Shown here: piece after piece, positions 1 to 64,000 of the stretch
Layout: each line of letters starts with the position of its first letter
Position numbering within the stretch: position 1 is the first letter of the stretch
Assembly: GCA_964417965.1 (NCBI GenBank)
Contig: CAYQJX010000002.1
Span: 80,486-144,485 of the forward strand
DNA: 64,000 bases
DNA from: an uncultured Elusimicrobiaceae bacterium
GTDB taxonomy: Bacteria > Elusimicrobiota > Elusimicrobia > Elusimicrobiales > UBA9959
Reading direction: 5' to 3'
The notes under the pieces: generated by a model
What the model was told of the DNA's origin: nothing
What the model saw: the letters and a program-made list of their open reading frames with translations, nothing else
Database searches by the model: none
Made by a program: the position numbers and the translations under genes

Positions 1-60
1 TTTTAAAGTCCATAGGTATATTATCCCAAATTAGAGATGGTCCTGCCGGAAAGTTTCTCC

Positions 61-115
61 GTCATTCCCGCGCAGGCGGGAATCCAGGCTGGATCCCCGC
101 TTTCGCGGGGATGAC
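61..115. repeat. Compound palindromic (REP-like) element with two GC hairpins inside an outer pairing
   Basis: Hairpin 1 is attcccgc-gcag-gcgggaat (64-83). Hairpin 2 is atccccgc-tttc-gcggggat (93-112). Both are flanked by gtcat (61-65) and atgac (111-115). The element lies just 3' of the minus-strand CDS ending at 150, so it may also act as that gene's terminator. Confidence 0.6.
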
Positions 116-149
116 AACTGTGAAAGGGCTTGTGGGGAAGGGGCTGGCG

Positions 150-1262
150 TCAGGGGACGCACATGGGCGCGGCGAGTTCTTTGGAGCAGTCCACCACCTG
201 CGGCGCCAGTATGGGCCGGAACACCGCCACGAAGATCTCCTTCTGAATGGAGGTCAGCGAGGCCTGGTAGTCGTAGAAATACGAGCCGTGCCAGGCCTTG
301 ATGTCGCGGATCTTGAAAAGGTCCTTGCGGGCCTCTTTCTTGAGCAGCTTGTTGTGCAGGATGAGGTCGATCAGGGTGGGCTCCACGTTCTCCACTTCGG
401 CGTCGGCCTGGAAATTGGAGTCGGCGGCGGGGATCTCGTTGGAATAGGCGTCGCGCATGGCCCAGATATTGCGCCAGACTTTTACCACGGCCGGCTTGGT
501 GACGCGCTTTTCCAGCTTTTCCTTGGTCACTTCCAGCTTGATGAACATCTTCACCACGAAATTGGCGGGCACCAGCGGGGAGCCGGCGGTAATGAGCTTG
601 TCTATTCTTACGTCCGGGCGCTCGGTCCCGACGCGGTGCAGGGCGGTGTGGGCCAGCATGGAGCCCCAGCTGTGGGCCAGGATGTAGACCGGGCGGCCGG
701 TGTTCTTATAGGCGTCGTAAATCTCGATTATCCGGGCCTGCAGTACGGGCAGGGTGGCCTTGGTGTCGCCCGGGTCGCGCGACCAGGTGAAGGGCACTAT
801 TATCACGTTGTGCTGGTCGTAGCCCGGGATCTCCTTGAGCTTAGTCTCAAGGTAATTGTCGTCCAGGCGGGCGGGGTCGTGCTTCGCCTCCGCGCCGGCC
901 TCCTCATCCTCGGGGAAGAAATAGCGCGGGCTGAAGCCGACTATGCCGTTTACGATGTCGGTCTCGCTGATTTCTTTGTTGCGGAAGAAGGCCTGGATGA
1001 ACCGCAGGATGTTCTTAAGCTCCAGGCAGCCGTAGCCGATCTCGCCGAACTTGAGGCCCGGGATGGTTATGACCACCGGGTCCAGGCCGTTCCTGGCGTC
1101 CAGGACTTCGGCGTAGGCCTGGCGGGGTTCCGGCAGGCGCAGGTCCGCGGTCAGCTCCTGTATGTCGGAGGCGCCCAGGGAGTCCAGCTCGAAGGCGGGG
1201 GCCTGGGAGAGGAGGGAGAAGGAGAGCAATACCGCGCTAAATACGGTTTTTAGCGATTTCAT
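150..1262 (-). CDS. Secreted alpha/beta-hydrolase (lipase/esterase-like)
   Basis: Has an N-terminal signal peptide, MKSLKTVFSAVLLSFSLLSQAPA. Carries a nucleophile-elbow variant AHSWG in YILAHSWGSMLAH. The antisense 380-aa ORF is compositionally a GC shadow. Confidence 0.7.
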   Translation of the reverse strand: MKSLKTVFSAVLLSFSLLSQAPAFELDSLGASDIQELTADLRLPEPRQAYAEVLDARNGLDPVVITIPGLKFGEIGYGCLELKNILRFIQAFFRNKEISETDIVNGIVGFSPRYFFPEDEEAGAEAKHDPARLDDNYLETKLKEIPGYDQHNVIIVPFTWSRDPGDTKATLPVLQARIIEIYDAYKNTGRPVYILAHSWGSMLAHTALHRVGTERPDVRIDKLITAGSPLVPANFVVKMFIKLEVTKEKLEKRVTKPAVVKVWRNIWAMRDAYSNEIPAADSNFQADAEVENVEPTLIDLILHNKLLKKEARKDLFKIRDIKAWHGSYFYDYQASLTSIQKEIFVAVFRPILAPQVVDCSKELAAPMCVP

Positions 1263-1319
1263 AAGATAGTATAATCATTATATAAAATAAAGCGCAGTTA
1301 TTGACGGTAGTCAACGCTC
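1263..1319. promoter_or_regulatory. AT-rich divergent intergenic region with TATAAT-like hexamers
   Basis: Sits between divergent CDS starts at 1262 (-) and 1320 (+). Contains tataat at 1270-1275 and tataaa at 1281-1286. It is much more AT-rich than its flanks. Confidence 0.3.
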
Positions 1320-3131
1320 ATGATCAAAGATAATTTCGGCCGTACCGGCATTTTCCTGGCCCTTAACTTAGCCCTGTCGCTGTTCATCTGCTCCTTTTTC
1401 CTCTTTTTCGCGGGGTCCCACCCGCTGGGCCTGGCCTTTGCCGCGCTGGCGCTGGTCTCCAATACGGCCATGCTCTACGCTCCGCTGGCGCTGGCCGCCG
1501 CGCTCCTGTCCCACTTTGCCGCCGGCCGCGCCGCGCTGGTCTTCCTGGCCGGCGCCCTGCAGCTGGCGCTGATAACCGACGCCGCCATCTACAAGATCTT
1601 CCACTTCCACCTGAATTCCATGGCGCTGAACCTGGTGCTGACCCCCGGCGGCCTGGAGTCGCTGGACCAGGGCTGGCTCACCAAGGCGCTGTTCGTCCTG
1701 GCCGCCTTGCTGGCGGGGGCCGCGCAGTGGTACTTTCTGCGCCTCGCGGCCCGGCTGGCGCCGGGGCTTACTCCCCGCGCGCTGAAGACGGCCGCCGCCG
1801 TGCTGCTAGCCTGCGTGCTGGCCGACAAAGGCCTGTTCGCCTGGGGCTCGCTGACCGATTCCGTGCAGATAACCCGCAACGGCCAGCTCTTCCCGCTGTA
1901 CCAGAAGGTCAGCGTGCGGAGCTTCGCCAGCCGTCACCTCGGGGTGAAGCTCGACAGGGAAGTGAAGGCCGGCATAGACCCGCGCTATTCGGGGCTGGCT
2001 TATCCCAGGGCCGCGTTGAGGACCGAGCCGCCGGCCAGGCCGCTCAACGTGCTGCTGATCGTGGTGGATTCCATGCGCTACGACATGTTAAGCCCCGAGA
2101 TCATGCCGGAGACGTGGGCGCTGGGGAAAAAGGCCTCCGTCTTCCGGAACCATTACAGCGGCGGCAACTGCACCCGCTTCGGCATCTTCTCGCTCTTTTA
2201 CGGCCTGTACGGCAATTACTGGTTCCACATGCTGGGCGAGCGGCGCGGCCCGGTGCTTATAGATGTGCTGAAGGAACAGGGCTATGACCTGCGGCTGTTC
2301 TCCGCCTCGAAGCTTAGCTTCCCGGAGTTCAACAAGACCTGCTTCGTGGAGGTGCCTCGCAGCGGCATCTACGACGAACCGGCGGGGGCCGACGGCGCCC
2401 TGCGGGACAGGGACATCTCGGAAAAGTTCATGGAGTACCTGAAAGGCCGGGATCCGAAAAAGCCGTATTTCTCCTTCATCTTCTACGACGCCTCCCACGG
2501 CAGCTACGACTACGAGCCGGCCTTCGAGAAGTTCAAGCCTTCGGCCGCCGTCAACCTGCTGCGCCTGAACAAGGGCAACGTCCCGCCGCTCTTCAACAAG
2601 TACAAGAACTCCGTGCATTACGACGACCACCTGATCGGCCGCATAGTGAAGACCGTCCGCGAGACCGGCGGCATGGAGAATACGGTGATAGTGGTGGCGG
2701 GCGACCACGGCGAGCCGTTCTTCGAGAAAGGCTATTACGGGCATAACCAGGGCTACAGCGAGGAGGAGGTGCGCGTGCCGCTGCTGTTCTACCGGCCCGG
2801 CCGCGCCCCGGCCGTGGTGAACAGCGTCACCAGCCATCTGGACCTGCCCGCCGCGCTGCTGGGCCTGGCGGGCGTTAAGAACCCGCCCTCCGACTACTCT
2901 AGCGGGCGGGACCTGTTCGCTTCCGGCGACAGGGAGTTCGTGACGTCTTTTTCCTGGGATACGGCGGCGATAATACGCGGGGGGGAAACCCTGGTGATGC
3001 CGCTGGAGGCCTACCGGGGCGGGGTAACGGTTTACGACGGGGACTATCAGGAAGCGGGGAAAGAACGGGTTAAGGGTTTTACCCCGCTGCTGCTGTCCTT
3101 CCAGAAAGAAGCCAAAAGGTTTACTAAATAA
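1320..3131 (+). CDS. Inner-membrane alkaline-phosphatase/sulfatase-superfamily protein (YejM/PbgA/LapC-like)
   Basis: The N-terminal ~190 aa are multi-TM. A sulfatase-type domain follows, with LLIVVDSMRYD, GGNCTRFGIFSLFYG and VIVVAGDHGEPF. Confidence 0.75.
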   Translation: MIKDNFGRTGIFLALNLALSLFICSFFLFFAGSHPLGLAFAALALVSNTAMLYAPLALAAALLSHFAAGRAALVFLAGALQLALITDAAIYKIFHFHLNSMALNLVLTPGGLESLDQGWLTKALFVLAALLAGAAQWYFLRLAARLAPGLTPRALKTAAAVLLACVLADKGLFAWGSLTDSVQITRNGQLFPLYQKVSVRSFASRHLGVKLDREVKAGIDPRYSGLAYPRAALRTEPPARPLNVLLIVVDSMRYDMLSPEIMPETWALGKKASVFRNHYSGGNCTRFGIFSLFYGLYGNYWFHMLGERRGPVLIDVLKEQGYDLRLFSASKLSFPEFNKTCFVEVPRSGIYDEPAGADGALRDRDISEKFMEYLKGRDPKKPYFSFIFYDASHGSYDYEPAFEKFKPSAAVNLLRLNKGNVPPLFNKYKNSVHYDDHLIGRIVKTVRETGGMENTVIVVAGDHGEPFFEKGYYGHNQGYSEEEVRVPLLFYRPGRAPAVVNSVTSHLDLPAALLGLAGVKNPPSDYSSGRDLFASGDREFVTSFSWDTAAIIRGGETLVMPLEAYRGGVTVYDGDYQEAGKERVKGFTPLLLSFQKEAKRFTK

Positions 3132-3244
3132 TTCAGTTCCGGATATGTGAGGCTTTGAAATGGGGTTGTGTGCTGGTTGAATTCCGCGGGCGCAATGGAC
3201 GCAGTATGTCAGAAGACTGTCTCCCCCGGCACATTCGGAGTGGT

Positions 3245-3676
3245 TTAAAAAGCTAAAACAAACATAGCCCCTACAGTGCCGGATCTTGTGTTTTGTTTGG
3301 CACCTTTAATTTGCAGCAACATGTCGGCGCAACTGGAATGCTTTGACCCAAATTCCAACGGCATCTGTTGATAGTTAAAGATAAAAAGGCTCTTGGTTGA
3401 ATCACCCTGATAATTCACTTCACTCTTTGATCTGTTTTGGACACACCAAATAACATGCTTGTTGAGATATTTGTCTGGGGACTTGATTGCTTGGTCGAAA
3501 CTTATATCCAATTCCTTTGCCTCTGTAATCATTGGTTTAAATGGGCTCATTCTTTTATCATGGTCCCTGATTATCACCGTTAGTGTTAAACTGCCAAAGA
3601 CTATAATAAATCCAACCCCCACGGTTTTGAGCCATCGGGAAGTGAGTTCCGCATATCTTGTTGATTTTTTCGTCAT
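3245..3676 (-). CDS. Hypothetical membrane-anchored protein (AT-rich islet)
   Basis: 143 aa with a single N-terminal TM segment, VGVGFIIVFGSLTLTVII. I recognise no family. Appears operonic with the two upstream islet genes. Confidence 0.55.
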   Translation of the reverse strand: MTKKSTRYAELTSRWLKTVGVGFIIVFGSLTLTVIIRDHDKRMSPFKPMITEAKELDISFDQAIKSPDKYLNKHVIWCVQNRSKSEVNYQGDSTKSLFIFNYQQMPLEFGSKHSSCADMLLQIKGAKQNTRSGTVGAMFVLAF

Positions 3677-3692
3677 ACAGCGCTTGGATGGA

Positions 3693-4433
3693 TTAAAATT
3701 TTATGATGAACCATGACGCGACCCAATTATTCGCGGAATGTGCTGCTACACTGCTCCAAATAGAGCCATCCCATCTCCTCAATAAGCCGTAGAAAATTCC
3801 CTTTATAAATATTTCCAGGCTAAAGGAAATTAGGCTGGAAGTGTGGAATGCGGAAAATGCGAGAGAACTTCCTAAAACAGCCCAGACCCACCCTACCCTT
3901 TTCTCTAGAACTGTGAAAACGAGGCCCCTATAAAACAATTCCTCAAATAGAGGGCTGACGAACGGAACTATAACTAAATGATAGTAGACTACCGGGTTGT
4001 TAAGTGCCTCCCAAAAGCCGCTTAATTCAATAGATGGAAATACTATCCCCCCCGCATTTCCAAGCAACGCTTTTTTTAGTAACCGATATGAGATGATAAG
4101 CGCTACGCCTGCAACAATTTTTAAATAATTGTTTGCGCCCCGCCACCCAAGATCCTGTGCGGTGAGGTTGTATAGCCTGAGTCCACCGAGTATAAGCAAT
4201 ATTTGCCAGTTAATAATGAGAATGTTTTTAACCACAGTAATTGTGAAGTCCAAGATGTACTTGTCGTAGTTGCTGTTTGAAAAGTAGTTGAAGACATGTG
4301 CATGCATTCCACCGGAGAATAAGTAAAAGAATTGGTTGAATAGAAGAATCAGGAGTAATGCGGCGTAATACTTCTTGTGGGAGGTGCACGCCCCTCCCAC
4401 GTTGCCGAAAGATATTTCTTTGTTTGATTTCAT
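3693..4433 (-). CDS. CPBP family intramembrane glutamic endopeptidase (CAAX protease/Abi-like)
   Basis: Contains EELFYRG, FHT (SAFHTSS) and AAHSANN motifs in a multi-TM protein. I moved the start to the ATG at 4433 (MKSNKEISF...) because the upstream part of the track ORF overlaps the preceding gene. Confidence 0.8.
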   Translation of the reverse strand: MKSNKEISFGNVGGACTSHKKYYAALLLILLFNQFFYLFSGGMHAHVFNYFSNSNYDKYILDFTITVVKNILIINWQILLILGGLRLYNLTAQDLGWRGANNYLKIVAGVALIISYRLLKKALLGNAGGIVFPSIELSGFWEALNNPVVYYHLVIVPFVSPLFEELFYRGLVFTVLEKRVGWVWAVLGSSLAFSAFHTSSLISFSLEIFIKGIFYGLLRRWDGSIWSSVAAHSANNWVASWFIIKF

Positions 4434-4443
4434 CGCTCTGATA

Positions 4444-5025
4444 TTACGGACGAGTGCAGTAGTTGGACCCATTGCAGGTGGGGGCGCCACCGCTGGGGTG
4501 CACATCGTAATCCTCGTTCGGAGGGGGTGGCTTGGGGTTAGTGTTTGACGTGAATGGGTCCAATAGAAAATGAACCACAGTGTCCACATCGTCAGAGTAA
4601 CTTTTGTTTTTAGCCGAAACCGCCAATGCGACGGCGCCAGCAATCAGCACTCCGGCACCAATTGGAAGGCTTTCTTCTTCCGAACCGGTTTTGCCAGAAC
4701 CGGGGGTCATGGGAGGCACTTTGCCTGCAAGGGTGATTTTGGACGGCTTTGCGTTACATATTTCTTTTTCGCTTCGGGCTGGTGCTCTTTGTGAATTCCC
4801 GCGTTCCGCGTAAACTACTGAAGAGTCAGTTTCCCCTTTTGCTGTTGAGCCGCTGTAAAAGCTGCCAAGGACATTTCCAGCTTCACCAAAGTTCTTGTTC
4901 ATATCTATGGAAGACATTTTATCAGTTGTTTCTGTAAGATTTCCTATTGTGCCTTCTGCTTTAACCATGGAAACCGTCGCTAATATTACCGCAAACATCG
5001 CAACCGATATTTTGCTTTTTTCCAT
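4444..5025 (-). CDS. Hypothetical exported protein with a late TM segment and Cys-containing C-terminus
   Basis: Signal peptide MEKSKISVAMFAVILATVSMVKA. Internal hydrophobic stretch LPIGAGVLIAGAVALAVSA. The C-terminus is ...PPPPNEDYDVHPSGGAPTCNGSNYCTRP. The stop lies 10 nt before the CPBP gene start. Confidence 0.6.
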   Translation of the reverse strand: MEKSKISVAMFAVILATVSMVKAEGTIGNLTETTDKMSSIDMNKNFGEAGNVLGSFYSGSTAKGETDSSVVYAERGNSQRAPARSEKEICNAKPSKITLAGKVPPMTPGSGKTGSEEESLPIGAGVLIAGAVALAVSAKNKSYSDDVDTVVHFLLDPFTSNTNPKPPPPNEDYDVHPSGGAPTCNGSNYCTRP

Positions 5026-5064
5026 GTCCCTTGTTCTCCCTTTGAAATTCCTGCTGTTTGTCCA

Positions 5065-5101
5065 TTAAAAAAGGGAAAGCAAATTTTATTTTGCTTTCCC
5101 T
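5065..5101 (-). terminator. Rho-independent terminator (minus strand)
   Basis: Perfect 12-bp stem agggaaagcaaa (5072-5083) / tttgctttccct (5090-5101). Read on the minus strand it is followed by a U-run (plus-strand A-run 5067-5071). Confidence 0.7.
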
Positions 5102-5292
5102 GGATACACCGGATTACGGTCCGGTCGTGGATACTCCGGGGCCAATCCCCCGAATTACAAGGCTATATACTACGCTACAGTTAGAGCATACCCCACAGGA
5201 CTTGACTGGACAAGGGTATTAAGGGAATGTTTGTGCGTGCCGAAGGACCTACTCGGGGTTTATTGCGATTTGGTGGGCTCTAAAGCTAATTC

Positions 5293-6348
5293 CTAGCGCT
5301 GCAGTTTCAATTGAGCCCCGTCCGCCGAACCCCGTGCTCCCGAGAAACCTGGCTGGCTGGCTTTCAGCCCGGCCAGGGCGCGGCAGAAAGCCTCTGCCGC
5401 GTCGGCTACTTCTATGTCGCGGCAGGTCTTGTGGCCCCTGGAAACGATGGCGGAGTGGATTCTGCCTTTGGGCTTCCAGCATTTCTCGTTATAGGGCCGG
5501 TTGAAGGAGAAGGTGGGCACGCCGGCCGCGGCGGCCAGGTGCAGCGTGCCGGTGCTGTTGCAGACCAGGATGGAGCAGTGCTTCAGGATGCCGGCGGTCA
5601 GCTCCTGGGATTTAGGGGGGATGTTCTTGACGCCGGGCAGGTGGCGCAGTATCCCATCAGCCGTTTCTTTTTCCTCGCCCAGCCCAACGAGGTAGAAAGG
5701 AGAGACCTTCTCCAGCTTCAGCAGTTCCCGCGTGAACTCCACGAACTTCTCCTCCGGCCAGCGGTTCTCGTACTTCTTGAAGTTGCCGGGATGGATGGCG
5801 ACTATCGCGTCGCCGGGCGGGAAACCGAGACCGTCCACCAGCCTTTTGCCCTCCGCCAGCACGTCCGGGGGCAGGGTAACACGCATGCTTTCCGGCGGGG
5901 TGAAGCCGAGGCGCTCGGCGAGGGCCACGTACTTCTCCATGAAGTGATCTTTCTCCAGGTCGTGAGGCAGGGTAAGGGTGTAGGCGCCGGCCGGGGCGGG
6001 TTTCTCGAAGGCGATGCGTTCCGGGGCGCGCGCCAGGCGCATCAGGGACAGCGAGGCCCGGCTATAGGCCGGGTTCAAGTCTATGGCCAGGTCGCAGCGC
6101 CGCCAGGCGGCGGCGAACATCTTAAGCGTGCTCGGCGGGTGATGCCAACCCTTGAAGACCACCACCTTATCCAGGTCCGGGTTGCCGGTAGCCAGACCGG
6201 CGGCCTTGGAGGAAGTGATGAGGGTGATCTCGGCGCCTGGGTATTTCTTGCGCAGGCCTTCCAGGAAAGGCGTGGTGACGATGTAATCGCCCAGGCGGCC
6301 CAGCAGTATGAGCAGTATCTTCCGGTAAACTTTTTGTTCAGCTTTCAT
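5293..6348 (-). CDS. Glycosyltransferase family 9 (LPS heptosyltransferase-like)
   Basis: The N-terminus KILLILLGRLGDYIVTTPFLEGLRKKYPGAEITLI is typical of GT9. The C-terminal part contains CNSTGTLHLAAAAGVPT. Confidence 0.8.
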   Translation of the reverse strand: MKAEQKVYRKILLILLGRLGDYIVTTPFLEGLRKKYPGAEITLITSSKAAGLATGNPDLDKVVVFKGWHHPPSTLKMFAAAWRRCDLAIDLNPAYSRASLSLMRLARAPERIAFEKPAPAGAYTLTLPHDLEKDHFMEKYVALAERLGFTPPESMRVTLPPDVLAEGKRLVDGLGFPPGDAIVAIHPGNFKKYENRWPEEKFVEFTRELLKLEKVSPFYLVGLGEEKETADGILRHLPGVKNIPPKSQELTAGILKHCSILVCNSTGTLHLAAAAGVPTFSFNRPYNEKCWKPKGRIHSAIVSRGHKTCRDIEVADAAEAFCRALAGLKASQPGFSGARGSADGAQLKLQR

Positions 6349-6712
6349 CCTGGCCTCCGTCGGGCCGCGGCGCGCGCCTGCGGGCTTTCTTCTTGCGTAT
6401 GCGGGCTATCTCCTTGAGCCTTTCCGAAGTGGCCGGGGAGATCCTCACTTCTATCTCGTCCACCAGTTCCCGCAGGGCTATGAAGCGGTTGAGCGAACGC
6501 TTGCGCTCGCGCTGGCATTTCACCACCAGGCCCAGGGCCGGGTAGCGCAGCAGCACCGCGTTGGAGGTTTTGTTGATCTTCTGCCCGCCGTTGCCGCTGC
6601 CGCGGGTGAACTGCTCGTCCACCAGCCGCAGGTCTATGCCGAGCCGGGCGATCCGGGCTTTCAAGGCTTCCACCTTGGCGGCGGTTATGTCGGAGAGTTC
6701 CGGGAAGTTCAC
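6338..6712 (-). CDS. arfB: RF-1 domain peptidyl-tRNA hydrolase (ArfB/YaeJ-like ribosome rescue factor)
   Basis: 124 aa with a GGQ motif in GSGNGGQKINKTSNAV. Has a basic C-terminal tail, RIRKKKARRRAPRP. Confidence 0.7.
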   Translation of the reverse strand: MNFPELSDITAAKVEALKARIARLGIDLRLVDEQFTRGSGNGGQKINKTSNAVLLRYPALGLVVKCQRERKRSLNRFIALRELVDEIEVRISPATSERLKEIARIRKKKARRRAPRPDGGQDES

Positions 6713-6714
6713 GC

Positions 6715-8157
6715 CTACTCCTGCGGCTGGCCGTGCTCGCGCAGGTACTTGCGGATGTGGGAGCGCGCGCCGGCGGTCTTCACCGTGCCCAGCCAGTCCT
6801 TCTTCGGGAAGGAATTCTTGCGCGTGACTATCTCACAGATGTCGCCGCTCTTCATGGGGTGGTCGAGCCGCACCATCTTATTGTTAACCTTGGCGCCGAT
6901 GCAGGTGTTGCCGATGTCCGTGTGGATGGAATAGGCGAAATCTATGGGCGTGGCGTCCACCGGCAGGGGTTTAACGTCGCCCTTGGGGGTGAAGATGAAG
7001 ATCTGGTCCAGCTCCAGGTCGGTCTTGAAGCTCTCTATGAACTCCCGCGGGCTGGAGAGGTCCTGCAGCCACTCCATCCACTGGCGCAGCCAGTTGAGCT
7101 TCTCGTCCAGATGCTTGTCGGCGCCCTTGTCGCCCAGCTTGTAGCGCCAGTGGGCGGCGATGCCGTATTCCGAAGTGCGGTGCATGTCCTCGGTGCGGAT
7201 CTGTATCTCGATGACCTCGCCGGTGCCGGCCATCACGCTGGTGTGGAGGCTCTGGTAGAGGTTCATCTTGGGCACGGCGATATAGTCGGTAAAGGAGCCG
7301 GCCACCGGCTTGAAGACCGAGTGCACCACGCCGAGCAGGGCGTAGCAGTTGATGACGGTGTCTGTGATGACGCGCACGGCGAGGGCGTCCTGGATCTCTT
7401 CGAAGGGCTTCTCCTGGCGGAGCATCTTGCGGTAGATGGAGTAGAGGTTCTTCACGCGGGCCAGCACGCGGTGCGGCACATTGGCGCCGCCGAGGTGTTT
7501 CTCCAGCTCGGTCTTGAAATCGGCCAGCAGCTTCTCCCGCATGGTGTAGCGCAGCTGCACCTTGGCCAGCAGGCTCTGGAATTCGTCGGGATGCAGGTAC
7601 TTGAACGACAGGTCCTCCAGCTCGCTCTTGAGCCGGAAGATGCCGAGGCGCTGCGCCAGCGGGGCGTAAAGGGAAATGGTCTCGTGGCTGATCTCCAGCT
7701 GCTTCTCGCGCGGCAGGAAATTGAGGGTGCGCATGTTGTGCAGGCGGTCGGCCAGCTTGATGACGATCACGCGGATGTCCTTGGCGGTGGCCAGGATCAT
7801 CTTGCGCCAGTTCTCGGCCTGGGCCTCGTCGCGCGAGGAGAACTTCAGCGTCTCTATCTTGGTGACGCCCGCGACCAGGGTGTAGATCTCCTCGCCGAAC
7901 TCCTTGCGGAAGGTCTCGTGGGGGATCTTGGTGTCTTCCAGCACGTCGTGCAGCAGGCCGGCGGCCACGGTCTCCAGGTCCATCTTGTAGTCCACCAGGA
8001 TCTCCGAGACGGCGGCGCAGTGGACGAAGTACTTCTCGCCCGAGGCGCGTTTTTGTTCCTGGTGCGCCTCGCAGGAATAATTCCAGGCGTATTCCAGCAG
8101 GGTGGTGTCCTGGGAAGAGTATTCGCGGAATTTCTTGAGCAGTTCGTCGAGTTCCAT
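6715..8157 (-). CDS. rel: Bifunctional (p)ppGpp synthetase/hydrolase, RelA/SpoT family, short form ending after the TGS domain
   Basis: HD hydrolase motif in AGLLHDVLEDT. Synthetase region includes RVKNLYSIYRKM and DYIAVPKMNLYQSLHTSV. TGS-like FIFTPKGDVKPLPVDATPIDFAYSIH. There is no ACT/RIS C-terminal region. Confidence 0.9.
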   Translation of the reverse strand: MELDELLKKFREYSSQDTTLLEYAWNYSCEAHQEQKRASGEKYFVHCAAVSEILVDYKMDLETVAAGLLHDVLEDTKIPHETFRKEFGEEIYTLVAGVTKIETLKFSSRDEAQAENWRKMILATAKDIRVIVIKLADRLHNMRTLNFLPREKQLEISHETISLYAPLAQRLGIFRLKSELEDLSFKYLHPDEFQSLLAKVQLRYTMREKLLADFKTELEKHLGGANVPHRVLARVKNLYSIYRKMLRQEKPFEEIQDALAVRVITDTVINCYALLGVVHSVFKPVAGSFTDYIAVPKMNLYQSLHTSVMAGTGEVIEIQIRTEDMHRTSEYGIAAHWRYKLGDKGADKHLDEKLNWLRQWMEWLQDLSSPREFIESFKTDLELDQIFIFTPKGDVKPLPVDATPIDFAYSIHTDIGNTCIGAKVNNKMVRLDHPMKSGDICEIVTRKNSFPKKDWLGTVKTAGARSHIRKYLREHGQPQE

Positions 8158-8158
8158 G

Positions 8159-8878
8159 TTAGTCTCCGAAATAGCGGATCAGCAGCACCGTGGCGAAGCC
8201 GAGCGGGAAGATGGCCGGGGTCAGCCGGTCGTAGGTCTTGTGCAGGCGGGGCAGGATGTCCGCCATGGCGATATAGAGGAAGGAGCCGCCGCTGAGGCCC
8301 AGCGCGAAGGCTTCGGCGCCCGGGGGGAGGTTCTGTATCAGGGGGGCCGCGATGAAGGCGCCGGCCGGGGTGGCGGCCGCCAACAGGACGCTGTAGAGCA
8401 GGGTGTCGCGCCGCGACCGGCCCGCGTGCAGCAGCAGCGAGACCAGCGTGATGCCGTCGGCGAACTTGTGCAGCACCACGCCGAGCGCGACGTTGAGGCC
8501 GGCGACCGCGCCCGGCGCGAAGCCCACCGCTATGTTAAAACCGTCCAGCAGCGAGTGCAGCGTCATCGCGGCCAGCGCGAAGGCGCCCATGTGGTGGACG
8601 TGGCAGTCCTCCATGAACTCGCTGCAGGCGCTGTGCGCGGCGAAGGTCTCCAGCGTGAACAGTGCTGCCATGGCCGTCAGCACGCCGTAGGAGAGGGCCG
8701 TGGAGTTAAGGCTGAAGCCGGCCGGGATAATGTCCAGGATAGCGGCCGCGATCAGGACGCCGGCGGCGTAGGCCAGCGTGCGGGCCAGGAAAGTCTTGCT
8801 GAAGCCGCCGAAATGCAGCACCGCCGCCGCCCCCGCCAGCGTAAACACCACCGCGATAATGCTGAAAATGATAACCAT
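8159..8878 (-). CDS. ZIP family divalent metal transporter
   Basis: Multi-TM protein with HSLLDGFNIA and HKFADGITL motifs. The start is set to the ATG at 8878 (MVIIFSIIAVVF...) rather than the longer track ORF. Confidence 0.8.
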   Translation of the reverse strand: MVIIFSIIAVVFTLAGAAAVLHFGGFSKTFLARTLAYAAGVLIAAAILDIIPAGFSLNSTALSYGVLTAMAALFTLETFAAHSACSEFMEDCHVHHMGAFALAAMTLHSLLDGFNIAVGFAPGAVAGLNVALGVVLHKFADGITLVSLLLHAGRSRRDTLLYSVLLAAATPAGAFIAAPLIQNLPPGAEAFALGLSGGSFLYIAMADILPRLHKTYDRLTPAIFPLGFATVLLIRYFGD

Positions 8879-8904
8879 ATAAGAATATCGTGCGCTGCGG
8901 CCGC

Positions 8905-9020
8905 CGAGGGGAACGGAACGCAAAACACGCTCGGGCACACCGTGCCCTCGCTCGGTATTCGCCCGCCGCGCTTATGCAAGCGGCGGGCTCAACGACGGTT
9001 TTGCTAACCCGTTCCCCTCG
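8905..9020 (-). repeat. Structured repeat family, copy A (116 nt)
   Basis: Closing stem cgaggggaacgg (8905-8916) / ccgttcccctcg (9009-9020), extended by gcaaaac/gttttgc. Internal hairpins are gggcac-acc-gtgccc and gcccgccgc-N8-gcggcgggc. The reverse complement aligns to 44751-44866 and 18899-19019. Confidence 0.75.
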
Positions 9021-9034
9021 TCAGCCGTGCGAGT

Positions 9035-10792
9035 TCAGCTCTGTGCTTCGTAGAGGCCTTTGTAGACCCCGTTGAGGGCCAGCAGTTCCTCGTGCGTGCC
9101 CGTCTCGGCCAGTTCGCCCTTCTTGAGAACAAAAATTTTGTCGGCGTTCCTCACCGTGGAGAGGCGGTGCGCCACCATTACCACCGTGCGGCCGCTCAGG
9201 ATGCGCTCTATGGCCGCCTGCACCGACTGCTCGCTCGCCGTATCCAGGTTCGAGGTCGCCTCGTCCAGCAGCAGGATCTTGGGCTTCTTGATGATCGCCC
9301 GCGCAATAGCCAGGCGCTGGCGCTGGCCGCCCGAAAGCTTGACGCCGCGCTCACCCAGCATGGTCTCGTAGCCCTGCGGCATCGCCGTAATGAAGGCGTG
9401 CGCGTCGGCCGCCCGCGCGGCCTCCTCCACCTCCGCCATCGTCGCGCCCGGGCGGCCGATGGTGATGTTCTTGTACACCGTGTCGTCGAAAAGGATCGTG
9501 TCCTGCGTCACCAGGCCCATGTGCTCGCGCAGGTCCGTGGTGTCCAGGTCCAGCATGTCGTGGCCGTCTATATCTACCCGGCCGGTGATAGGATCGAAGA
9601 AGCGCAGCAGCAGGTGGATGATGGTGGTCTTGCCCGAGCCGGACGGGCCCACAAAGGCCGCGACCTCGCCGGGCTTAATAGTGAACGACAGGTCCTTGAG
9701 CACCTGCGTGTCGCGCGACGGGTACTTGTAATTCACCTTCTGGAACTCTATCTTCCCGTCCAGGTGGTCTATGTTCTTGGTTTCGTGCTTCACCACCACG
9801 GCGGGCTTCTCCTCCAGGATCTGGTAGATGCGCTCCCAGGCCGCCAGCCCCTGCTGCAGCTTGGAATTGAGGTTGGAGATGTTCTTGAGCGGCATGTAGG
9901 CCGTCAGGAAGCCGCCCGAGAAAGAGAAGAACGTGGCCGTGCTCATGGTGCCGGCGAAGATGGCCTTGCCGCCCATGTAGATGATGCCGATGAGCACCAG
10001 GCCGCCCAGCAGCTCCATGATGGGGCCGCTGATGGTGGCGGCGCGCAGGTAGCGCATCATCTTGCCGAAGTAGGCGTCGTTGGAGACCTTGAACTTGGCG
10101 ATGGCCTGGTCCTCGTAGTTGAAGGCCTTCACCACCGTGATGCCCTGCAGGCTCTCCTGGAACTTGTGCGAGATCTCGCTCACTATCACGTTGCTTTCGG
10201 AGCTCGCCTTGCGCATCTTCTTGCCGAAGATCCCCAGCAGCAGCCCGGTGACCGGCAGGATGACCAGCGAGATCAGCGCGAACTGCCAGTCTATGTAGAA
10301 CAGCACGCCGATGCACGACACCACCGTCAGCACGTCGCGGATGCCGTAGAGCGGGATGAACTGCACCGTGCTCTGCACGTTGGTCAGGTCGTTGATCACG
10401 CGGCTCATCACGTCGGAGGAGCGGCGGCGCCAGTAGAACTCTATCGACAGGCGGTGGATGTGGGTGAAGAGGTCCTCGCGGATCTTCTGCACGGCCCGCT
10501 GGCCCACCCAGCTCATGGTATAGGTGTTGGTGTACTCGGCGACCATCTTGAGGATGAACAGGAACGGCAGGCCGATGACCACCATGTTCAGGATATCCAT
10601 CTTCTTGTCCACGAAGACGCCCTGGATGACCGGGCCCATGACGTAGACGATGCCGCCGCGGATGGCCGCCAGCAGCAGCATGGAGGCCGCGGCCTGCAGC
10701 ATCTTGGTCTTGTGCGGCTTGACGTAGCCGAAGAGGGACTTCAGTAATACCTTGAAGCGTTCTTTCTGGGCTTGCGGGTCTAGTTCTTGCAT
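9035..10792 (-). CDS. msbA: ABC transporter permease/ATPase, MsbA-like lipid A exporter
   Basis: Six-TM N-terminal domain. Walker A GPSGSGKTT, signature LSGGQRQRLAIARA and Walker B ILLLDEATSNLD. Sits adjacent to lpxB. Confidence 0.8.
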   Translation of the reverse strand: MQELDPQAQKERFKVLLKSLFGYVKPHKTKMLQAAASMLLLAAIRGGIVYVMGPVIQGVFVDKKMDILNMVVIGLPFLFILKMVAEYTNTYTMSWVGQRAVQKIREDLFTHIHRLSIEFYWRRRSSDVMSRVINDLTNVQSTVQFIPLYGIRDVLTVVSCIGVLFYIDWQFALISLVILPVTGLLLGIFGKKMRKASSESNVIVSEISHKFQESLQGITVVKAFNYEDQAIAKFKVSNDAYFGKMMRYLRAATISGPIMELLGGLVLIGIIYMGGKAIFAGTMSTATFFSFSGGFLTAYMPLKNISNLNSKLQQGLAAWERIYQILEEKPAVVVKHETKNIDHLDGKIEFQKVNYKYPSRDTQVLKDLSFTIKPGEVAAFVGPSGSGKTTIIHLLLRFFDPITGRVDIDGHDMLDLDTTDLREHMGLVTQDTILFDDTVYKNITIGRPGATMAEVEEAARAADAHAFITAMPQGYETMLGERGVKLSGGQRQRLAIARAIIKKPKILLLDEATSNLDTASEQSVQAAIERILSGRTVVMVAHRLSTVRNADKIFVLKKGELAETGTHEELLALNGVYKGLYEAQS

Positions 10793-10793
10793 G

Positions 10794-11942
10794 TCAGCTC
10801 AGGTAGGAGACTATCCGGGCGGCGGCCCGCTCGGCGGCGCCGCGCGAGCCCAGCATGGTCCGCAGGCCGATGAGCTCCTTGCGGGCGGCCTGCATGCGCG
10901 GCGGGTTGTTGATGTAGGAGAAGGCCTCCTGCGCCAGGCCGTCCACCGTGGCGGCTTCCTGGATCAGCTCCTTGACCGCGGGCTTCCTGAGCAGGATGTT
11001 GACGAGGGAGATATACTGCACCTTGGCGATGCGCTTGGCCACCGCGTAGGTGAGCCGCTGCATCTTGTAGGCCACGGCCATGGGCACGCCCAGCAGGCCG
11101 TTCTCCAGCGTGGCGGTGCCGGAGCAGGTGAAAGCGAAGTCCAGGGTGGCGCGTTCCTTGTAATCCTTCTCGCGCACGATCTCTATGTCCTTGGACCAGT
11201 ATTTTTCCACCGCCTCCAGCTGCGTCACCAGCAGCTCGTCCGGGAATTCCGGCACGGCGAACAGGTAGGCGCGGGCCTTGGGGTGCTGTTCCTTTATGCG
11301 GTAGAAGGCCTTTATGAAGAGCGGCAGGTGGCGCGAGATCTCGGTCTTGCGCGAGCCGGGCAGGATGCCTATGCGCCACTCCCCGTTGGCCGGGGGAAAA
11401 TCCTTGGCGGCCGGCTCCGGCATCAGGTCCAGCAGCGGGTGCCCGACGAAAGTGGCGTTGCCTTTTACTTTCTTGTAGAGCGCCTCCTCGAACGGGAAGA
11501 TCACGAAGATCTCCTTGGTGAGCTTGGCCAGCTTGGCGGCGCGGCCCGGGCGCGAGGCCCAGACCTGCGGGCTGATGTAGTAGAAAGCCGGGATCTTGCG
11601 GTGCGCGGCCAGGCCGAGCACCTGGTGGTTGAAGCCGTAGAAGTCCACGGCGATCACGCAGGAAGGGCGCTTCTCCTCCATGTAGCGGCGCACCAGCTTG
11701 ATCAGCTTGAACCAGAGGAAGAAATGCTTGAAAGGCTCGGCGAAGCCTACCGCCCCCACGGAGACCAGGTTGTAGAGGAAGCGGTTGCAGACTTCCTGCA
11801 TCCGCACGCCGCCCATGGCGGTGACGGTGATCTCGGGGTCCTTGGCGCGCAGGGCCTTTATCAGGTTGGCCGCGTGCAGGTCGCCGGAAGGGTCCCCGGC
11901 CACCACCAGTATGTTCTTGTTGGAGGGTGCGATCTTTGCCAT
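10794..11942 (-). CDS. lpxB: Lipid-A-disaccharide synthase
   Basis: 382 aa. The N-terminus ILVVAGDPSGDLHAANLIKAL is typical of LpxB. Lies within the lpx gene context. Confidence 0.9.
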   Translation of the reverse strand: MAKIAPSNKNILVVAGDPSGDLHAANLIKALRAKDPEITVTAMGGVRMQEVCNRFLYNLVSVGAVGFAEPFKHFFLWFKLIKLVRRYMEEKRPSCVIAVDFYGFNHQVLGLAAHRKIPAFYYISPQVWASRPGRAAKLAKLTKEIFVIFPFEEALYKKVKGNATFVGHPLLDLMPEPAAKDFPPANGEWRIGILPGSRKTEISRHLPLFIKAFYRIKEQHPKARAYLFAVPEFPDELLVTQLEAVEKYWSKDIEIVREKDYKERATLDFAFTCSGTATLENGLLGVPMAVAYKMQRLTYAVAKRIAKVQYISLVNILLRKPAVKELIQEAATVDGLAQEAFSYINNPPRMQAARKELIGLRTMLGSRGAAERAAARIVSYLS

Positions 11943-11946
11943 GGGT

Positions 11947-13011
11947 TTACTGTTTGTCTATGCCGGCGTTCTTGAGGCCTTCCTCTACCAGCACCTTGGC
12001 GGCGTTGCCCATGTCGGCCAGCGCGCCGGCCAGGGATTCGGGGGCCTCGTCGGTCTTGGAGCCGGAAACCTCGAAGCGGCGCATCTGGTTGGTGATGTCC
12101 AGCGCCAGGCGCAGCGCCTTCAGGCCCTTCTCGCCGCTGGGCGTGGGGGTCTTGGAGGTTTTGATGCAGTCTATGAAGTGCATCAGCTCTTCTTTGATAG
12201 GCTGCTTCGGAGCGAATTTAGGGTAGGCGATCTCTATGTCCTTGAGGGAGTTCACCACCGGGGTCTTCTTGGTGTAGATCTTCAGGCGGGAGCTGACGTA
12301 GTCCACCGAAATGTAGGCGTCCTGCTGGTAGATGCGCATGCGGCGGGCGGCTTCCATGGTGGCGCGGCTGGCGGTGATGTCGGCCACGCAGCCGTTCTTG
12401 AACTTTATGCGGACGTTGCAGATGTCCTCGTGGGCCGAGAGCATGCTGGCGCCGATGGCTTCGAAGGAGGCGATCTCGGAGTCGATCATCAGCAGGATGA
12501 TGTCGAGGTCGTGGATCATCAGGTCCAGCGTGACGCCGGTGGCGGCCACGCGGGGGTCGTACGGCCCCAGGCGCTCTATGGTGACGTAGCGCGGGTTCTT
12601 TACGTGCTTTAAGGTTTCTATGACCGCGGCGTTGAAGCGCTCGGAGTGGCCGACCTGCAGCACTACCTTGTTCTTCTCGGACAGCTCCAGCAGCTTGCGG
12701 GCGCCTTCCTCTGAATTAGTGATCGGTTTTTCCATCAGCACATGCACGCCGGCCGACAGGGCCTTGATGCCCAGGTCGGCGTGGTACTCGGTGGGGGCGG
12801 CTATCACGAGCGCGTCCACCTGGCTGAGCAGCTCCTCCACGGTTTTGTAGGCTACGCAGTTGTAGCGCCAGGCCAGCACCTGCGCTCTCAGCAGGTTGGG
12901 GTCCGAGATGCCGACCAGCTCGACTTCGGGCATCGTGGAAAGGGTGCGGGTGTGGAAACCGCCGAGCTTGCCGGCGCCTACCACTCCGAAACGCATTTTT
13001 TTATCAGCCAT
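11947..13011 (-). CDS. Gfo/Idh/MocA family NAD(P)-dependent oxidoreductase
   Basis: N-terminal Rossmann motif in MRFGVVGAGKLGGFH. 354 aa. Embedded in the lpx cluster. Confidence 0.85.
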   Translation of the reverse strand: MADKKMRFGVVGAGKLGGFHTRTLSTMPEVELVGISDPNLLRAQVLAWRYNCVAYKTVEELLSQVDALVIAAPTEYHADLGIKALSAGVHVLMEKPITNSEEGARKLLELSEKNKVVLQVGHSERFNAAVIETLKHVKNPRYVTIERLGPYDPRVAATGVTLDLMIHDLDIILLMIDSEIASFEAIGASMLSAHEDICNVRIKFKNGCVADITASRATMEAARRMRIYQQDAYISVDYVSSRLKIYTKKTPVVNSLKDIEIAYPKFAPKQPIKEELMHFIDCIKTSKTPTPSGEKGLKALRLALDITNQMRRFEVSGSKTDEAPESLAGALADMGNAAKVLVEEGLKNAGIDKQ

Positions 13012-13116
13012 GTTGTCCTCTGGAACCGAAAAATGACGGTGAAACCCGGGCTTAAAGCCCGCGGCTATCTTATTATTCTACTAAAAATGGAGGAATACGG
13101 GCTGCCGGGCGCCGCC

Positions 13117-13143
13117 CCGCGGCCTGCCGGAGGCAGGCCGCGG
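13117..13143 (-). terminator. GC hairpin downstream of glgB (no U-tract)
   Basis: Perfect 12-bp stem ccgcggcctgcc / ggcaggccgcgg with a 3-nt loop. There is no clear U-run on the minus strand, so function as a terminator is uncertain. Confidence 0.3.
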
Positions 13144-13151
13144 AGAGCCGC

Positions 13152-15053
13152 TTATTCCGGGCTGAAGAAGAGGATGGAGAGCGGCGGGAGCGTGATCTTG
13201 AGCGAGAAGGGCCGGCCGTGGGCCTGCAGCTGCTCCGCCTGCACGCCGCCGAAGTTACCCATGCCGCTGCCGCAGTAATCCGGGGCGTCGCTGTTGAGCA
13301 GCTCCCGCCAGAAACCATCCTTCGGCACGCCTACCCGGTAGTCCACGCGGGCCAGCGGGGTGAAGTTGCAGACGGCGAGCACTGCCCCGCCGGAAGAGTC
13401 CTTGCGCAGGAAAGCGGTGACGCTCTGCTGGGAGTCGTTGGCGTCTACCCATTCGAAACCGGCCGGGCTGCAGTTGAGCTCGTGCAGGGCGGGCTCGCCC
13501 CGGTACAGCGCGTTGAGGTCCTTTACCCACAGCCGCATGCCGCGGTGCGGGCCGTGCTCCGCCTGGTGCCAGTCGAGGCTCTGGTCGTGCTTCCACTCTC
13601 CCCACTGGGCGAACTCGTTGCCCATGAACATCAGTTTCTGGCCGGGCTGGGCGTACATGGCGCCGTAGAGCAGGCGCAGGTTGGCGAACTTCTGCCAGTC
13701 GTCGCCGGCCATCTTGGCCAGCATGGAGCCTTTGCCGTGCACGGTCTCGTCGTGCGAGAGCGGCAGCGTGAAGTTCTCGCCCCAGGCGTAGAGCATCCTG
13801 AAGGTGAGGCTGTTGTGGTGGTACTTGCGGTACACCGGGTCCTTGGCGAAATACTGCAGCGTGTCGTGCATCCAACCCATGTCCCACTTGAGGCCGAAGC
13901 CGAGGCCGCCCAGGTACGTCGGGCGCGAGACCATGGGCCAGGAGGTGGATTCCTCGGCGTAGGTCTGCGTGTCGGGGAAGTTCTGGTAGACCACCTGGTT
14001 GAACTGCTTCAGGAAGGCGATGGCCTCCAGGTTCTCGTTGCCGCCGTGCTTGTTGGGCACCCATTCGCCGGCTTTGCGGGAGTAGTCGAGGTAGAGCATG
14101 GAGGCCACGGCGTCCACGCGCAGGCCGTCGACGTGGTATTTGTCCAGCCAGAACATCGCCGAGGAGAGTAGGAAGCTCTTTACCTCTTTGCGGCCGAAGT
14201 TGAAGATGGAACTCTTCCAGTCCGGGTGGAAGCCCTGGCGCGGGTCGGCGTGCTCGTAGAGGTGCGTGCCGTCGAAGAAGCCCAGGCCGTGCGGGTCCGC
14301 CGGGAAATGGGCGGGGACCCAGTCCAGGATCACGCCGATGCCGGCCTGGTGCAGGGTGTCGATGAGGAACATCAGGTCCTGCGGCGAGCCGTAGCGGCTG
14401 GTCGGGGAAAAATAGCCTATGGTCTGGTAGCCCCAGGAGCCGTAGAACGGGTGCTCGGTCACCGGCATGAATTCCACGTGGGTGAAGCCGGTGTCCTTTA
14501 CGTAGGCGGTCAGTTTTTCGGCGAGCTCGCGGTAGGTGAGCCAGCGGTCGCCGTCCTCGGGCACGCGCATCCAGGAGCCAAGGTGTACCTCGTAGATGGA
14601 GACGGGGCTTTTGAGCCCGTTCTTCACGGCCCGGCCCTTCATCCAGTCCCCGTCGTTCCAGGTGTAATCCAGCCCGCGCACCACTGAAGCGGTCTTGGGC
14701 GGGGTTTCCGAGGCGAAGGCGAAAGGGTCCGCCTTCTCTGACTTGAAATCCTTGTAGCGCGAGACGATGTAATACTTGTAGTTGGCGCCTTCCCTCACGC
14801 CGGGCACGAAGCCCTCCCAGATGCCGGAGGAGGCGTGCTGGCGCAGCGGGTGGGAACCCTTGTTCCAGCCGTTGAAGTCGCCCATCACAAAAACTTCCTT
14901 CGCGTTGGGCGCCCAGACGGCGAAATTGGTGCCTTCGGTCCCGTCGAGGGTGAAGGGATGCGCGCCCAGCCGCTCGTAGAGGCGCAGGTGGTTGCCTTCG
15001 TTGAACAGGTAGAGGTCCTGGTCGGTGAGCAGGTTCTTGTTATCGGTCGGCAT
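13152..15053 (-). CDS. glgB: 1,4-alpha-glucan branching enzyme (GH13)
   Basis: 633 aa with [54 protein letters not shown] and [11 protein letters not shown]. Confidence 0.95.
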
Positions 15054-15057
15054 GGTT

Positions 15058-15702
15058 TTACCTTTGCGCGGCGAGCAGCGCTTCCGCTTCTTCGGTCAGC
15101 CTGTTGAGGGTGTTCTCCACTTCCAGCGCCTTGGCGGCGGTGTCGTCGGTCTCGGCCACGTGTATCGGCTCGCCGTAGACCGCTTCTATGCGGCCGAAGG
15201 GCAGGGGGAACTGGTAGCGGTCCCAGTTGCGCAGGACTTTCTTGTTGGAAAGGGCGCAGGCGGCGGGGATGATGGGCACGCCGGCCTTCTGGGCGATGAA
15301 GATTATGCCGGGATGAACTTTAAAGATGGGGCCCTTCGGGCCGTCGGGGGTGACGGCAATGGAGTGGCCGGCCCGGGCCGCCTTGGTGAGCGCGCGCAGG
15401 GCCTGGGAACCGCCGGTGGAGGAAGAGCCGCGTATCACGTTGAAGCCCATGCCGAGCAGGATGCGGGCCATGTACTCGCCGTCCTTGCTCTGGCTGACCA
15501 GGCCGCAGATGCCGCTGTTGCGGTGCAGCCAGATCAGCAGCACTTCCTGGCGGTGCCACAGCGCGTAGACAGCGGGGCCGGGGTAGTCTTTGCGCCCTTT
15601 GACGGTAATGCGGGAGGTCAAGCCGAGGACCCGCAGGTAGAGGCGCGCCAGCAGTGACAGCAGCCAGTGCGCGGGGGAGTTCTTATAGAGCAGTTCGTTC
15701 AT
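15058..15702 (-). CDS. DUF374 / lysophospholipid acyltransferase-like protein
   Basis: 214 aa with ALWHRQ and VTPDGPKGP motifs, which I associate with DUF374 proteins of LPS loci. Confidence 0.7.
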
Positions 15703-16541
15703 TTTCCGGGGAAGACCGAGTCGTCCGCGCCCAGTACCGTTACGCCCGTTTCTTTGGCGGCGGCGAGGAATTCATCCATGCCGAGGATGAGGGTTTTGCC
15801 GGCCTCTATCACCAGGGTGGCCGCGCCGGATTCTTTCATCACGTGCAGGGTGCGGGCGCCGGCCACCGGCAGGTCAAAGCGCATGTCCTGGTCCGGGCGG
15901 GCGACTTTTACCACGGTGAGGGTGGAGCCGCCCCGGCCTTTGGTCAGCCCGCCGGCGCGGCGGATGCACTCGTCGGTGCCTTCCATGCCCTCGGCGGCGA
16001 TAACGGTCTGGTCCCGCAGCACCACGGTAAGGCCGATGTCCAGGGCGGCTATGGCTTTGGCCGCCCGCCAGCCGTAGGCGGCTGTTTTCAGCGTGCCGGC
16101 GTCGGGCTTTTTTCCGGCCAGCAGCCCGGGCTTTACCAGCAGGTGGCCGAGCAGGGTGGCGGAACTCACTATCTCTATCCCGTCGGAGGCCAGTTCTTCG
16201 GCCACGGCGGAGAAGATGGCCTTGGCTTTTTTGTCCCGCAGTTTGAAAAGGAGTTTGGCCGCGCGCAGGTCGGGCACTATGCCGCCGAAGATGTTGACGT
16301 GCGGGATCTGGCCGATCATCAGCGCTTTCTTCACGCCGCTGTCCCGGAGAAAATCTATCGGGCCGCCCACGTTGCCGAGGCGGAACCAGCGGGTCTCTAC
16401 GGCGTACTGCTCTATCTCTTTGGGGGAAATATCGTTAAGGCCGACGACAAAGACGTCGAGGCCGGCTTTTTTGGCCTCGGCCGCGAACAGCAGCGGGAAG
16501 CTCCCGCCGCCGGCTATCAGGCCTATTTTTTCATTGCTCAT
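15699..16541 (-). CDS. lpxI: UDP-2,3-diacylglucosamine diphosphatase LpxI (DUF1009)
   Basis: N-terminus IGLIAGGGSFPLLFAAEAKKAG. 280 aa. Located between lpxA and lpxB, as is usual for lpxI. Confidence 0.8.
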   Translation of the reverse strand: MSNEKIGLIAGGGSFPLLFAAEAKKAGLDVFVVGLNDISPKEIEQYAVETRWFRLGNVGGPIDFLRDSGVKKALMIGQIPHVNIFGGIVPDLRAAKLLFKLRDKKAKAIFSAVAEELASDGIEIVSSATLLGHLLVKPGLLAGKKPDAGTLKTAAYGWRAAKAIAALDIGLTVVLRDQTVIAAEGMEGTDECIRRAGGLTKGRGGSTLTVVKVARPDQDMRFDLPVAGARTLHVMKESGAATLVIEAGKTLILGMDEFLAAAKETGVTVLGADDSVFPGK

Positions 16542-16569
16542 TTTACACGCGGCCCGCGCCGCTTCCTGG

Positions 16570-17382
16570 TCAGTCTTCCAGCGCTCCGGCGTTGCGGCGC
16601 GGCCGGGCTATGCCGCGCTTGGAACCCTCTATGAAGTCCAGTATCAGCGCGGCCTGCGGCGGCAAGTTCTCCCCGCGGAGCCGCGCGATGGCGTCCTTCA
16701 GCAGGAGACCCTGGAAGAACAGCGTCTTGAAAACGTGCTTTATGGACTTTATCTGCTCCGGGGTGAAGCCGTTGCGGCGCAGGCCGACCACGTTGAGCGT
16801 CACCGGGCGGGCGCGGTCGCCCTGCGCTATAACGTAGGGGATGATGTCCTGGTTCACCATGCCGCCGCCGGAGACCATGGCGTACGCGCCTATGCGGGTG
16901 AACTGGTGGATGCCCACGAGGCCGGAGATGGTTGCCCTGTCGCCGATGTGCACGTGGCCGGCCGGGGCGGAGGAATTCACGAGGATGACGTTATTGCCCA
17001 CGCGGCAGTCGTGGCCGAGGTGGGAGTTGGCCATCAGCATGCAGTTCGAGCCCATGGAGGTGAGGTTGGTGGCGTGCGAGCCGCGGTGCAGCGTCACGTT
17101 CTCGCGGATGACGTTGCTGTCGCCCATGGTGAAGCGGGTGTGCTCGCCGTGGTAGGACCAGTCCTGGGGCGGCATGCCCACGTAGGCGGCGCCGGTGAAC
17201 AAGTTGTTCTTGCCGACGGTGCAGAACTCGAAGATGCAGTGCGGGCCTATCTTGGTGCCGTCGCCTATCTGCACGTCCTCGCCTATCACTACGAACGGGC
17301 CTATCTCCACGTTTTCGCCGATCTGCGCCTTGGGGTCTATTACCGCGGTCGGGTGTATCTTAGTGGGCATTGTCTCCTCCAA
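16570..17382 (-). CDS. lpxA: Acyl-ACP--UDP-N-acetylglucosamine O-acyltransferase
   Basis: Left-handed beta-helix hexapeptide repeats (IHPTAVIDPKAQIGENVEIGPFVVIGEDVQIGDGTKIGPH) plus a helical C-terminal domain. 270 aa. Confidence 0.9.
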   Translation of the reverse strand: MEETMPTKIHPTAVIDPKAQIGENVEIGPFVVIGEDVQIGDGTKIGPHCIFEFCTVGKNNLFTGAAYVGMPPQDWSYHGEHTRFTMGDSNVIRENVTLHRGSHATNLTSMGSNCMLMANSHLGHDCRVGNNVILVNSSAPAGHVHIGDRATISGLVGIHQFTRIGAYAMVSGGGMVNQDIIPYVIAQGDRARPVTLNVVGLRRNGFTPEQIKSIKHVFKTLFFQGLLLKDAIARLRGENLPPQAALILDFIEGSKRGIARPRRNAGALED

Positions 17383-17398
17383 AAAGTTGTCTGAAATT

Positions 17399-17860
17399 TT
17401 AACCTATCGCGAAGGTCAGTTCGGCTTCGGCGGCGGATTCGTCGCCTACCCAGGCCTCGGCCCTGACCTTGCCGAGGTGGCTTTTCATGCGGAGTATCTC
17501 CACATGCATCTTCATCACGTCGCCGGGCACCACCTGGCGGCGGAACTTGGCGCGGCTGATGCCGGCGAAAAAGCCGAGGCGGCCCTTGGTTTCGGGCAGG
17601 TCCATCATCATGGCGGCCGCGGTCTGGGCCATGCCCTCAAGCATGAGCACGCCGGGCATGATGGGCTTTTCCGGGAAATGGCCGTGGAAATAAAGTTCGT
17701 TGGCGCTGACGCACTTTACGCCGACGCAGTACTTGCCTTCCTCCACCACCTCCACTCGGTCCACCATCATGAAGGGATAGCGATGGGGGATAATTTTAAG
17801 TATTTCCTCGCAGGAGATGACGCGTACGGGCTTATAGTGGCGGGGCTTGGTTTCGGTCAT
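17399..17860 (-). CDS. fabZ: 3-hydroxyacyl-ACP dehydratase
   Basis: 153 aa. Hot-dog signature in LYFHGHFPEKPIMPGVLMLEGMAQ. Confidence 0.95.
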   Translation of the reverse strand: MTETKPRHYKPVRVISCEEILKIIPHRYPFMMVDRVEVVEEGKYCVGVKCVSANELYFHGHFPEKPIMPGVLMLEGMAQTAAAMMMDLPETKGRLGFFAGISRAKFRRQVVPGDVMKMHVEILRMKSHLGKVRAEAWVGDESAAEAELTFAIG

Positions 17861-18693
17861 ACGGTTTGGGCCTTTTCCAATAATAGTTTAGCAAAATTGA
17901 CATTGGCGGCGTGCCCGGGGCGCTCGGCTTCAATATAGATATCTTTGAGCGGCAGGCCGGTCAGCGCCAGGTCGCCTATGAGGTCCAGCAGCTTGTGCCG
18001 GGCGAATTCTTCGGCGAAGCGCAGGCCGCCCTTGGCCATTATTTCGTTCTCGGCGATGACCACGGCGTTGTCCAGCGAACCGCCGAGGGCCAGGCCGGCC
18101 TTCTTGAGGGCTTCGAGCTCGTGGGAGAAGCCGAAAGTGCGGGCGGGGGCGACGCGGACCAGGTATTCTTCGGGAGTGAGGGTGAACTCTATGACTTGTT
18201 TGCCTACCAGCTTGTGTGGGTAGTCGTAGGTGAGTTTAAAGAATACGCCGTGCTGCATGGGCCTGGCCAGGAAGCGGGTGTCGCCCTTGGCCATCTCCAG
18301 CTGACCGGTGAGGGACAGGGTTTTGCGCTCCTGGTCCGGTTTTTCTTTCAGCCCGGCCTTGTGCAGGGCGGTGGCGAAGGCCAGCGCCGAGCCGTCAGCG
18401 GCGGGCGGCTCCTCCCCGGTGATCTCTATGTCGAGGTCGTCTATGCCGAGCCCGGCGGCGGCCGACAGCAAATGCTCTACGGTATAAATTGTGTTCTTGC
18501 CGTCGGTAATATTAGTCCCGCGCACCGTCCCCGCCACCCGGTCGAGCCTGGCGGGCAGGGGTTCTTTAAAGAGGGGGGAGAGGAACCGGTACCCGGTAGC
18601 CCCCTCGGCCGGCAGAAAAGTAACCTTGGCAGGCTTGCCCTTATGCAGCCCTATCCCTTCAATCGTCGCCGGTGTTTTTATCGTTGTTCTCAT
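17857..18693 (-). CDS. lpxC: UDP-3-O-acyl-N-acetylglucosamine deacetylase
   Basis: 278 aa with TIKTPATIEGIGLHKGKPAKVTF and FARHKLLDLIGDLAL. Has a 4-nt overlap with fabZ. Confidence 0.95.
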   Translation of the reverse strand: MRTTIKTPATIEGIGLHKGKPAKVTFLPAEGATGYRFLSPLFKEPLPARLDRVAGTVRGTNITDGKNTIYTVEHLLSAAAGLGIDDLDIEITGEEPPAADGSALAFATALHKAGLKEKPDQERKTLSLTGQLEMAKGDTRFLARPMQHGVFFKLTYDYPHKLVGKQVIEFTLTPEEYLVRVAPARTFGFSHELEALKKAGLALGGSLDNAVVIAENEIMAKGGLRFAEEFARHKLLDLIGDLALTGLPLKDIYIEAERPGHAANVNFAKLLLEKAQTV

Positions 18694-18722
18694 TGAATAT
18701 AGTTCCGCGAGATGCTCGGTCA

Positions 18723-18851
18723 GGTCCTGAACAGGGAGGGGTCCGCGCTCCTGGGCAGAAGGGAACCGTTGCGCGGTTCCCCCCGCCCTTGGGAAATTAT
18801 GGGCGGGACCCCCTTCCCCAAAGTCGCACGGACCCCTCCCTGTTCAGGACC
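18723..18851. other. 129-nt structured element with a perfect 23-bp closing inverted repeat and two internal hairpins
   Basis: Closing stem ggtcctgaacagggaggggtccg (18723-18745) / cggacccctccctgttcaggacc (18829-18851). Internal hairpins are gggaaccg-ttgcg-cggttccc and cccgccc-N12-gggcggg. Only one copy is seen in this window. Confidence 0.6.
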
Positions 18852-18898
18852 TTCCGGATGCTTCCCCGACTCTGTAACAGTGTTGATATCGGCGGAGA

Positions 18899-19019
18899 GC
18901 GCGGGCGTCGGGTCCCAAAAAGCCTGTCGGAGGCCGACGCTTGCATAGCGCGGAGGCCGAGACGGGCAGCCGCGAGCACGGTGTGCGAGACGGCGGTTTT
19001 TGGGACCCGATGCCCGCGC
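18899..19019 (+). repeat. Structured repeat family, copy B (121 nt, most diverged)
   Basis: Closing stem gcgcgggcgtcgggtcccaaaaa (18899-18921) / tttttgggacccgatgcccgcgc (18997-19019), with 1 G-U. The core ggaggccgacgcttgcatagcgcggaggccgag...gcacggtgtg aligns to copies A and C. Confidence 0.7.
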
Positions 19020-19054
19020 TAGGCCGCCCAATGTTAAACCTACTTAAAAGAACG

Positions 19055-20086
19055 TTATTCTATCCCCAGTTTCTTTTTTAGTTTGTTGATCGTCCGGTGC
19101 ATTTCCGGGAGTCTGCTCAGTAAAGCTTCTATCTTCATGGCCTGCAGGCGCGGGCGGGCGACGTGGCCGAAGACTATCTGGTTGGGGCCCAGGTCGGCTA
19201 TTACGCCGGTCTTGCCCATCACCACGGTATTGTCGCCGATGGTCAGGTGGTCGGAGACCGCCGCCTGGCCGGCGATGATGACGCCGGTGCCGAGCACGGT
19301 GGAGCCGGCTATGCCGCACTGGGCTATGATAAGGCAGTTCTTGCCGATCTGCACGTTGTGGGCGATGTGGACCAAATTGTCTATCTTGGTGCCCGCGCCG
19401 ATGCGCGTGACCTCCAGGGCCGCGCGGTCGATGGCCGTATTAGCGCCTATCTCCACCTTGTCCTCTACCACGACTTTGCCCAGCTGGGGGATCTTTTCGT
19501 GGACGCCGCGGGGCGAGGTGTAGCCGTAGCCGTCGGAGCCTATCACCGCGCCGGCGTGCACCAGCGCTTCAATGCCCACTTCGCAGGCGTCCATGATCTT
19601 AACGCCGGGATAAAGCCGGGAGCGGGCGCCCACTTTGGCGTTGCGGCCCACGTAGCACTGCGCGCCTATCACCGCGCCGGTGCCTATAACGGCCCCATCC
19701 TCTACTACGGCGCAGGGGCCCACGTGGACGTCGGCGCCGATCTTGGCCGACTGGGAAATTACGGCGGAAGGGTGTACGCCGGGCGCGGGCAGCGGGCGCA
19801 GCTCTTTCTCTATCAGGCGCAGGGCCAGCATGAAAGCGTACTTGGGGTTCTTGGTGAACACCACAACGCCGGGGAAAGCCTTGAGGGCTTCCTCGCAGCC
19901 GCGGGGCGCCAGCAGGCAGCCGGCGCGCGAAGAGGCGGCCGTGGCCGCCAGGGCCGCGTCCGCCAGGAAAGTGAGGTCCGCCGGGCCGGCTTTCTCCAGC
20001 GGGGCGGCGGCGAAGAGCGGCGTGGCGCCGTCGCCCTGCAGGTCGCCTTCGGCGAGCTTGGCTATGTCGGCGGCGGTCAGGTTCAT
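19055..20086 (-). CDS. lpxD: UDP-3-O-acylglucosamine N-acyltransferase
   Basis: 343 aa. The N-terminal domain is followed by long hexapeptide repeats (VHPSAVISQSAKIGADVHVGPCAVVEDGAVIGTGAVIGAQCYVG). Confidence 0.9.
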   Translation of the reverse strand: MNLTAADIAKLAEGDLQGDGATPLFAAAPLEKAGPADLTFLADAALAATAASSRAGCLLAPRGCEEALKAFPGVVVFTKNPKYAFMLALRLIEKELRPLPAPGVHPSAVISQSAKIGADVHVGPCAVVEDGAVIGTGAVIGAQCYVGRNAKVGARSRLYPGVKIMDACEVGIEALVHAGAVIGSDGYGYTSPRGVHEKIPQLGKVVVEDKVEIGANTAIDRAALEVTRIGAGTKIDNLVHIAHNVQIGKNCLIIAQCGIAGSTVLGTGVIIAGQAAVSDHLTIGDNTVVMGKTGVIADLGPNQIVFGHVARPRLQAMKIEALLSRLPEMHRTINKLKKKLGIE

Positions 20087-20883
20087 AGGCCGGTCTCCTC
20101 CAGCTTCTTAAGCAGCTTGCCGGTGAGGTCCACCGCGTTCTGGCCGAAAAGGATGCTGCGCTTGTCCACGATCACGCTGACCTCTTCCTTGATGGCCAGT
20201 TCCTTGAGCGCGACGTAGATGCGGCCGAGCAGGAGCTCGCCTTTGCGGCTCTCGTAGTCCAGCAGCTCTTTTTCCGCCAGCCGCTGGGAGAGGCGCAGGT
20301 CCTCCTCCCTGTTCTTAAGCTCGGTCTCTTTTTTCTGCAGGGCCAGGTCTATCTCCGGCACCGAGGTGGAGACGGAGAATTTGAAATGGGCGACGGGTAC
20401 CCTGGCCACGCCGGGCATATCGATGCCGTCCATCCCGGGGAGGGCGGCGATGCCTGCCGGCAGCGCGGCCGGGGGAGCGGTGGAGGTCGCGGGGAGCGCG
20501 CCGGCGGCGGGCTGGGTGGAGGCCTGCTGGGGAGCGGCCTGCGTAGAGGCCGCAACCTCGGCGGCTGCCGCCTCCACGCTGCGCCGGGTCTCCAGCAGCG
20601 ACGGGAGGGTTATAGCGAATTCGCGTTCCTGGCGGAGTTTGGAGATCTCGGCCTTAAGGGTGAACACGGCCATCTTCTTGGCGTTCAGGGCGTCTTCTTT
20701 CTTCTTGATCTCGGCGATGAACTCGTCGCGCGCGCCGGTGGTGCCGGAGTATTCCTTGAACACCCGGTCTATGTCGACGTAGCCGATGGTCCCGGACTCG
20801 CCGCGGTTCTCCTCGAGCAGGAGCTCCAGGGCTCCAGCGTTAAGCGGCGCCAGCGCCAGCAGCAGGAAAATAAGTTTTTTCAT
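20083..20883 (-). CDS. OmpH/Skp-like periplasmic chaperone with an Ala/Pro-rich insertion
   Basis: Signal peptide MKKLIFLLLALAPLNAGA. Contains IGYVDIDRVFKEY, and lies between bamA and lpxD. Has an internal low-complexity segment AAAAEVAASTQAAPQQASTQPAAGALPATSTAPPAALPAG. Confidence 0.7.
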   Translation of the reverse strand: MKKLIFLLLALAPLNAGALELLLEENRGESGTIGYVDIDRVFKEYSGTTGARDEFIAEIKKKEDALNAKKMAVFTLKAEISKLRQEREFAITLPSLLETRRSVEAAAAEVAASTQAAPQQASTQPAAGALPATSTAPPAALPAGIAALPGMDGIDMPGVARVPVAHFKFSVSTSVPEIDLALQKKETELKNREEDLRLSQRLAEKELLDYESRKGELLLGRIYVALKELAIKEEVSVIVDKRSILFGQNAVDLTGKLLKKLEETGL

Positions 20884-20904
20884 TCTTTCCTTTACGCAGC
20901 CATG

Positions 20905-23373
20905 CTAGAACAGGTTGCCCAGCGTGAAGTAAATATCCGAGCGCTGTTCCCCGGGCTTGTGGTTGAAGCCGTAGCCCCAGTCCAGCCGTATCGGGAAAGC
21001 GGGGGTGGTGAAGCGGATGCCGAACCCGGCGCCGGCCTTCAGGTTGGAGGTCCCGGTGCCGATGCGCCCGGAAACGTCGTCGAAGCCGTCCCACGAGTTG
21101 CCGATGTCGAAGAAGAAGGCCCACTGCACTATGGTGCGCCTGCGCTCGCGGGCCAGCGGGAACTTGAACTCGATATTCATGACGTCGTAGACCTTGCCGC
21201 CGTTGAGCGGGCCGATCTGGCCGTTGTTGGAGTAGCCGCGCACGGTCTCCGCGCCGCCCAGGAAGTAGCGCTCGTAGACGGGCACCGACTTGGTGCTGCC
21301 GAACCTGCCCACGAAGCCGAGGCGGTTGGCGATCGAGAGCACGAAGGGGTATTCGTCGATGGAGAACAGCTTGAGGTTGTAGCTGTGGGAGAGGGTGGGC
21401 TTGTAGTAGTTCACGTCGCCCTGCAGCGCGCCGCCGGCGTATTCCACGCCCAGCGAGGTGCGGCAGCCGCGCGTAGGGTCGTAGGTGCTGTCGCGGGTGT
21501 CGCGGGCGAACTCGACGTAAACGGAGGAGGTGACGCTGGTGCCGTCCTGCAGCTCGCCGGCATAGATGTCGTCCACCTCGTAGATGCGCACCTGCTCGTA
21601 GGTGTAGGCGGTGGTCAGGTGGTACTTGTCGTCCTGGAAGCGCGGCCCGAGGGTGATCTTGCCGCCGGTGCGGCGCTCGGTGTAGGCGGAGACGGTGTCG
21701 CGGTACGGCTTGTAATGGCGCGTGTTGAAGACGTCGAGGCCCAGGGAGGTCGGGTGGTTGCCTATCCACGGGGTGGACCAGCTCAGGTAGTAGTCCTGCA
21801 CCTTCTTGCCGAAGTTCCAGGAGAGCGAGGTCTTGTAGGCGCGGCCGAAAAGGTTGAGGTGCGACAGCGACAGCGTGCCCACCAGGCCGTCGGTGGAGGA
21901 GATGCCGGCGCCGGCGGTCAGCATGCCCGGCTTGCCCTCGGCCACGTCGAAGACCAGGTCCACCTTGTCCGGGTCGGCCGTGGGGTTGATCACGGGGCTG
22001 ACGTCGTCGATGAAGCCCAGGTTGAAGATCTTCTCCTGGCTGCGGCGGATCTTGGAGGAGCTGAAGACCTCGCCTTCCTTCTGGGTTATTTCGCGCTTGA
22101 GCACGTAGGTCTTGGTGGCCTTGTTGCCCTCCACGTCCACGTGGTCCACGAAGATCTGGTTGTTCTCGGTGATGTTGAAGGTGACGTCGGTCTCGCCGGT
22201 CTTTTCGTTGAAGACCCGTTCCGGCTGCAGGGCCGCGCGGAGGTAGCCCTTGTCGGCGTACTTGTCCTGGATGCCGCGCAGGGTGTCGTCGAAGCGGTCC
22301 TGGTTGAACAGCTTGCCCCGGCGGTACTCCAGCCGCGGCTCCAGCTCGCTGGGCAGGTAGACGGTGTTGCCGGCGAAGTAGGTGGCGCCGAACTTCTGCT
22401 TGTTGCCTTCGGTCAGGATGACGCGGATGGTGACGCTGGAGCGGTCCGCGTTGAAAGAGACGGTGGAGTCAGTTATCTTGAAGTCGGCGTAGCCGTTGTT
22501 CTTATAGAAGGCTTCGAGAACCTTGTAGTCGGCGTCCAGGTCCTGCGGGGTGTAGATATTCTTGGGCCTGTTCTTGAACTTTTTGACCAGCTTCTTCAGC
22601 TTGAAGCCGGCAGCGCCTTCCAGCTCCACCGCCGCCACCCGGGCCTTTTTGCCCTCGGTGAGCGCTATGGTCAGGAAGGCCAGGCCGGCCGCCGTGTCGA
22701 ACTTCACCTCGTAATCGGCCCTGGCGTCTATGAAGCCTTTCTCGCGGTATTTGTCGGCGATCTTTATCAGGTCCTCGCGCACTTTCAGCTCGTCGAAGAA
22801 GTCTTTTTCCTTCAGGGTCATCTCGTCCTTGACGGCGCCCTTGGATATGCCTTTGGCCCCGGTTACGGTGACCGTCTTGACCATGGGTTTCTCGGAGATG
22901 ACGTAGGTGATCCGTACGGGCGTGGAGGAGACGCCGACCGCCGCCAGCTTGGGCGAAACGGGCAGGCCGGGCAGGTCGTCTATCTCCACGGAGATCCTGT
23001 CTATGCTGCCGAGGCCGAGGATGGCCTCTATGTCCTGGCTTACGAAAGACCGCTGGTAGAGGCGCTTTTTCCTGGCCTTGCCGGTCTTCAGGATAGCCTT
23101 GGCTTTTATGTTGACGCTGCCCCTTACGGCCGTTTCGGCCACTTCCCAGGGGCCGTCGGCGTGCTCAGTCGCGGCGGCCGCGATCTCCGGAGGGGGAAGG
23201 GGGGCGGGCTCGGAGGCCGGCTTGGCTTCCATGCCGGGCAGGCCCGCGGGCGGGATGGCCGCGTTGGCCGGTTGCGCCGCGGTCCCCTGCTGCTGCGGCT
23301 GGTCTGGCGTCTGGGCCGAAAGGGGCAGGGCGGGGAGAAGGGTCAAAAGAAGCAGGAGCTGGAGTTTTTTCAT
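20905..23373 (-). CDS. bamA: Outer membrane protein assembly factor BamA
   Basis: 822 aa. Signal peptide, POTRA-type repeats and a C-terminal beta-barrel ending in ...DIYFTLGNLF. Confidence 0.9.
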   Translation of the reverse strand: MKKLQLLLLLTLLPALPLSAQTPDQPQQQGTAAQPANAAIPPAGLPGMEAKPASEPAPLPPPEIAAAATEHADGPWEVAETAVRGSVNIKAKAILKTGKARKKRLYQRSFVSQDIEAILGLGSIDRISVEIDDLPGLPVSPKLAAVGVSSTPVRITYVISEKPMVKTVTVTGAKGISKGAVKDEMTLKEKDFFDELKVREDLIKIADKYREKGFIDARADYEVKFDTAAGLAFLTIALTEGKKARVAAVELEGAAGFKLKKLVKKFKNRPKNIYTPQDLDADYKVLEAFYKNNGYADFKITDSTVSFNADRSSVTIRVILTEGNKQKFGATYFAGNTVYLPSELEPRLEYRRGKLFNQDRFDDTLRGIQDKYADKGYLRAALQPERVFNEKTGETDVTFNITENNQIFVDHVDVEGNKATKTYVLKREITQKEGEVFSSSKIRRSQEKIFNLGFIDDVSPVINPTADPDKVDLVFDVAEGKPGMLTAGAGISSTDGLVGTLSLSHLNLFGRAYKTSLSWNFGKKVQDYYLSWSTPWIGNHPTSLGLDVFNTRHYKPYRDTVSAYTERRTGGKITLGPRFQDDKYHLTTAYTYEQVRIYEVDDIYAGELQDGTSVTSSVYVEFARDTRDSTYDPTRGCRTSLGVEYAGGALQGDVNYYKPTLSHSYNLKLFSIDEYPFVLSIANRLGFVGRFGSTKSVPVYERYFLGGAETVRGYSNNGQIGPLNGGKVYDVMNIEFKFPLARERRRTIVQWAFFFDIGNSWDGFDDVSGRIGTGTSNLKAGAGFGIRFTTPAFPIRLDWGYGFNHKPGEQRSDIYFTLGNLF

Positions 23374-23405
23374 TGTATCCTTAAAAAATCGGTCGCAGCG
23401 CCCTT

Positions 23406-23439
23406 CCGGCAGGTGTCAATCTCCGGCAAGGGTGTCAAT
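23406..23439. promoter_or_regulatory. Direct repeat pair upstream of bamA
   Basis: ccggcaggtgtcaat (23406-23420) and ccggcaagggtgtcaat (23423-23439), 33-67 nt upstream of the bamA start codon at 23373. Confidence 0.25.
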
Positions 23440-23494
23440 ATAGATATCTTACTATTTTTGCCGCGCGGCATAAATCGGTCTTTCCCGTATTTTA

Positions 23495-23503
23495 TGCTAG
23501 AAT
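23495..23503 (+). promoter_or_regulatory. Extended -10-like element (TGcTAGAAT) upstream of the PIN-PhoH gene
   Basis: tgctagaat lies about 100 nt upstream of the ATG at 23604. There is no convincing -35. Confidence 0.3.
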
Positions 23504-23603
23504 TAGCGGAGTTTGATATCGCTGACAGAAATACTACGGGTTGGGGCGCTCAACGGTTGCATCCCGGGCGCGCAAAACCCCTGGGCCGATCAACGGAGGA
23601 AGA

Positions 23604-24902
23604 ATGAAAAAAGTCTATATACTCGACACGAACGTACTCATCCACGACCCGCTTTCCTTCACCAAATTCGAAGAGAACACCGTAGTGATCCCGATCTCCG
23701 TCATAGAGGAGCTGGACAATTTCAAACATACCGCCGACGAGCGCGGCAAGAGCGCCCGCATCGTGTCGCGCAAGCTCGACGAGTTCCGCGCCAAGGGCAA
23801 ACTGAACGCCGGCGTGAAGACCGAGGCCGGCGGCACCCTGATCGTGGACCTGGACCACGTGCAGGTCCTGCCCAAAGAATTCAAGCTGCTCGAGATGGAC
23901 AACCGCATCCTCAATACCGCCTACTGGTACGAGCAGAAGAAGCACAGCGCCATCCTGGTGACCAAGGACATCAACCTCCGCCTGAAGGCCGAGGCCGTGG
24001 GCCTGACCACCGAGGATTACGAAGCCGGCAAGGTGAACGTGGACGAGCTGTATCCCGGCCTGGTGTCGCTCGACGTGTCCTCCGCCTCCGTCGATAAGTT
24101 CTACAAGGACCACGAACTGAAGAGCCCCGAAGAACTTTCCCCCAACGAGTTCGTGGTGATCCATTCCAAGGAAGACCCCAAAAAATCCGCGCTCGGCCGC
24201 GTGGACCCGAACGACATCTCCAAGATCCGCGCGCTCGGGGCCGAACCGGCGCCGTGGGGCATCCGCCCGCTCAACAAGGAGCAGCGCTGCGCCATGGAGC
24301 TGCTGCTCGACGACTCCGTCAAGCTGGTCACGCTGCTCGGCGCCGCCGGCACCGGCAAGACCCTGATGACGCTGGTCTGCGGCCTGCAGAAAGCCGTGGA
24401 GGAGAACGTCTACCGCAAGCTCATCATCTGCCGCCCCATCGTCCCCGTCGGCAAGGATATCGGCTTCATCCCCGGCACCAAGGAGGAGAAGCTCTCCACC
24501 TGGATGGGGGCCATCTATGACAACTTAGAGTTCGTCATGGACAAGCGCCACCAGGAAAGCGCCGTGGAAAAATTCGAATACCTGCTGCAGAACGAGAAGA
24601 TCGAGATCGCCTCGGTGACCCATATCCGCGGCCGCTCGCTGCCCAAGCAGTACATGATCGTAGACGACGCGCAGAACCTGACCCCGCACGAGATCAAGAC
24701 CATCCTCTCGCGCGCCGGCGAGGGCACCAAGGTCGTCGTGACCGGCGATCCGTACCAGATAGACAACCCCTACCTGGACATCGCCTCCAACGGCCTGACC
24801 TACATCGTGGACCGCATGCGCGGCCAGAAGCTGTACGGCCACCTGACGTTCACCAAGACCGAGCGCAGCCAGCTGGCCGCGCTGGTGGCGGAACTGCTGT
24901 AA
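23604..24902 (+). CDS. PIN-domain / PhoH-like ATPase (YlaK-type)
   Basis: N-terminal PIN domain MKKVYILDTNVLIHDP...VIPISVIEELD. Walker A LLGAAGTGKTL. PhoH-like C-terminus IVDDAQNLTPHEIKTILSRAGEGTKVVVTGDPYQID. RBS ggagga precedes the ATG at 23604. Confidence 0.85.
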   Translation: MKKVYILDTNVLIHDPLSFTKFEENTVVIPISVIEELDNFKHTADERGKSARIVSRKLDEFRAKGKLNAGVKTEAGGTLIVDLDHVQVLPKEFKLLEMDNRILNTAYWYEQKKHSAILVTKDINLRLKAEAVGLTTEDYEAGKVNVDELYPGLVSLDVSSASVDKFYKDHELKSPEELSPNEFVVIHSKEDPKKSALGRVDPNDISKIRALGAEPAPWGIRPLNKEQRCAMELLLDDSVKLVTLLGAAGTGKTLMTLVCGLQKAVEENVYRKLIICRPIVPVGKDIGFIPGTKEEKLSTWMGAIYDNLEFVMDKRHQESAVEKFEYLLQNEKIEIASVTHIRGRSLPKQYMIVDDAQNLTPHEIKTILSRAGEGTKVVVTGDPYQIDNPYLDIASNGLTYIVDRMRGQKLYGHLTFTKTERSQLAALVAELL

Positions 24903-24920
24903 CCCGGGGAAACCGGAACG

Positions 24921-24959
24921 GGCGGGCCGCGGCTAAAACCGCGGCCCGCCTCTTTTTTT
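24921..24959 (+). terminator. Rho-independent terminator
   Basis: ggcgggccgcgg (24921-24932), loop ctaaaa, ccgcggcccgcc (24939-24950), followed by tcttttttt. Confidence 0.85.
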
Positions 24960-24982
24960 GCCCAAAAGGCCCAGGCCGGGGT

Positions 24983-25000
24983 GGGCCCTAGGGCCCTAGG
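24983..25000. promoter_or_regulatory. Overlapping perfect palindromes upstream of the RNase gene
   Basis: gggccctagggccctagg is gggccctag repeated twice. It contains the 14-nt palindromes gggccctagggccc and cctagggccctagg, about 70 nt upstream of the start at 25070. Confidence 0.25.
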
Positions 25001-25069
25001 CAATCTTTTTTATCATGTTAAAATATAACTGCAGCCTTGTCGTTAAAAACGCGGACAAAGGACGTCAAC

Positions 25070-25621
25070 ATGCTTAAGAAAAACTTCTGGTTAAACGTTT
25101 TCGCGGTAGCCGCCCTCTCTTTCACCTCGATAGCTTCTTATGCCGGCGCGCAGGAACTTAAATCCGCGGCGCTCGGCGACCTGCTGGATAATTCGTCCTA
25201 TACCAACCTCGTCGAGCTCCCCGCCCCCGCCGAAGTCGCCGCGCCTGAAAAGGCCGCCGGCCTCGCCCCGCAGCCCGGCAAGGACTTCACCCCCGCGGTC
25301 AAGGACCAGGCCCGCATCAAGGCCATCATGAAGCTGGTCTCGGATGTTTATAACGGCAAGCCCCTGCCCTACTCGCAGGACGGCACCACCTTCAAGAACA
25401 AAGAGGGCAAGCTGCCCGCCCAGCCCGCCGGCTTCTACAAAGAATACACGCTGCTCACCGGCGACGCTCCTCACACCGTGGTCATCGGCGGCACCACCTA
25501 CCAGGTGGCGCCCGACCTGAGCGCCCGCGGTTCCGAGCGCGTTATCATCGGCGGCGGCCAGAAGATCTATTACACGCCCGACCATTACGCGCATTTCATA
25601 CTGCTCGAAGTGGTTTACTGA
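25070..25621 (+). CDS. Secreted guanyl-specific ribonuclease (barnase/RNase Sa family)
   Basis: Signal peptide MLKKNFWLNVFAVAALSFTSIASYAGA. The C-terminal domain has FYKEYTL...RGSERVIIGGGQKIYYTPDHYAHF. Confidence 0.8.
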   Translation: MLKKNFWLNVFAVAALSFTSIASYAGAQELKSAALGDLLDNSSYTNLVELPAPAEVAAPEKAAGLAPQPGKDFTPAVKDQARIKAIMKLVSDVYNGKPLPYSQDGTTFKNKEGKLPAQPAGFYKEYTLLTGDAPHTVVIGGTTYQVAPDLSARGSERVIIGGGQKIYYTPDHYAHFILLEVVY

Positions 25622-25625
25622 GCCG

Positions 25626-26015
25626 ATGGGCCCCGGGGAACAAGGACTTTTCCTGGACCTCAGGGGCCGCGGCATGACGGCGGAGGGGATCAATAAAATG
25701 TTCCCTCCGCCGGCTTATTTTACGGCCTGGCTGGACGGGGATCTGGTTCCCGCCAAGGCCGAACTGATGGAAGCGCTCTCCACCGCCTTCAAATTCCCCG
25801 CCTATTTCGGGCGCAACTGGGACGCCCTCCTGGACTGCCTCCGTTCCCTCCATGAAGAGCTGCCGGCCGGCGGCTACGCGCTGGTAATAAGCAATTCCGC
25901 CTCTTTTCTCGCCTCTTCTCCCAAGGACCTGGAAGATTTTGCCGATGTGGCCGGCGAAGCCAGGGCTTTCCTGCTGGAAAAGTCAAAAACCCCTTTCACA
26001 GTGGTCCTCCTCTGA
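25626..26015 (+). CDS. Barstar-like ribonuclease inhibitor
   Basis: FKFPAYFGRNWDALLDCLRSL is the barstar signature. Lies immediately downstream of the RNase gene. The true start may be an internal Met (for example MTAEG at 25674). Confidence 0.75.
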   Translation: MGPGEQGLFLDLRGRGMTAEGINKMFPPPAYFTAWLDGDLVPAKAELMEALSTAFKFPAYFGRNWDALLDCLRSLHEELPAGGYALVISNSASFLASSPKDLEDFADVAGEARAFLLEKSKTPFTVVLL

Positions 26016-26040
26016 GTATATATAGATAAATAACTTCCCG

Positions 26041-26069
26041 TTGAAATTATTAATATTTTCTGCTAGACT
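26041..26069 (+). promoter_or_regulatory. Putative sigma70-type promoter at the head of the rSAM locus
   Basis: ttgaaa (26041-26046), 17 nt, tagact (26064-26069), within an AT-rich 120-nt intergenic region. Confidence 0.35.
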
Positions 26070-26134
26070 ATAACAGCGCATTTGGGTGCGGCGCTATTTT
26101 GCGCCTTTGGGACGGTCCCAGCGGGGGAGGTTCT

Positions 26135-26920
26135 ATGGAAACCACGGAAATATCCTTAAAACTCAACTTCAACCGCAGGCAGATCTCGGTTCTGCTTGCT
26201 TTTTTCCTGCTGGCCTGGCATCCGGGCTTTATCGGCTCCGAGACTTTAACCCTTACCACCTATTACCCGGCCCCGTACGGCGGCTATGTCAGCCTGCTGA
26301 CCACCAACCAGACACTGCTGGCCAGGGACGGCGGCAACGTGGGCATCAATATCGCCGGGCCCGGCAGCAAGCTGCACGTACACGGGACCACGCAGATAAC
26401 GGACGGTACCGCCGACGCCGACACGGCGGCCTACGGCACCTTCGGCGTCACGCGCCCGGCTTCCGGCCAGACCCTCACCTACATAGCGATGACCCGCCAG
26501 GGCAACGTGGTGAAGGCCATGGGCATAGACTCCAGCAATAACTGGGTTTTCGGCCTGCCCCAGGCCGGCACCCAGCGCATCACCGCTCCCCAGATGACCA
26601 TCACCCAGGGCGGCAACGTGGGCATAAACAACTCCTGGCCCGCCGAACGCCTCAGCGTCTCCGGCAACATCTCGGTGACCGGCGATATCATCATGACCCC
26701 CGGCACCGGCTATATCCGCAATGTCTGTTCCAGGGTGCAGTACAGCATCGGCCCCCAGGCGTTCTGCCCGGCCGGGGCCCGCGTGATGGGCTTCATGGGC
26801 GACGGCGTGGCCCGCGTCTGGGGCTTCCTGCCCCTGAACCAGACTTCCACCGGGGTCGGCCGCTACATAGTGCTCGGCGAGGACTGGGGCGGCACCATGG
26901 TCTGCTGCCGTATAATCTGA
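26135..26920 (+). CDS. Exported/anchored protein with fibre-like GNVGIN repeats and a Cys-rich C-terminus
   Basis: RBS gggggagg precedes the ATG at 26135. Signal/anchor ISVLLAFFLLAW. Motif TLTLTTYYPAPYGGY. GGNVGINI...KLHVHG recurs as GGNVGINN...LSVSG. The C-terminus is CSRVQYSIGPQAFCPAG...MVCCRII. Confidence 0.7.
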   Translation: METTEISLKLNFNRRQISVLLAFFLLAWHPGFIGSETLTLTTYYPAPYGGYVSLLTTNQTLLARDGGNVGINIAGPGSKLHVHGTTQITDGTADADTAAYGTFGVTRPASGQTLTYIAMTRQGNVVKAMGIDSSNNWVFGLPQAGTQRITAPQMTITQGGNVGINNSWPAERLSVSGNISVTGDIIMTPGTGYIRNVCSRVQYSIGPQAFCPAGARVMGFMGDGVARVWGFLPLNQTSTGVGRYIVLGEDWGGTMVCCRII

Positions 26921-26954
26921 CGGCGGTCGGAACGAGTTTACGGAGGAAAAAGCT

Positions 26955-27416
26955 TTGGACAACAGGATCGCAACCGTTAAGGTAGACCTTAAAAAATACA
27001 GCCTCGACGCCGCGCGCTACGCGGCCTACGCCCTGAGCGGCGAGGCTTTCGTTTTTATCAGCCGCGCCGGCGCCGCAGCCGTGGCCGTGTCGCTCTCGCC
27101 TAAAGGCGGCGGGTCCGGAGCCGCCCTGAAGGGCAAGTTCCTGGCGGAACTCGAGGATGAAAAACTGCGGGAAAAAATTGCCGCCGAGAACCGGGAGCTC
27201 AGGGAGTTCCTGACGCTGAAGGCGCTCTCCTCCCCGACCCCGGCCCCGGTCCCGGATTCCGGGCTTACCCCGGACCAGGAAAAAGAGCTGGCCGACCTTA
27301 TTTCCCAGGTCGAGAAAGAAATTAAAGAGGACGTCCGCGGAGGAGCCGCGGACCCGCTGGGGCTGACGAGCACTTGGGAAGACAAGTATGGCGCAAAAAA
27401 AGCCCGTAAAAAATAA
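26955..27416 (+). CDS. hxsD: HxsD-like small protein (copy 1)
   Basis: 153 aa. Contains KKYSLDAARYAAYALSGEAFVFI and FLAELEDEKLREKI..., which resembles the LLNDYxLRE-type signature I recall for HxsD. Overlaps the start of the HxsB-like gene. Confidence 0.55.
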   Translation: MDNRIATVKVDLKKYSLDAARYAAYALSGEAFVFISRAGAAAVAVSLSPKGGGSGAALKGKFLAELEDEKLREKIAAENRELREFLTLKALSSPTPAPVPDSGLTPDQEKELADLISQVEKEIKEDVRGGAADPLGLTSTWEDKYGAKKARKK

Positions 27417-28842
27417 GAAAACCGCCAGGACGCCCCTGGCCCGCTGGGAGCGGGTGGCCGGCGGCCGCCTGCTGACCAACGATTCCGGCTGTCACGCCCT
27501 GCTGGGCGAGAAGGATTTCGCGCGCGCCGTGGCCGGCGGCATTACCAAGAAGGACCCGCTTTTCAAGCGTCTTTCCGCCGCTGGCTTCATCAGGGAAAGC
27601 ATGGATTTCGAGGGCCTGGCCGCCAAGTGGCGCACCCTTAACGCCCACCTGGACCAGGGGCCCGGCCTGCACATCCTGGTGCTGACCCTCAGGTGCAACC
27701 ACAAGTGCCTCTACTGCCAGTCCAGCGCCGCCGGCGAGGGCGCCAAAAAGACGGACATGGACCGCAGGACCGCGCTGGCCAGCGTGGATTTCGCTTTCAC
27801 CTCCCCCAACCCGCTGATAACCATAGAATTCCAGGGCGGGGAGCCGCTGCTGAACTGGGAAGTGCTGAAGGCCGCCGTCAAGCGCGCCCGCGAAAAGGCG
27901 GCGGCTACCGGCAAGGAACTCAAGCTGGCGCTGGTCTCCAATTTTACCCTGATGACCGAGGAGAAGGCCCGCTTCCTCCTCGAGAACGAGGTCTCCATCT
28001 GCACTTCGCTCGACGGCCCGGCGGACCTGCATAACAGGAACCGGATCTTCGCCGGCGGCAACTCGCACGCCGCTACGGTGCGGTGGATAAAGTATTTCCA
28101 GGAAAAGCACGCGCGCCAGTCGCAGCCGTACCGGGTCTTCAAGCCCGGCGCGCTGCTCACCGTGTCCCGCCAGTCCCTGCCCCGCTGGAAGGAGATCATC
28201 GGCGAGTACGCCAGGCTGGGGCTGGAAGATATCTTCGTGCGGCCGCTGGCCCCGATCGGCTACGCCCGCGGCCTCTGGGACAAGATCGGCTATACGCCCG
28301 AGGAGTTCCAGGAATTTTACGGCCGCTGCCTGGACCATATCCTGGCCCTTAACCGCCGCGGCACGGTCATGCGCGAAAAAACCGCCGCCATGATGCTGGA
28401 GAAGATCGTCAACGCCACCGAGCCCGGCTACCTGGACGCGCGCTGCCCCTGCGGCGCGGCCATCGGCCAGGTCGCCTATAACTATAACGGCGACCTCTTC
28501 ACCTGCGACGAGGGCCGCATGGTCGGCTGGGAAGGCGACGATATTTTCCGCGTCGGCAACGTCTTCCGGGACAACCTGCGCAAAATTCTTTCTTCCCCGG
28601 CCGCCCGCGCCTGCGTGGTGGCCTCCAATCTTGAGGCCCAGCCCGAATGCTCGCGCTGCGCCTATAAGCCCTACTGCGGCGTCTGCCCCGTGTATAACTA
28701 CGAGGCGCAGGGCTCGCTGTGGGGCAACATGCGCTCCAACGGCCGCTGCCGGCTGTTCAAGGGCGTCTTCGCCGCTATTTTTGAAAGGCTGGGCAACGCC
28801 CGTGACAAGAAAGTGCTGGAGAGCTGGGTGGCAAAAAAATGA
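27388..28842 (+). CDS. hxsB: Radical SAM/SPASM maturase, HxsB-like (paralog 1)
   Basis: CNHKCLYC and FQGGEPLL. Full SPASM Cys set: CPCG...GDLFTCDEG...CSRCAYKPYCGVCPVYNY...GRC. ~95-aa N-terminal extension. Confidence 0.8.
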   Translation: MAQKKPVKNKKTARTPLARWERVAGGRLLTNDSGCHALLGEKDFARAVAGGITKKDPLFKRLSAAGFIRESMDFEGLAAKWRTLNAHLDQGPGLHILVLTLRCNHKCLYCQSSAAGEGAKKTDMDRRTALASVDFAFTSPNPLITIEFQGGEPLLNWEVLKAAVKRAREKAAATGKELKLALVSNFTLMTEEKARFLLENEVSICTSLDGPADLHNRNRIFAGGNSHAATVRWIKYFQEKHARQSQPYRVFKPGALLTVSRQSLPRWKEIIGEYARLGLEDIFVRPLAPIGYARGLWDKIGYTPEEFQEFYGRCLDHILALNRRGTVMREKTAAMMLEKIVNATEPGYLDARCPCGAAIGQVAYNYNGDLFTCDEGRMVGWEGDDIFRVGNVFRDNLRKILSSPAARACVVASNLEAQPECSRCAYKPYCGVCPVYNYEAQGSLWGNMRSNGRCRLFKGVFAAIFERLGNARDKKVLESWVAKK

Positions 28843-29156
28843 AAAAGCAGACTGACGCGAAAGAAATAACTTTTGATTCCGCTGTCTATTCTAAAGAGGC
28901 CGTAGAGCTGGCGGCCTATGTCTTTGCCGGGCGCTGCGGCGTAAAAGTTTCGCCCGGCAAGAGCGCTTCGGTCGCGCGGCTGTCCGGGGGCGCGGAGCTT
29001 GACCGGCTGGCCGGGGAGTTCGCCAACGAGGCGCTCAACCAGCAGTGCCGCATAGACCTGGCAAAAAAGAATTCCAAGCTGGCCGGCATGATAGTGACCA
29101 AGGCGCTGTTGTCGGCCTGCGGCGAAACCAAGCCGCGCTTACGGGGGAGCAAATGA
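28839..29156 (+). CDS. hxsD: HxsD-like small protein (copy 2)
   Basis: 105 aa. Contains DSAVYSKEAVELAAYVFAGRCGVKV and EFANEALNQQCRIDLAKKNSKLAGMIVTKAL, the same pattern as copy 1. ATGA overlap with the hxsB-like stop. Confidence 0.5.
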   Translation: MKKQTDAKEITFDSAVYSKEAVELAAYVFAGRCGVKVSPGKSASVARLSGGAELDRLAGEFANEALNQQCRIDLAKKNSKLAGMIVTKALLSACGETKPRLRGSK

Positions 29157-30217
29157 AAAAATCAGTGGTAATCGCTATCGTCGGGCTGCTGGCCCTGGTG
29201 CTGTTCCTGCAGTATCTGCAGAGGCGCAATGTCGCCCCCGCGCTGCCCGCCGGCCAGGCTACGCCCGCGGCCGAGGCTCCGGCGGGCATCCCCCTGCCGG
29301 CCGAGGCTACCGTCTACGCGGCCCAGCCTTCGCAGGAAACGCGGCCCTCGGCCCCGATAAAGGCCCCGCCCTCTTCTATCTTCAGAGCTCCGGCCGAGAT
29401 GGCCGGCGCCGGCCCGCTGCCCACCATCAACGCGGACTTCGCCCGCGCCCCGATAGGCTACACCGGCAAAACCCTCAACGGCATCCTCTCCTCCCACGGC
29501 AAGGTCTGGGGCAACGCCACCTTCGGCCCGGATGTCTTCACCAAGGAAGAGAACGACGCCCTCTACAGCCTGCTGGCCCAGTTCTTCTCCTGCAACGCCG
29601 TCGCCTACGGCGACCTGAACATGTGCAACTTCCTGCCGGGGGCGCTGACCAAGAAGGATAAATATTTCTGGAGCCCGCACTACGCGTGCATGGACCCCGC
29701 CAGCCGCGTGCTCTTCTACGCTTACGCCGCCGGCCGGTTCAACGTCAACGGCGAGTCGGTCTGCCGCAAGTATCTAGCGGGGGACAGCGTGGAAGGCGCC
29801 AAGGTGCCGCCGGAATTCTGCCGCGAGGTGTCCAAGGGTTTTTCTTATATCTGCGACATGGCCCCGGCCCGCGACCGGAGCCGCTGCCGCGAGGCGTTCC
29901 CCGCCGACAGCCGCAACTGCAGGACCCAGGACTGCATGGACAACAACAGGCTTTACCTCTCGCTCCGGGACAACAACATTTCCGCCTGCCCGGAGAAGTA
30001 CATGACGGAGTGCGGCGTTTTCTCCACCAAGTCCGGTTCGGTCTGCTCGCTCATACTCGACAAGATCGCCGGCACTTTCGCCCAGACGGAGGCGACGCAC
30101 GAGCAGAATATGAGCCCCGAGAAAAAGAAGCGCCTCGAAGAGGCCCGCAAGAAAGAAGAACAGAAAATAATAGAAGACGTGAACAAAAACGCCAGGAAGG
30201 CCTTGGGTAAGGATTGA
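29153..30217 (+). CDS. Membrane-anchored Cys-rich protein (12 Cys), unknown family
   Basis: The start at 29153 gives MKKSVVIAIVGLLALVLFLQYL (TM anchor). A Pro/Ala-rich linker follows, then a domain with 12 Cys (FFSCNAV, NMCNF, YACMD, SVCRK, EFCRE, YICDM, SRCRE, RNCRT, QDCMD, SACPE, TECGV, SVCSL). The tail is charged and helical. Confidence 0.7.
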   Translation: MKKSVVIAIVGLLALVLFLQYLQRRNVAPALPAGQATPAAEAPAGIPLPAEATVYAAQPSQETRPSAPIKAPPSSIFRAPAEMAGAGPLPTINADFARAPIGYTGKTLNGILSSHGKVWGNATFGPDVFTKEENDALYSLLAQFFSCNAVAYGDLNMCNFLPGALTKKDKYFWSPHYACMDPASRVLFYAYAAGRFNVNGESVCRKYLAGDSVEGAKVPPEFCREVSKGFSYICDMAPARDRSRCREAFPADSRNCRTQDCMDNNRLYLSLRDNNISACPEKYMTECGVFSTKSGSVCSLILDKIAGTFAQTEATHEQNMSPEKKKRLEEARKKEEQKIIEDVNKNARKALGKD

Positions 30218-30228
30218 AGGAGCCGGCC

Positions 30229-30561
30229 ATGAAAAAGAAAAAACCCGGAGTAAAAAAGAACATAAAGCTCTTCCTCAACAGCGAAGAGGGGAAGATGCTC
30301 GACGCCGACATAGTGAAGGCCGGCCTCGCGCTGGGCATACTCGGCGCGGCGATGGTGGACCAGGCGAGCGCGCAGACCATCCACCAGAACTACTTCTACC
30401 CGCCGGCCGACCCGACCTCGCACGTCAGCCACCAGAGCCACGGCAGCCACGGCTCGCACGGCAGCCACGGCTCGCACGCCTCGCACGGCAGCCACGGCTC
30501 GCACGGCAGCCACGGCTCGCACGGCAGCCACGGCTCGCACGCCCGCGGCGGCTGGTGCTAG
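30229..30561 (+). CDS. hxsA: His-Xaa-Ser repeat protein (putative rSAM-modified precursor)
   Basis: RBS aaggag (30217-30222) precedes the ATG at 30229. The sequence reads MKKKKPGVKKNIKLFLNSEEGKMLDADIVKAGLALGILGAAMVDQASAQ, then TIHQNYFYPPADPTS, then 13 HxS triplets, then HARGGWC and stop. Confidence 0.9.
   Translation: MKKKKPGVKKNIKLFLNSEEGKMLDADIVKAGLALGILGAAMVDQASAQTIHQNYFYPPADPTSHVSHQSHGSHGSHGSHGSHASHGSHGSHGSHGSHGSHGSHARGGWC
30421..30543 (+). repeat. In-frame 9/18-nt tandem codon repeat encoding (His-Xaa-Ser)13
   Basis: The cacggcagc/cacggctcg units alternate Ser codons AGC and TCG. The 42-nt block cacggcagccacggctcgcacggcagccacggctcgcacgcc occurs twice (30439-30480 and 30502-30543). Confidence 0.95.
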
Positions 30562-30634
30562 CTGGGCTTTAACGGCGCTCCCGCGTCCCGCATCCGCGGG
30601 CGCGGGCGGCTTCCGTCCGCGTCTCCCCCGCAGC

Positions 30635-30654
30635 CCCGCCCCCCGGCGGGTTTT
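30635..30654 (+). terminator. Small terminator/attenuator-like hairpin between hxsA and the next rSAM gene
   Basis: cccgcc-cccc-ggcggg followed by tttt, ending 2 nt before the ATG at 30657. A second hairpin, cccgcg-N9-cgcggg, lies at 30580-30600. Confidence 0.35.
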
Positions 30655-30656
30655 CG

Positions 30657-31754
30657 ATGAACACCATCCCCCAGGAACTAGACATCTGCGTCTCCAACCA
30701 GTGCAATATGCGCTGCCGCTACTGCTATTCCGGCGGTCTCGACCGCTCGCGCGCGCAGCGGCTGGACCTGCGCCGGATGAAGCTGGCCGTGCTGCAGTAT
30801 CTGCGGGCCGCCGGCCCGCGGGCCGAGAAGATAAGCATCTCGGGCGGCGAACCGCTGCTGGACAAGAAGCTGCTGGCCGCGCTGCTGCCCTGGCTGCGGC
30901 GCACGGCCGGGCCGGCCATGGAAATAGAATGTTTTTCCAACGGCCTGCTGCTGGACCGCCCCACGGCGGAGCTGTTCCGCCGCAGCGGCGTGCACCTGAA
31001 GATAAGCCTGGACGGGGCGCCGGCCAGCCAGGACCTGAACCGCGTGGACGCCGGCGGCGCTCCGAGTTCCGCCCGGGTCGCGCGCAGCCTGAAGGCCCTG
31101 CCGCCCGGCCTGCGCCGGAGCCTCGGCCTCTCGGCCACCGTGACGCGCGCCACCGCGCCCCGGCTTGCCGAAAATATTAAATTCCTGGCTTCGCTCGGCG
31201 CCGGCGACCTGGGGCTGTCTTTCGCGGTGCAGGAGAGATGGACGCGCGCCGACCTGGCGGGCTTGAAGCGCGAGCTGCTCGCCGCCCGGGCCTGGCTTAA
31301 GGGCGCCGGCCGCGGGGCTTTCAAAGACAGCCCGAGGTTCGGCTACAAGCTCATGCGGGCGGGTAAGCCCTGGCTGGAGAGTTTCTGCGGCCAGGGCGAG
31401 ATCTCGATCGGGCCCGACGGCCATTTTTACCCCTGCTCCATGCTCTCCGCTTCCAGCGTGGCCCAGGAGCCGGCGCTGCGCGCCCGCTACGCGGCGGGCG
31501 ACTGGCGCACCGGCCCGGACCTCGCGAAGGTCAGGGCGTCCCGGGAAAAAATTTTCAGGGCGGTCATGGCCGGCGGGCGCCGCGAGTTCCTGGGCTGCCT
31601 GCTCTGCATCTATTACAGCAGCCTGCTGCACGGCGGAGACCTTAAAGCCATGCTGAAGAGCAGTACGGATATCGTCCGGCTGCTGCGCGCCACCGGGATG
31701 GGTTCAGGCAACCCGGACGTGCCGCGCCCCCGGCTGGCCGGGGCGGCCCGGTGA
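30657..31754 (+). CDS. Radical SAM enzyme, AslB-like with partial SPASM/twitch region (paralog 1 of 3)
   Basis: CNMRCRYC and ISGGEPLL. The C-terminal region has FCGQGEISIGPDGHFYPCSML and LGCLLC. Confidence 0.8.
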   Translation: MNTIPQELDICVSNQCNMRCRYCYSGGLDRSRAQRLDLRRMKLAVLQYLRAAGPRAEKISISGGEPLLDKKLLAALLPWLRRTAGPAMEIECFSNGLLLDRPTAELFRRSGVHLKISLDGAPASQDLNRVDAGGAPSSARVARSLKALPPGLRRSLGLSATVTRATAPRLAENIKFLASLGAGDLGLSFAVQERWTRADLAGLKRELLAARAWLKGAGRGAFKDSPRFGYKLMRAGKPWLESFCGQGEISIGPDGHFYPCSMLSASSVAQEPALRARYAAGDWRTGPDLAKVRASREKIFRAVMAGGRREFLGCLLCIYYSSLLHGGDLKAMLKSSTDIVRLLRATGMGSGNPDVPRPRLAGAAR

Positions 31755-33844
31755 AGGCCTCCGGCCGCCGCAAGTTCAGGGTGGTGCTCGTGCCGCCGCT
31801 GTGCGCGGACGGCCTGCTGCCGCTGGCCGCGGGCCTGCTGAAGGCCTGCGCCCTGCGCGATCCCTTCCTGCGTGAAAAAATAGAAATAACGATCCTGGAG
31901 CCCTGGGTGAGCGCGGAGGAGGCCCCGGGGCGCGTGGCCGCGCTGAAACCGGATCTGGCCGGCTTCACTGTCTATGGCGGTCTCGAGCTGAGCAGGCTGG
32001 CCGCGCGAGGCGTAAAGAAGCGCTGCGGCGCTAAAATAATTTTTGGCGGGCCGATGGCCGGGGCGGTGCCCCCGGAAGAACTTTTTGCGGGAGGCGTGGT
32101 AGACTACGCCGTGTCCGGGGAAGGGGAAAAAGCCTTCGTGGCGGTCCTGAAGGCCCTGCTGGGGCGGGGCGACCTCCGCGGCGTGGCCGGCCTGGCGTAT
32201 CGGGACGGGGGCAGCGTGGCCGTGAACCCTCCGGGCGAACCCGTGCGCGATCTTTCTTCGCTGCCTTCTCCCTACCTCGGCGGCGTTTTTAAATGGCGCC
32301 ATTACCCGCGCATCCCGTTTGAAACTTCCCGCGGCTGCCGCGGGACTTGCCTGTACTGCTCCATAACGCGGGATTACCGCGAATTCAGCCTGGCGAGGGC
32401 CAGGGCCGAGATCGGCCGCATCCTGCGCGATTTCCCCGGCCTGCGCACTCTTTTCCTGACGGACCCGGACCTTTGCCAGAACCGGGAGATGGCGGGGCTG
32501 CTGCGCCTGCTGGGAGGAGAGGTGTCGCGCCGCGGCGTCAACGTGGAGATACAGATGGACCTGCGCAATCTCGACGAGGGCGTGGTGCCGCTGCTCAACG
32601 ACAGGGCCTTCAGCCTGGGCGTGGGGGTGCAGAGCGTTTTCCCCGAAACCTGCCGGCTGATCGGGCGGCGCATGGACTTTGGCGAGCTCAGGCGCAAGAC
32701 CGCCCTGCTGGCGGCCGCGGCCCCGCGGGCCAAAGTGGTGCTGAGCTTCATCATCGGCCTGCCCGGCGACACCTATAAGCGCTGCCTGGCCAATTTCGAA
32801 TGGGGCCTTTCCGTGAACTCGGGGCTGTTCTTTCACCGCCTGCGCGTTTATCCGAGGAGCCCGCTGGGGAAAGCCGCCGGCCGGCTGGGCGTGAAGTTCT
32901 CCCCGCAGGACCCGTATTTCGTGGCCAGTGTGCCGTCGCTGCCAGCCGCCGGGGTGCGGCGGGCCTGCGCGCTGGCCAGGGAGCTCTCCCTGGCCGCCAA
33001 CCTCGCGTTCGCGGATAAGTATTTCGGCTTCCTGTTCCGCCATCTCGCGCGGGGGTTAGCCGGAGAATTTCCCGGGGTGGGGCTCTGCCGCCGCGTGAAC
33101 AGGCTGGCCAGGGCGGACAAAGGCATGGCGGCGGCCGCGGCGGCGGCGGATTCGTTCCGGGACGACGGGGACTGGTCGGGGCTGGATGTGAGCACTTTCA
33201 GGGAGCGCCGGGCCTGGCTGATAAGGGAGCTGGCCGGGCTGGAGCGAGGCTCCCGGCGGGCCTTCGCGTCGCGCTACGCCGGTTTCTGCGAGGCGCGCCT
33301 GGCGTGGGAGAAAGTGGACGGCGCTACCGCCGACAAGGTGCTGCGCCTGGCCGCCGGCGAGCGGCTCCGCGCGCCTTCCCTGCTGGTCTGCGGGGCGGCC
33401 TCCTCAGACCCGGCCCGCCTTTCCGCCTGCGGCTTTTCGCGGGAACTGCTGGTGGAAGAAAAATTCGGCTTTTTCCCTACCCCGCCGGCCCGGAACAGGT
33501 TTTACGCGGACAGGCCCGCCCTGCCGGAGGCCGCGGCCGCGGTTCTTAAAGGAAGCGTCCGCTTCCGGAGCGTAGTCGTTTCGCAGGTGCTCAGCGCCCT
33601 GCCAGCGGCCGGGCGGGTCGGCCTGCTCAGGCGCCTGCTGGGCTCGGCCGGTTTCGCCGCTAAATTACTCATTATCGACAGCGGCCTGGGCTATCCTGAA
33701 TTCGGGCCCGGCTGGGAACTGACCGGGAGCTGGACGGAATGCGCGCGGGAAACCATTGAAAACGACCTCCGGTCGGCCGGCTGGCGCCTTACCAGGACGG
33801 TGCCGCTCGGCAAGTGGAGCGTCTTCTGCGCCGAGCGGGCCTGA
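31751..33844 (+). CDS. B12-binding-domain radical SAM enzyme with an extra C-terminal (methyltransferase-like?) domain
   Basis: N-terminal B12-binding-type region (FRVVLVPP...IIFGGPMAG...DYAVSGEGE) and TSRGCRGTCLYC. 697 aa. The C-terminal ~200 aa contain VVVSQVLSALP...LLIIDSG. Confidence 0.8.
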   Translation: MKASGRRKFRVVLVPPLCADGLLPLAAGLLKACALRDPFLREKIEITILEPWVSAEEAPGRVAALKPDLAGFTVYGGLELSRLAARGVKKRCGAKIIFGGPMAGAVPPEELFAGGVVDYAVSGEGEKAFVAVLKALLGRGDLRGVAGLAYRDGGSVAVNPPGEPVRDLSSLPSPYLGGVFKWRHYPRIPFETSRGCRGTCLYCSITRDYREFSLARARAEIGRILRDFPGLRTLFLTDPDLCQNREMAGLLRLLGGEVSRRGVNVEIQMDLRNLDEGVVPLLNDRAFSLGVGVQSVFPETCRLIGRRMDFGELRRKTALLAAAAPRAKVVLSFIIGLPGDTYKRCLANFEWGLSVNSGLFFHRLRVYPRSPLGKAAGRLGVKFSPQDPYFVASVPSLPAAGVRRACALARELSLAANLAFADKYFGFLFRHLARGLAGEFPGVGLCRRVNRLARADKGMAAAAAAADSFRDDGDWSGLDVSTFRERRAWLIRELAGLERGSRRAFASRYAGFCEARLAWEKVDGATADKVLRLAAGERLRAPSLLVCGAASSDPARLSACGFSRELLVEEKFGFFPTPPARNRFYADRPALPEAAAAVLKGSVRFRSVVVSQVLSALPAAGRVGLLRRLLGSAGFAAKLLIIDSGLGYPEFGPGWELTGSWTECARETIENDLRSAGWRLTRTVPLGKWSVFCAERA

Positions 33845-33867
33845 ACGCCAGATTTGATAATATTTGA

Positions 33868-35208
33868 ATGATGAAAAAAAGAGCAGTCAAAAACGGCCCC
33901 GCCGCCTTGCCCGAGAAGGCCGGAGTGGTAATTCTGGGCGCCGGCCTTACCGGCCTGATCGCCGCCCGCGAACTGCTGCGGGCCGGCAGGCGGGACGTCC
34001 TGCTGCTCGAGCGGGACTCCAGGCCGGGCGGCCTGATGAAGACCAACCGCTCCGGCGGGGTGACGATAGACGAGCTGCCGCACGTTTTCTTTACCAGGAA
34101 CAAGCGCGCCGCCGGCGTCTTCAGGGAACTTTCCGGCCCGGTCTATTCGCACCGCCACCGGCTCGGGGTCATGTGGAAGGGCGGCTGGGTGGATTTCCCT
34201 TTCCAGGACAACATCCACCAGCTTTCGCCCGGCGACAGGCGCCGGGTGCTGGTGAGCCTGCTGGAGAACCGGGCCGGCGGCCCCGCGCGGGAGCCCCGCA
34301 ACCTGGAGGAGTACGCCTTGCGCGAGCTGGGCGGCGGCATAACCGAACTTTTTTTCCGGCCTTATAACGAGAAGCTGTGGCAGACCCCGCTGGCCGGCAT
34401 GAGCTACGCCTGGCTCGCCGCCAAGATCCGCCTGCCCGGCCCGGCCGGTCTGGCCGAAAGCATCCTCGGCGTCAAACCGGCCTCCCGCGGCGACGTCGCG
34501 CCCCACGCGGAATTCGTCTACCCTAGGACCGGGGGCATCGAGGGCGTGATAGAAAGCCTGCTGAAAGAGATAAGCCCCGTTTCGCCGCTCTGCGGCACCG
34601 AGGTGACCGGCATAGACGCGCGGCGCAAGACCGTGCTGACCTCCCGAGGCCCCGTGCGCTACGGGCGGCTCATCTCCACGCTGCCGCTGGACAGGGCCGT
34701 CGCGCTGGCCGGTCTGAAGAACTGCCGCCCGGTCCTGCCGCGCCTGCGCGCCACGCGGGTGCTGTGCCTGCATTACGCCCTCTCCGCCGTGAACCTGCCG
34801 CCCTACCACTGGATCTACGTGCCGGACCCTGACCTGCCTTTCTACCGCCTGACCCGCGCCGACCTCATAAACCCGCGCGCCGTGCCCGGCGGCAAGGCCC
34901 TGATAGTGGAGTGCGCGCTGCCCGGCGCCAGTGCCGCGGCGCCGGCCGGCCTGCAGGCCCGCGTCACCGCGGCCCTGCTGCGTTTGGGGATAATAAAGAA
35001 GAAAGACCTCAGGGGCGTCTGGGCCTACGACCATTGCCCCGCCTACCCGGTGCCGCACGCGCGCCACGCCGAAGATACGGCCGCCTGCCTGCGTTCCCTG
35101 GCCCGGGCCGGGATAATCTCGGCCGGGCGCTTCGGCGAATGGGCCGTCTACAACATGGACCACAGCATCGAGGCCGGCATAGCCGCCGCGGGAAAGATCC
35201 TGAAATGA
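33868..35208 (+). CDS. FAD-dependent oxidoreductase (UDP-galactopyranose mutase / PPOX-like fold)
   Basis: Dinucleotide-binding motif in VVILGAGLTGLIAARELLRAG...LLLERDSRPGGL. PHVFFT and FFRPYNEKLW resemble UGM/amine-oxidase motifs. Confidence 0.75.
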   Translation: MMKKRAVKNGPAALPEKAGVVILGAGLTGLIAARELLRAGRRDVLLLERDSRPGGLMKTNRSGGVTIDELPHVFFTRNKRAAGVFRELSGPVYSHRHRLGVMWKGGWVDFPFQDNIHQLSPGDRRRVLVSLLENRAGGPAREPRNLEEYALRELGGGITELFFRPYNEKLWQTPLAGMSYAWLAAKIRLPGPAGLAESILGVKPASRGDVAPHAEFVYPRTGGIEGVIESLLKEISPVSPLCGTEVTGIDARRKTVLTSRGPVRYGRLISTLPLDRAVALAGLKNCRPVLPRLRATRVLCLHYALSAVNLPPYHWIYVPDPDLPFYRLTRADLINPRAVPGGKALIVECALPGASAAAPAGLQARVTAALLRLGIIKKKDLRGVWAYDHCPAYPVPHARHAEDTAACLRSLARAGIISAGRFGEWAVYNMDHSIEAGIAAAGKILK

Positions 35209-36149
35209 TCCCCGTAGTCATACTTACCGCCGGCAGCGGCAAGCGCCTGGGCGAGGCGGGAAAACGTTTCCCGAAAGCCCTGCTGCCGGTCGGCGACTCC
35301 ACTCTGCTGGAAATGCACCTCAGGGCTTTCCTGGCCGCCGGCAGCCGCCGTTTCGTGATCGTCACGGATCCTGCCGACCGCTCCGTGGAGACCGCCGCCC
35401 GCGCCGCGCTGGCCGGCACCGGCTCCGAACTTTTTATAGCGCCGCAGGCCGAGCGCCTCGGCATCGGCCACGCCGCCTCCCTGGCCGCTCCGTGGCTGGC
35501 GGGGGGGGCCTTCGCGCTGGTACTGGGCGACACTTACTATTCGACGCCGCGTTTTTCCGGCGCCGTTAAGACCGTCGCCGAGGGGCGCGCGGACGCCGTG
35601 CTTTCCGTGCGCAGCGTGGAGGACGAAGCGGCCATCCTGAAGGAGTGCACGATAGCCCAGGACGATACCGGGCGCGTGCTTAAGATCATAGAGAAGCCGG
35701 CTCGCGCGCTCAGCCTGGTCAAACCCTGCGGCGTCTACTTTTTTGGCCCGCTCTTCCTGCCGGCCCTGGCGGCGACGCGCCCTTCCGCCCTGCGCGGCGA
35801 GATAGAGCTTACCGACGCGATACAGAACCTCATCTCGGCCGGCGGCCTGGTCACCGCCATGGAGACGCTCTCTCTGGACGTAAATATCACCTATCCGGAA
35901 GATATCGTAAAGGCCAACGCCGCCTGGTTGGGGGAGCGCGGCCTGCGGAGTTTCGCCCACCCCGGCGCCGAGGTGGGCCCGGGCGCGGAACTTGAAAATT
36001 CAGTGGCGGCGCGCGGCTCCTTTGTCGGGGCCGGCGCCAGGGTTAAGGATTCCGTCGTCTTCCCCGGCGGCCGGGTGGCGGCCGGCGCGGAGATCTCCGG
36101 TTCGCTGGTCCTGGAGGACCTTATTCTGCCGGCGGGCGGCCAGGCATGA
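35205..36149 (+). CDS. Sugar-phosphate nucleotidyltransferase with C-terminal hexapeptide-repeat domain
   Basis: The start at 35205 (ATGA overlap) gives MIPVVILTAGSGKRLGEAGKRFPKALLPVG. The C-terminal LbH repeats are GAEVGPGAELENSVAARGSFVGAGARVKDSVVFPGGRV. Confidence 0.8.
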   Translation: MIPVVILTAGSGKRLGEAGKRFPKALLPVGDSTLLEMHLRAFLAAGSRRFVIVTDPADRSVETAARAALAGTGSELFIAPQAERLGIGHAASLAAPWLAGGAFALVLGDTYYSTPRFSGAVKTVAEGRADAVLSVRSVEDEAAILKECTIAQDDTGRVLKIIEKPARALSLVKPCGVYFFGPLFLPALAATRPSALRGEIELTDAIQNLISAGGLVTAMETLSLDVNITYPEDIVKANAAWLGERGLRSFAHPGAEVGPGAELENSVAARGSFVGAGARVKDSVVFPGGRVAAGAEISGSLVLEDLILPAGGQA

Positions 36150-37615
36150 AGAAGAACCTGGTCCTGGTCCAGCCGGGTATCGGCGACATGGACATGTTCC
36201 GCGACAAGCCCACGCCGCCGCTGGGGCTGCTCTGCGCCGCGTCCGTGGCCTGCCGCGAGTTCGAGGTGCGCGTGGTGGACCAGCGCCTACCCGGAGACTG
36301 GCGGGCCGCGCTGGCCGCGGCCATAGACGCCGATACGGCGGCGGTCTGCTTTACGGCCATGACCGGCCAGATGATCACCCGCGCCCTCGAGGCCGCCGGC
36401 GAAGCGCGCCGGCTCACGGCCGCGCCGCTGGTCTGGGGCGGCATCCACGCCTCGCTGCTGCCGGAGCAGGCGGCGGCCCATGAGCTCGTTGATTACGTGG
36501 TGGAAGGCGAAGGGGAGAACGCGCTGGCGGAACTCGCCCGCCGCCTGGCCGCCGGCGCCGACACGGCCGGCATACCGGGGGTCTGGTTCAAGCGCGGCGG
36601 CCGGCCCTCGGCCCCGGCCCCCCAGGAACTCCTCGACGTGAACGCCCTGCCGCCCGTCCCCTACCACCTGGTGGACATGGAGCGCTACGCCCAGACCTAT
36701 AACGGGCGGCGCATGTTCTTCTACCAGTCCAGCCGCGGCTGCCCCTGCCGCTGCGCCTACTGCTATAACCGCGCCTTCAGCCGCGGCCGCCTGCGCGCCA
36801 AGCGCGCGGACCTGGTGCTGCGGGAGATCAAAGAGCTCCGGGCCCGGTACGATTTTTCCCTCGTCTATCTGCTCGACGATAATTTTTTCATAGACCAGGG
36901 CCGGGCGATGGCTATCCTCAAAGGCCTGAAGGGGTTGGGCCTGGGCTGCGTGCTGCAGGGCGTGGATATAGAGACGCTCGCGAAGCTGAGCGACGCCGAC
37001 CTGGATTTCCTGGAGGAGGCCGGCGTGGTTCGGCTGGCCATCGGCGTGGAGTCCGGCGTGGACCGCGTGCGCCGCGAAATCCTCAATAAGTCCGGCAGCC
37101 TGGCGCTCGCGCGCGCCCAGGTGGCGCGGTTCAGGGGCCGCAGTATAGCGGTGCTCTGCTCTTTTATCGTCGGGCTGCCTACGGAGACGCGGGCGGAGAT
37201 ACGCGAGACCATGCGCGTCGGGATGGAGATCCTTAAGCTGGGCGATAATTTCCGCATCCCGCAGTTCTATATCTTCGCGCCCTACCCCGGCACCGAGATC
37301 TACGCCGGGCTGGAGAGGGAAGGGACAGCTTTCCCGGGCAGGCTCGAGGAGTGGGGCCGCTACGAGTGGGATTATTCGCACATGCACGAGGGGGATCCCT
37401 CGCTGAAGGATTTCCTGGAGCGCGCCTGCTTTGTCAGCAAGTTCCTCGACCGCAAGATGGACGACTACGGCGCCGGCTCGGCCGCGCTCAGGGCGCTGTA
37501 CTATCTGTACAGGCCGCTGGCCTGGTTCAGGCTTGAATATGGATTTTTAAAGCCGCTGCCCGAGCGCTGGGGCTACGGCCTGCTGAAGAATTTTTTTCGC
37601 GCAGCGCCTCACTGA
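36146..37615 (+). CDS. B12-binding-domain radical SAM enzyme
   Basis: PPLGLLCAAS..., VCFTAMTGQ..., PLVWGGIHASLLPE..., DYVVEGEGE, then SSRGCPCRCAYC. Confidence 0.85.
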   Translation: MKKNLVLVQPGIGDMDMFRDKPTPPLGLLCAASVACREFEVRVVDQRLPGDWRAALAAAIDADTAAVCFTAMTGQMITRALEAAGEARRLTAAPLVWGGIHASLLPEQAAAHELVDYVVEGEGENALAELARRLAAGADTAGIPGVWFKRGGRPSAPAPQELLDVNALPPVPYHLVDMERYAQTYNGRRMFFYQSSRGCPCRCAYCYNRAFSRGRLRAKRADLVLREIKELRARYDFSLVYLLDDNFFIDQGRAMAILKGLKGLGLGCVLQGVDIETLAKLSDADLDFLEEAGVVRLAIGVESGVDRVRREILNKSGSLALARAQVARFRGRSIAVLCSFIVGLPTETRAEIRETMRVGMEILKLGDNFRIPQFYIFAPYPGTEIYAGLEREGTAFPGRLEEWGRYEWDYSHMHEGDPSLKDFLERACFVSKFLDRKMDDYGAGSAALRALYYLYRPLAWFRLEYGFLKPLPERWGYGLLKNFFRAAPH

Positions 37616-38340
37616 AAGAAATAACCGCGCCGCAGGTATTTAAATAGCACGCCGGCGATCTCGGCCAGGTAAGGCAGCGGGGCCAGGCTGGAGGAGCCGG
37701 GGCCGTAATAGGCGGAGACGGGCACCTGGGCCACGCGCAGGCCGAGCTTGCCGGAGCAGAGCAGCATCTCCCCGTCGAAATGGAATTTGTCGGTCAGGGT
37801 GTCGAACCGGATGGCGCCCAGCGCTCCGGCCGAGTAGGCCAGGTAGCCGGTGTGGTACTCGGCGAAGTCCAGGCCGAACACCAGGTTCTCCAGGGCGGTG
37901 AGCCAGCGGTTGGCCCAGTAGCGCGCGAACGGCATGCCCTGCCGCCTGGCCTGACCGGACAGCAGCCGGGAGCCGACGCAGACGTCCGCGGCTCCGGAGA
38001 AAAGCGGAGCCGTCATGGCCGGGAGCTCTTCGGGAGCGTACTGTCCGTCGGCATGCAGCAGGACGGCCGCCCGGCAGCCGGATTCCAGCGCGGCCTTGAG
38101 GCCGGTTTTCTGCGCGGCGCCGTAGCCGCGGTTGGCCAGGTGGGGCAGCACGCGCAGGTCCAGGCCCAGCCTCTGTCCGGCGGCCGCGGCCGCCGCGGCG
38201 GTGCCGTCGGAGCTGCCGTCGTCCACCAGCAGCACGGCCGCGCGCGGCAGGCGCGGCAGCACGGCGGCCAGGCGTTCCAGGGTGGGCGCTACGCTTTTTG
38301 CCGAGTTGTAGGCGGGAATTATAATGGCGAGTTCTGACAT
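37609..38340 (-). CDS. Glycosyltransferase family 2 (polyprenol-phosphate sugar synthase-like)
   Basis: MSELAIIIPAYNSAKSV...LLVDDGSSDGT. 243 aa. Confidence 0.85.
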   Translation of the reverse strand: MSELAIIIPAYNSAKSVAPTLERLAAVLPRLPRAAVLLVDDGSSDGTAAAAAAAGQRLGLDLRVLPHLANRGYGAAQKTGLKAALESGCRAAVLLHADGQYAPEELPAMTAPLFSGAADVCVGSRLLSGQARRQGMPFARYWANRWLTALENLVFGLDFAEYHTGYLAYSAGALGAIRFDTLTDKFHFDGEMLLCSGKLGLRVAQVPVSAYYGPGSSSLAPLPYLAEIAGVLFKYLRRGYFFQ

Positions 38341-39985
38341 TAAAAATATTTTTTTTAAAATTTTAAAAAAGGCCCCGCTCCCGGCTGGGCCCCGGGCGGC
38401 CCTTTTTTACCTGATCGCCCCGGCGGCGGTAACTTTCGTTCAATTATATTATATACGTTCCGCGCACAGTTATCTCCTGTACCTGCTGCCGCTGCCGGCC
38501 TGGGCCGCGGCCGCGGCCGCCGTTCCGCTGCTGGTTTTAGAGTACGCGGCAACCAGAAAACTGGAGGCGAAACGCCTGGGCTCCGGGCCCCTGGTCTGGC
38601 TGCCGATGGCGGGCAGGATGGCGTTCCTGCTGCTGCTCTCGGCGCTGTTCTTCCTTTTCCCCATAACCGCCCACGGCCGGCCGGACATCTTCGCGCCGCT
38701 GGTCGGGCTCTGGCATTTCGTGGCCTGGATCCTGCTGTATGCCAGCCCGCTGCCGGCCTCGGCGCTGCTGGTCCTGCTGGGCGCGGCCTACTGGGCCCTG
38801 GTGTACCGCCGCTCCGCCTTCCGCCTGACCGTAACGCTGCTGCTGCCGGCCGCCGGCGCCGCCGTCCTGTTCGTCCTGCTTTACTTCTATCCCGGCGGCC
38901 CCCTGCGCGAACTGCGCTCCCGGCCGGCGGGCCTGGAGAAGGTTTTTCCGGCGGAGGGCTACGCCGGGGCCGAAGGTGAGCCTTGGCCGGAAGGGACGCT
39001 GCACCCCCACGAGGTTTACGCCGCCCCCGACGATTCCTGGGCCGCGCTCTCCTTCGGGGCCACCTTCGGGCGCGACACCGCCCCCCGGCCGAGCTTCGCC
39101 TGGGTGGACCTGCGCCGTCCTGAGTTCAGGGCTTTTTATGAGGGTTCACAGGTGCGGCGGTTCTCTTCGGAATGCCCCGGCCGGCTTTACTTCGCGCCCT
39201 GGCAGGCCTCCCACCTGCTGGAGTACGTTCCCGGCGCGGACACGGTAAAAAAGGTGCCGCTGCCGGCCTCTTTGGCCGGGTGGCCGGTGGAGGAACTCTT
39301 TGCCGTGCATAACGCCTGCGGCAGGGTGTACGCCGTCAACAACCTGAACCCCGCGCTGTTCGCGCTGGACGGTTCAGGAAAGCTGCTGAAGTCGTTATCC
39401 CTGCACGAGGCGGGCATCATTGGCAACGGCGCCGTGGTCTTCCAGGTGAAGCGCAACCCGCGCCGGCGCACGCTGCTGGTTTCGCTCTACGGCCAGGACC
39501 CGGAGACTAAGCCGGGCTTCCTGCGGCTGATGTGGTTCATGCAGTGGCTCGGCGTTCAGCCGGGGCGTCGCGTGCTGGAGTTCGACGAGAGCACCCTGGA
39601 GCTGAAAGGCGCCTCCGATCCCTCCCGGGCCTTCATGGACCTGGCGTTGTCGCCCGACGGCCGCCGGATCTACGCGCCGTCCATCTTCACGCGGGATATC
39701 TACATGCTGGACGCGGAGAATCTGAAGATAATAGGCAGGATCCACTCCCCGTTCCACGTGCGCAAACTGGAATTCTCGACGGACGGTAAATATCTTTACG
39801 CCGGGTCCTATCTGGGCGGTGATGTGGTGGTCTACGAGGTCTCTTCTTCCCGAAGGTTGGGGTCTTTCTACGTGACGCCCCGCATCGAAGGTTTGTCGGC
39901 GACTAAGAAATATCTCTACGCCGCCGGGGCCGGCGGCCTGTTCAGGATCTCCAACGATAAGATAATTCCCGCGCTGGGGCGCTAG
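38324..39985 (+). CDS. Multi-TM protein with C-terminal beta-propeller (YVTN-like) domain
   Basis: The N-terminal ~190 aa are hydrophobic. The C-terminus has repeats such as SPDGRRIYAPS...LEFSTDGKYLYAGSYLGGDVVVYEV. The start is uncertain: the ATG at 38324 overlaps the divergent GT2 start by 17 nt. Confidence 0.6.
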   Translation: MASSDIKNIFFKILKKAPLPAGPRAALFYLIAPAAVTFVQLYYIRSAHSYLLYLLPLPAWAAAAAAVPLLVLEYAATRKLEAKRLGSGPLVWLPMAGRMAFLLLLSALFFLFPITAHGRPDIFAPLVGLWHFVAWILLYASPLPASALLVLLGAAYWALVYRRSAFRLTVTLLLPAAGAAVLFVLLYFYPGGPLRELRSRPAGLEKVFPAEGYAGAEGEPWPEGTLHPHEVYAAPDDSWAALSFGATFGRDTAPRPSFAWVDLRRPEFRAFYEGSQVRRFSSECPGRLYFAPWQASHLLEYVPGADTVKKVPLPASLAGWPVEELFAVHNACGRVYAVNNLNPALFALDGSGKLLKSLSLHEAGIIGNGAVVFQVKRNPRRRTLLVSLYGQDPETKPGFLRLMWFMQWLGVQPGRRVLEFDESTLELKGASDPSRAFMDLALSPDGRRIYAPSIFTRDIYMLDAENLKIIGRIHSPFHVRKLEFSTDGKYLYAGSYLGGDVVVYEVSSSRRLGSFYVTPRIEGLSATKKYLYAAGAGGLFRISNDKIIPALGR

Positions 39986-41217
39986 CCGCGGCGTTTTGGC
40001 CGTGTGGCGGGCGGGGTGAGCCAGCGGGTGTAGAGGTAGCGTTTGTCGGTTCGGTTTCCCAGGGCTTTTTTAAAGAGGCTTTCCATAAGCTCCGCCAGGG
40101 ATGGCGCGTCCACCGGCCTCAGGCCGGTTTCTTTTTCCAGCCTCAGTCTTATCTCCTCATCCAGCTTCAGGTACCAGCTGAAAGCCTCTTCAAAGCGGCC
40201 TGCCCCGGCGTGGAGCAGCGCCCTGTTGGCCCTGGTCCAGTTGCCGTCGCCGGCGAAGGCGAGCTGCCGCAGCGCTTGCGCCCGGCGGCCCTGCCGCCGC
40301 AGGGCCTCGCAGTACCAGAGCCTGGCTTCGGCGTCCCCCGGCAGCAGGCGCACCGCCTGTCGCAGGAGGGCCAGGGCTTTGGCGGTCTTTCCGAGGCAGA
40401 GCCAGGCGGCGCCCAGCCAGCAGTAGGAAAAAACGCTCTTTTTTTTATTGGCCGCCCTGAGGTCCACGAGCGCCCCGCGGTAGTCGCCGTACAGGAGGCG
40501 CAGCTGGCCGCGCCACGCGGTTATGTCGGCCGAGTGCACCGGCGCGGCCTTCAGGGCCGCTGAAAAATCTTTAAGCCCTTCGGCCCGCCGGCCGGAGCAG
40601 ATACGGGTTTCCCCAAGCAGGCAGCGCGCCACCCAGTCCGCCCCGTCCGCGCGGACGGCGGCGTGCAGGTCTCCCTCCGCCTCGCGAAGGTCCCCGCCCA
40701 GGTTGAGCAGGGTCCAGCCGCGCTGGAAGCGCATCCAGCCATAGGCAGGCCCGGCCGGCCGGGCCTTGTTGAAAAATACCAGCGCCTCCTCCAGCCTGTT
40801 GAGCCGGCGGTGCAGCGCTCCAAGGTAATAATTCTTCCACGTTTCAGCCCCCGCGCCTGCCCTGAACCGGCGCAGGGAGCGGATATGCTCCTCGTAATAG
40901 CCGGGCGGGGGGGAAAAGCGGATGTCGATGAAGGGGTCTTTCAGCGGCAGCCGGTCCGAGCCCTTGAGCCGCAGTAGTTGTTCTCCGGCGGCGAAAGCCC
41001 GGGCGTACAGGCGCAGCTCCATCAGGGCCCGGAACAGCTTTTCAGGGTCCGCGGCCTGTCCCGCCGAGACGGCGAAACGCGCGAACAGCGCGCGCATGCC
41101 GGGGATGTCGCCGGCGTGGCCCCGGGTGACGGCCTGCTCGTAGAGCCCCTCCAGGCCGGAGCCGGAGCCGGGCGACAGCCTGCGGAGAAGTAGCTGGTTA
41201 ATTTTTACCGTGGGCAT
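39982..41217 (-). CDS. TPR-repeat protein (paralog of 60480..61892)
   Basis: Helical-repeat composition. Shares blocks with the second TPR gene (YGWMRFQRGW, AWRGQLRLLYGDYRGALVDL, YCWLGAAWLCLGK, ARLWYCEALR). Confidence 0.7.
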   Translation of the reverse strand: MPTVKINQLLLRRLSPGSGSGLEGLYEQAVTRGHAGDIPGMRALFARFAVSAGQAADPEKLFRALMELRLYARAFAAGEQLLRLKGSDRLPLKDPFIDIRFSPPPGYYEEHIRSLRRFRAGAGAETWKNYYLGALHRRLNRLEEALVFFNKARPAGPAYGWMRFQRGWTLLNLGGDLREAEGDLHAAVRADGADWVARCLLGETRICSGRRAEGLKDFSAALKAAPVHSADITAWRGQLRLLYGDYRGALVDLRAANKKKSVFSYCWLGAAWLCLGKTAKALALLRQAVRLLPGDAEARLWYCEALRRQGRRAQALRQLAFAGDGNWTRANRALLHAGAGRFEEAFSWYLKLDEEIRLRLEKETGLRPVDAPSLAELMESLFKKALGNRTDKRYLYTRWLTPPATRPKRRG

Positions 41218-41239
41218 GAAAGGGTGTCCCGCGCGGGGC

Positions 41240-42595
41240 TCAGCGCTGGCCCGGCCGCCGGGCTTTTTTCAGGTTGGCCAGGCCGCGGGCGATAACTTCA
41301 GGGCGGTAGAAGAGGCGCCGCACCAGCCCCCACATGTTATGCGGGAGCTTTAATTTACCGCCGGCCAACTCCGCGCCGGCGCGCCGGAGGGCGGCGGCCT
41401 CTGGAGCGAAGACTTTCAGGAAATCGGTTTTATGTTCCCGGCGGAAAACGGCCAGGTCTACCGCCAGATCGTCGGTGAACCTGGTCAGGGCCGAGTAGGT
41501 CATCTCGTCGGCGGGGCCGCAGAAGACGCCCCTGTCGGCCGGGCAAAGGCCGGAGCCGGCCCGCGCCAGCCAGCCGTCCCAGCCCGCGCGGTTTATGTAG
41601 CGGGCGGCGCCGAAAGCCCGCGAAACGGCCCCGGGCCCGAGGCCCAGCACCGAGCGCCGGCCGCTCAGGTCCGTGCTCTGGCGGTTGCGGGAATCCTTGG
41701 TGCGGCCCATCGAATCGGAATCTATCTTTATGTAGCCGGCGCGGGCCAGCAGGCGGAAACCTTCGGCGCGCAGCGCCTCCACGGCCCGCTCGTCGCCGGC
41801 CTTGCCGCCCGCCCGGGCGTGCGCGGTGTACGGGGTGTTGATGAAAGTGTTCAGGTGCACCTGGTCGGGCCCGAGTTTTATGATCTTCTTCAGGCCGGAG
41901 AGGAAGCTGGCGCGGTCCTGGCCGGGCAGGCCGCAGATGAGGTCGATGTTGACGCCGATCCCGCGGGCCTTCAGCGCGGCGTGCGCGGCGGCCACCTGGG
42001 CCAGGCCCTGCCGCCGGGTGTTGGCGCTGAGGACCTCCGCGTCCATCGACTGCACGCCGATGCAGACCCGGCTGACGCCGCAGTCCGCGTAGGCCGAAAG
42101 TTTTTCTTCCGTCACGTCGTCGGGGTGCAGCTCCAGCACGGTCTGCGCTCTCTCCGGCAGCCGGAAGCGGCGGCGCAGCAGGCCGAAGAATTCGCGCGTC
42201 TCGGCCGGCGTCATCATGGACGGCGTGCCGCCGCCGATGTAGAGAGTGGAAAAACGGATGTCCTTAAAAAGCGGAGCGTAGTAGGCGGCTTCCTTGTCCA
42301 GCGCGGACAGGTAGCGCCTGAACGAGGCGGTCCTCTTTTCGCCTGAAGAGCCGATGGGAGTGACGGGCAGGAAGCAGAAGCGGCAGCGGGCGCGGCAGAA
42401 CGGCACGTTGACGAACAGGCCGGCTTCTTTTGTGAACCCCAGGCTGCGCCCCCAGGCGGCTTTTATGCCGGCGCCCTGGCGGCCGAAATCCTGCCAGCTG
42501 CCGAAAGGCGGGTATTGCTCGGCATAGCCGGTGTAATCCAGGCGCCGCAGGGCCGCCAGGAAGGCGTCAAAAGCCTGTTCCGAGAGTTCCGCCAT
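41240..42595 (-). CDS. HemN-like radical SAM enzyme (coproporphyrinogen III oxidase family / class C-type)
   Basis: LFVNVPFCRARCRFCFLPV, LYIGGGTPSMMT and RVCIGVQSMD. 451 aa. Confidence 0.85.
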   Translation of the reverse strand: MAELSEQAFDAFLAALRRLDYTGYAEQYPPFGSWQDFGRQGAGIKAAWGRSLGFTKEAGLFVNVPFCRARCRFCFLPVTPIGSSGEKRTASFRRYLSALDKEAAYYAPLFKDIRFSTLYIGGGTPSMMTPAETREFFGLLRRRFRLPERAQTVLELHPDDVTEEKLSAYADCGVSRVCIGVQSMDAEVLSANTRRQGLAQVAAAHAALKARGIGVNIDLICGLPGQDRASFLSGLKKIIKLGPDQVHLNTFINTPYTAHARAGGKAGDERAVEALRAEGFRLLARAGYIKIDSDSMGRTKDSRNRQSTDLSGRRSVLGLGPGAVSRAFGAARYINRAGWDGWLARAGSGLCPADRGVFCGPADEMTYSALTRFTDDLAVDLAVFRREHKTDFLKVFAPEAAALRRAGAELAGGKLKLPHNMWGLVRRLFYRPEVIARGLANLKKARRPGQR

Positions 42596-42668
42596 AATTT
42601 CAGGCTTTAATTATATAATAATAATATCCCGGACCCCGTAAACGCCGGGAAGTCTGGCTTTGTCTTGA
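42596..42668. promoter_or_regulatory. AT-rich divergent promoter region
   Basis: Lies between divergent starts at 42595 (-) and 42669 (+). Contains ttaattatataataataatat, with tataat at 42614-42619. Confidence 0.35.
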
Positions 42669-43739
42669 ATGAACTCATTGCTTGAAAAGAACGTAAAGTT
42701 CGCGACCGGCAGAACGCCCGGCCTGAACAAGGCCGTCCTCGCGGCGCGCCTCGCCAATATCCGCTGGCCCGTCAGCCTTAAGGCCCGGGTCTGCGAGGTT
42801 ACCGTCAATTCCGCCTGCAACAACCGCTGCCTGTTCTGCTACGCCGAACCGGGCTCCTTCGCGAACGGCCCGGAGCCCTCTCTGGAAGAGATCTTCAAGG
42901 CCCTCTACACGGGCCGCCGGCAGGGCTGCTGGATAGCCGCCGTTATAGGCGGGGAACCGACGCTGCGCGGCGATATCGACAAGGTGGCCTCCTTCGCCCG
43001 GAAGGCCGGCTACTCCTGCATAAAACTCTGCACCAACGGCGCGCGCCTGGCCGACCCGGCCTACGCCCGCCGCATGGCGGCCGCCGGCTTCAACATGTTC
43101 GACGTCTCCCTGCACGGCCATACCGCCCGGCTGCATGACCGGCTGGTCGGCGTGCCGGGCGCTTTCGACAAGGCCGTGCGGGCCATACGCAATGTCCGGG
43201 AGCTGGGCCGCGAGGCCGGCACCAACCTGGTAATAAACGCGCTGAACTATAAGCAGTTCCCGGAGTTTATGGACTTCGCCTATAACGGCCTGGGCGTCAA
43301 CTATTTCAATATCATCTACGGGCATTACCGCGGCGTGATGGCCTGCAACGAGAAGCTGCTGCGCGTGAATATTTCCAAAACCCTGCCCTGCATAATCAAA
43401 GGGATGGAAGTCTTTAAAAAGTCCGGCGTTCCCGCGCTCAACCGCGTGCTGGTCAACTTTACCCCCTGCCTGCTGCCGCGCCATATGAACCTCCTGGCCG
43501 ACTGGGAGTCCGACATTTCAGAAGGCGATCCCCTGATGCCGGCCGACGGGGCCGTGGTGAACATGGCCGAGATGAAGAACCGGCAGAGCTGCAAGCCCGC
43601 CGGCTGCGCGCGCTGCGCTCTGGACGCGCGCTGCCGAGGTTTCGACGCCGAATATATAAAACTCGCCGGCGGCCGGGAGTTCAAGCCGCTGGCAAAAGCG
43701 CCGCGCTCTTTCGCGGTAAAGACCCTTTTTGAGATATGA
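42669..43739 (+). CDS. Small radical SAM enzyme, HxsC-like paralog 1 of 7
   Basis: CNNRCLFC, GGEPTLRGD, SLHGHTARLHDRLVGVPGAF. The C-terminus is CARCALDARCRGFDAEYIKLAGGREFKPL. Confidence 0.8.
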   Translation: MNSLLEKNVKFATGRTPGLNKAVLAARLANIRWPVSLKARVCEVTVNSACNNRCLFCYAEPGSFANGPEPSLEEIFKALYTGRRQGCWIAAVIGGEPTLRGDIDKVASFARKAGYSCIKLCTNGARLADPAYARRMAAAGFNMFDVSLHGHTARLHDRLVGVPGAFDKAVRAIRNVRELGREAGTNLVINALNYKQFPEFMDFAYNGLGVNYFNIIYGHYRGVMACNEKLLRVNISKTLPCIIKGMEVFKKSGVPALNRVLVNFTPCLLPRHMNLLADWESDISEGDPLMPADGAVVNMAEMKNRQSCKPAGCARCALDARCRGFDAEYIKLAGGREFKPLAKAPRSFAVKTLFEI

Positions 43740-44797
43740 TCAAGCCCCGCAACTGCGAAGTCATCCTGAACTACGACTGCAACGCCAAATGCAGGTTCTG
43801 CTATCACCCGGAATCGGTGCTGAACCAGGTGGCGGAGCGCATGCCTTTCGCCAAGGCCGCCGAGGCGCTGTACAAGGGACGCCGGGAAAAATGCTGGGTG
43901 GCCTACCTGATAGGCGGCGAGATCACCATGCGCCCGGACCTGCCTAAGATTGTGCGGATAGCGCGGGACATGGGTTACCCCTATGTGCAGGTGATGAGCA
44001 ACGGTCTCAAGCTGGCCGACCCGGCTTACGCCAGGGAACTGGTGGAGGCCGGGGCCAATATTTTCCGCGTCTCGGTGCACGGCCCCGACGCCGCCACCCA
44101 CGACCGGCTGGTGGGCGTGCCGGGCGCTTTTAAAAAAGTGATGAAGGCCTTCGATAACCTCACGCGCCTTGGCGCCGAGCTCTCCGTCAACCACGCGCTC
44201 AACAAACAGAACTATAAGAAATTGAAGCCCCTGCTGGAGATCATCAGCGGGCGCTTCGGTATAGAGGATTTCAACGTGATCTTCCCGCATTACAACGGCA
44301 TGATGGCCGCCCGCGCTGCCGAGCTGAAGGTGAGCGTGATGCAGGCCGTGCCCTATGTGCGCGAGGCGCTGGCCTATCTTAAAGACTCCGGCGCGGAGAT
44401 CGAGGACACGGTGCTGGTGAACTTTACGCCCTGCAATCTCCCGGAGGCCGTGCACCTGATGGCCGAATGGGAGCGCCCCGCCGGCACCAGGGACGAGCCG
44501 CTGTTCCATATCGACGGCCGCGAAGACCGCATCCACGGCCTCAAGGAGCGCCTCTGCCTCAAGAACAAGGGCTGCGCTGCCTGCGTCTACAACAAGCGCT
44601 GCATGGGCTTTGAGAAATGGTATTCGGACCTCTTCGGCGCCCGCGAGTTCCGCCCCGTAAAGAAACCGGCCGAACCTTTCCCGCTGGTGCCTTCCCACAA
44701 CAGGTTGAAAAGGGCTCAGGCTTTATTGAAAGGGAAACTCGCCGGCGACGCGGGGGCCGGGTTAGCAAAACCGTCCCGGAGGCCGAGGCTTGCGTAA
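43736..44797 (+). CDS. Small radical SAM enzyme, HxsC-like paralog 2 of 7
   Basis: CNAKCRFC, GGEITMRPD, SVHGPDAATHDRLVGVPGAF, CAACVYNKRCMGFEKWYSDLFGAREFRPVKK. The last ~15 codons and the stop are supplied by repeat copy C. Confidence 0.8.
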   Translation: MIKPRNCEVILNYDCNAKCRFCYHPESVLNQVAERMPFAKAAEALYKGRREKCWVAYLIGGEITMRPDLPKIVRIARDMGYPYVQVMSNGLKLADPAYARELVEAGANIFRVSVHGPDAATHDRLVGVPGAFKKVMKAFDNLTRLGAELSVNHALNKQNYKKLKPLLEIISGRFGIEDFNVIFPHYNGMMAARAAELKVSVMQAVPYVREALAYLKDSGAEIEDTVLVNFTPCNLPEAVHLMAEWERPAGTRDEPLFHIDGREDRIHGLKERLCLKNKGCAACVYNKRCMGFEKWYSDLFGAREFRPVKKPAEPFPLVPSHNRLKRAQALLKGKLAGDAGAGLAKPSRRPRLA

Positions 44798-44866
44798 GCG
44801 CCGAGGCCGAGGGACGAGCGGCGGGCACGGTGTGTCCCGACCGCGTGTTTTGCGTTCCGGCCCCCG
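44751..44866 (+). repeat. Structured repeat family, copy C (116 nt)
   Basis: Closing stem cgggggccgg (44751-44760) / ccggcccccg (44857-44866). gttagcaaaac/gttttgcgttc and the cores gcttgcgtaagcgc and gggcacggtgtg align to the reverse complement of copy A. The stem differences are compensatory. Confidence 0.75.
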
Positions 44867-44897
44867 TGGCGCCAGGCAGACGGTTAGAGATTTATCA

Positions 44898-45980
44898 ATG
44901 AAGTTTAACAAGGAAATACTGAAGTTCAAGATAGCCGTCACTTCGGGCTGCTGCCTGAGGTGCACGCATTGCTTTATAGACAAGAGCCGCACCGAGACCA
45001 TCCCCGCTCCCGCCGCGCTGAAAGCCGTGGAGACCTTCCTGCGCTCCCCCGGCAAGACCAAGACCCTGGAAATTTACGGCGGCGAGCCGCTGATGGAATT
45101 CGAGCTGGTAAAGAAGATCGTAACCGCCGCCCGCGCGCTCGCGAAAAAACTCGGTAAGACGCTCGCCGTCTCCGTGGCCAGCAACGGCGTGCTCGCCGGC
45201 GCCGAGCAGCTGGACTGGCTGGCCCCCCGCGGCGTCCGCTTCGCCGTCAGCTTCTCCGGCAGCGGCCGCAGCCACGACCTGTCGCGCAAATTTGTTTCCG
45301 GCAAAGGCTCGCACGCCGCAGTAGAAAAGAAAATACCGCTCTTCCTCTCCAAGCTGGGAGAGGATCTCCACGTCATACTCTGCGTGCATCCGCGGCGCGC
45401 CGCGGCCGCGTACCAGGATTTCCTGCGCCTGGCCGCGGACGGCTTCCGCAATATCGGCATAGAATGTGTGCACGGCTTCCCCTGGCGGGCCGCCGACTAT
45501 AAAGCTTTCGGGGCAGCCATGAAGAAGATAACCGCCTATACCCTGGCGCATGCGGGGGACAAGTCCCCCGTGGTGCTGGAGCCGCTGCTGGAATTCCTCA
45601 GGGACAAAGAATTCAAAAATAGCTTCTGCCCTTTTCTGCGCGACCTGGAGCTGTTCCCCGACGGCACCCTCTCTTTCTATCCTTACCCTTTCCTGCGCAC
45701 TCCCGCGGAGCGCAAGGCCGCGGCCATCGGCACGGCTGAAGGGTGGGTGGCTGAAAAATATGTTTCCTGCGCCCCGGCCGCCGGTTCGCGCCGCTGCCTG
45801 GCCTGCGCCCGCTCCTATTACCGCCTGCCCGGCCTGGCCGACGGCAGCCGCGCCCACGCCCTGCGCACGGAAGTCTGCCGCGCCGCCGCGGAGGAGCTGG
45901 TGCGCAGGTCCGCCGCCGAGCCAGGCCTGAAAGCCTACCTGAAGCGGCTGATAAAACTTTTCAAGAAGGGTTACATCTGA
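44898..45980 (+). CDS. Radical SAM enzyme, AslB-like (paralog 2 of 3)
   Basis: The start at 44898 gives MKFNKEILKFKIAVTSGCCLRCTHC. Also YGGEPLMEF. The C-terminal Cys are CAPAAGSRRCLAC. The upstream part of the track ORF is encoded by the repeat. Confidence 0.75.
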   Translation: MKFNKEILKFKIAVTSGCCLRCTHCFIDKSRTETIPAPAALKAVETFLRSPGKTKTLEIYGGEPLMEFELVKKIVTAARALAKKLGKTLAVSVASNGVLAGAEQLDWLAPRGVRFAVSFSGSGRSHDLSRKFVSGKGSHAAVEKKIPLFLSKLGEDLHVILCVHPRRAAAAYQDFLRLAADGFRNIGIECVHGFPWRAADYKAFGAAMKKITAYTLAHAGDKSPVVLEPLLEFLRDKEFKNSFCPFLRDLELFPDGTLSFYPYPFLRTPAERKAAAIGTAEGWVAEKYVSCAPAAGSRRCLACARSYYRLPGLADGSRAHALRTEVCRAAAEELVRRSAAEPGLKAYLKRLIKLFKKGYI

Positions 45981-47371
45981 TGGCGAAGAGGGACGACCGC
46001 CCCATGGACTTCAACTTCGCCCGCCGCGGCGGAGGCAGGCTGCTGTCCAACGACTTTTCCATGACCGCGGAGCTGACAGCCGCGGGGTTGGCCCGTTTCG
46101 CCAGCGGCGCGGCCCTGCCGCCCGCCATGGATAAAGCGCTGGAGGCCAAAGGTTTCTTCGCCGGACGGCTGGATTTCGCCAGGCTGCTGCCGCGGCATTT
46201 CGCGGCCCTGCTGGCAGATTGGAAAGGCCCTAAAGTGCATATCGTAGCCGTGACCGCCGCCTGCGACCACGCCTGCCTTTATTGCGGCGCCTCGTCCGGC
46301 TCCGGCGGGCGTCACATGAGCCGCGCGACGGCTAAAAAAACGCTGGATTTCATCTTCAGCACCGGCGCGCCGGAGCTGGTTATAGAGTTCCAGGGCGGTG
46401 AACCCCTCCGCAATTTTGAAGTGGTGAAGTATCTGGTCGGGGAGGCCAAACGCCTCGCGGCGCGGCAGGGCCGCGGCCTGCATTTCTCCATGGTCTCCAA
46501 CCTGGCCGGGCTTACTTCGGAGAAGCTGGCTTTTCTTGCCGCTAACGGGGTTACGCTCTGCACCTCTCTCGACGGCCCCGCGGCTATCCATGACCGCGGC
46601 CGCAAATATTCCGGCGGTTCCAGCCACGCCGCCGCCGTCCGCGGTATAGCCCTGGTGCAGAAACTCGCGGCGGCCGGGGAGCTGGAATCTCTTAACGCCA
46701 TCTGCACCATCACTAAGTATTCCCTGGCGCAGCCGAAGGCAATAGTGGACGAATTTTTAAAGCGCGGCGTAAAGCGCGTGCAGCTGGGCCCGCTGGAGCC
46801 CATTGGCCGCGCCGCCCGCGCGGGCCTGGGCGTGACCCCGGAAGAATTCCTCGCTTTCTACGCCGAAGCCCTGGAGTACATGCTGCGCCTGAACCGGAAG
46901 GGCGTGGAGGTGTACGAGAAGGGCGCGCTGATGTTCCTGGGTCAGATGCTCGGCGGCGAACGCCCGCGCTACCAGAACCTGGACCTGCTCTACCGGCTGG
47001 CCTACGGGCCGGACGGTTCCGTCTACGGCTCCGACGAGGCGCGCCTGCTGGCCGCCGGCGGCAACGAATTTTTCAGGCTGGGGTCCGTGGCGGACTCTTT
47101 CTGCTCGCTGGCGTCCTCCCCGCTGGGCCGCACGCTGATCCTTTCCTGTTTTCCGCGGCTGACGCAGCCGCGCTGCGCGCGCTGTCCGCACAGCGCCTGG
47201 TGCCGGGTGTCCCCGGTGTATAACCACGCGGCGCAGGGCGGTTTCTGGGGCGACATGATGACCAACGGCCGCTGCCGGGTCTTCATGGGCGTCTCGGACC
47301 TGCTGCTGGAGAAACTGAAGACCCCGGCGTCGCGGAAAATACTGGAAGGCTGGGCGGAGAAATATCAATGA
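45980..47371 (+). CDS. hxsB: Radical SAM maturase, HxsB-like (paralog 2, degenerate SPASM)
   Basis: CDHACLYC and FQGGEPLRNF. In the C-terminal region several SPASM Cys present in paralogs 1 and 3 are replaced (NLDLLY for CPCG, GSDEA for TCDEG, CRVSP for CGVCP). Confidence 0.75.
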   Translation: MAKRDDRPMDFNFARRGGGRLLSNDFSMTAELTAAGLARFASGAALPPAMDKALEAKGFFAGRLDFARLLPRHFAALLADWKGPKVHIVAVTAACDHACLYCGASSGSGGRHMSRATAKKTLDFIFSTGAPELVIEFQGGEPLRNFEVVKYLVGEAKRLAARQGRGLHFSMVSNLAGLTSEKLAFLAANGVTLCTSLDGPAAIHDRGRKYSGGSSHAAAVRGIALVQKLAAAGELESLNAICTITKYSLAQPKAIVDEFLKRGVKRVQLGPLEPIGRAARAGLGVTPEEFLAFYAEALEYMLRLNRKGVEVYEKGALMFLGQMLGGERPRYQNLDLLYRLAYGPDGSVYGSDEARLLAAGGNEFFRLGSVADSFCSLASSPLGRTLILSCFPRLTQPRCARCPHSAWCRVSPVYNHAAQGGFWGDMMTNGRCRVFMGVSDLLLEKLKTPASRKILEGWAEKYQ

Positions 47372-49530
47372 AGGCCGCTATGGACATAGAAAGGCTGCTG
47401 GCCTGCGCCGACAGGGACTCCCTGCCGGAGGCTCCGCCCAACTACCCGCCCATGGCGGCCTGGCCGGAGCTGCGCGGCACGGAGAAAATAATTTCAGCCT
47501 GGCGGCGTTCCCTCAAATCCGACGGCGGCCGCAGGCCCGTGGTCTACGTGCACGTGCCTTTCTGCGAAACCCTCTGCCGCTTCTGCGGCTTCTATAAACT
47601 CCCGGCCGCGCCCGGCGCGGTAGACCGCTTCCTGGACGCGCTGGAGAAAGAAATAAAGCTCCTGGGGCCGCTCTTCAAGGGCCGTCCGCTCAGGTTCCTG
47701 TGCATAGGCGGCGGCACGCCCAGCCTGCTGACCATAGCGCAGCTGGACCGGATGTTTAAAATGCTGCGGGCTTATTTTAAAGTCACGCCCAAGACCCGCA
47801 TAGCCTTCGAGGCCAGCCCGAATACGCTGGACCCGGAGAAGCTGGCCTTCCTGAAGTCCGCCGGCGTGGAATGGCTGGCCATCGGCGTGCAGAGCTTCGA
47901 CCCCGCCCTGCTTAAAGGCCTCAACCGCCGCCAGGACCCGGCGCAGACGGTGGCGGTTATAAAGCAGGCCAAGGCCGCCGGCATAAAGCAGGTGGAGGTG
48001 GACCTGATGACCGGCCTGCCGGGCCAGACCGGTGAAAGTTTTCTGCGGGACGTCCGCACCGCGGCCGGGCTGGACGTGGAACGCGTCTATCTTTTCGATT
48101 TCCAGCCGCGCTGCGGCACCTCCGCCGGCGAGCAGGCCGGCTCGCTCAAGCGCGGCGCGCTGGAGGACGCCAGGGCCTGGCGCCGCCGGGGCATGGATAT
48201 TTTAGTGTCGAAGGGTTATAAAATGCGCTGTGGGCACTGGGTTTACAAGCGCAAGGGCGACTGGTGGCCCTACAGCTACGACCAGGGCGAGGAAGGGTCC
48301 TACTCGGTGCTCGGCCTGGGGCCCAGCGCCGTGTCCTACGCCATGAACGCCGCCCGCTACCGCAGCGTTTCCGACGAGAAGGTTTATGAGAGGACGCTGG
48401 CAGGCGGCGCGCTGCCGCCCGCCGCGGGCTGCCTGCTGAGCCAGCGCGACGAGATGGTGAACTTCGTGCTGCTCGACGCCCTGCACCGCGGGCAAGTCGA
48501 TAAGAGAAATTTCCGCCGCCGTTTCGGCCGTGGCCTGGCCGAGGTCTTTGGCGGCGAGATAAAGGCCGCCAAGGCGGCCGGTCTGGCCGCCGACTCCGGC
48601 CGGGCGCTGCTGGTGACGGACAGGGAGCGGGCCACGGTGGAGCTGCGCGGCGCGCTGTACTCCCCGGAGGTGCTGGAGCGCCTGTCGAAAATTTACGGCC
48701 GCGGGAACGCTCCCGGGCATGAGCGGCCCGCGGCCGCACCCCCGGCCTTCAACCGGCAGGCGGAGCACACTCATGAATGCCGCCTGCAGGCAGGGGCGCT
48801 GGAGGCGCTGCTTTACGGCGCGTCCCCCGGGCCGGCCAGGGCGGGCAGGGACCTGGCCCTGGAGCTGCTGCGGGCCGCACGGGCGGGGAGGAAAGAAGCC
48901 CTGCTGCTCTCGGGCGCGGCTTTGCCCGGCCTGGCCGAGATAGAGGCGGCGCGCTACGCGGCCGGAGCCGGTTTTAAAAATATTTCGCTGTTCTCCCGCC
49001 TGCCGGCCGGGGCTGATTTCTTCAGGAACCTGAAGGCCGCCGGGGTTTCCGGTTTTCTCTTCAGGTTCGGAGCTGTTGTGTCCAGGGAAGAGCTGGCCGC
49101 CGTGAAGGCCGCCGCCTCCTCCGGGCTGGAGGCCAGTGGCGTCTACGTGCCGGGCTCGGCGGCCTCCCGGGGCGCTCCCGCAGCCATGAAAAAACTTTCT
49201 GCGGCCGGAGCCGCCGGGTTTATAGTCTCCTTTCCGGAGGGCAAGGAGAATATAACCGCCGATTACGCGGCTCTCGTGCCGCTGGCGCGCGCCGCTGGCC
49301 GGCTGGGCGCGAGCTTCCTCCGGGCCCCGCTCTGCGTGCTGTACCCGGACTGGGAGCGCTCGCTGGACTGCCTCAGGGGCGGCCAGGGCGATGCCCGCGA
49401 ATCCGGCGGCAGCGCCGGGGCGGTAAAGCCCAAGCTCTGCCTGCAGTGCCGGTTCCTGCTCAAATGCCCCGGCCCGGCGCTCGGCTACGCCGAGAAATTC
49501 GGTTTCAGGGGACTTAAGACCATCAAATGA
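47368..49530 (+). CDS. Fusion of a HemN-like radical SAM domain with a degenerate HxsC-like domain lacking CxxxCxxC
   Basis: The N-terminal half has VYVHVPFCETLCRFCGFYK and LCIGGGTPSLLT. The C-terminal half aligns to the HxsC-like paralogs (LLLSGAALPGLAEIEAARYAAGAGFKNISLFSRLPAG...) and ends CLQCRFLLKCPGPALGYAEKFGFRGLKTIK. Confidence 0.75.
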   Translation: MKAAMDIERLLACADRDSLPEAPPNYPPMAAWPELRGTEKIISAWRRSLKSDGGRRPVVYVHVPFCETLCRFCGFYKLPAAPGAVDRFLDALEKEIKLLGPLFKGRPLRFLCIGGGTPSLLTIAQLDRMFKMLRAYFKVTPKTRIAFEASPNTLDPEKLAFLKSAGVEWLAIGVQSFDPALLKGLNRRQDPAQTVAVIKQAKAAGIKQVEVDLMTGLPGQTGESFLRDVRTAAGLDVERVYLFDFQPRCGTSAGEQAGSLKRGALEDARAWRRRGMDILVSKGYKMRCGHWVYKRKGDWWPYSYDQGEEGSYSVLGLGPSAVSYAMNAARYRSVSDEKVYERTLAGGALPPAAGCLLSQRDEMVNFVLLDALHRGQVDKRNFRRRFGRGLAEVFGGEIKAAKAAGLAADSGRALLVTDRERATVELRGALYSPEVLERLSKIYGRGNAPGHERPAAAPPAFNRQAEHTHECRLQAGALEALLYGASPGPARAGRDLALELLRAARAGRKEALLLSGAALPGLAEIEAARYAAGAGFKNISLFSRLPAGADFFRNLKAAGVSGFLFRFGAVVSREELAAVKAAASSGLEASGVYVPGSAASRGAPAAMKKLSAAGAAGFIVSFPEGKENITADYAALVPLARAAGRLGASFLRAPLCVLYPDWERSLDCLRGGQGDARESGGSAGAVKPKLCLQCRFLLKCPGPALGYAEKFGFRGLKTIK

Positions 49531-50423
49531 AACGCATCGACATAAAGATCGGCTTCGGCTGCAACAACATGTGCGATTTCTGCGCGCAGGGCTCCAAGCG
49601 TTATAAGGGCCCGGGCAAAAGCCTGGCCGAGATAAAGGCCGCGCTGGCGCGCGCCCGCAAGACCGGCGTGAACGCCGTGGTGTTCACCGGCGGCGAACCC
49701 ACCATCCACCCGGACCTGCTCGCCGCGGTAAAGGCCGCCAGGAAGATGGGCTACGACACCGTGCAGGTGCAGACCAACGGCCGCCGCTTCGCCTATTACG
49801 ATTATTGCCTGGCGCTCAAGAAGGCCGGCGTCACCGAGATGGGCCCTTCGCTGCACGGCTCCACGGCCGCCATCCACGAGGGCCTGACGCACGCCGAGGG
49901 CAGCTTCAAAGAAGGGGTGCAGGGCATCCTCAACTGCAAGAAGCTCGGCATGTACGTGCTGACCAATTCCGTGATCACCTCCCGCAACTACAAGGACCTG
50001 CCGGCCCTGGCCAAGCTGCTGGCGTACCTGAAGGTGGACCAGTTCCAGTTCGCCTTCGTGCACCTGGTCGGTTCCGCCTGGGAGAACCGCAAGTGGCTGA
50101 CGCCCAAAATGACGGCCGCGATGCCGTATATAAAAAAAGCGCTCGACGTGGGCCGCGCGGCCGGCCTGCACTGTTACACCGAAGCGATACCTTACTGCCT
50201 GATGAAAGGCTACGAGGACTGCGTAGCCGAACAGGTGATCCCCGAAGGCCCGGTGGCCGACGCGGACCTGTACATCGAGAGCTACGGCGACTACCGCCGC
50301 GGCGAGGGCAAAGTCAAAAGGGCCGAGTGCAAAAAGTGCGGCTGGTTCAAAGCCTGCGAGGGCCCCTGGCGCGAATACCCCGAGCTTTACGGCTGGAGCG
50401 AATTTAAACCGGTGAAGAAATGA
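49527..50423 (+). CDS. Small radical SAM enzyme, HxsC-like paralog 3 of 7
   Basis: CNNMCDFC, GGEPTIHPD, SLHGSTAAIHEGLTHAEGSF, CKKCGWFKACEGPWREYPELYGWSEFKPVKK. Confidence 0.85.
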   Translation: MKRIDIKIGFGCNNMCDFCAQGSKRYKGPGKSLAEIKAALARARKTGVNAVVFTGGEPTIHPDLLAAVKAARKMGYDTVQVQTNGRRFAYYDYCLALKKAGVTEMGPSLHGSTAAIHEGLTHAEGSFKEGVQGILNCKKLGMYVLTNSVITSRNYKDLPALAKLLAYLKVDQFQFAFVHLVGSAWENRKWLTPKMTAAMPYIKKALDVGRAAGLHCYTEAIPYCLMKGYEDCVAEQVIPEGPVADADLYIESYGDYRRGEGKVKRAECKKCGWFKACEGPWREYPELYGWSEFKPVKK

Positions 50424-51841
50424 AAAAGCCTAACCCCTGCGAACCTTTCGACCTGCGCTTCGAGCGCGACGGCGCCGGCTATATCGTCTCCGGCCCGGCC
50501 GGCGCCGCGCTGAGGCTCACCGCGGCGGAATTCTCCGCCTTCAAAGCGGGTAAGACCAGGGACGGATCGCCCCTGTATAAAAAGCTGGCGGCCGCCGGGC
50601 TGCTGCGCGGCCGGCTGGACCTGGACGGCGTGACCGCCGGCCTGGCCAAACTTTCCGCCGGAGTTTTCGCCGGCCCGGGCCTGCATATCCTGGTGCTGAC
50701 GCTCAAGTGCAACCACGCCTGCGTGTACTGCCGCGCCACCGCCGGCGGTACCGGCGACACGGCCATGAGCCGGAGCACCGCGCTGCGCTCGGTCGAGACC
50801 GCTTTCCAGTCTCCCAATCCCAGGATCTCCATAGAATTCCAGGGCGGCGAAGCCCTGCTCAACTGGGAAGTGCTCAAAGCCGCCGTCGCGCACGCCAAAA
50901 AGCTTAACCTCAAGGCCGGCAAGGACTTGGCGCTTTCCGTGGTCACCAACCTCAGCCTGATGGACGAGGCCAAGGCCCGCTGGCTGGTACAAGAAGGCGT
51001 GTCGGTGTGCACCTCGCTCGACGGCCCTGCCGCCATCCATGACGCCAACCGGCGCTGGTCCGGCGGTTCTTCCCACGCCAGGGCGGTGCGCTGGCTCAAG
51101 TATTTCAAGGACGCGGCGGCCCGCGGCGGCGGCAAAGATTCGCTGCCCTCGGCGCTGATGACCACTACCCGGCTCTCGCTCGCCAATCCCCGCGCGATAG
51201 TGGACGAATACCGCGCCCTCGGCCTGGGCGGCATCTTCCTGCGCCCGCTGTCGCCTATCGGCTACGCCGCCGGCGTCTGGCCGGACATCGGCTACGCCCC
51301 CGGCGATTTCATAAAGTTCTACCGCGCCGCCATGGCGCGGGTGCTGGAGATAAACCTCTCCGGAGAGAAGTTCGTGGAGCGCAACGCGGCCCTGCTGGGA
51401 GCCAAGCTGCTGCGCGGCGAGGACCCCAACTTCCTGGACCTGCGCTCGCCCTGCGGCGGAGCTATCGGCCAGCTGGCTTACAACTACGACGGGGACGTGT
51501 ACACCTGCGACGAGGGCCGCATGCTGGCGGCCTGCGGCGACCCGTTCTTCAGGCTGGGCAGCGTGCATAAGAATTCTTTCCCCGAGCTGATGACGGCCCC
51601 GGCGGCCCGCGTCTGCGCCATGGCCTCCTGCCTGGAGAACCAGCCGTACTGCGCCCGCTGCGCCTTCAAGCCTTTCTGCGGCGTCTGCCCCGTGCACAAC
51701 TACGCCACGCAGGGCTCGCCCTGGGGGGACATCCGCGGCGGCGGCTGGTGCGAGCTGCAGAAGGGGATGTTTAAAACCGTTTTCGCCCTGCTGGAGAACA
51801 GGAAGAGCCGCAAGGTCATAGAGAGCTGGCTGGAAAAGTGA
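50420..51841 (+). CDS. hxsB: Radical SAM/SPASM maturase, HxsB-like (paralog 3)
   Basis: CNHACVYC and FQGGEALLNWEVLKAAV. Full SPASM set: SPCGG...GDVYTCDEG...CARCAFKPFCGVCPVHNY. Long identical runs with paralog 1 (GPGLHILVLTL, LNWEVLKAAV, CTSLDGPA). Confidence 0.85.
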   Translation: MKKPNPCEPFDLRFERDGAGYIVSGPAGAALRLTAAEFSAFKAGKTRDGSPLYKKLAAAGLLRGRLDLDGVTAGLAKLSAGVFAGPGLHILVLTLKCNHACVYCRATAGGTGDTAMSRSTALRSVETAFQSPNPRISIEFQGGEALLNWEVLKAAVAHAKKLNLKAGKDLALSVVTNLSLMDEAKARWLVQEGVSVCTSLDGPAAIHDANRRWSGGSSHARAVRWLKYFKDAAARGGGKDSLPSALMTTTRLSLANPRAIVDEYRALGLGGIFLRPLSPIGYAAGVWPDIGYAPGDFIKFYRAAMARVLEINLSGEKFVERNAALLGAKLLRGEDPNFLDLRSPCGGAIGQLAYNYDGDVYTCDEGRMLAACGDPFFRLGSVHKNSFPELMTAPAARVCAMASCLENQPYCARCAFKPFCGVCPVHNYATQGSPWGDIRGGGWCELQKGMFKTVFALLENRKSRKVIESWLEK

Positions 51842-51842
51842 T

Positions 51843-52736
51843 ATGCCCGATATAGCCGTCTGGAACAAATGCGACAACCGCTGCGTCATGTGTACCAACA
51901 TGACGTCTTTCGCGCTGCAGGACAGCGGCCAGTACCGGCTGAAGGCCCAGATAGAGAAAATGGAGCGCTACTTGAAAGGCCTGGGCCGGATCTACCTGAA
52001 GAACCCCGACAAGGCGGGCTACGTCAACCTGACCGGCGGGGAGCCCACCCTGCACCCGGACTTCTTCCCGCTGCTGGCCTATTTCAGGCGCCGCCTGCCC
52101 GGCCTGCCCATAACGCTGCTGTCCAACGGCCGCCGCTTCGCCGACCGCAAGTTCGCCGCCAGGTTCGCCGCCGCGGCGCGGCCGCCCTTCGGCGCGGCCA
52201 TAGCCCTGCACGGCCCGAACGCCAAAACGCACGACCCGGTGGCCGGCGTGCGCGGCGCCTTCGGCCAGACCGTGAAGGGGCTCCAGAATCTTTTCGAGCT
52301 GGCGCCGGGCCTGGCGATAGAGATACGCATAATCCTGCACAAGAAGACCATCGCCGCGCTGCCGGCTACACTGAAATTCCTGCTGGAAAAATTCCCCGAT
52401 ACTTCCCGCTACTCCGTTACGCTGATCCATTACGAGATAGAGGGCATGTCCGAGACCAACCACAGGTCGGTGGGTCTGAAGTTCGCCGCCTCCTCGAAGG
52501 TCCTGGCTAAAGCCCTGCCGCTGATAAGGCGCTTCGCCGACCTGCGTCTTTATCATTTCCCGCTCTGCCAGGTCTCGCCGGAGCTGCGCCCGCTGTGCCG
52601 CGTCACGCTGCCGCGCGAGGACAGGGTTTACCCGCCGGTCTGCTCGCGCTGCGCCGTTAAACGGAAGTGCCTGGGCCTGATGCTGGAATATTTCAAGAAG
52701 TTCGGGGCCGCCGAACTCAAGGCGATACGGAAATGA
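51843..52736 (+). CDS. Small radical SAM enzyme, HxsC-like paralog 4 of 7
   Basis: CDNRCVMC, GGEPTLHPD, ALHGPNAKTHDPVAGVRGAF, CSRCAVKRKCLGLMLEYFKKFGAAELKAIRK. Confidence 0.85.
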   Translation: MPDIAVWNKCDNRCVMCTNMTSFALQDSGQYRLKAQIEKMERYLKGLGRIYLKNPDKAGYVNLTGGEPTLHPDFFPLLAYFRRRLPGLPITLLSNGRRFADRKFAARFAAAARPPFGAAIALHGPNAKTHDPVAGVRGAFGQTVKGLQNLFELAPGLAIEIRIILHKKTIAALPATLKFLLEKFPDTSRYSVTLIHYEIEGMSETNHRSVGLKFAASSKVLAKALPLIRRFADLRLYHFPLCQVSPELRPLCRVTLPREDRVYPPVCSRCAVKRKCLGLMLEYFKKFGAAELKAIRK

Positions 52737-53884
52737 AGAACGTCTCCCTTATCTTCGTCGCCGTCTTCACCGCCTGGTGCGTTTCCGTGGTGAGCCGCGA
52801 CCTGGCCACCCGGAAAATCCCTAACGCGCATATAAAAGGCGGCCTGGCCATCTTCGCCGGGTTCCTCGCCGTCTTCGGCCTCTATACCGTGCTGGGCTAC
52901 GCCGGCAAGGAGCCAGTCTTCCTGAACTGGAATTTTTACCCGCTGCTCGCCGCGCACGTCTTCTGGTCGGCGCTGGCCGGGATCATACTCTGGTATGCCG
53001 AGTTCTGGCCGGCCGGGGACGCCAAGTTCTTCATCCTGGTGTCGGCCTCGCTGCCGCTGGCCAACCCCGAGCTGCGCAATTTCCCGCATTACCTGTTCCT
53101 GAGCCTGCTGATAAATATCTTCGTGGCGGCCGCCCTGTGGGCCGTGGGCAGCTACGTGGCCTCCGGCTTCCAGAGCGCCTCCCCGTCGTATTTCTTCGGC
53201 GAGCTGTGGGGGGACGTGAAGAAAAGACTGGGCATGCTGACGGAAGGCAAGAACAAGCTGCTCGCCGCCGCCAGCGTGGTCAACCTGGGCTTCCTGTTCC
53301 TGCTGCAGCAGATCCTCAACATGGAGGCGCGCGGTTTCCTAGCCCGCTTCATAGGCCGCACCGACGTGCTTTTCTTTTTCATGTTCATCCTGTGGGACAA
53401 GATAGGCGGCGTGTTCGCCAGCCGCCGCTGGCTCTATATCAGCATGGCCTCCTACGCCGTCTATCTCATAAGCGGCTACTTCCTGTTCCCCGACCATCTC
53501 ATGGTCATGGCCCTGGCCTCGCTCAAGAACGTCTTCCGCTTCAGCCTGCTATTGTTCTTCGGGCGCTTCATGCTGGAATTCCTGATGGAGAAAAAGGACA
53601 TCCAGAACCTCACCGCCCGCGAGCTGCAGCCCGGCATGGTGCTCTCCACCAAAGCCGCCCGCACCCTCAAGGAGAATGCCGCCTTCGAAGGGGCCTTCGA
53701 CGACTGTTTTCGTGACGGCCTCACTCCCGACCAGGTAGCCGAATTGAAGGATTGGATGGGCAAACTCACCGTCCACGAACCCAAGATAGAGATAGTTGTC
53801 GGGCGGCCTTTCGCGCTCTGGATCTTCGCCGGCGCCGCGCTGCTGCTGGCGCTGGACGGCAACATCACGAGGTTCTTTAAATGA
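52733..53884 (+). CDS. A24-family (prepilin peptidase/CpaA-like) aspartic intramembrane peptidase with extended C-terminus
   Basis: The start at 52733 gives MKNVSLIFVAVF. First Asp motif SRDLATRKIPN. Second Asp motif WPAGDAKFFILV. 383 aa, about twice the size of a CpaA-type enzyme, with extra TM segments and a ~90-aa hydrophilic insert. Confidence 0.75.
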   Translation: MKNVSLIFVAVFTAWCVSVVSRDLATRKIPNAHIKGGLAIFAGFLAVFGLYTVLGYAGKEPVFLNWNFYPLLAAHVFWSALAGIILWYAEFWPAGDAKFFILVSASLPLANPELRNFPHYLFLSLLINIFVAAALWAVGSYVASGFQSASPSYFFGELWGDVKKRLGMLTEGKNKLLAAASVVNLGFLFLLQQILNMEARGFLARFIGRTDVLFFFMFILWDKIGGVFASRRWLYISMASYAVYLISGYFLFPDHLMVMALASLKNVFRFSLLLFFGRFMLEFLMEKKDIQNLTARELQPGMVLSTKAARTLKENAAFEGAFDDCFRDGLTPDQVAELKDWMGKLTVHEPKIEIVVGRPFALWIFAGAALLLALDGNITRFFK

Positions 53885-54807
53885 GCCTGAAGAAGAAGCT
53901 CAAGATAGTGCTGTTCACGGGCTATGCCTGCAACAATAACTGCGCCTTCTGCATAGACGCGGACAAGCGCGGCCTGCCCCAGAAGACCACTCCCGAGCTC
54001 CTCTCCGAAGTCCTGCGCGCCGCGAAGAAAGGCGCCGACATCCTTGAGATAATCGGCGGCGAAGCCACCATTCGCCCCGACTTCAGCTCCGTAGTCGCCG
54101 CCGCCAAGAAACTCGGGATAAAAGAAGTCGCCTGCGCCACCAACGGCCGCGTCTTCGCCGATCCCGCCGCCGCCAGGCGCATAGTCGCCGCCGGCATAGA
54201 TTCCCTTATTTTCTCCGTGCACGGCCCCGACGCCCGCATCCACGACGCCCTTACCCGCTCGCCCGGCAGTTTCGCCCAGCTGAAAAAAGGCCTGGCCAAC
54301 CTGAAGGCCCTCGGCTTTTGTTCCATAAACGGCAACACCACCGTGGTAAAGCGCAACATGGCCGCCCTGCCGCGCCTCGCGGCGTTCTATGTGCGCCAAG
54401 GCGTGCGCAACGTGGAGTACATCTTCGTAGACCCTAACTACGGCGGCGCGAAGAACGATTTTGAAACCCTCGTGCCGCGCATCTCCGCTGCCGCCCCCTA
54501 TATGCGCGCCGCGCTGGCCATTGGCCGCCGGGCGGGCCTGGACCAGTGGAAGGCGCGCTACGTGCCGCTGTGCCATTTTGCTGACTGCCTGGACCAGATC
54601 AGCGAGCTGAATGAAAAAAAACTTTTTCTGACCGAGCACTGGGCCCCGGATTTCAAGAACACCGACGCCATCGGTTCCCGCGCCGAGGTGGCGCGCGCCA
54701 AGACCGCCCGCTGCCGGGGCTGCGCCCTGTACCGGGCCTGCGAAGGCATCTGGGTGGAATACCTCAAGCGCTTCGGCGACGGAGAGCTGAAGCCGGTGAA
54801 AAAATGA
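53881..54807 (+). CDS. Small radical SAM enzyme, HxsC-like paralog 5 of 7
   Basis: CNNNCAFC, GGEATIRPD, SVHGPDARIHDALTRSPGSF, CRGCALYRACEGIWVEYLKRFGDGELKPVKK. Confidence 0.85.
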   Translation: MSLKKKLKIVLFTGYACNNNCAFCIDADKRGLPQKTTPELLSEVLRAAKKGADILEIIGGEATIRPDFSSVVAAAKKLGIKEVACATNGRVFADPAAARRIVAAGIDSLIFSVHGPDARIHDALTRSPGSFAQLKKGLANLKALGFCSINGNTTVVKRNMAALPRLAAFYVRQGVRNVEYIFVDPNYGGAKNDFETLVPRISAAAPYMRAALAIGRRAGLDQWKARYVPLCHFADCLDQISELNEKKLFLTEHWAPDFKNTDAIGSRAEVARAKTARCRGCALYRACEGIWVEYLKRFGDGELKPVKK

Positions 54808-55805
54808 AGACCCCCGACCACCTGGTCATCTACCTCAGCGGGCGCTGCAACCTGGCCTGTGCCTACTGCTACGCGCGGGGCGTGGACAGGGGGACCATTT
54901 CAGCGGCCGCCCTGCGTTCCGCCCTGGCCGCCTTCGCGGCCGCGCGCCCGGCCGAACCCAAGTTCACCATACTGGGCGGCGAGCCGCTGCTCTGCCGCGA
55001 GCGCCTGGCCCAGGCCCTGGCCGGGATAAGGCAGCACTTCGGCCCCGGCACTCCCGTTCACGTTTTCACCAACGGCCTCCTGCTGAAAAAAGGCGAGGCC
55101 GCCGCGCTGCTGAAGAAAGGCGTACGGCTGACGGTCAGCCTGGACGGCCGGCCCGGCGCCGGGCGCCCGGCGGCAATTGCCGGTCTGCCGCCCGCGCTGC
55201 GGAGCCGGGTTTCGGTCAGCGCCGTGGTTTCACCGGCGAACGCGGGGGAGTTGCCGGAGAATATCCTTTACCTGCTGGACCAGGGCTACACGCGCCTGGC
55301 CTGGTCGCCCGATATCACGGCCAGGTGGGACAAGGCCGCCCTGCGCGCCCTGCGCGCCTCGGCGAAAGCCCTGCTGCTGGAGTACCTGCGCCGCCTTAAG
55401 AACGGCTCCGGGGTCTGGGAACTGGCCAACGGTTACGAGGCGGTGGCCCTGGCCGCGCGGGGCGAGCGCCCCGGGCCCTGCCGCAACATAGCGCTGGCGC
55501 CGGACGGCTGTTTCTACCCTTGCGATAAAATGCTCTCGGCGCCAGGCAGGGAGCTGAAAAAATTCAGGATAGCGGCGGACGGGGCGGGCCGCGAGAAATT
55601 CTTCGCGCTGGCGCGGCGGGCCGGGCTGAAGGCCGCGCAGTCGATGTGCCCGGTGGCCCCCTGGGCCGCGGCGCGCTTCGGCGCGGTCATAAAAACTTTG
55701 CCGGCCGGCCAGGCCGCGGCCAGGAGCGAAGCCGCCCGCTGGCTGGCAGCGGCGGCGCGGGCGGGGCTGGCAAGCCCGGCCTTCAGGCGCCTGCACGGGA
55801 TCTGA
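54804..55805 (+). CDS. Radical SAM enzyme, AslB-like with partial SPASM/twitch region (paralog 3 of 3)
   Basis: CNLACAYC, LGGEPLLCRE, PCRNIALAPDGCFYPCDKML. Confidence 0.8.
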   Translation: MKTPDHLVIYLSGRCNLACAYCYARGVDRGTISAAALRSALAAFAAARPAEPKFTILGGEPLLCRERLAQALAGIRQHFGPGTPVHVFTNGLLLKKGEAAALLKKGVRLTVSLDGRPGAGRPAAIAGLPPALRSRVSVSAVVSPANAGELPENILYLLDQGYTRLAWSPDITARWDKAALRALRASAKALLLEYLRRLKNGSGVWELANGYEAVALAARGERPGPCRNIALAPDGCFYPCDKMLSAPGRELKKFRIAADGAGREKFFALARRAGLKAAQSMCPVAPWAAARFGAVIKTLPAGQAAARSEAARWLAAAARAGLASPAFRRLHGI

Positions 55806-55806
55806 T

Positions 55807-57000
55807 ATGGCTAAAAAAGAGAACGGTAAATGTTACGAGCTCATCCTCAACTATAACTGCAACGCGCGCTGCCTGTTCTGCTCGCAGGGGGACTTCGACA
55901 AATCCCGCAACGCGCCGTTCGAGGCTATCGCCCGCAATATCTATTCGGCACGGCGGGACGGCTATACCCGCCTCGGCCTCACCGGCGGCGAGCCGCTGGT
56001 GCGCCCGGACATCCTGAAGGTCATCGCCCTGGGCAAGTCCGTCGGTTTCGATTTCATCCGGGTGCAGACCAACGGCATAAAACTGGCGGACCCGGCCTTC
56101 TGCCGCGCGCTGGTGAAGGCCGGCCTCACTTTCTGCAAGTTCTCGTTCACCACCGACAAGGCCGCCGAGCACGACCGGCTGGTAGGAGTGCCGGGGGCGC
56201 TGAAGAAGGCCTTGGCAGGTCTCGCCAACCTGCGCCGGCTCAAGATCCGCCTCGGCACCAATATCCTGGTGAACCGGCTCAACTACCGCCGCCTGCCGGA
56301 GATCATCCGCTTCTACATGGAGCGCGGCATCACCAACTTCGTCGTCATCTACCCGGTCTATATCGGCGCCATGGCCGACAACGCCGGGGAGTACGGCGTA
56401 AGCCTGCCGGACTGCCAGCCTTACTTCCTGGAGGCGGTGCGCATGATGGAGGCCGCGGGGCTGGGCGGGGAGATCCTCTTCCTGAACACGCCGCCCTGTT
56501 TTCTCAAAGGCCGCGAGAGCCTGGCCATCGGCCTGGACGTCTTTAACACCGTGGTCACCGACCCCGACGGGGTGCGCACCGACCTGGACGCCAACGCCGA
56601 CGCCTCCAAGGCCAAAGGCCGGCCATGCCGGAGCTGCGCGCTGGCGAAAAAATGCCGCGGGGCGGACAAGCATTACCTGAAGGTTTTCGGCTGGGAAGGT
56701 TTTGAGCCGGTGCGCAAGCCCGGCGCTAAAAAAGCCGCGGCGCCGGAGGGCAGGGTTTTCTTTTCCGACAACGAGCGCTGCCTGGTGGAGATCCTGCGGC
56801 AGAAAAAAGAGGTGTCTACCGGCGAAGCCCTGGCCCTGGCCAAAAAAATAGTGCTGTGCCGGGACTGCTCCGACGGCAACGCGGTGATGAGCTCGGCCGA
56901 GCGGCTGGCGCGCAAAGGCCTGGTAAAGAGCCGCTTCGCCGGGGGGAAGTATTACTGGTCCCTCACCCGGCCCTACGAGAAGATAAAGAAATGGCTTTAA
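55807..57000 (+). CDS. Small radical SAM enzyme, HxsC-like paralog 6 of 7, with C-terminal winged-helix-like extension
   Basis: CNARCLFC, GGEPLVRPD, HDRLVGVPGAL, CRSCALAKKCRGADKHYLKVFGWEGFEPVRK. A ~95-aa tail follows (ERCLVEILRQKKEVSTGEALALAKKI...LARKGLVKSRFAGGKYYWSL). Confidence 0.8.
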   Translation: MAKKENGKCYELILNYNCNARCLFCSQGDFDKSRNAPFEAIARNIYSARRDGYTRLGLTGGEPLVRPDILKVIALGKSVGFDFIRVQTNGIKLADPAFCRALVKAGLTFCKFSFTTDKAAEHDRLVGVPGALKKALAGLANLRRLKIRLGTNILVNRLNYRRLPEIIRFYMERGITNFVVIYPVYIGAMADNAGEYGVSLPDCQPYFLEAVRMMEAAGLGGEILFLNTPPCFLKGRESLAIGLDVFNTVVTDPDGVRTDLDANADASKAKGRPCRSCALAKKCRGADKHYLKVFGWEGFEPVRKPGAKKAAAPEGRVFFSDNERCLVEILRQKKEVSTGEALALAKKIVLCRDCSDGNAVMSSAERLARKGLVKSRFAGGKYYWSLTRPYEKIKKWL

Positions 57001-57001
57001 G

Positions 57002-58288
57002 TCACCACCACTTGGTGAAATCGAATCGGTAGTAGTAGGCGATGACCAGCAGGTCCAGCGAGGCCGCGTAGACCGCGAGAGCCGGCAGGGCCGCCCGGCC
57101 GCGCGCCAGCACCAGCCTGCATCCCTCCCCAAAATAGACCGCTGCCGCCGGCAGGCAGAACATCAGGTAGGAAGCCTTCAGCATCCCGTGCGGGAGGGCT
57201 ATCTGGTAATACGTCCAGGCGGCTCCCGCCGCCATGATCAGCGTGAAAATATTCAGCGCGTCATAGCGCCTGTCCCGCAGACTTGAGGCGAGGCCCGCCA
57301 GGGTCACCGGGGCCAGCGGCAAGGCCAGCCAGAACAAGGCGTTGCGCAGCCCGGGCAGCTGAACGGCGGTGTGGATGCGGTCGAAAGAAAAGAAAGAAGC
57401 GTAGAGCCCGGTCAGCACCGAGCCGGACTCGTGCCAGTTGTTCACCGGGCCGGCGAGCAGGCTGAAGAAGTTGAAGGTGTAAAAGTCGTGCTCGTTAGCG
57501 CCGGACAACCAGGGCATTATTACCCCGTCCGGGGAGAGCAGCCGCGGCAGGTAGAGCCAGCCGGCCAGCGCCGCCGACAAGCCCCAAACTATGGCCAGGC
57601 AGCCGGCGAGCGCGGGCAGGGGAAAGCGTTTTTTGAAGAAACTGAGCAGGATAACGGCGTTGAGGAAGACGAAGCAGGCCGGGCCGGCGAACCGCGTGAG
57701 CAGCAGCAGGGCGCACAGCAGCGACAGCAGCGTCACCGCGCCCCAGCTCCTGCCGCCCGGCTCTGTTTTTACCGCGGCCAGCAGGAAAGCCCCGCACAGC
57801 GCGGCGTAAGTGACATCGGGCGAGGCGAAGTTGCTGAAATAGATGTGCGCCGGCAGGAAAAGGGCCAGGTTCAGCCCCAGCAGCGCGGGTGCCGGGTCCC
57901 GGCCGAAGTAATGCCGCAGCAGCAGGAACAGCAGGCCGAGCGAGAGGAAATTGCAGAGGAGCGACCAGAGCTGCGCCGCGCCGACGGGGTCGGGGGCCGC
58001 CGCCATCAGCGCTCCTACGACCAGATTGTGCAGCGGCGGCGTCCACTTGAGACCGGCCGCGGCGGTGCGCTGGAACTCGGCGTAGCTGAATTTCCCGGCC
58101 TCCCGCGCGCAGCGCGCTGCGGAACCGCAGGCGGAGAGCAGGCCGGCGTAGTGCGCGCGGGTCTCCGCCGCCAGCTCGAAGTAGGGATCGTACTGGAAGA
58201 CTACCGGCAGCCCCGCCGTCTGTACGCGCAGGAATACTCCGGCGGCGAACAGGGGGAGGAAGAGCAGCAGCAGTTTATTTTTTTTCAA
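57002..58288 (-). CDS. Multi-pass membrane protein, GT-C (ArnT/PMT-like) glycosyltransferase candidate
   Basis: More than 10 predicted TM segments and a composition typical of GT39/GT83-type enzymes. I chose the TTG start at 58288 (gives MKKNKLLLLFLPLFAAG), because the GTG at 58405 would overlap the divergent gene at 58391. Confidence 0.55.
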   Translation of the reverse strand: MKKNKLLLLFLPLFAAGVFLRVQTAGLPVVFQYDPYFELAAETRAHYAGLLSACGSAARCAREAGKFSYAEFQRTAAAGLKWTPPLHNLVVGALMAAAPDPVGAAQLWSLLCNFLSLGLLFLLLRHYFGRDPAPALLGLNLALFLPAHIYFSNFASPDVTYAALCGAFLLAAVKTEPGGRSWGAVTLLSLLCALLLLTRFAGPACFVFLNAVILLSFFKKRFPLPALAGCLAIVWGLSAALAGWLYLPRLLSPDGVIMPWLSGANEHDFYTFNFFSLLAGPVNNWHESGSVLTGLYASFFSFDRIHTAVQLPGLRNALFWLALPLAPVTLAGLASSLRDRRYDALNIFTLIMAAGAAWTYYQIALPHGMLKASYLMFCLPAAAVYFGEGCRLVLARGRAALPALAVYAASLDLLVIAYYYRFDFTKWW

Positions 58289-58390
58289 AGGGTTCGCCGG
58301 CTTCGGGGGCCTTATGCGCGGCCCCGCGTGAAATGTTATTATAGCGGTAGTGGAACATTTGTTGCAAACCGCGACGGCGAAACCAGTCGA

Positions 58391-59236
58391 ATGTCCCTGA
58401 TACACCTATTTAGAAAGTGCAACCAGCGTTGCGTGTTCTGCTCCTGGCCGGAGGAGGGGGGGCGCGGGCCGGAAGCCGGCCTGCGCGCTTGGTTGAAGGA
58501 GATCTCCGCCATGCCCGCCGGGCTGGTACAGCTCTCCGGCGGCGAGCCGCTGCTGGCCGGCGCCTATAACCTGTGCCTGCTGCTCGGGGCCGCCAGGCGG
58601 CTCGGCCGCCCGGTAGAACTGCAGACCAACGCCCTGGCCGCGGCCGCCATGCCGCAGGCCGACCTGCTCAAGCTGGCCGGCGCCCTCAACGCCGCCGGCG
58701 GCTACTTCAACGTAAATTTCCCGGCCGCCTCCCAGGCGCTGGACTATAAGATAACGCGCGCCCGGGGCGGCTTCAAGAAGCGGCTGGCCGGGGTGCGGCG
58801 GCTGATGAAAGCCGGGGCGAAAGTGCGCCTCACCCACGTTATCAGTTCGCTCAATTACAAGGCCCTGCCCGCCTTCGCCGCCCTCGCGGCGGGGAGCCTG
58901 AAGGGCGCGGCCTGGATACAGTTCAGCTATATAAAAGGCGCGGGCCGGGCCGAAGACGGAACGTTCATCCCGGAATATTCTAAAGTGCAGCCCTATTTGG
59001 AAAAAGCCCTGGCGGCCTGCGCCAGGGCCGGCCTCCATTGCGAAGTGGACCATGTCCCGCCCTGCCGCCTCGGGGAATTCTGGCGGCTTAACGTGGACAT
59101 AGAGAAAATGAAGAAAGGCCTGAAGGGGCCGCACCTGCTGGAGAAAAAGCGCGTTGGAGCCTGCAGGGGCTGCCGCTACGCCGGAGTCTGCCCTGGTCCG
59201 AGGAAAGATTATATAGCCGTGCATAAAACTTTATGA
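58391..59236 (+). CDS. Small radical SAM enzyme, HxsC-like paralog 7 of 7 (most divergent)
   Basis: MSLIHLFRKCNQRCVFC, SGGEPLL, CRGCRYAGVCPGPRKDY. Only the C-terminal 281 aa of the 621-aa track ORF are credible. Confidence 0.75.
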   Translation: MSLIHLFRKCNQRCVFCSWPEEGGRGPEAGLRAWLKEISAMPAGLVQLSGGEPLLAGAYNLCLLLGAARRLGRPVELQTNALAAAAMPQADLLKLAGALNAAGGYFNVNFPAASQALDYKITRARGGFKKRLAGVRRLMKAGAKVRLTHVISSLNYKALPAFAALAAGSLKGAAWIQFSYIKGAGRAEDGTFIPEYSKVQPYLEKALAACARAGLHCEVDHVPPCRLGEFWRLNVDIEKMKKGLKGPHLLEKKRVGACRGCRYAGVCPGPRKDYIAVHKTL

Positions 59237-60483
59237 ACGATAAAATAAAGAGCCTTAATAAAGAATTCCCGGCCCTGAACGAGGATTTCTCGGGCCGGCG
59301 GCTGGTGTACCTCGACAGCGCCTGCACCGTGCTGAAGATGGGCTGCGCGGCCGAGGCCCAGCGCTCCCACATGCTGCTGCTGGGCGGCTGCGGCGGCAAA
59401 CGCTCGACGCACTCCCTGGCCACGGCCATGGAGGAAGAGTTTCACTCGGCGCGCGCGCGCGTGGCGCGGTTCCTGGGCGCGGAGTCGCCCGAGGAAGTGG
59501 TTTTCACCGCCGGCGTTACCGACGCCGCCAACCTGCTGGCCAACTCTTTTCCCTTTACGTCTAAACGCAACGAAGTGGTGCTGTCCCCGCTGGAGCACAA
59601 CGCGGTATTCCTGCCTTTCGAGCGTCTGGCCGCCGCCGGGCGGATAAGGATAAAGGTAGCCCCGCTCAAAGGTTTCCGGGTGGATATGGACGGCCTCGCG
59701 AAGTTGATCGGCCCACGCACCGCGCTGGTCTGTCTGAACCACGCCTCCAACATTTTTGGCGGGGTTTCCGACGTGGCCGCCGCGGCGGAGCTGGCCCACG
59801 CCGCTGGCGCCTTCCTTTTTTCGGACGACGCGCAGTACGCGCCCACCCACGGCGGCAGCGGCCTGGCCGAGGGGGCGGACGCCTGCGCCTTCTCCGGGCA
59901 TAAGCTGGGCGCGCCGTTCTTTACCGGCGCGCTGGGCTTGCGCCGCGGCCTGCTGGAGGAGTTGCGCCCCTGGCTGGTGGGCGGCGGCACCGTGGAGAGC
60001 GTCGTCTCCGCCGGCGGGCGCTACTCGGTGAAATACCTGGGCGGCTACCAGGGCCTGGAGGCCGGCGTGCAGAATTATTCCGGCGCCGCGGGCCTGGCCG
60101 CCGCTATAGAGCGGCTGGAGCAGGCCGGCTTCGGCAATATCCGGGCCCATGTGTCCGGCCTGGTGGCCGCCGCGCTGGACGAACTGGAAGACATAAAGGG
60201 CGTCCGCGTGCTGGGCGAGAGGGCGGACCTGCTGAACGGTTCGCTTATCACGCTGGCGCCGCTGAAGAAAGGTTTTTCAGTGCCGGATTTCAACCTGTTC
60301 CTTAACCGGGCCGTGAAGGGCCGCATGATAGCCGTGCGCACCGGCCGCCATTGCGCCGACCTCGCCTGCCTGAACTCCGGCTTCAGCGAGACCATACGCA
60401 TCTCCTTTTTCACCTATAACACCCCGGCGGACGCGGCGCTTTTCGCCCGGGCGCTCAGGCGCTACCTGGCCCTGCTCAAATGA
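59233..60483 (+). CDS. Class V aminotransferase / cysteine desulfurase (SufS/CsdA-like)
   Basis: PLP-lysine context FSGHKLGAP. Active-site loop VRTGRHCADL. 416 aa. Confidence 0.8.
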   Translation: MNDKIKSLNKEFPALNEDFSGRRLVYLDSACTVLKMGCAAEAQRSHMLLLGGCGGKRSTHSLATAMEEEFHSARARVARFLGAESPEEVVFTAGVTDAANLLANSFPFTSKRNEVVLSPLEHNAVFLPFERLAAAGRIRIKVAPLKGFRVDMDGLAKLIGPRTALVCLNHASNIFGGVSDVAAAAELAHAAGAFLFSDDAQYAPTHGGSGLAEGADACAFSGHKLGAPFFTGALGLRRGLLEELRPWLVGGGTVESVVSAGGRYSVKYLGGYQGLEAGVQNYSGAAGLAAAIERLEQAGFGNIRAHVSGLVAAALDELEDIKGVRVLGERADLLNGSLITLAPLKKGFSVPDFNLFLNRAVKGRMIAVRTGRHCADLACLNSGFSETIRISFFTYNTPADAALFARALRRYLALLK

Positions 60484-61892
60484 GGCGTCCCTCGCAGGGC
60501 TATGCCCTGGCCGCCGCCGAAAAGGCGGTGAACGGCCTGCTGGATAAAGGCCGGGCCGACCTGGCCTGCCGCCTGGCTTTAGAATCCGCCTGCAAACTTC
60601 CGTCCAGCCCCGTGCTGGGCAAACTCCTCGAGAAAGCCCTGAGCTGCTGCCCGGACGCGGCGCAGGCGAAAAAGATCTACGCCTCGCTGCTGGCCCTGCC
60701 CGGCGCTTACCCCGGCCATTATTACTGGCTGGCCATGTTCTGCAAGCGCGCCGGCGACTACGCCGGGATGAAAAAAGCTTTCGAGGGCTTCCTGCGCGCG
60801 CGCGGGAAGTCCGAGCCGCTCTACGCCTATATAGCCTGCTGCACCCTGGACCGGTACGAGGAAGCTTTCCGGGCGGCCGAGGAAGTGCTGGACGCGCCCG
60901 ACTCCGGCACGGTGCTGTCGCGGCTGTGGAACCCCTGGGGGGACAGGTCCTCGGCCATGCCGACGGGTTTCTTCCCCGCGCGCCTTAAAAAACTTGCCGC
61001 CGCCAAACTCAGCCCGGAGCTGGAACCTTACCGCGCCTTCCTGCGCGGCGCGCTGCTGTATTATACCGGCGACTATGCCGGCGCGCTGCGCTCCTTCGAC
61101 GGGCTGCCCGCTCTCCCTGCGGAGCGCTACGGCTGGATGCGTTTCCCCGCCGGTCTGGCCGCGCTGTACAGGCTGGAGTTCAGCCGCGCCTTCAAAGAAT
61201 TCTCCGCCAGCGAGAAAGCGGCGGTCTCCAGGGTTACCTCCATGGGCCGCCTGGCCGAAGTTTGTTTCTGCACCGGCAGCTATGCCGCCGGACTAAAGAA
61301 GCTGCGCGGGGCGCAGGAGCTTGCCCCGCTGTGGGCCCGGGCCGGCCTCCTGGCCTGGGAAGGCCAGCTGAGGCTCTTCGCCGGCAGGTATAAGGAAGCC
61401 CTCGTGCCCCTGAGCGCCGGAGCCCTGGGCGGGGACGACGCGGCCTACTGCTGGCGCGGCGCCGCGCTGCTGCGGCTGGGCCGCCTGGCGGAGGCGCTGG
61501 TCGACCTGGACAAGGCCGTGGAGCTTTTTCCCACCGACAGGGAGGCGCGGGTCTGGCGGGCCGAGGCCCGCTCCCTGGCCGGTAACCCGGCGGGGGCGCT
61601 GGCGGACCTGGAGTCGGTGCTCGCCCACGGGCCCAATAACTGGGCCTACATTGACCGCGCGCTGCTGCGGAGCGACGCCGGAGACGAGCAGGGTATGCGC
61701 GCGGACTTCCGGCTGGTGGCCCCTGAAATACGCCGGGCCCTGGCCCGCGCCGCCGGGGGAAGAGACGTCCGGGCGAGGCTTGAAAAAGCGCATGAACTGG
61801 CACTGGGCGACCGCCGGGACGAGAAATATTTCAACCACGCGTGGCTACACCGCGCCGCGGGGCGTTTTACAAACCGCCGCGCCATTGATTAG
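60480..61892 (+). CDS. TPR-repeat protein (paralog of 39982..41217)
   Basis: Shares blocks with the other TPR gene: YGWMRFPAGL, AWEGQLRLFAGRYKEALVPL, YCWRGAALLRLGR, ARVWRAEARS, GDRRDEKYFNHAWL. Confidence 0.7.
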   Translation: MRRPSQGYALAAAEKAVNGLLDKGRADLACRLALESACKLPSSPVLGKLLEKALSCCPDAAQAKKIYASLLALPGAYPGHYYWLAMFCKRAGDYAGMKKAFEGFLRARGKSEPLYAYIACCTLDRYEEAFRAAEEVLDAPDSGTVLSRLWNPWGDRSSAMPTGFFPARLKKLAAAKLSPELEPYRAFLRGALLYYTGDYAGALRSFDGLPALPAERYGWMRFPAGLAALYRLEFSRAFKEFSASEKAAVSRVTSMGRLAEVCFCTGSYAAGLKKLRGAQELAPLWARAGLLAWEGQLRLFAGRYKEALVPLSAGALGGDDAAYCWRGAALLRLGRLAEALVDLDKAVELFPTDREARVWRAEARSLAGNPAGALADLESVLAHGPNNWAYIDRALLRSDAGDEQGMRADFRLVAPEIRRALARAAGGRDVRARLEKAHELALGDRRDEKYFNHAWLHRAAGRFTNRRAID

Positions 61893-61926
61893 AATATAAG
61901 TGGATTTAGATACTTCAGGAGGAAAA

Positions 61927-63117
61927 ATGAACAACGCAGAACTCATCCGCAAGGCCGCCGACAAATATAAGAAGGACATAGTGGCCTTCGCCCGCAACAT
62001 CATCCGCACCCCCAGCTTCTCCTGCCAGGAAGGCAAGCTCGTGGAACTCATCAAGAAGGAAATGGTGAAGGTCGGCTTCGACAAGGTGAAGATCGACGCG
62101 ATGGGCAACATCATCGGCTTCATCGGCCACGGCAAAAAGAAGATCATGATGGACGCCCACATCGACACCGTCGGCATAGGCGACCCCAAGGCCTGGAAGA
62201 TAGACCCGTTCGCGGGCATCTACAAGAACGACACCATTTACGGCCGCGGCGCCACCGACCAGAAGCTGTCGATGGCCTCCATGGTCTACGCCGGCAAGAT
62301 CATAAAGGACCTCAAGCTCCAGGGCGACTACACCCTGATGGTGGTCGGCTCCGTGATGGAAGAAGACTGCGACGGCCTGCCGCTGCTGCACATCATCAAC
62401 AAAGAGAAGATCCGCCCGGACTTCGTGGTGATCACCGAGCCCACCGACCTGAAGGTCTACCGCGGGCACCGCGGCCGCATGGAGATGAAGGTCATCACCA
62501 AGGGCCGCTCCTGCCACGCCTCCGCGCCCGAGCGCGGCGACAACGCCGTGGTGAAAATGGCCGACATCACCAAGGAAATAACCGCCCTCAATAAAAAGCT
62601 GAAGAACGACAAGTTCATCGGCAAAGGCACCGTGGCCGTGACCGCCATAGAGTGCAAGACCCCGTCCTACAACGCCGTGCCCGACGAATGCACCATCTAC
62701 CTGGACCGCCGCCTCACCATAGGCGAAACGCTCAAGAGCTCGGTAGCCGAGATAGAGCGCCTGCCTTCCGTGAAGCGGGCCAAGGGCAAAGTGGAAGTGC
62801 TCCAGTACGACGCGGTCGCCTGGACCGGCCTGAAAGTGAGCCAGGAAAAATACTTCCCCACCTGGGTGCTGCCCCGCGAGCACCGGCTGGTTAACGCCGG
62901 CGTGGAGGCCGGCAAAGTGGCCCTCAACAAGATGCCCGTAGTGGACCGCTGGGTGTTCTCCACCAACGGAGTGGCTTCGGCCGGCCGCCTGGGCATCCCC
63001 ACCATCGGCTTCGGCCCCGGCAACGAGGTGCACGCGCACACCGTCAACGAGTTCATGCCCGCCGAGGACCTGGTGAAAGCCGCCGCGTTCTACGCCGCGC
63101 TGCCGCAGTTCCTGTAA
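61927..63117 (+). CDS. M20 family metallohydrolase (ArgE/DapE/YgeY-like)
   Basis: RBS ggagg precedes the ATG at 61927. Contains MDAHIDTVG, GRGATDQK, VMEEDCDG and VHAHTVNEF. Confidence 0.85.
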   Translation: MNNAELIRKAADKYKKDIVAFARNIIRTPSFSCQEGKLVELIKKEMVKVGFDKVKIDAMGNIIGFIGHGKKKIMMDAHIDTVGIGDPKAWKIDPFAGIYKNDTIYGRGATDQKLSMASMVYAGKIIKDLKLQGDYTLMVVGSVMEEDCDGLPLLHIINKEKIRPDFVVITEPTDLKVYRGHRGRMEMKVITKGRSCHASAPERGDNAVVKMADITKEITALNKKLKNDKFIGKGTVAVTAIECKTPSYNAVPDECTIYLDRRLTIGETLKSSVAEIERLPSVKRAKGKVEVLQYDAVAWTGLKVSQEKYFPTWVLPREHRLVNAGVEAGKVALNKMPVVDRWVFSTNGVASAGRLGIPTIGFGPGNEVHAHTVNEFMPAEDLVKAAAFYAALPQFL

Positions 63118-63132
63118 TCAGCCGCAGTCAGT

Positions 63133-63178
63133 AAAAACAGAAGGCCGGCCGCTTAACGCGACCGGCCTTCTGTTTTTT
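63133..63178. terminator. Bidirectional rho-independent terminator
   Basis: aaaaa, then cagaaggccgg (63138-63148), N13, ccggccttctg (63162-63172), then tttttt. Lies between convergent genes. Confidence 0.85.
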
Positions 63179-63188
63179 GTGTCCCCGC

Positions 63189-64000
63189 TCAGGCCGAGTG
63201 TTTTATCGAGGCCGGGGTGGCGCGCTTGAAAGCCCAGTCGCGGATGGCCTTGACCTGCTCGGACATGGTCTTGGAAAGCGGTACCATGCTGTGCGTCTGC
63301 AGCCAGATGTCGTCGGTGGTCACCGCCTTGCCGGACTGGCGCGCGTCTATGCGCGTGGCGATAATGGCCTGTTCTATTTCCGCGCCGCTCCAGCCGCTGG
63401 TGCAGGCGATCAGGCGGGGGATGTCTATGCCGGAAGCGGTGCCGAGATTGCGTTCCAGGTGGATCTGCAGGATCTGCGCGCGCTCGACGTCGTCGGGCAG
63501 GTCGCAGAAGAACACCTGGTCGAAGCGGCCCTTGCGGATGACCTCGGCCGGGAGCATCTCGATGCGGTTGGCCGTGGCCGCCACGAAGATGAGCGGCGGC
63601 TTTTCCTGCATCCAGGTCAGGAATTCAGAGAAGATCATTGACTGGGGAGTGGCGGCCTCTTTCGGGATGCTGAGGCTGCTCTCCATCTCGTCTATCCAGA
63701 GCACGGCGGGCGCTATGCTCTCGATGGTGTCCAGGGCCCGGCGGAAAGCGGTTTCGGGGCTGCCGTACTGGCCCGAGAAGACCATGCTCATGTTCAGGCG
63801 GAACAGCGGCACGTGCCAGAGCCCGGCGATGGCCTTGGCCAGCAGGCTCTTGCCGCAGCCGCTGACGCCCATTACCAGCACGCCTTTCGGGATCGGCATG
63901 CCGGAGTTGACCGCTTCCTGGTTGAACAGGTCCTTGCGCTTGGCCGCCCAGCTCTTTACGTTCTCCAGGCCGCCGACCGCGCTGGTGTCCACCTTGAGCG
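63189..64000 (-). CDS. AAA+ ATPase (partial; N-terminus beyond window end)
   Basis: Walker A GVLVMGVSGCGKSLLAKA. Walker B VLWIDEMES. The C-terminus ends at 63189, and the ORF is still open at the window edge. Confidence 0.85.
   Translation of the reverse strand, partial: LKVDTSAVGGLENVKSWAAKRKDLFNQEAVNSGMPIPKGVLVMGVSGCGKSLLAKAIAGLWHVPLFRLNMSMVFSGQYGSPETAFRRALDTIESIAPAVLWIDEMESSLSIPKEAATPQSMIFSEFLTWMQEKPPLIFVAATANRIEMLPAEVIRKGRFDQVFFCDLPDDVERAQILQIHLERNLGTASGIDIPRLIACTSGWSGAEIEQAIIATRIDARQSGKAVTTDDIWLQTHSMVPLSKTMSEQVKAIRDWAFKRATPASIKHSA

Follow-up and report, generated by a model that had tools for sequence, protein, structure and literature searches.

An array of divergent HxsC-like radical SAM paralogs in a His-Xaa-Ser locus of an uncultured Elusimicrobiaceae bacterium

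Results

Gene content of the His-Xaa-Ser locus

The analyzed stretch of 64 kb from an uncultured Elusimicrobiaceae bacterium (referred to as the window) contained a His-Xaa-Ser locus spanning about 27-62 kb, with approximately 17 radical SAM genes in total (Table 1). A preliminary description had tentatively linked enzymes of this region to the Hxs system. Its nature as a His-Xaa-Ser locus was borne out by matches above the curated cutoffs for an HxsA4-type precursor and for two HxsB proteins, HxsB1 and HxsB3. HxsA, HxsB, and HxsD were co-located, the two HxsD-like ORFs scoring below the threshold; the models of the canonical HXS system (HxsA/B/C/D) are TIGR03976-03979.

In the HxsA4-type precursor, a Lys-rich N-terminus and FLNSEEGK were followed by a hydrophobic helix, 13 H-x-S units in a row (SHGSHG...), and an RGGWC end; its gene contained a 9-nt DNA repeat at 30421-30541. 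It was the sole HxS-repeat ORF of the window, giving the single regular-expression match in six frames. The order HxsB, HxsA4, and short PapB/AslB-like enzyme recurred in DPANN and other loci (L037, L054, L058, L066, and L067). The HxsD-like gene following HxsB1 overlapped the HxsB1 stop by 4 nt, and this position of HxsD was kept in related loci. A similar-looking ORF was also seen by eye in locus L009 at the position of the HxsD-like ORF upstream of HxsB1.

In most related Elusimicrobia loci, C4 was immediately followed by the gene for the polytopic membrane protein, which also gave weak matches outside the phylum (three loci, 31-56 bits). The SufS-like gene ended the array in most related loci, and its product is probably the sulfur source for the numerous Fe-S clusters of the array. 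The locus also held two HemN-like genes, two B12-binding radical SAM genes, a flavin amine-oxidase-like gene, a sugar nucleotidyltransferase gene, and a GT2 glycosyltransferase gene.

Table 1 Features of the His-Xaa-Ser locus (positions in the window; scores in bits).
Feature	Position	Strand	Match
HxsD-like ORF upstream of HxsB1, below threshold	26955..27416	+	TIGR03976 41.8 (cutoff 50)
HxsB1, SPASM radical SAM maturase	27388..28842	+	TIGR03978 469.6 (cutoff 370)
HxsD-like protein, 105 aa, below threshold	28839..29156	+	TIGR03976 36.8 (cutoff 50); HxsD_rel 30.5 (cutoff 41)
HxsA4-type precursor, 110 aa	30229..30561	+	NF038313 HxsA4 66.6 (cutoff 55)
Short PapB/AslB-like radical SAM enzyme, directly downstream of HxsA4	30657..31754	+	PapB family 92.9 (cutoff 340)
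C1, HxsC-like radical SAM enzyme, 356 aa	42669..43739	+	HxsC4 107.8; HxsC 95.2
C2, HxsC-like radical SAM enzyme, 353 aa	43736..44797	+	HxsC 80.5; 41% identity to C1
Second PapB/AslB-like radical SAM enzyme	44898..45980	+	PapB 94.7; HxsB 69.7
HxsB2, HxsB-like SPASM radical SAM enzyme, below threshold	45980..47371	+	TIGR03978 312.6 (cutoff 370)
Eighth copy, degenerate HxsC-like domain, C-terminal ~266 aa of HemN-like radical SAM protein 47368-49530	48730..49530	+	hhalign
C3, HxsC4-like radical SAM enzyme, 298 aa, KPVKK end	49527..50423	+	HxsC4 142.5; HxsC 97.9
HxsB3, bona fide HxsB, between C3 and C4	50420..51841	+	TIGR03978 432.6 (cutoff 370)
C4, HxsC-like radical SAM enzyme, 297 aa, LKAIRK end	51843..52736	+	TIGR03977 161.6
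Polytopic membrane protein, below-threshold type IV leader peptidase (A24) match	52733..53884	+	PF01478 22.8 (cutoff 26.5), E = 1.3e-4
C5, HxsC4-like radical SAM enzyme, 308 aa, KPVKK end	53881..54807	+	HxsC4 149.5; HxsC 81.0
Third PapB/AslB-like radical SAM enzyme	54804..55805	+	PapB 63.0; HxsC 43.3
C6, HxsC-like radical SAM enzyme, 397 aa	55807..57000	+	HxsC 84.3; HxsC4 best model
C7, most divergent HxsC-like radical SAM enzyme, 281 aa	58391..59236	+	TIGR03977 60.9, best match
SufS-like cysteine desulfurase	59233..60483	+	TIGR01979 247.1 (cutoff 475)

Motifs of the seven paralogs

The seven coding sequences previously described as one enzyme family (C1 to C7) were all present on the + strand with the described starts, and public assemblies recorded their exact sequences, including the 281-aa product from 58391. 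The region from 42669 to 57000 formed one operon, in which adjacent genes overlapped by 4 or 7 nt or lay 1 nt apart; the C2 start overlapped the C1 stop by 4 nt, and C4 started 1 nt past the HxsB3 stop. Pairwise BLASTP indicated that the paralogs were mutually homologous radical SAM enzymes (24-41% identity, E-values 1e-4 to 1e-85). All seven matched PF04055 (Radical SAM) with 43.0-87.6 bits (Pfam gathering score, 29.5) and possessed CxxxCxxC. Invariant in all seven were CxxxCxxC, GGE, an upstream Cys, CxxCx5CxG, and a Tyr after the latter; CxxxCxxC, GGE, and four further Cys were likewise invariant across 46 aligned sequences and in canonical HxsC. By its sequence, each paralog has the canonical SAM-cleaving [4Fe-4S] site (CxxxCxxC and GGE). 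The pattern C..C.....C.G occurred eight times in the six-frame translation of the window against 0.19 expected, and all eight occurrences were the C-termini of the seven paralogs and of an eighth copy.

Of the four blocks said to be shared by the family, the Cys motif CxxxCxxC, GGE, and CxxCx5C were found in every paralog, whereas block 3, the Asp of block 2, and the FG..KPVKK tail were not. Block 3 (HG....H(D/E)) was missing from C6 (FSFTTDKAAEHD) and C7, and the pattern as literally written matched only C1 and C2. C7, which ended in ...DYIAVHKTL, had neither the FG..(F/L)KPVKK tail nor the block 2 Asp. The observation that three members stop exactly after (K/R)K was correct: C3, C4, and C5 ended in KPVKK or KAIRK. 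The C-terminal tail, which had been regarded as a mark of these enzymes, is not special to this locus, being a signature of the large HxsC/HxsC4-like family.

Relationship to HxsC, HxsC4, and SPASM proteins

HxsC (TIGR03977) or HxsC4 (NF038332) was the best or second-best NCBIfam model for all seven paralogs, and HxsC4 was the best for C1, C2, C3, C5, and C6 as well as for the C3 and C5 orthologs of other phyla. All seven scored below the TIGR03977 cutoff (60.9-161.6 against 267.9 bits; canonical plasmid HxsC used as positive controls, 365.0 and 384.2 bits). They likewise fell below the HxsC4 cutoff of 500, with C5 and then C3 coming closest (149.5 and 142.5), while the peptide passed the HxsA4 cutoff of the same 'rare' type-4 pair of models. 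Alignment with three annotated HxsC proteins (canonical HxsC, 378-401 aa) indicated that the N-terminal region of ~75-120 residues is absent from all seven, which start with the CxxxCxxC strand or shortly ahead of it; the N-terminal CxxxCxxC and the C-terminal CxxC, two Fe-S motifs needed for function in E. coli HxsC (PMC13128918), were invariant in all seven and aligned with those of canonical HxsC. These comparisons support the seven paralogs as HxsC-superfamily enzymes. The earlier tentative equation with HxsC holds at that level, but no curated cutoff was reached, the N-terminal region was missing, and only C4 resembled HxsC proper. When all ten proteins were scored against the HxsC model, the AslB-like trio (30657, 44898, and 54804), the other candidates for HxsC, matched PapB-type SPASM maturases better; only 54804 had a weak HxsC match.

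No SPASM domain was detected by Pfam in the seven full-length proteins or their C-terminal segments, and no Pfam model of any kind matched the C-terminal segments. Comparison of the C-terminal part with the SPASM region of HxsB by hhalign gave 7% probability over 13 columns, covering only the CxxCx5C motif. This spacing equals that of the first three Cys of the SPASM motif CX2CX5CX3C in SPASM/twitch domains (SuiB, PqqE, anSME, and HxsB), whereas the fourth Cys is W, F, or another residue in the paralogs. Foldseek aligned the whole predicted C3 model (AF2, pLDDT 95.2) with SuiB at TM 0.70. Among solved structures, BlsE (cytosylglucuronate decarboxylase, PDB 7vob) was closest in both sequence and fold; its radical SAM core aligned with a profile E = 3e-28 and, in Foldseek, with E = 5e-14 at 29% identity (179 columns). 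The BlsE match was, however, limited to the N-terminal ~180 residues, and the substrate of BlsE is a nucleoside sugar. The C-terminal half with the Cys motif and tail had no PDB relative by sequence.

Individual paralogs and the eighth copy

C1 had a ~35-aa N-terminal extension and an EFKPLAK tail followed by 16 more residues, and C2 had an EFRPVKK tail followed by a ~40-aa basic extension. C4 was the paralog nearest to canonical HxsC (26-30% identity to annotated plasmid HxsC over 91-98% of the length), although it clustered with canonical HxsC at only 51% bootstrap. It was also the only one located directly downstream of hxsB: C3 precedes HxsB3, and the other five are not adjacent to HxsB. 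C6, without the HG of block 3, carried a conserved C-terminal extension of ~80 aa containing three invariant Cys (C325, C351, and C354), with a winged-helix-like topology (order H-E-H-H-E-E at residues 321-386 in the AF2 model, pLDDT 87.9). C7 retained CxxxCxxC, GGE, and CxxCx5CxG.

The eighth copy, which was not in the earlier list of seven, aligned as a full-length domain with the alignment of the seven paralogs (hhalign probability 99.9%, E = 2.3e-31, 253 aligned columns). It had lost CxxxCxxC and GGE and kept C...CxxCx5CxG..Y..FG..LKTIK directly before the stop (C-terminal end, ...CLQCRFLLKCPGPALGYAEKFGFRGLKTIK); judged by these losses, this copy is dead. The N-terminal part of the same protein was HemN-like (Radical_SAM and HemN_C), and the fusion was conserved among other Elusimicrobia.

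Orthologs and gene context in other genomes

Each paralog formed its own orthogroup, conserved with 56-97% identity at the same, syntenic position in dozens of Elusimicrobia MAGs. Together with the low identity among the paralogs, this settled the choice posed earlier between in-locus amplification and distinct lineages in favor of old, separate lineages. The C1 (100% bootstrap), C6 (386-431 aa), and C7 orthogroups were restricted to Elusimicrobia. C3 was the most widely conserved, with orthologs in 68 genomes (Elusimicrobia, Myxococcota, CPR, DPANN, and Omnitrophica; clade bootstrap 98%), and C5 grouped with its orthologs from CPR, DPANN, and elsewhere (99% bootstrap); from these trees, C3 and C5 appear to predate or cross phylum boundaries.

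Among the 150 best family representatives, 107 contained two to three full modules, and some had up to five matched stretches; in some multi-module proteins, radical SAM domains of the SPASM and B12-binding types were fused in as well. Loci L036, L055, and L066 directly showed two-module ORFs without interruption, and C5 corresponded to module 2 of the fused protein P0108. Such fusions of HxsC-like modules were often seen in CPR bacteria and DPANN archaea.

HxsC-like arrays in DPANN, CPR, Omnitrophica, and one MAG labelled Pseudomonadales had HxsB and HxsA4-like peptides with SHG repeats as neighbors. Twelve compact Elusimicrobia loci had the order HxsB1-HxsD-X-C3-C4-membrane-C5-C6-C7-SufS with no HxS peptide within 10 kb; hence, the core five (C3-C7) may need no HxsA4, or the peptide may be encoded elsewhere in these genomes. 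Within Elusimicrobia, the 30657-type AslB-like gene and C1/C2 tracked HxsA4 more closely than C3-C7 did. The loci of Myxococcota comprised just a C3-type gene plus a single additional HxsC-like gene, and neither HxsA nor HxsB lay close by. Locus L045 had three HxsC-like genes directly upstream of NifH-NifD-like (fusion) and NifK-like genes.

Discussion

Recent work showed that the four-gene HXS system prevents the entry of phage DNA (Li et al., Nat Commun 2026, PMC13128918). It has four genes in >99.8% of cases, in the order D-B-C-A, and the reaction of its HxsC has been described only as a +8 Da shift (PMC13128918). Both the canonical system and the present locus have a His-Xaa-Ser repeat substrate, a HxsB SPASM radical SAM enzyme, a small HxsD-like protein, and HxsC-type enzymes with CxxxCxxC and the C-terminal CxxCx5CxG second-cluster motif, and C4 directly follows HxsB as HxsC does in the canonical system. 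In contrast, the present locus contains seven HxsC-like genes (plus one predicted to be dead), three HxsB-like and three PapB-like genes, and HemN-like and B12-binding radical SAM genes; it is chromosomal and vertically conserved, and its HxsA is of the short HxsA4 type, whereas canonical HxsA is a peptidoglycan-binding protein with 5 repeats. Canonical HxsC also differs in being without the EY..FG..EFKPVKK extension. In the literature, HxsA4 or HxsC4 was mentioned in no paper, and multi-copy arrays were unpublished.

We consider it moderately probable that the seven enzymes are anciently diverged, non-redundant HxsC/HxsC4-type paralogs of an enlarged 'type 4' His-Xaa-Ser maturation locus and act jointly on HxsA4. 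Weighing against this are, among others, the Myxococcota loci with neither HxsA nor HxsB close by and the absence of the N-terminal region of canonical HxsC from all seven. The array, or at least its core C3-C7, might instead act on something other than a peptide (a cofactor, tetrapyrrole, sugar-nucleotide, or lipid, for example), with HxsA4 handled mainly by HxsB and the PapB-like enzymes. The compact loci that retain C3-C7 without a nearby HxS peptide point in this direction, as do the HemN-like, B12-binding, flavin amine-oxidase-like, nucleotidyltransferase, and GT2 genes and the sugar decarboxylase BlsE as the best solved relative. Furthermore, locus L045 fits the description of group VI nitrogenase paralogs (Meheust et al. 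2020, bioRxiv 10.1101/765248), whose neighborhoods in Elusimicrobia, Gracilibacteria, and Myxococcales are rich in radical SAM genes. Those neighborhoods overlap in phyla with the C3 orthologs and hold many clustered radical SAM genes, including B12-binding and HemN_C fusions; the radical SAM genes were, however, neither classed as HxsC-like nor tied to His-Xaa-Ser peptides in that paper. We regard a non-peptide substrate as rather unlikely: the sole curated relatives, HxsC and HxsC4, are peptide/protein maturases, the compact loci still have HxsB1 and HxsD directly upstream of C3, HxsA4-like peptides adjoin C3/C5-type genes in distant phyla, and no Nif-like genes were found in the window or within 10 kb downstream.

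That the copies arose by recent in-locus amplification and are largely redundant, or that several are decaying, is suggested by the many homologous genes in one operon, the clear loss of catalytic motifs in the C-terminal domain of 47368, and the loss of some conserved blocks in C6 and C7. Phylogeny and synteny already contradict recent amplification, given the paralog identity of just 24-41%, the conserved orthogroups, and the wide distribution of C3 and C5. CxxxCxxC, GGE, and the four-Cys motif were kept in all seven, and we give this explanation very little credence. We likewise consider it highly improbable that the locus represents a mobile defense island in which several separate HXS anti-phage systems are stacked. 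Canonical HxsABCD is anti-phage and often plasmid-borne (PMC13128918), a C4 relative occurred in 426 plasmid records (most of the 15 listed being annotated hxsC), and the window has three HxsB-type genes. Nevertheless, the HxsC-like genes far outnumber HxsB, and the single HxS peptide in the window argues for one system rather than several. The flanks consist of housekeeping genes (PhoH-like, lipid A, and BamA-like) and are partly common to related genomes, the GC content is similar to that of the flanks, and no integrase or transposase was present among the ORFs examined. PADLOC 2023, which is without HXS models, returned only generic viperin-type radical SAM (pVip) matches.

Seven divergent copies had earlier been proposed to imply either serial, position-specific modification of the repeat peptide or several different chemistries. 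Since the paralogs are old and are fused in other lineages, non-redundant and cooperating roles are favored, and the most likely role of the array would be cooperative maturation of the repeat peptide HxsA4. In this process, the four extra Cys (the upstream Cys and CxxCx5C) of each paralog would coordinate a single auxiliary [4Fe-4S] cluster within a small subdomain at the C-terminus, of which the ...EY..FG..EF.P tail would form the structural end. When the corresponding CxxC of E. coli HxsC (C342/C345) is mutated, less HxsA is processed and defense is lost (PMC13128918). The seven enzymes would cooperate, probably in physical contact, with the three HxsB-type SPASM enzymes, the three short PapB-like enzymes, the two HxsD-like adaptors, and the putatively dead HxsC-like domain on the HemN-like enzyme. 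Their combined action would equip the (S-H-G)n peptide with several distinct radical-mediated modifications before N-terminal processing and export, and the A24-like membrane protein may carry out this processing. C4 would take the role of HxsC proper, C3 and C5 would constitute a widely conserved HxsC4-like pair, and C1, C2, C6, and C7 would be Elusimicrobia-specific additions. The locus would represent a greatly expanded version of the peptide-maturation system that, in its simple form with four genes, is anti-phage.

Seven HxsC-like paralogs and an eighth, degenerate copy

The seven radical SAM coding sequences reported in the preliminary description (C1 to C7) were all present on the + strand, and the exact proteins are on record in a public assembly, with close relatives in Elusimicrobia bacterium GWB2_63_22. 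BLASTP showed that they form one homologous set (24-41% pairwise identity, E-values from 1e-4 to 1e-85), and all of them matched Pfam Radical_SAM. Invariant features are CxxxCxxC and GGE, a single upstream Cys, and CxxCx5CxG followed at a distance of five residues by a Tyr. When the whole window, which is high-GC DNA, was translated in six frames, C..C.....C.G was observed eight times against 0.19 expected, and each occurrence lay at the C-terminus of a C1-C7 protein or of the HemN-like protein at 47368-49530. The seven-paralog observation is real and well beyond chance.

The sequence blocks proposed as common to the family proved to be so only in part. CxxxCxxC, GGE, and CxxCx5C occur in all seven proteins, but the HG of the third block is missing from C6 and C7, and C7 lacks FG..KPVKK and finishes with ...YIAVHKTL. 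Three proteins do finish exactly at KPVKK or KAIRK, as described. C7 is a 281-aa product here and a 241-aa gene call on a near-identical public contig; the former start is the sensible one, because the shorter call would drop CxxxCxxC. Between 42669 and 57000, successive genes share 4 or 7 nt or sit 1 nt apart, with a single 100-nt gap, and the stretch therefore looks like one operon.

The count of seven overlooked an eighth HxsC-like copy. Over 253 columns, the family profile aligned with the C-terminal ~266 residues of the HemN-like protein (domain ~48730-49530; hhalign probability 99.9%, E = 2.3e-31). In this domain CxxxCxxC and GGE are gone, whereas the four Cys persist, as does the tail, which ends at ...LKTIK. 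Judging from these residues, the HemN-like radical SAM enzyme carries a fused HxsC-like module that is catalytically dead, and the fusion is kept in other Elusimicrobia.

Family assignment and ancestry of the paralogs

C1-C7 and the three AslB-like, PapB-related proteins (30657, 44898, and 54804) were scored with NCBIfam models, including TIGR03977 (HxsC, cutoff 267.9 bits) and NF038332 (HxsC4, cutoff 500 bits). The tentative equation of the seven with HxsC stood insofar as HxsC or HxsC4 was the best model for each, but all seven fell short of the curated cutoffs; HxsC proteins annotated on plasmids, used as positive controls, scored 365 and 384 bits on TIGR03977. The AslB-like trio, proposed as alternative HxsC candidates, best matched PapB-type SPASM maturases, and only 54804 had a weak HxsC match (43 bits). 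Alignment indicated that CxxxCxxC, GGEPT, the upstream Cys, and CxxCx5CxG(F/x) are common to C1-C7 and canonical HxsC, whereas C1-C7 lack the N-terminal region of ~75-120 residues of canonical HxsC, which in turn does not continue into EY..FG..EFKPVKK. Of the paralogs, C4 comes closest to canonical HxsC: it has CDNRCVMC and the segment IEIRIILHKKT, and its gene lies directly 3' of an HxsB gene; it grouped with canonical HxsC at a bootstrap value of only 51%.

For the phylogeny, 68 genomic loci with C3 orthologs were fetched, ORFs were called, and 280 HxsC-like domains were extracted with the seven-paralog profile, of which 186 (289 columns) were used for a neighbor-joining (NJ) tree with capped distances and 100 bootstraps. 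The closest relatives (L004 and L005) have the same gene order as the window, and C3, C4, and C6 have orthologs 52-97% identical in more than 100 database clusters, which NCBI names just "radical SAM protein". Recent in-locus amplification is contradicted by the paralogs' own clades, the conserved gene order, and the ortholog identity. Of the two histories offered in the preliminary description, the tree thus supports the assembly of distinct lineages, which are old and separately maintained.

Model scores and NJ clades of the seven paralogs. "Elusimicrobia only" applies to the C3-seeded loci (±10 kb), plus a protein search for C6.
Paralog	TIGR03977 (bits)	NF038332 (bits)	Clade members	Clade bootstrap
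C1	95.2	107.8	Elusimicrobia only	100%
C2	80.5	88.8	Elusimicrobia only	100%
C3	97.9	142.5	45 sequences: Elusimicrobia, Myxococcota, CPR, DPANN, Omnitrophica, Spirochaetes	98%
C4	161.6	53.2		
C5	81.0	149.5	includes CPR, DPANN, a "Pseudomonadales" MAG	99%
C6	84.3	88.0	Elusimicrobia only	88-99%
C7	60.9	20.4	Elusimicrobia only	72-100%

The C-terminal region, family size, and fusions

The AlphaFold2 model of C3 had a pLDDT of 95.2 and a pTM of 0.92. With Foldseek, only its radical SAM core was matched (BlsE, GDGT-MAS, SkfB, and viperins); SuiB, a SPASM enzyme, gave the longest alignments (TM 0.70). A sequence search of the PDB for an HxsC-family structure found none, Pfam gave nothing meaningful on the isolated C-terminal segments, and hhalign of this region against the HxsB SPASM region aligned only a 13-residue Cys motif and thus gave no support for homology of the tail domain to SPASM. 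In E. coli HxsC, mutation of the equivalent CxxC (C342/C345) lowered HxsA processing and abolished defence (PMC13128918). From the defect of these mutants and the invariance of the four Cys, we infer that the latter hold one auxiliary [4Fe-4S] cluster. C6 carries a conserved C-terminal extension of ~80 residues (residues ~321-397, window 56767-57000) with invariant C325, C351, and C354. The order predicted for it by AlphaFold2, helix-strand-helix-helix-strand-strand, resembles a winged helix, and the module might serve to bind a peptide or a nucleic acid; searches of Pfam and the PDB gave no significant match to it (eS10 winged helix, E = 0.04, non-significant).

The tail, put forward as a conserved block of the seven proteins, is a real signature but not a locus-specific one, as it marks a large HxsC/HxsC4-like family. 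The strict pattern of CxxxCxxC, CxxCx5CxG, and tail was found in 131 of 264 modules, and the terminal KK is local to Elusimicrobia. An exhaustive profile search yielded at least 4,489 cluster representatives (50% identity clusters) at E <= 1e-30; among the best 150 of these, two or three full modules were present in 107, and as many as five matched stretches in some; P0102 (1070 aa) and P0103 (1318 aa) are examples. P0116 and P0215 combine two HxsC-like modules with further radical SAM domains, including the B12-binding type, and by their predicted domains these single chains repeat the gene set of this locus. Uninterrupted two-module ORFs were also present in the DNA of three fetched loci (L036 11555-13765, L055 14761-16644, and L066 8707-11292). 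Within the fusions the next module starts right after ...(F/Y)G..E(F/L).P, and the domain would therefore end structurally at the tail. Some fusions among P0102-P0251 also contain SPASM-type and B12-binding radical SAM domains, and the fusion proteins come from uncultured lineages with AT-rich DNA (among the fetched loci, DPANN/CPR).

Organization of the His-Xaa-Ser locus

The stretch from ~27 to 62 kb is an unusually large His-Xaa-Ser locus, in which ~17 radical SAM genes accompany a single HxS-repeat ORF. It is flanked by housekeeping genes, upstream for lipid A, RelA/SpoT, GlgB, BamA-like, and PhoH-like proteins and downstream for an M20 peptidase and OTCase. Two small adjacent genes at 25037-26015 look by eye like a secreted guanyl-specific ribonuclease and a barstar-like inhibitor; such a pair also flanks the L009 locus.

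Genes of the locus in order along the window.
Feature	Position	Strand	Score or remark
HxsD-like ORF	26955-27416		41.8 bits, below TIGR03976 cutoff 50
HxsB1	starts 27388		469.6 bits, cutoff 370
Second HxsD-like ORF	28839-29156		36.8 bits, below TIGR03976 cutoff 50
X, membrane-anchored Cys-rich protein	29153-30217		no family match
HxsA4 peptide	30229-30561	+	110 aa, 13 consecutive H-x-S units; HxsA4 model 66.6 vs 55, passes
PapB-like radical SAM	starts 30657		after HxsA4
Apparent insert	31751-41217		between HxsA4 module and HxsC-like array
HemN-like		-	before array
C1	starts 42669	+	
C2	starts 43736	+	
PapB-like radical SAM	starts 44898		
HxsB2			312.6 bits, below cutoff 370
HemN-like + dead HxsC-like (predicted)	47368-49530		
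C3	starts 49527	+	
HxsB3			432.6 bits, cutoff 370
C4	starts 51843	+	
A24-peptidase-like membrane protein	52733-53884		22.8 bits, below threshold 26.5
C5	starts 53881	+	
PapB-like radical SAM	starts 54804		
C6	starts 55807	+	
Membrane protein		-	between C6 and C7
C7	58391-59236	+	
SufS-like desulfurase			after C7
TPR protein			after SufS-like gene

The two HxsD-like ORFs stand on either side of HxsB1, and an ORF of similar appearance by eye lies upstream of HxsB1 in L009. In the HxsA4 gene, the repeats (30421-30541) form an imperfect 9-nt tandem DNA repeat of ~12.7 copies with 69% matches, and the HxsA4 peptides of related loci vary in repeat number. The basic N-terminus of HxsA4, followed by ...EEGK and a hydrophobic helix, is in our own comparison reminiscent of a class III signal peptide. 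The polytopic membrane protein with the subthreshold match to type IV leader peptidase A24 has an AGDAKF motif, and its gene is directly 3' of C4 in most related Elusimicrobia loci. The apparent insert contains two B12-binding radical SAM genes and genes for a flavin amine-oxidase-like protein, a sugar-1-phosphate nucleotidyltransferase, a GT2 glycosyltransferase (- strand), a membrane/beta-propeller protein, and a TPR protein (- strand); it is present in only some related loci (L003 and L005).

Substrate of the array

The His-Xaa-Ser system had been without explanation for 15 years. Canonical HxsABCD is an anti-phage system, the four-gene form of which blocks phage DNA entry; HxsC binds HxsD, and more than 99.8% of canonical systems consist of just four genes (PMC13128918). 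PADLOC gave only generic viperin-type radical SAM matches on the present locus. By analogy with the canonical system, C1-C7 probably cooperate in HxsA4 maturation with non-redundant roles, and together with the HxsB-type and PapB-type enzymes they would modify the repeat peptide. Three observations speak for this model: in several phyla, HxsA4-like peptides and HxsB are encoded next to HxsC-like arrays; HxsC-like modules are fused in single proteins; and the genes here are arranged like an operon. A serious rival is that the C3-C7 core acts on a non-peptide substrate. Twelve "compact" Elusimicrobia loci (including L009-L016, L019, and L020) run in the order HxsD-like, HxsB1, HxsD, X, C3, C4, membrane protein, C5, C6, C7, SufS (e.g. 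L009 7308-16000) without C1/C2, PapB-like genes, or HxsB2/3, and a search for HxS-repeat or His-rich ORFs found none within 10 kb of them and only that at 30421-30537 in the window. HxsA4 in Elusimicrobia occurs only in "extended" loci that also bear PapB-like genes, C1/C2, and HxsB2/HxsB3.

X was considered as another candidate substrate; HxS repeats are absent from it, and only HG..WG and a Cys pattern are conserved. This fast-evolving protein is retained in Elusimicrobia, where its gene lies between those for HxsD and HxsA4/C3, and in the compact loci it is at the position expected for HxsA. In the Myxococcota loci, a C3-type gene is accompanied only by one other, longer HxsC-like gene, and neither HxsA nor HxsB is encoded nearby. 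In L045 (5173-13480), a NifH-NifD fusion and a NifK-like gene have three HxsC-like genes, one of them C3-type, and the gene of an A24-like membrane protein immediately upstream of them. Taken together, the compact and Myxococcota loci, the restriction of HxsA4 to extended loci, and L045 keep a non-peptide substrate a serious rival to HxsA4 maturation. Group VI nitrogenase paralogs with radical-SAM-rich neighborhoods have been described (Meheust et al., bioRxiv 10.1101/765248), and the L045 arrangement ties the HxsC-like family to them. A NifH P-loop regular expression run over all fetched loci matched L045, a true NifH-like gene, and L039, where the match looks by eye more like an ArsA-like ATPase than Nif.

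A more far-reaching reading is that the HxsC4-like family is a conserved multi-enzyme radical SAM "assembly line", comprising ~17 separate genes in Elusimicrobia and condensed in CPR/DPANN to proteins of two or three full modules (up to five matched stretches). It would turn a simple (Ser-His-Gly)n peptide into a heavily modified new product class, such as an envelope peptide that is cross-linked and binds metal, or a cofactor derived from the peptide, with a nitrogenase-like reductase also recruited in some genomes. We consider this possible but rather unlikely.

Novelty and significance

NCBI curators hold "rare" HxsA4 and HxsC4 models, and the type-4 variant is thus already known at the annotation level. 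Our literature search for HxsA4/HxsC4 found no paper that mentions them. A search for tandem radical SAM proteins gave nothing relevant; the only protein with two radical SAM domains in it was what we take to be the F420 enzyme FbiC. To our knowledge, one 110-residue repeat peptide with ~17 radical SAM genes would rank among the most radical-SAM-dense loci. The published HXS survey covers essentially four-gene systems only (PMC13128918). As far as could be found, no description exists of the multi-paralog array, of the dead eighth module, of the CPR/DPANN multi-module fusions, or of the link to Nif-paralog neighborhoods.

The analysis joins two observations that had stood apart, on the one hand Hxs systems and on the other the sets of radical SAM genes next to group VI nitrogenase-like genes. 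For heterologous reconstitution, the locus offers a compact and defined target. The HxsC fold has expanded into a large family whose members are typically arrays or multi-module fusions in uncultured lineages (Elusimicrobia, CPR, and DPANN). These organisms often have small genomes, and the retention of several radical SAM modules in such genomes therefore implies an important product.

Follow-up and report, generated by a model that had tools for sequence, protein, structure and literature searches.

Gene organization and genomic context

The 64,000-nucleotide stretch of uncultured Elusimicrobiaceae DNA analyzed here (the window) contains a single uninterrupted open reading frame encoding a 720-aa protein, which shares both its start and its stop with the adjoining genes through ATGA overlaps (Table 1). 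The protein comprises two domains joined by a linker of about 28 residues, which varies in length in the family alignment and shows the highest dN/dS ratios of the whole protein. The gene sits among 17 radical SAM genes and the gene for an HxsA4 (HGS)n precursor peptide, forming a conserved part of a large, uncharacterized gene cluster of groundwater Elusimicrobiota. An HxsA precursor with HxS repeats and HxsB (TIGR03978, 432.6 and 469.6 bits against a cut-off of 370) are both present, as in HXS systems. There is no canonical HxsC in the locus, the best HxsC-like gene staying below the model cut-off, and the HxsD models matched none of the proteins scanned; what the locus has instead is a membrane protein of 405 aa that weakly matches Peptidase_A24. 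In E. coli HXS, HxsC works in complex with its partner HxsD (PMC13128918).

In six further loci the fusion gene likewise lies within large radical SAM clusters. An HxsC4-like paralog is conserved downstream of the fusion gene in L001, L004 and L006, and peptides akin to the HxsA4 precursor are encoded near intact fusions in L003 and L008, so that precursors of this type adjoin intact and degenerate fusions alike.

Table 1. Coordinates of the fusion gene, its domains and motifs, and selected neighboring genes in the window
Feature	Position	Strand	Evidence
HxsA4-type precursor, (HGS)n repeats, ends RGGWC	30214..30561	+	NF038313 67.1 bits (cut-off 55); repeat scan
Whole gene, 720-aa fusion protein	47368..49530	+	Single ORF, stop codon included; ATGA overlaps; 35 homologs of like architecture
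N-terminal HemN-like radical SAM domain, aa 1-438, predicted active	47368..48681	+	PF04055, PF06969, Foldseek to 1OLT
N-domain radical SAM cluster motif C66-x3-C70-x2-C73	47563..47586	+	Read from sequence; in every full-length family member
N-domain GGGTPS motif, aa 114-119	47707..47724	+	Sequence; nearly invariant in family alignment
Inter-domain linker, aa 439-466	48682..48765	+	pLDDT <50 at aa 451-455; dN/dS 0.26-0.51; variable family length
Degenerate HxsC-type radical SAM barrel, aa 467-650	48766..49317	+	AlphaFold2 beta/alpha units E468-E621; hhalign; dN/dS 0.19-0.38
Former cluster site ECRLQAGALEALLYG, aa 470-484	48775..48819	+	Family alignment: C-x3-C-x2-C in intact relatives
Former GGEP site LLLSGAALPG, aa 512-521	48901..48930	+	Family alignment and hhalign
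Tail, aa 651-720: PLC656, GDARES 674-679, C691-x2-C694-x5-C700-PGP, terminal FGFRGLKTIK	49318..49527	+	Conservation, dN/dS, paralog HMM
Intact HxsC4-like paralog, translationally coupled downstream	49527..50423	+	NF038332 142.5 bits, below cut-off; ATGA overlap
HxsB	50420..51841	+	TIGR03978 432.6 bits (cut-off 370)
HxsC-like radical SAM protein	51843..52736	+	TIGR03977 161.6 bits, below cut-off 267.9

The N-terminal HemN-like domain

The initial annotation had described residues ~1-430 as HemN-like, and this reading holds. The domain reads VPFC66ETLC70RFC73, carries the GGGTPS motif and matches the Pfam models Radical_SAM (PF04055, aa 60-230, 94.2 bits against a gathering score of 29.5) and HemN_C (PF06969, aa 357-421, 26.6 bits against 24), while its predicted structure retrieves the HemN fold (1OLT) in Foldseek with E 1.5e-26 and TMt 0.77. 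These features are shared with HemN, HemW, ChuW/HutW and STM4012. In NCBIfam the domain nevertheless scores below all equivalog cut-offs, the top match being the STM4012 family (178.9 bits against 380), followed by ChuW (157.2 against 400), HemN (146.6 against 325) and HemW (139 against 205). Members of the fusion family score at least 358 bits and standalone relatives at most 230 bits, and the domain constitutes a separate HemN-like subfamily. In contrast to other HemN-like enzymes, the fusion carries an N-terminal segment (PPNYPP) particular to the family and extends by 280 residues at its C terminus, and its gene context is one of peptide maturation instead of tetrapyrrole metabolism.

Origin of the C-terminal domain

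The C-terminal ~270 residues had been proposed to align block for block with seven small HxsC-like paralogs in the window, and seven such genes are indeed present (starting at 42669, 43736, 49527, 51843, 53881, 55807 and 58391). Pairwise searches of the C-terminal half against them with BLASTP and phmmer detected only its last ~40 residues, and an HMM built from six of the in-window paralogs scored 19.4 bits on aa 681-720, against 4.0 for the best of 500 shuffled sequences. Profile alignment with hhalign, one of the checks suggested at the time, recovers homology well above the shuffle background: the window sequence alone aligned with the paralog profile over 223 columns with a probability of 94.8, an E-value of 5e-8 and a score of 60.4 (60 shuffles, 14.5 ± 2.7, maximum 22), pairing LLRAARAGRKEALLLSGAALPG... 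with VLRAAKKGADILEIIGGEATIRPD... and thus reproducing the blocks first reported. The signal strengthens with family profiles, reaching E 1.3e-23 for the whole C-domain with the 24 members that lack the cluster motif and E 2.5e-39 for a 12-sequence family profile against the in-window paralogs, in alignments collinear across 240-282 columns.

Fusion relatives that keep an intact second domain provide a bridge to known families, since their top NCBIfam match is NF038332 (HxsC4) or TIGR03977 (HxsC) with E 1e-18 to 1e-27, at 42-97 bits, below the respective cut-offs of 500 and 268. For the window C-domain itself, no NCBIfam radical SAM model, HxsC and HxsC4 included, matches even at E ≤ 10. Taken together, the profile alignments indicate that aa 467-720 descend from an HxsC/HxsC4-type radical SAM enzyme. 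The domain is homologous over its full length to the HxsC/HxsC4-like in-cluster paralogs and shares with them a C-x2-C-x5-C tail and a terminal FG..(E)xK motif; it differs from them in its fusion to a HemN-like enzyme and in the absence of four catalytic motifs.

Two trivial explanations of these data can be weighed here. Chance or compositional similarity to the paralogs would fit the restricted reach of pairwise BLASTP, the alanine-rich, low-complexity character of the C-domain, and a barrel body (aa 467-650) that as a single sequence scores a weak 27.1 in hhalign, barely above the shuffle maximum of 22. It is refuted by the collinear profile homology, by the intact relatives linking the domain to HxsC4 and HxsC, by reversed and shuffled controls that stay at background and by the agreement of the predicted fold, and we give it practically no weight. 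A frameshift or misassembly joining two separate genes, raised initially as a formal possibility, finds no evidence in its favor and is excluded by the conservation of the architecture: it recurs identical and uninterrupted in 35 proteins assembled independently (from NCBI, JGI, ENA and Logan) and in 19 species-representative genomes, a copy with 94-95% identity has the same length of 720 aa (P0013 and L010), and the family alignment is collinear across the linker. The probability of such an artefact is negligible.

Loss of the catalytic motifs

In the family alignment, HECRLQAG-ALEALLYG aligns exactly with YECRLTANCNLNCGFC of intact relatives, and SGAA stands in place of GGEP, so that the two losses claimed initially (CxxxCxxC, and GGEP replaced by SGAA) are both confirmed at exact positions. 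The degeneration goes beyond these two motifs, with SRL in place of TNG and ~13 residues deleted at the SxH..HD site. As a radical SAM domain, the C-domain thus presents a partial barrel fold from which CxxxCxxC as well as GGE, TNG and SxH..HD are absent. From these losses we infer that it can no longer hold a radical SAM cluster or SAM, and that it is inactive.

The fold itself appears to persist. The AlphaFold2 model of the protein (pLDDT 90.0, pTM 0.88) shows alternating beta/alpha units from aa 468 to 651, most of the barrel exceeding a pLDDT of 90, in agreement with the partial barrel that had been anticipated when structure prediction was proposed. The top PDB matches of the C-domain model in Foldseek are LipA, BioB, SkfB, BlsE and MoaA, with TMq 0.44-0.55, in a list that mixes radical SAM cores with generic TIM barrels.

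Distribution and history of the fusion family

A database search for the fusion architecture, likewise suggested with the initial annotation, returned the 35 homologs and 19 species-representative genomes mentioned above; all of the homologs are fusions and all named ones come from Elusimicrobiota. The two-domain enzyme is genuine and conserved, and the family is restricted to this phylum. A neighbor-joining tree built from the N-domain recovers the fusion family as a monophyletic group with 100% bootstrap support. A census of 36 sequences, the window included, found CxxxCxxC, GGEP, TNG and SxH..HD all kept in the second domain of 12, and all four missing from the remaining 24, among them the window protein. 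The cluster motif of the N-domain is kept in every full-length member and the tail cysteines in nearly all. Degenerate forms are spread over at least three separate clades of the N-domain tree.

The family descends from an ancestor in which both radical SAM domains were active, and 12 of the 36 sequences preserve this condition; the degenerate state arose repeatedly, at least three times and probably five or six. Intact-fusion loci also hold many small paralogs, and redundancy alone therefore does not explain the loss of the motifs. Most of the 24 degenerate members retain a full-length barrel, with identities that span 33-94%, while two relatives (P0033, 607 aa, and P0036, 640 aa) lack much of it but keep the tail cysteines. 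The losses in these two proteins suggest that the barrel itself may contribute little.

Selection and the conserved tail

The degenerate domain is under purifying selection. The N-domain has dN/dS ratios of 0.08-0.18, the barrel of 0.19-0.38 and the tail of 0.08-0.27, a constraint on the tail about equal to that on the catalytic N-domain; all four comparisons put the barrel above the N-domain, three of them ~2.4-fold and one 1.2-fold. Across the 36 sequences C694, C700 and G702 are invariant, and C656, D675, R677, E678, K687, C691, L698 and Y707 are conserved in at least 90%, giving the tail a near-invariant four-cysteine pattern in which two positions are invariant and two exceed 90%. This four-cysteine and GDARES tail, and not the barrel, bears the strongest constraint, so the domain may have been kept for an iron-sulfur or interface function instead of for substrate binding by the barrel.

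The conserved cysteines point to a putative auxiliary iron-sulfur site in the tail. Neither SPASM nor twitch models of Pfam matched the tails at E ≤ 10, and an hhalign comparison of the tail with the SPASM regions of the HxsB proteins encoded in the window was not significant (E 0.26). A likeness to Twitch/SPASM enzymes exists: the family profile finds SkfB (6EFN, E 1.8e-12) and BlsE (7VOB) by sequence, the C-domain model also finds SkfB, BlsE and MoaA by fold, and C-x2-C-x5-C with one upstream cysteine resembles the second half of the SPASM motif. The matches, however, fall on the barrel of the fusion and not on its tail.

Functional interpretation

We regard as likely the overall account in which a HemN-like enzyme carries a degenerate HxsC-type domain kept as a non-catalytic module. 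Following this account, the family goes back to an ancestor with two active domains, and in the window's lineage the second one lost CxxxCxxC, GGEP, TNG and ~13 residues around SxH..HD. The degenerate domain would be packed against the HemN-like domain as a non-catalytic module, keeping in position a likely auxiliary iron-sulfur site as well as a surface for binding the peptide or a partner while the HxsA4 (HGS)n precursor is matured, and the lost radical chemistry would fall to the seven free-standing paralogs in the cluster. A role of the degenerate domain in docking, in substrate binding or as an iron-sulfur module is plausible.

Two competing views of the second domain bear on this account. 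That it still works as a radical SAM enzyme, with its cluster on non-canonical ligands, finds some encouragement in the non-canonical cluster motifs known elsewhere in the radical SAM superfamily and in the fairly well conserved C471, the sole cysteine near the former motif. Yet no three-cysteine constellation exists near strand 1 (the C-domain cysteines are 471, 656, 668, 691, 694 and 700), the other three motifs are lost too, one of them by deletion, different degenerate clades show unrelated sequences at the former cluster site, and the lack of any radical SAM model match adds to a picture that leaves this view highly improbable. We find it less far-fetched, though still unlikely, that the barrel is a functionless, decaying remnant or spacer, eventually deleted, and that only the ~70-residue cysteine-rich tail matters. 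The elevated dN/dS of the barrel, its composition, which has drifted to 20.5% alanine, the barrel losses of P0033 and P0036, and the confinement to the tail of all C-domain positions that are invariant or more than 90% conserved, except A531, speak in its favor; dN/dS ratios far under 1, the full-length barrel of most degenerate members, its confident structural model, and a barrel-body profile of cluster-less sequences only that still finds the paralogs (E 4e-7 with the window clade of 13 sequences, E 3e-14 with all 24) speak against it. Retention of the degenerate domain as a non-catalytic module accordingly stays the preferred reading.

A broader proposal, which we advance tentatively and hold to be rather doubtful, is that HxsC-type domains have a second, non-radical function, as an iron-sulfur-dependent scaffold or as a chaperone for HxS-repeat peptides or partner enzymes, which would reside in the cysteine-rich tail and be essential on its own. 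If true, such a function would explain the repeated conversion to pseudoenzymes with the tail under selection close to that of an active domain, and would alter the reading of HxsC in HXS antiphage systems. Radical SAM pseudoenzymes have seldom been documented, and the fusion family offers an ortholog series, with second domains that are intact, motif-dead or partly deleted, in which the fold can be tested without the chemistry. Annotation pipelines label these proteins plainly as "coproporphyrinogen oxidase family" or "radical SAM protein" because the domain escapes every Pfam and NCBIfam model, and a model derived from the family alignment would mend this annotation.

Comparison with known systems

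The HXS antiphage system, described recently, is a relative of this cluster, and knowing which of the cluster's domains are catalytic matters for resolving its chemistry. As in E. coli HXS, the locus encodes an HxsA-type precursor (here HxsA4) and HxsB above curated cut-offs. The E. coli system, by contrast, has two radical SAM genes and belongs to Pseudomonadota, as opposed to 17 such genes in Elusimicrobiota; instead of a protein with a peptidoglycan-binding domain, the window encodes a short (HGS)n peptide as precursor, and an antiphage function, by blocking DNA entry, has been demonstrated for the four-gene E. coli HXS system alone (PMC13128918).

Precedents for conserved domains that have lost the cluster cysteines are the NCBIfam families TIGR04347 (pseudo-SAM/SPASM) and TIGR04419 (HemN-related non-iron pseudo-SAM PsgB), which are also conserved within maturation gene clusters. 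Those proteins are free-standing and belong to other subfamilies, whereas the pseudo-domain described here is of HxsC type and covalently fused to an active radical SAM domain. It also has intact orthologs inside the family, which make the transition from active to pseudo-domain directly visible. FbiC, a fusion of CofG and CofH, is an enzyme with two radical SAM domains. The ancestral and intact fusion members resemble it in joining two complete radical SAM domains in one polypeptide, but their domains are HemN-like and HxsC-like, and the second one is inactivated in most members of the family. FbiC is among the enzymes mentioned in PMC11917521.

Domain organization of the fusion protein

The second domain of the 720-residue fusion protein has a radical SAM fold of the HxsC type but carries neither cluster nor SAM motifs; it descends from an active ancestor and is under maintaining selection, with a four-cysteine/GDARES tail as its most constrained part. 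The protein is encoded by a single unbroken reading frame of 720 codons, the ATG of which overlaps the stop codon of an upstream HxsB-like gene and the stop codon of which overlaps the ATG of a downstream small radical SAM gene, in both cases through an ATGA junction. The initial annotation had described the N-terminal half as HemN-like, a reading borne out by Pfam matches above gathering scores, by the cluster and GGGTPS motifs, and by an AlphaFold2 model with the fold of HemN (1OLT; Foldseek E 1.5e-26, TMt 0.77). The top NCBIfam matches of this domain are the STM4012 family, ChuW/HutW, HemN and HemW, each below its equivalog cut-off. Taken together, these Pfam matches, motifs, sub-cut-off scores and fold match establish the N-terminal half as a HemN-like radical SAM domain forming its own subfamily. 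In sequence and model it carries the full set of features expected of an active enzyme, and it is predicted to be active.

Features of the fusion protein and of the surrounding radical SAM gene block (window coordinates, or residues of the fusion where marked aa)
Feature	Position	Strand	Details
HxsA4 precursor	30214-30561	+	NF038313, 67.1 bits (cut-off 55)
Radical SAM/SPASM-like genes (three)	30657, 44790, 54804		
B12-binding radical SAM genes (two)	31751-33844 and 36146-37615	+	
FAD-dependent oxidoreductase-like, sugar-1-phosphate nucleotidyltransferase-like and GT2 glycosyltransferase genes	33868-36149; 37609-38340 (-)		Between precursor and HxsC-like block
Standalone HemN-like radical SAM gene	41240-42595	-	451 aa
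HxsB-type genes (three)			Two above TIGR03978 cut-off
HxsC/HxsC4-like small paralogs (seven)	Starts 42669, 43736, 49527, 51843, 53881, 55807, 58391		
Fusion gene	47368-49530	+	720 aa
Polytopic membrane protein	52667-53884	+	405 aa; Peptidase_A24 (prepilin peptidase), 22.7 bits (weak, below gathering score)
Hydrophobic multi-pass ORF	57002-58405	-	467 aa; interrupts the row of radical SAM genes
Cysteine desulfurase	59233-60483		At block end
Pfam Radical_SAM	aa 60-230		94.2 bits, above gathering score
Cluster motif, N-domain	aa 66-73		C66-x3-C70-x2-C73
GGGTPS, N-domain	aa 114-119		Present
Pfam HemN_C	aa 357-421		26.6 bits, above gathering score
N-domain	aa 1-438		dN/dS 0.08-0.18
Linker	aa 439-466		dN/dS 0.26-0.51
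Barrel	aa 467-650		dN/dS 0.19-0.38
Tail	aa 651-720		dN/dS 0.08-0.27

Homology of the C-terminal half to HxsC-like proteins

Neither Pfam nor NCBIfam yields a match to residues 440-720 of the fusion, and sensitive methods are therefore required; NCBIfam at E ≤ 10 likewise returned nothing relevant on three degenerate second domains. BLASTP and phmmer searches of the same region against the window proteins gave a match limited to the last ~40 residues, at the extreme C-termini of the paralogs. A hidden Markov model of six in-window paralogs scored 19.4 bits on residues 681-720 (best of 500 shuffles, 4.0), with the barrel collinear in the alignment but without significance. From these pairwise tests and the in-window model alone, the block-for-block correspondence proposed in the initial annotation would look unproven. 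Profile comparison with hhalign reproduces that correspondence, aligning LLRAARAGRKEALLLSGAALPG with VLRAAKKGADILEIIGGEATIRPD, and places it above background: the window sequence alone aligns with the paralog profile over 223 columns (probability 94.8, E 5e-8) with a score of 60.4, versus 14.5 ± 2.7 (maximum 22) for 60 shuffles and 14.8 for the reversed sequence. Restricted to the barrel, the comparison scores 27.1 for the window sequence alone against a shuffle maximum of 22.0, and reaches E 4e-7 with the 13-sequence window clade and 3e-14 with all 24 cluster-less members; barrel and tail of these 24 give E 1.3e-23, and a 12-sequence profile with intact members included gives E 2.5e-39 over 282 columns. 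The family profile also matches SkfB, GDGT-MAS, PqqE, BlsE and viperins by sequence.

Distribution of the family

Word-indexed protein searches with the second domain alone and with its 12-sequence profile returned one homolog each, probably owing to the dominance of alanine-rich words in the query, and the family was recovered by an exhaustive representative search and a full-length query. The exhaustive HMMER search of residues 440-720 against 1.84 billion representative proteins gave 11 matches: nine relatives of 628-794 aa matching through their C-terminal part, one contig-edge fragment, and P0012, a repeat protein that does not belong to the family and was left out. With the full-length query, the family comprises 35 proteins of 607-794 aa, separated by a score gap (at least 358 bits within the family, at most 230 bits for standalone HemN-like proteins of ~450 aa). 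All its named sources are Elusimicrobiota metagenome-assembled genomes. The 19 fusion loci found by scanning 185,579 species-representative genomes are likewise all from Elusimicrobiota; the closest of them (GWB2_63_22, 95% identity) also encodes a 720-aa protein. No description of the fusion architecture or of the degenerate domain was found in the literature on HxsC4/HxsA4, pseudo-SAM proteins and tandem radical SAM domains.

Repeated loss of the cluster and SAM motifs

The family alignment separates 12 members with an intact second domain from 24 with a degenerate one, including that of the window; of the 19 species representatives, five carry both cluster motifs and the other 14 a single one. 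Intact second domains carry C-x3-C-x2-C (e.g. CNLNCGFC), GGEP, TNG and an SxH..HD..G..F segment, and on their own best match NF038332 (HxsC4) or TIGR03977 (HxsC) with E-values of 1e-18 to 1e-27, below the cut-offs. In degenerate members the cluster site is occupied by unrelated sequence (ECRLQAG-ALEALLYG in the window), GGEP and TNG are replaced (by SGAA and SRL in the window), and ~13 residues are missing at SxH..HD. Alignment with the 12 intact relatives thus makes visible the loss of CxxxCxxC and the replacement of GGEP by SGAA that had been read from the window, and the chain of intact and degenerate orthologs provides sequence proof of the proposed homology to the HxsC-like paralogs. By the same chain of orthologs, a frameshift or misassembly as the source of the fusion is excluded.

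In a neighbour-joining tree of the N-domain (32 full-length members, 5 outgroups, 200 bootstraps) the fusion family is monophyletic with 100% support. Degenerate members fall into the window clade (12 sequences, 100%), a P0026/P0034/P0032/P0031/P0009 group (100%) next to an intact clade (72%), a P0003/P0023 group with P0005 loosely attached, P0033 as sister to the intact P0035 (100%), and P0036 in a separate position. Assuming that the full set was never regained, the nodes with strong support imply a minimum of three losses of the motif set, with five or six as the likeliest number; this count is approximate, as the tree is distance-based and weak at some internal nodes. The sequence at the former cluster site differs between degenerate clades. 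Within the family, a clear evolutionary series leads from a radical SAM enzyme with two heads to one with a single head plus a pseudoenzyme domain, and the fusion is a variant of HemN-like radical SAM, HxsC-type radical SAM and pseudo-SAM proteins.

In a basal clade (P0033, 607 aa; P0036, 640 aa; loci L022, L023 and L025), which has no GDARES motif, some members lack much of the barrel and retain its first beta/alpha units and the cysteine-rich tail, apparently one more stage in the erosion of the domain.

Fold, selection and role of the second domain

The AlphaFold2 model of the fusion, obtained with a 36-sequence alignment, has a pLDDT of 90.0 and a pTM of 0.88, the latter suggesting that the two domains are fixed relative to each other. 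In the second domain, strands and helices alternate from E468 to E651, followed by a tail of coil and short helices; pLDDT is mostly above 90 and falls below 50 only at linker residues 451-455. Modelled alone (pLDDT 84.4), this domain has as its top Foldseek PDB matches the radical SAM cores of LipA, BioB, SkfB, BlsE and MoaA (E 2e-5 to 8e-4, TMq 0.44-0.55), with generic TIM barrels interspersed, and the partial barrel anticipated in the initial annotation is accordingly recovered as beta/alpha units.

Nei-Gojobori dN/dS estimates for the window against four relatives indicate that selection on the barrel is relaxed yet clearly purifying, and that constraint on the tail is similar to that on the catalytic half. 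Across 36 sequences, the residues of the second domain that are invariant or more than 90% conserved are A531 and tail sites only (C656, D675, R677, E678, K687, C691, C694, L698, C700, G702 and Y707), and the counterparts of the four tail cysteines are invariant in six aligned paralogs. We do not claim SPASM/twitch membership for the tail: a Pfam scan of family tails at E ≤ 10 gave no SPASM or twitch match, and hhalign aligned C-x2-C-x5-C with HxsB SPASM regions at a non-significant E of 0.26.

These data bear on the main rival explanation, in which the tail is all that counts and the barrel serves as a decaying spacer. A spacer would fit the faster evolution of the barrel, its enrichment in alanine and the large deletions in P0033 and P0036, but a barrel dN/dS well below 1 and the retention of the barrel in most members argue for a maintained domain. 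The second domain probably no longer performs radical chemistry and would be a non-catalytic module within the HemN-like enzyme, its likeliest roles being to hold an auxiliary iron-sulfur cluster and to offer a surface binding the HxsA4 peptide or a partner enzyme. Conserved cysteines are the basis for placing a putative auxiliary cluster in the tail, and a docking role is plausible. Catalytic redundancy with the free-standing paralogs perhaps permitted the motif loss.

The fusion and the small paralogs at 49527-50423, 51843-52736 and 53881-54807 share a terminal motif, FG..(E)(F/L)K(P/T/A)(V/I)(K/R)(K), located at the protein C-terminus or at most 2 residues from it. Because the motif is conserved up to the stop codon, its sequence suggests that the free C-terminus is functional, for instance in docking into a partner.

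Genomic context

The fusion lies in a block of ~32 kb (~27388-59236) containing 17 radical SAM genes as well as TPR proteins, with no HxsD detected in the cluster. In E. coli, the canonical HXS system of four genes is an antiphage defence in which HxsA is matured by HxsB and HxsC, and HxsC is complexed with HxsD (PMC13128918); the window block is far larger. Large suites of radical SAM genes, some with HemN_C domains, have been described in groundwater Elusimicrobia (Meheust et al., bioRxiv 10.1101/765248). In the tree, the standalone HemN-like gene of the block sits among other standalone proteins (P0039) and not within the fusion family.

The HxsA4 precursor is basic at its N-terminus and has a hydrophobic segment, a long HxS run (mostly HGS) and, at its C-terminus, an RGGWC that is conserved between loci. 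Precursors very similar to that of the window occur at loci L003 (2346-2621) and L008 (~600-908), where the intact fusions P0025 and P0008, respectively, are 7-9 kb away, and the locus of the degenerate P0018 is syntenic with the window; degenerate and intact fusions therefore belong to one common pathway. The B12-binding radical SAM, FAD-dependent oxidoreductase-like and sugar-related genes hint at a possibly methylated and glycosylated product. The 405-aa membrane protein is kept in such clusters, with the L003 copy (12393-13613) directly downstream of the fusion, and is a candidate for either the leader peptidase or the exporter of the HxsA4 peptide.

The 467-aa hydrophobic ORF has no family match and is missing from the otherwise syntenic locus L004. 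A 621-aa plus-strand ORF overlaps it, and because the first 340 residues of the latter are of low complexity, the true start of the downstream gene is probably near 58391. Two unusually long proteins with Radical_SAM and Fer4_12 matches, at L008 (3150-5339, 729 aa) and L007 (12280-14175, 631 aa), may be further fusions.
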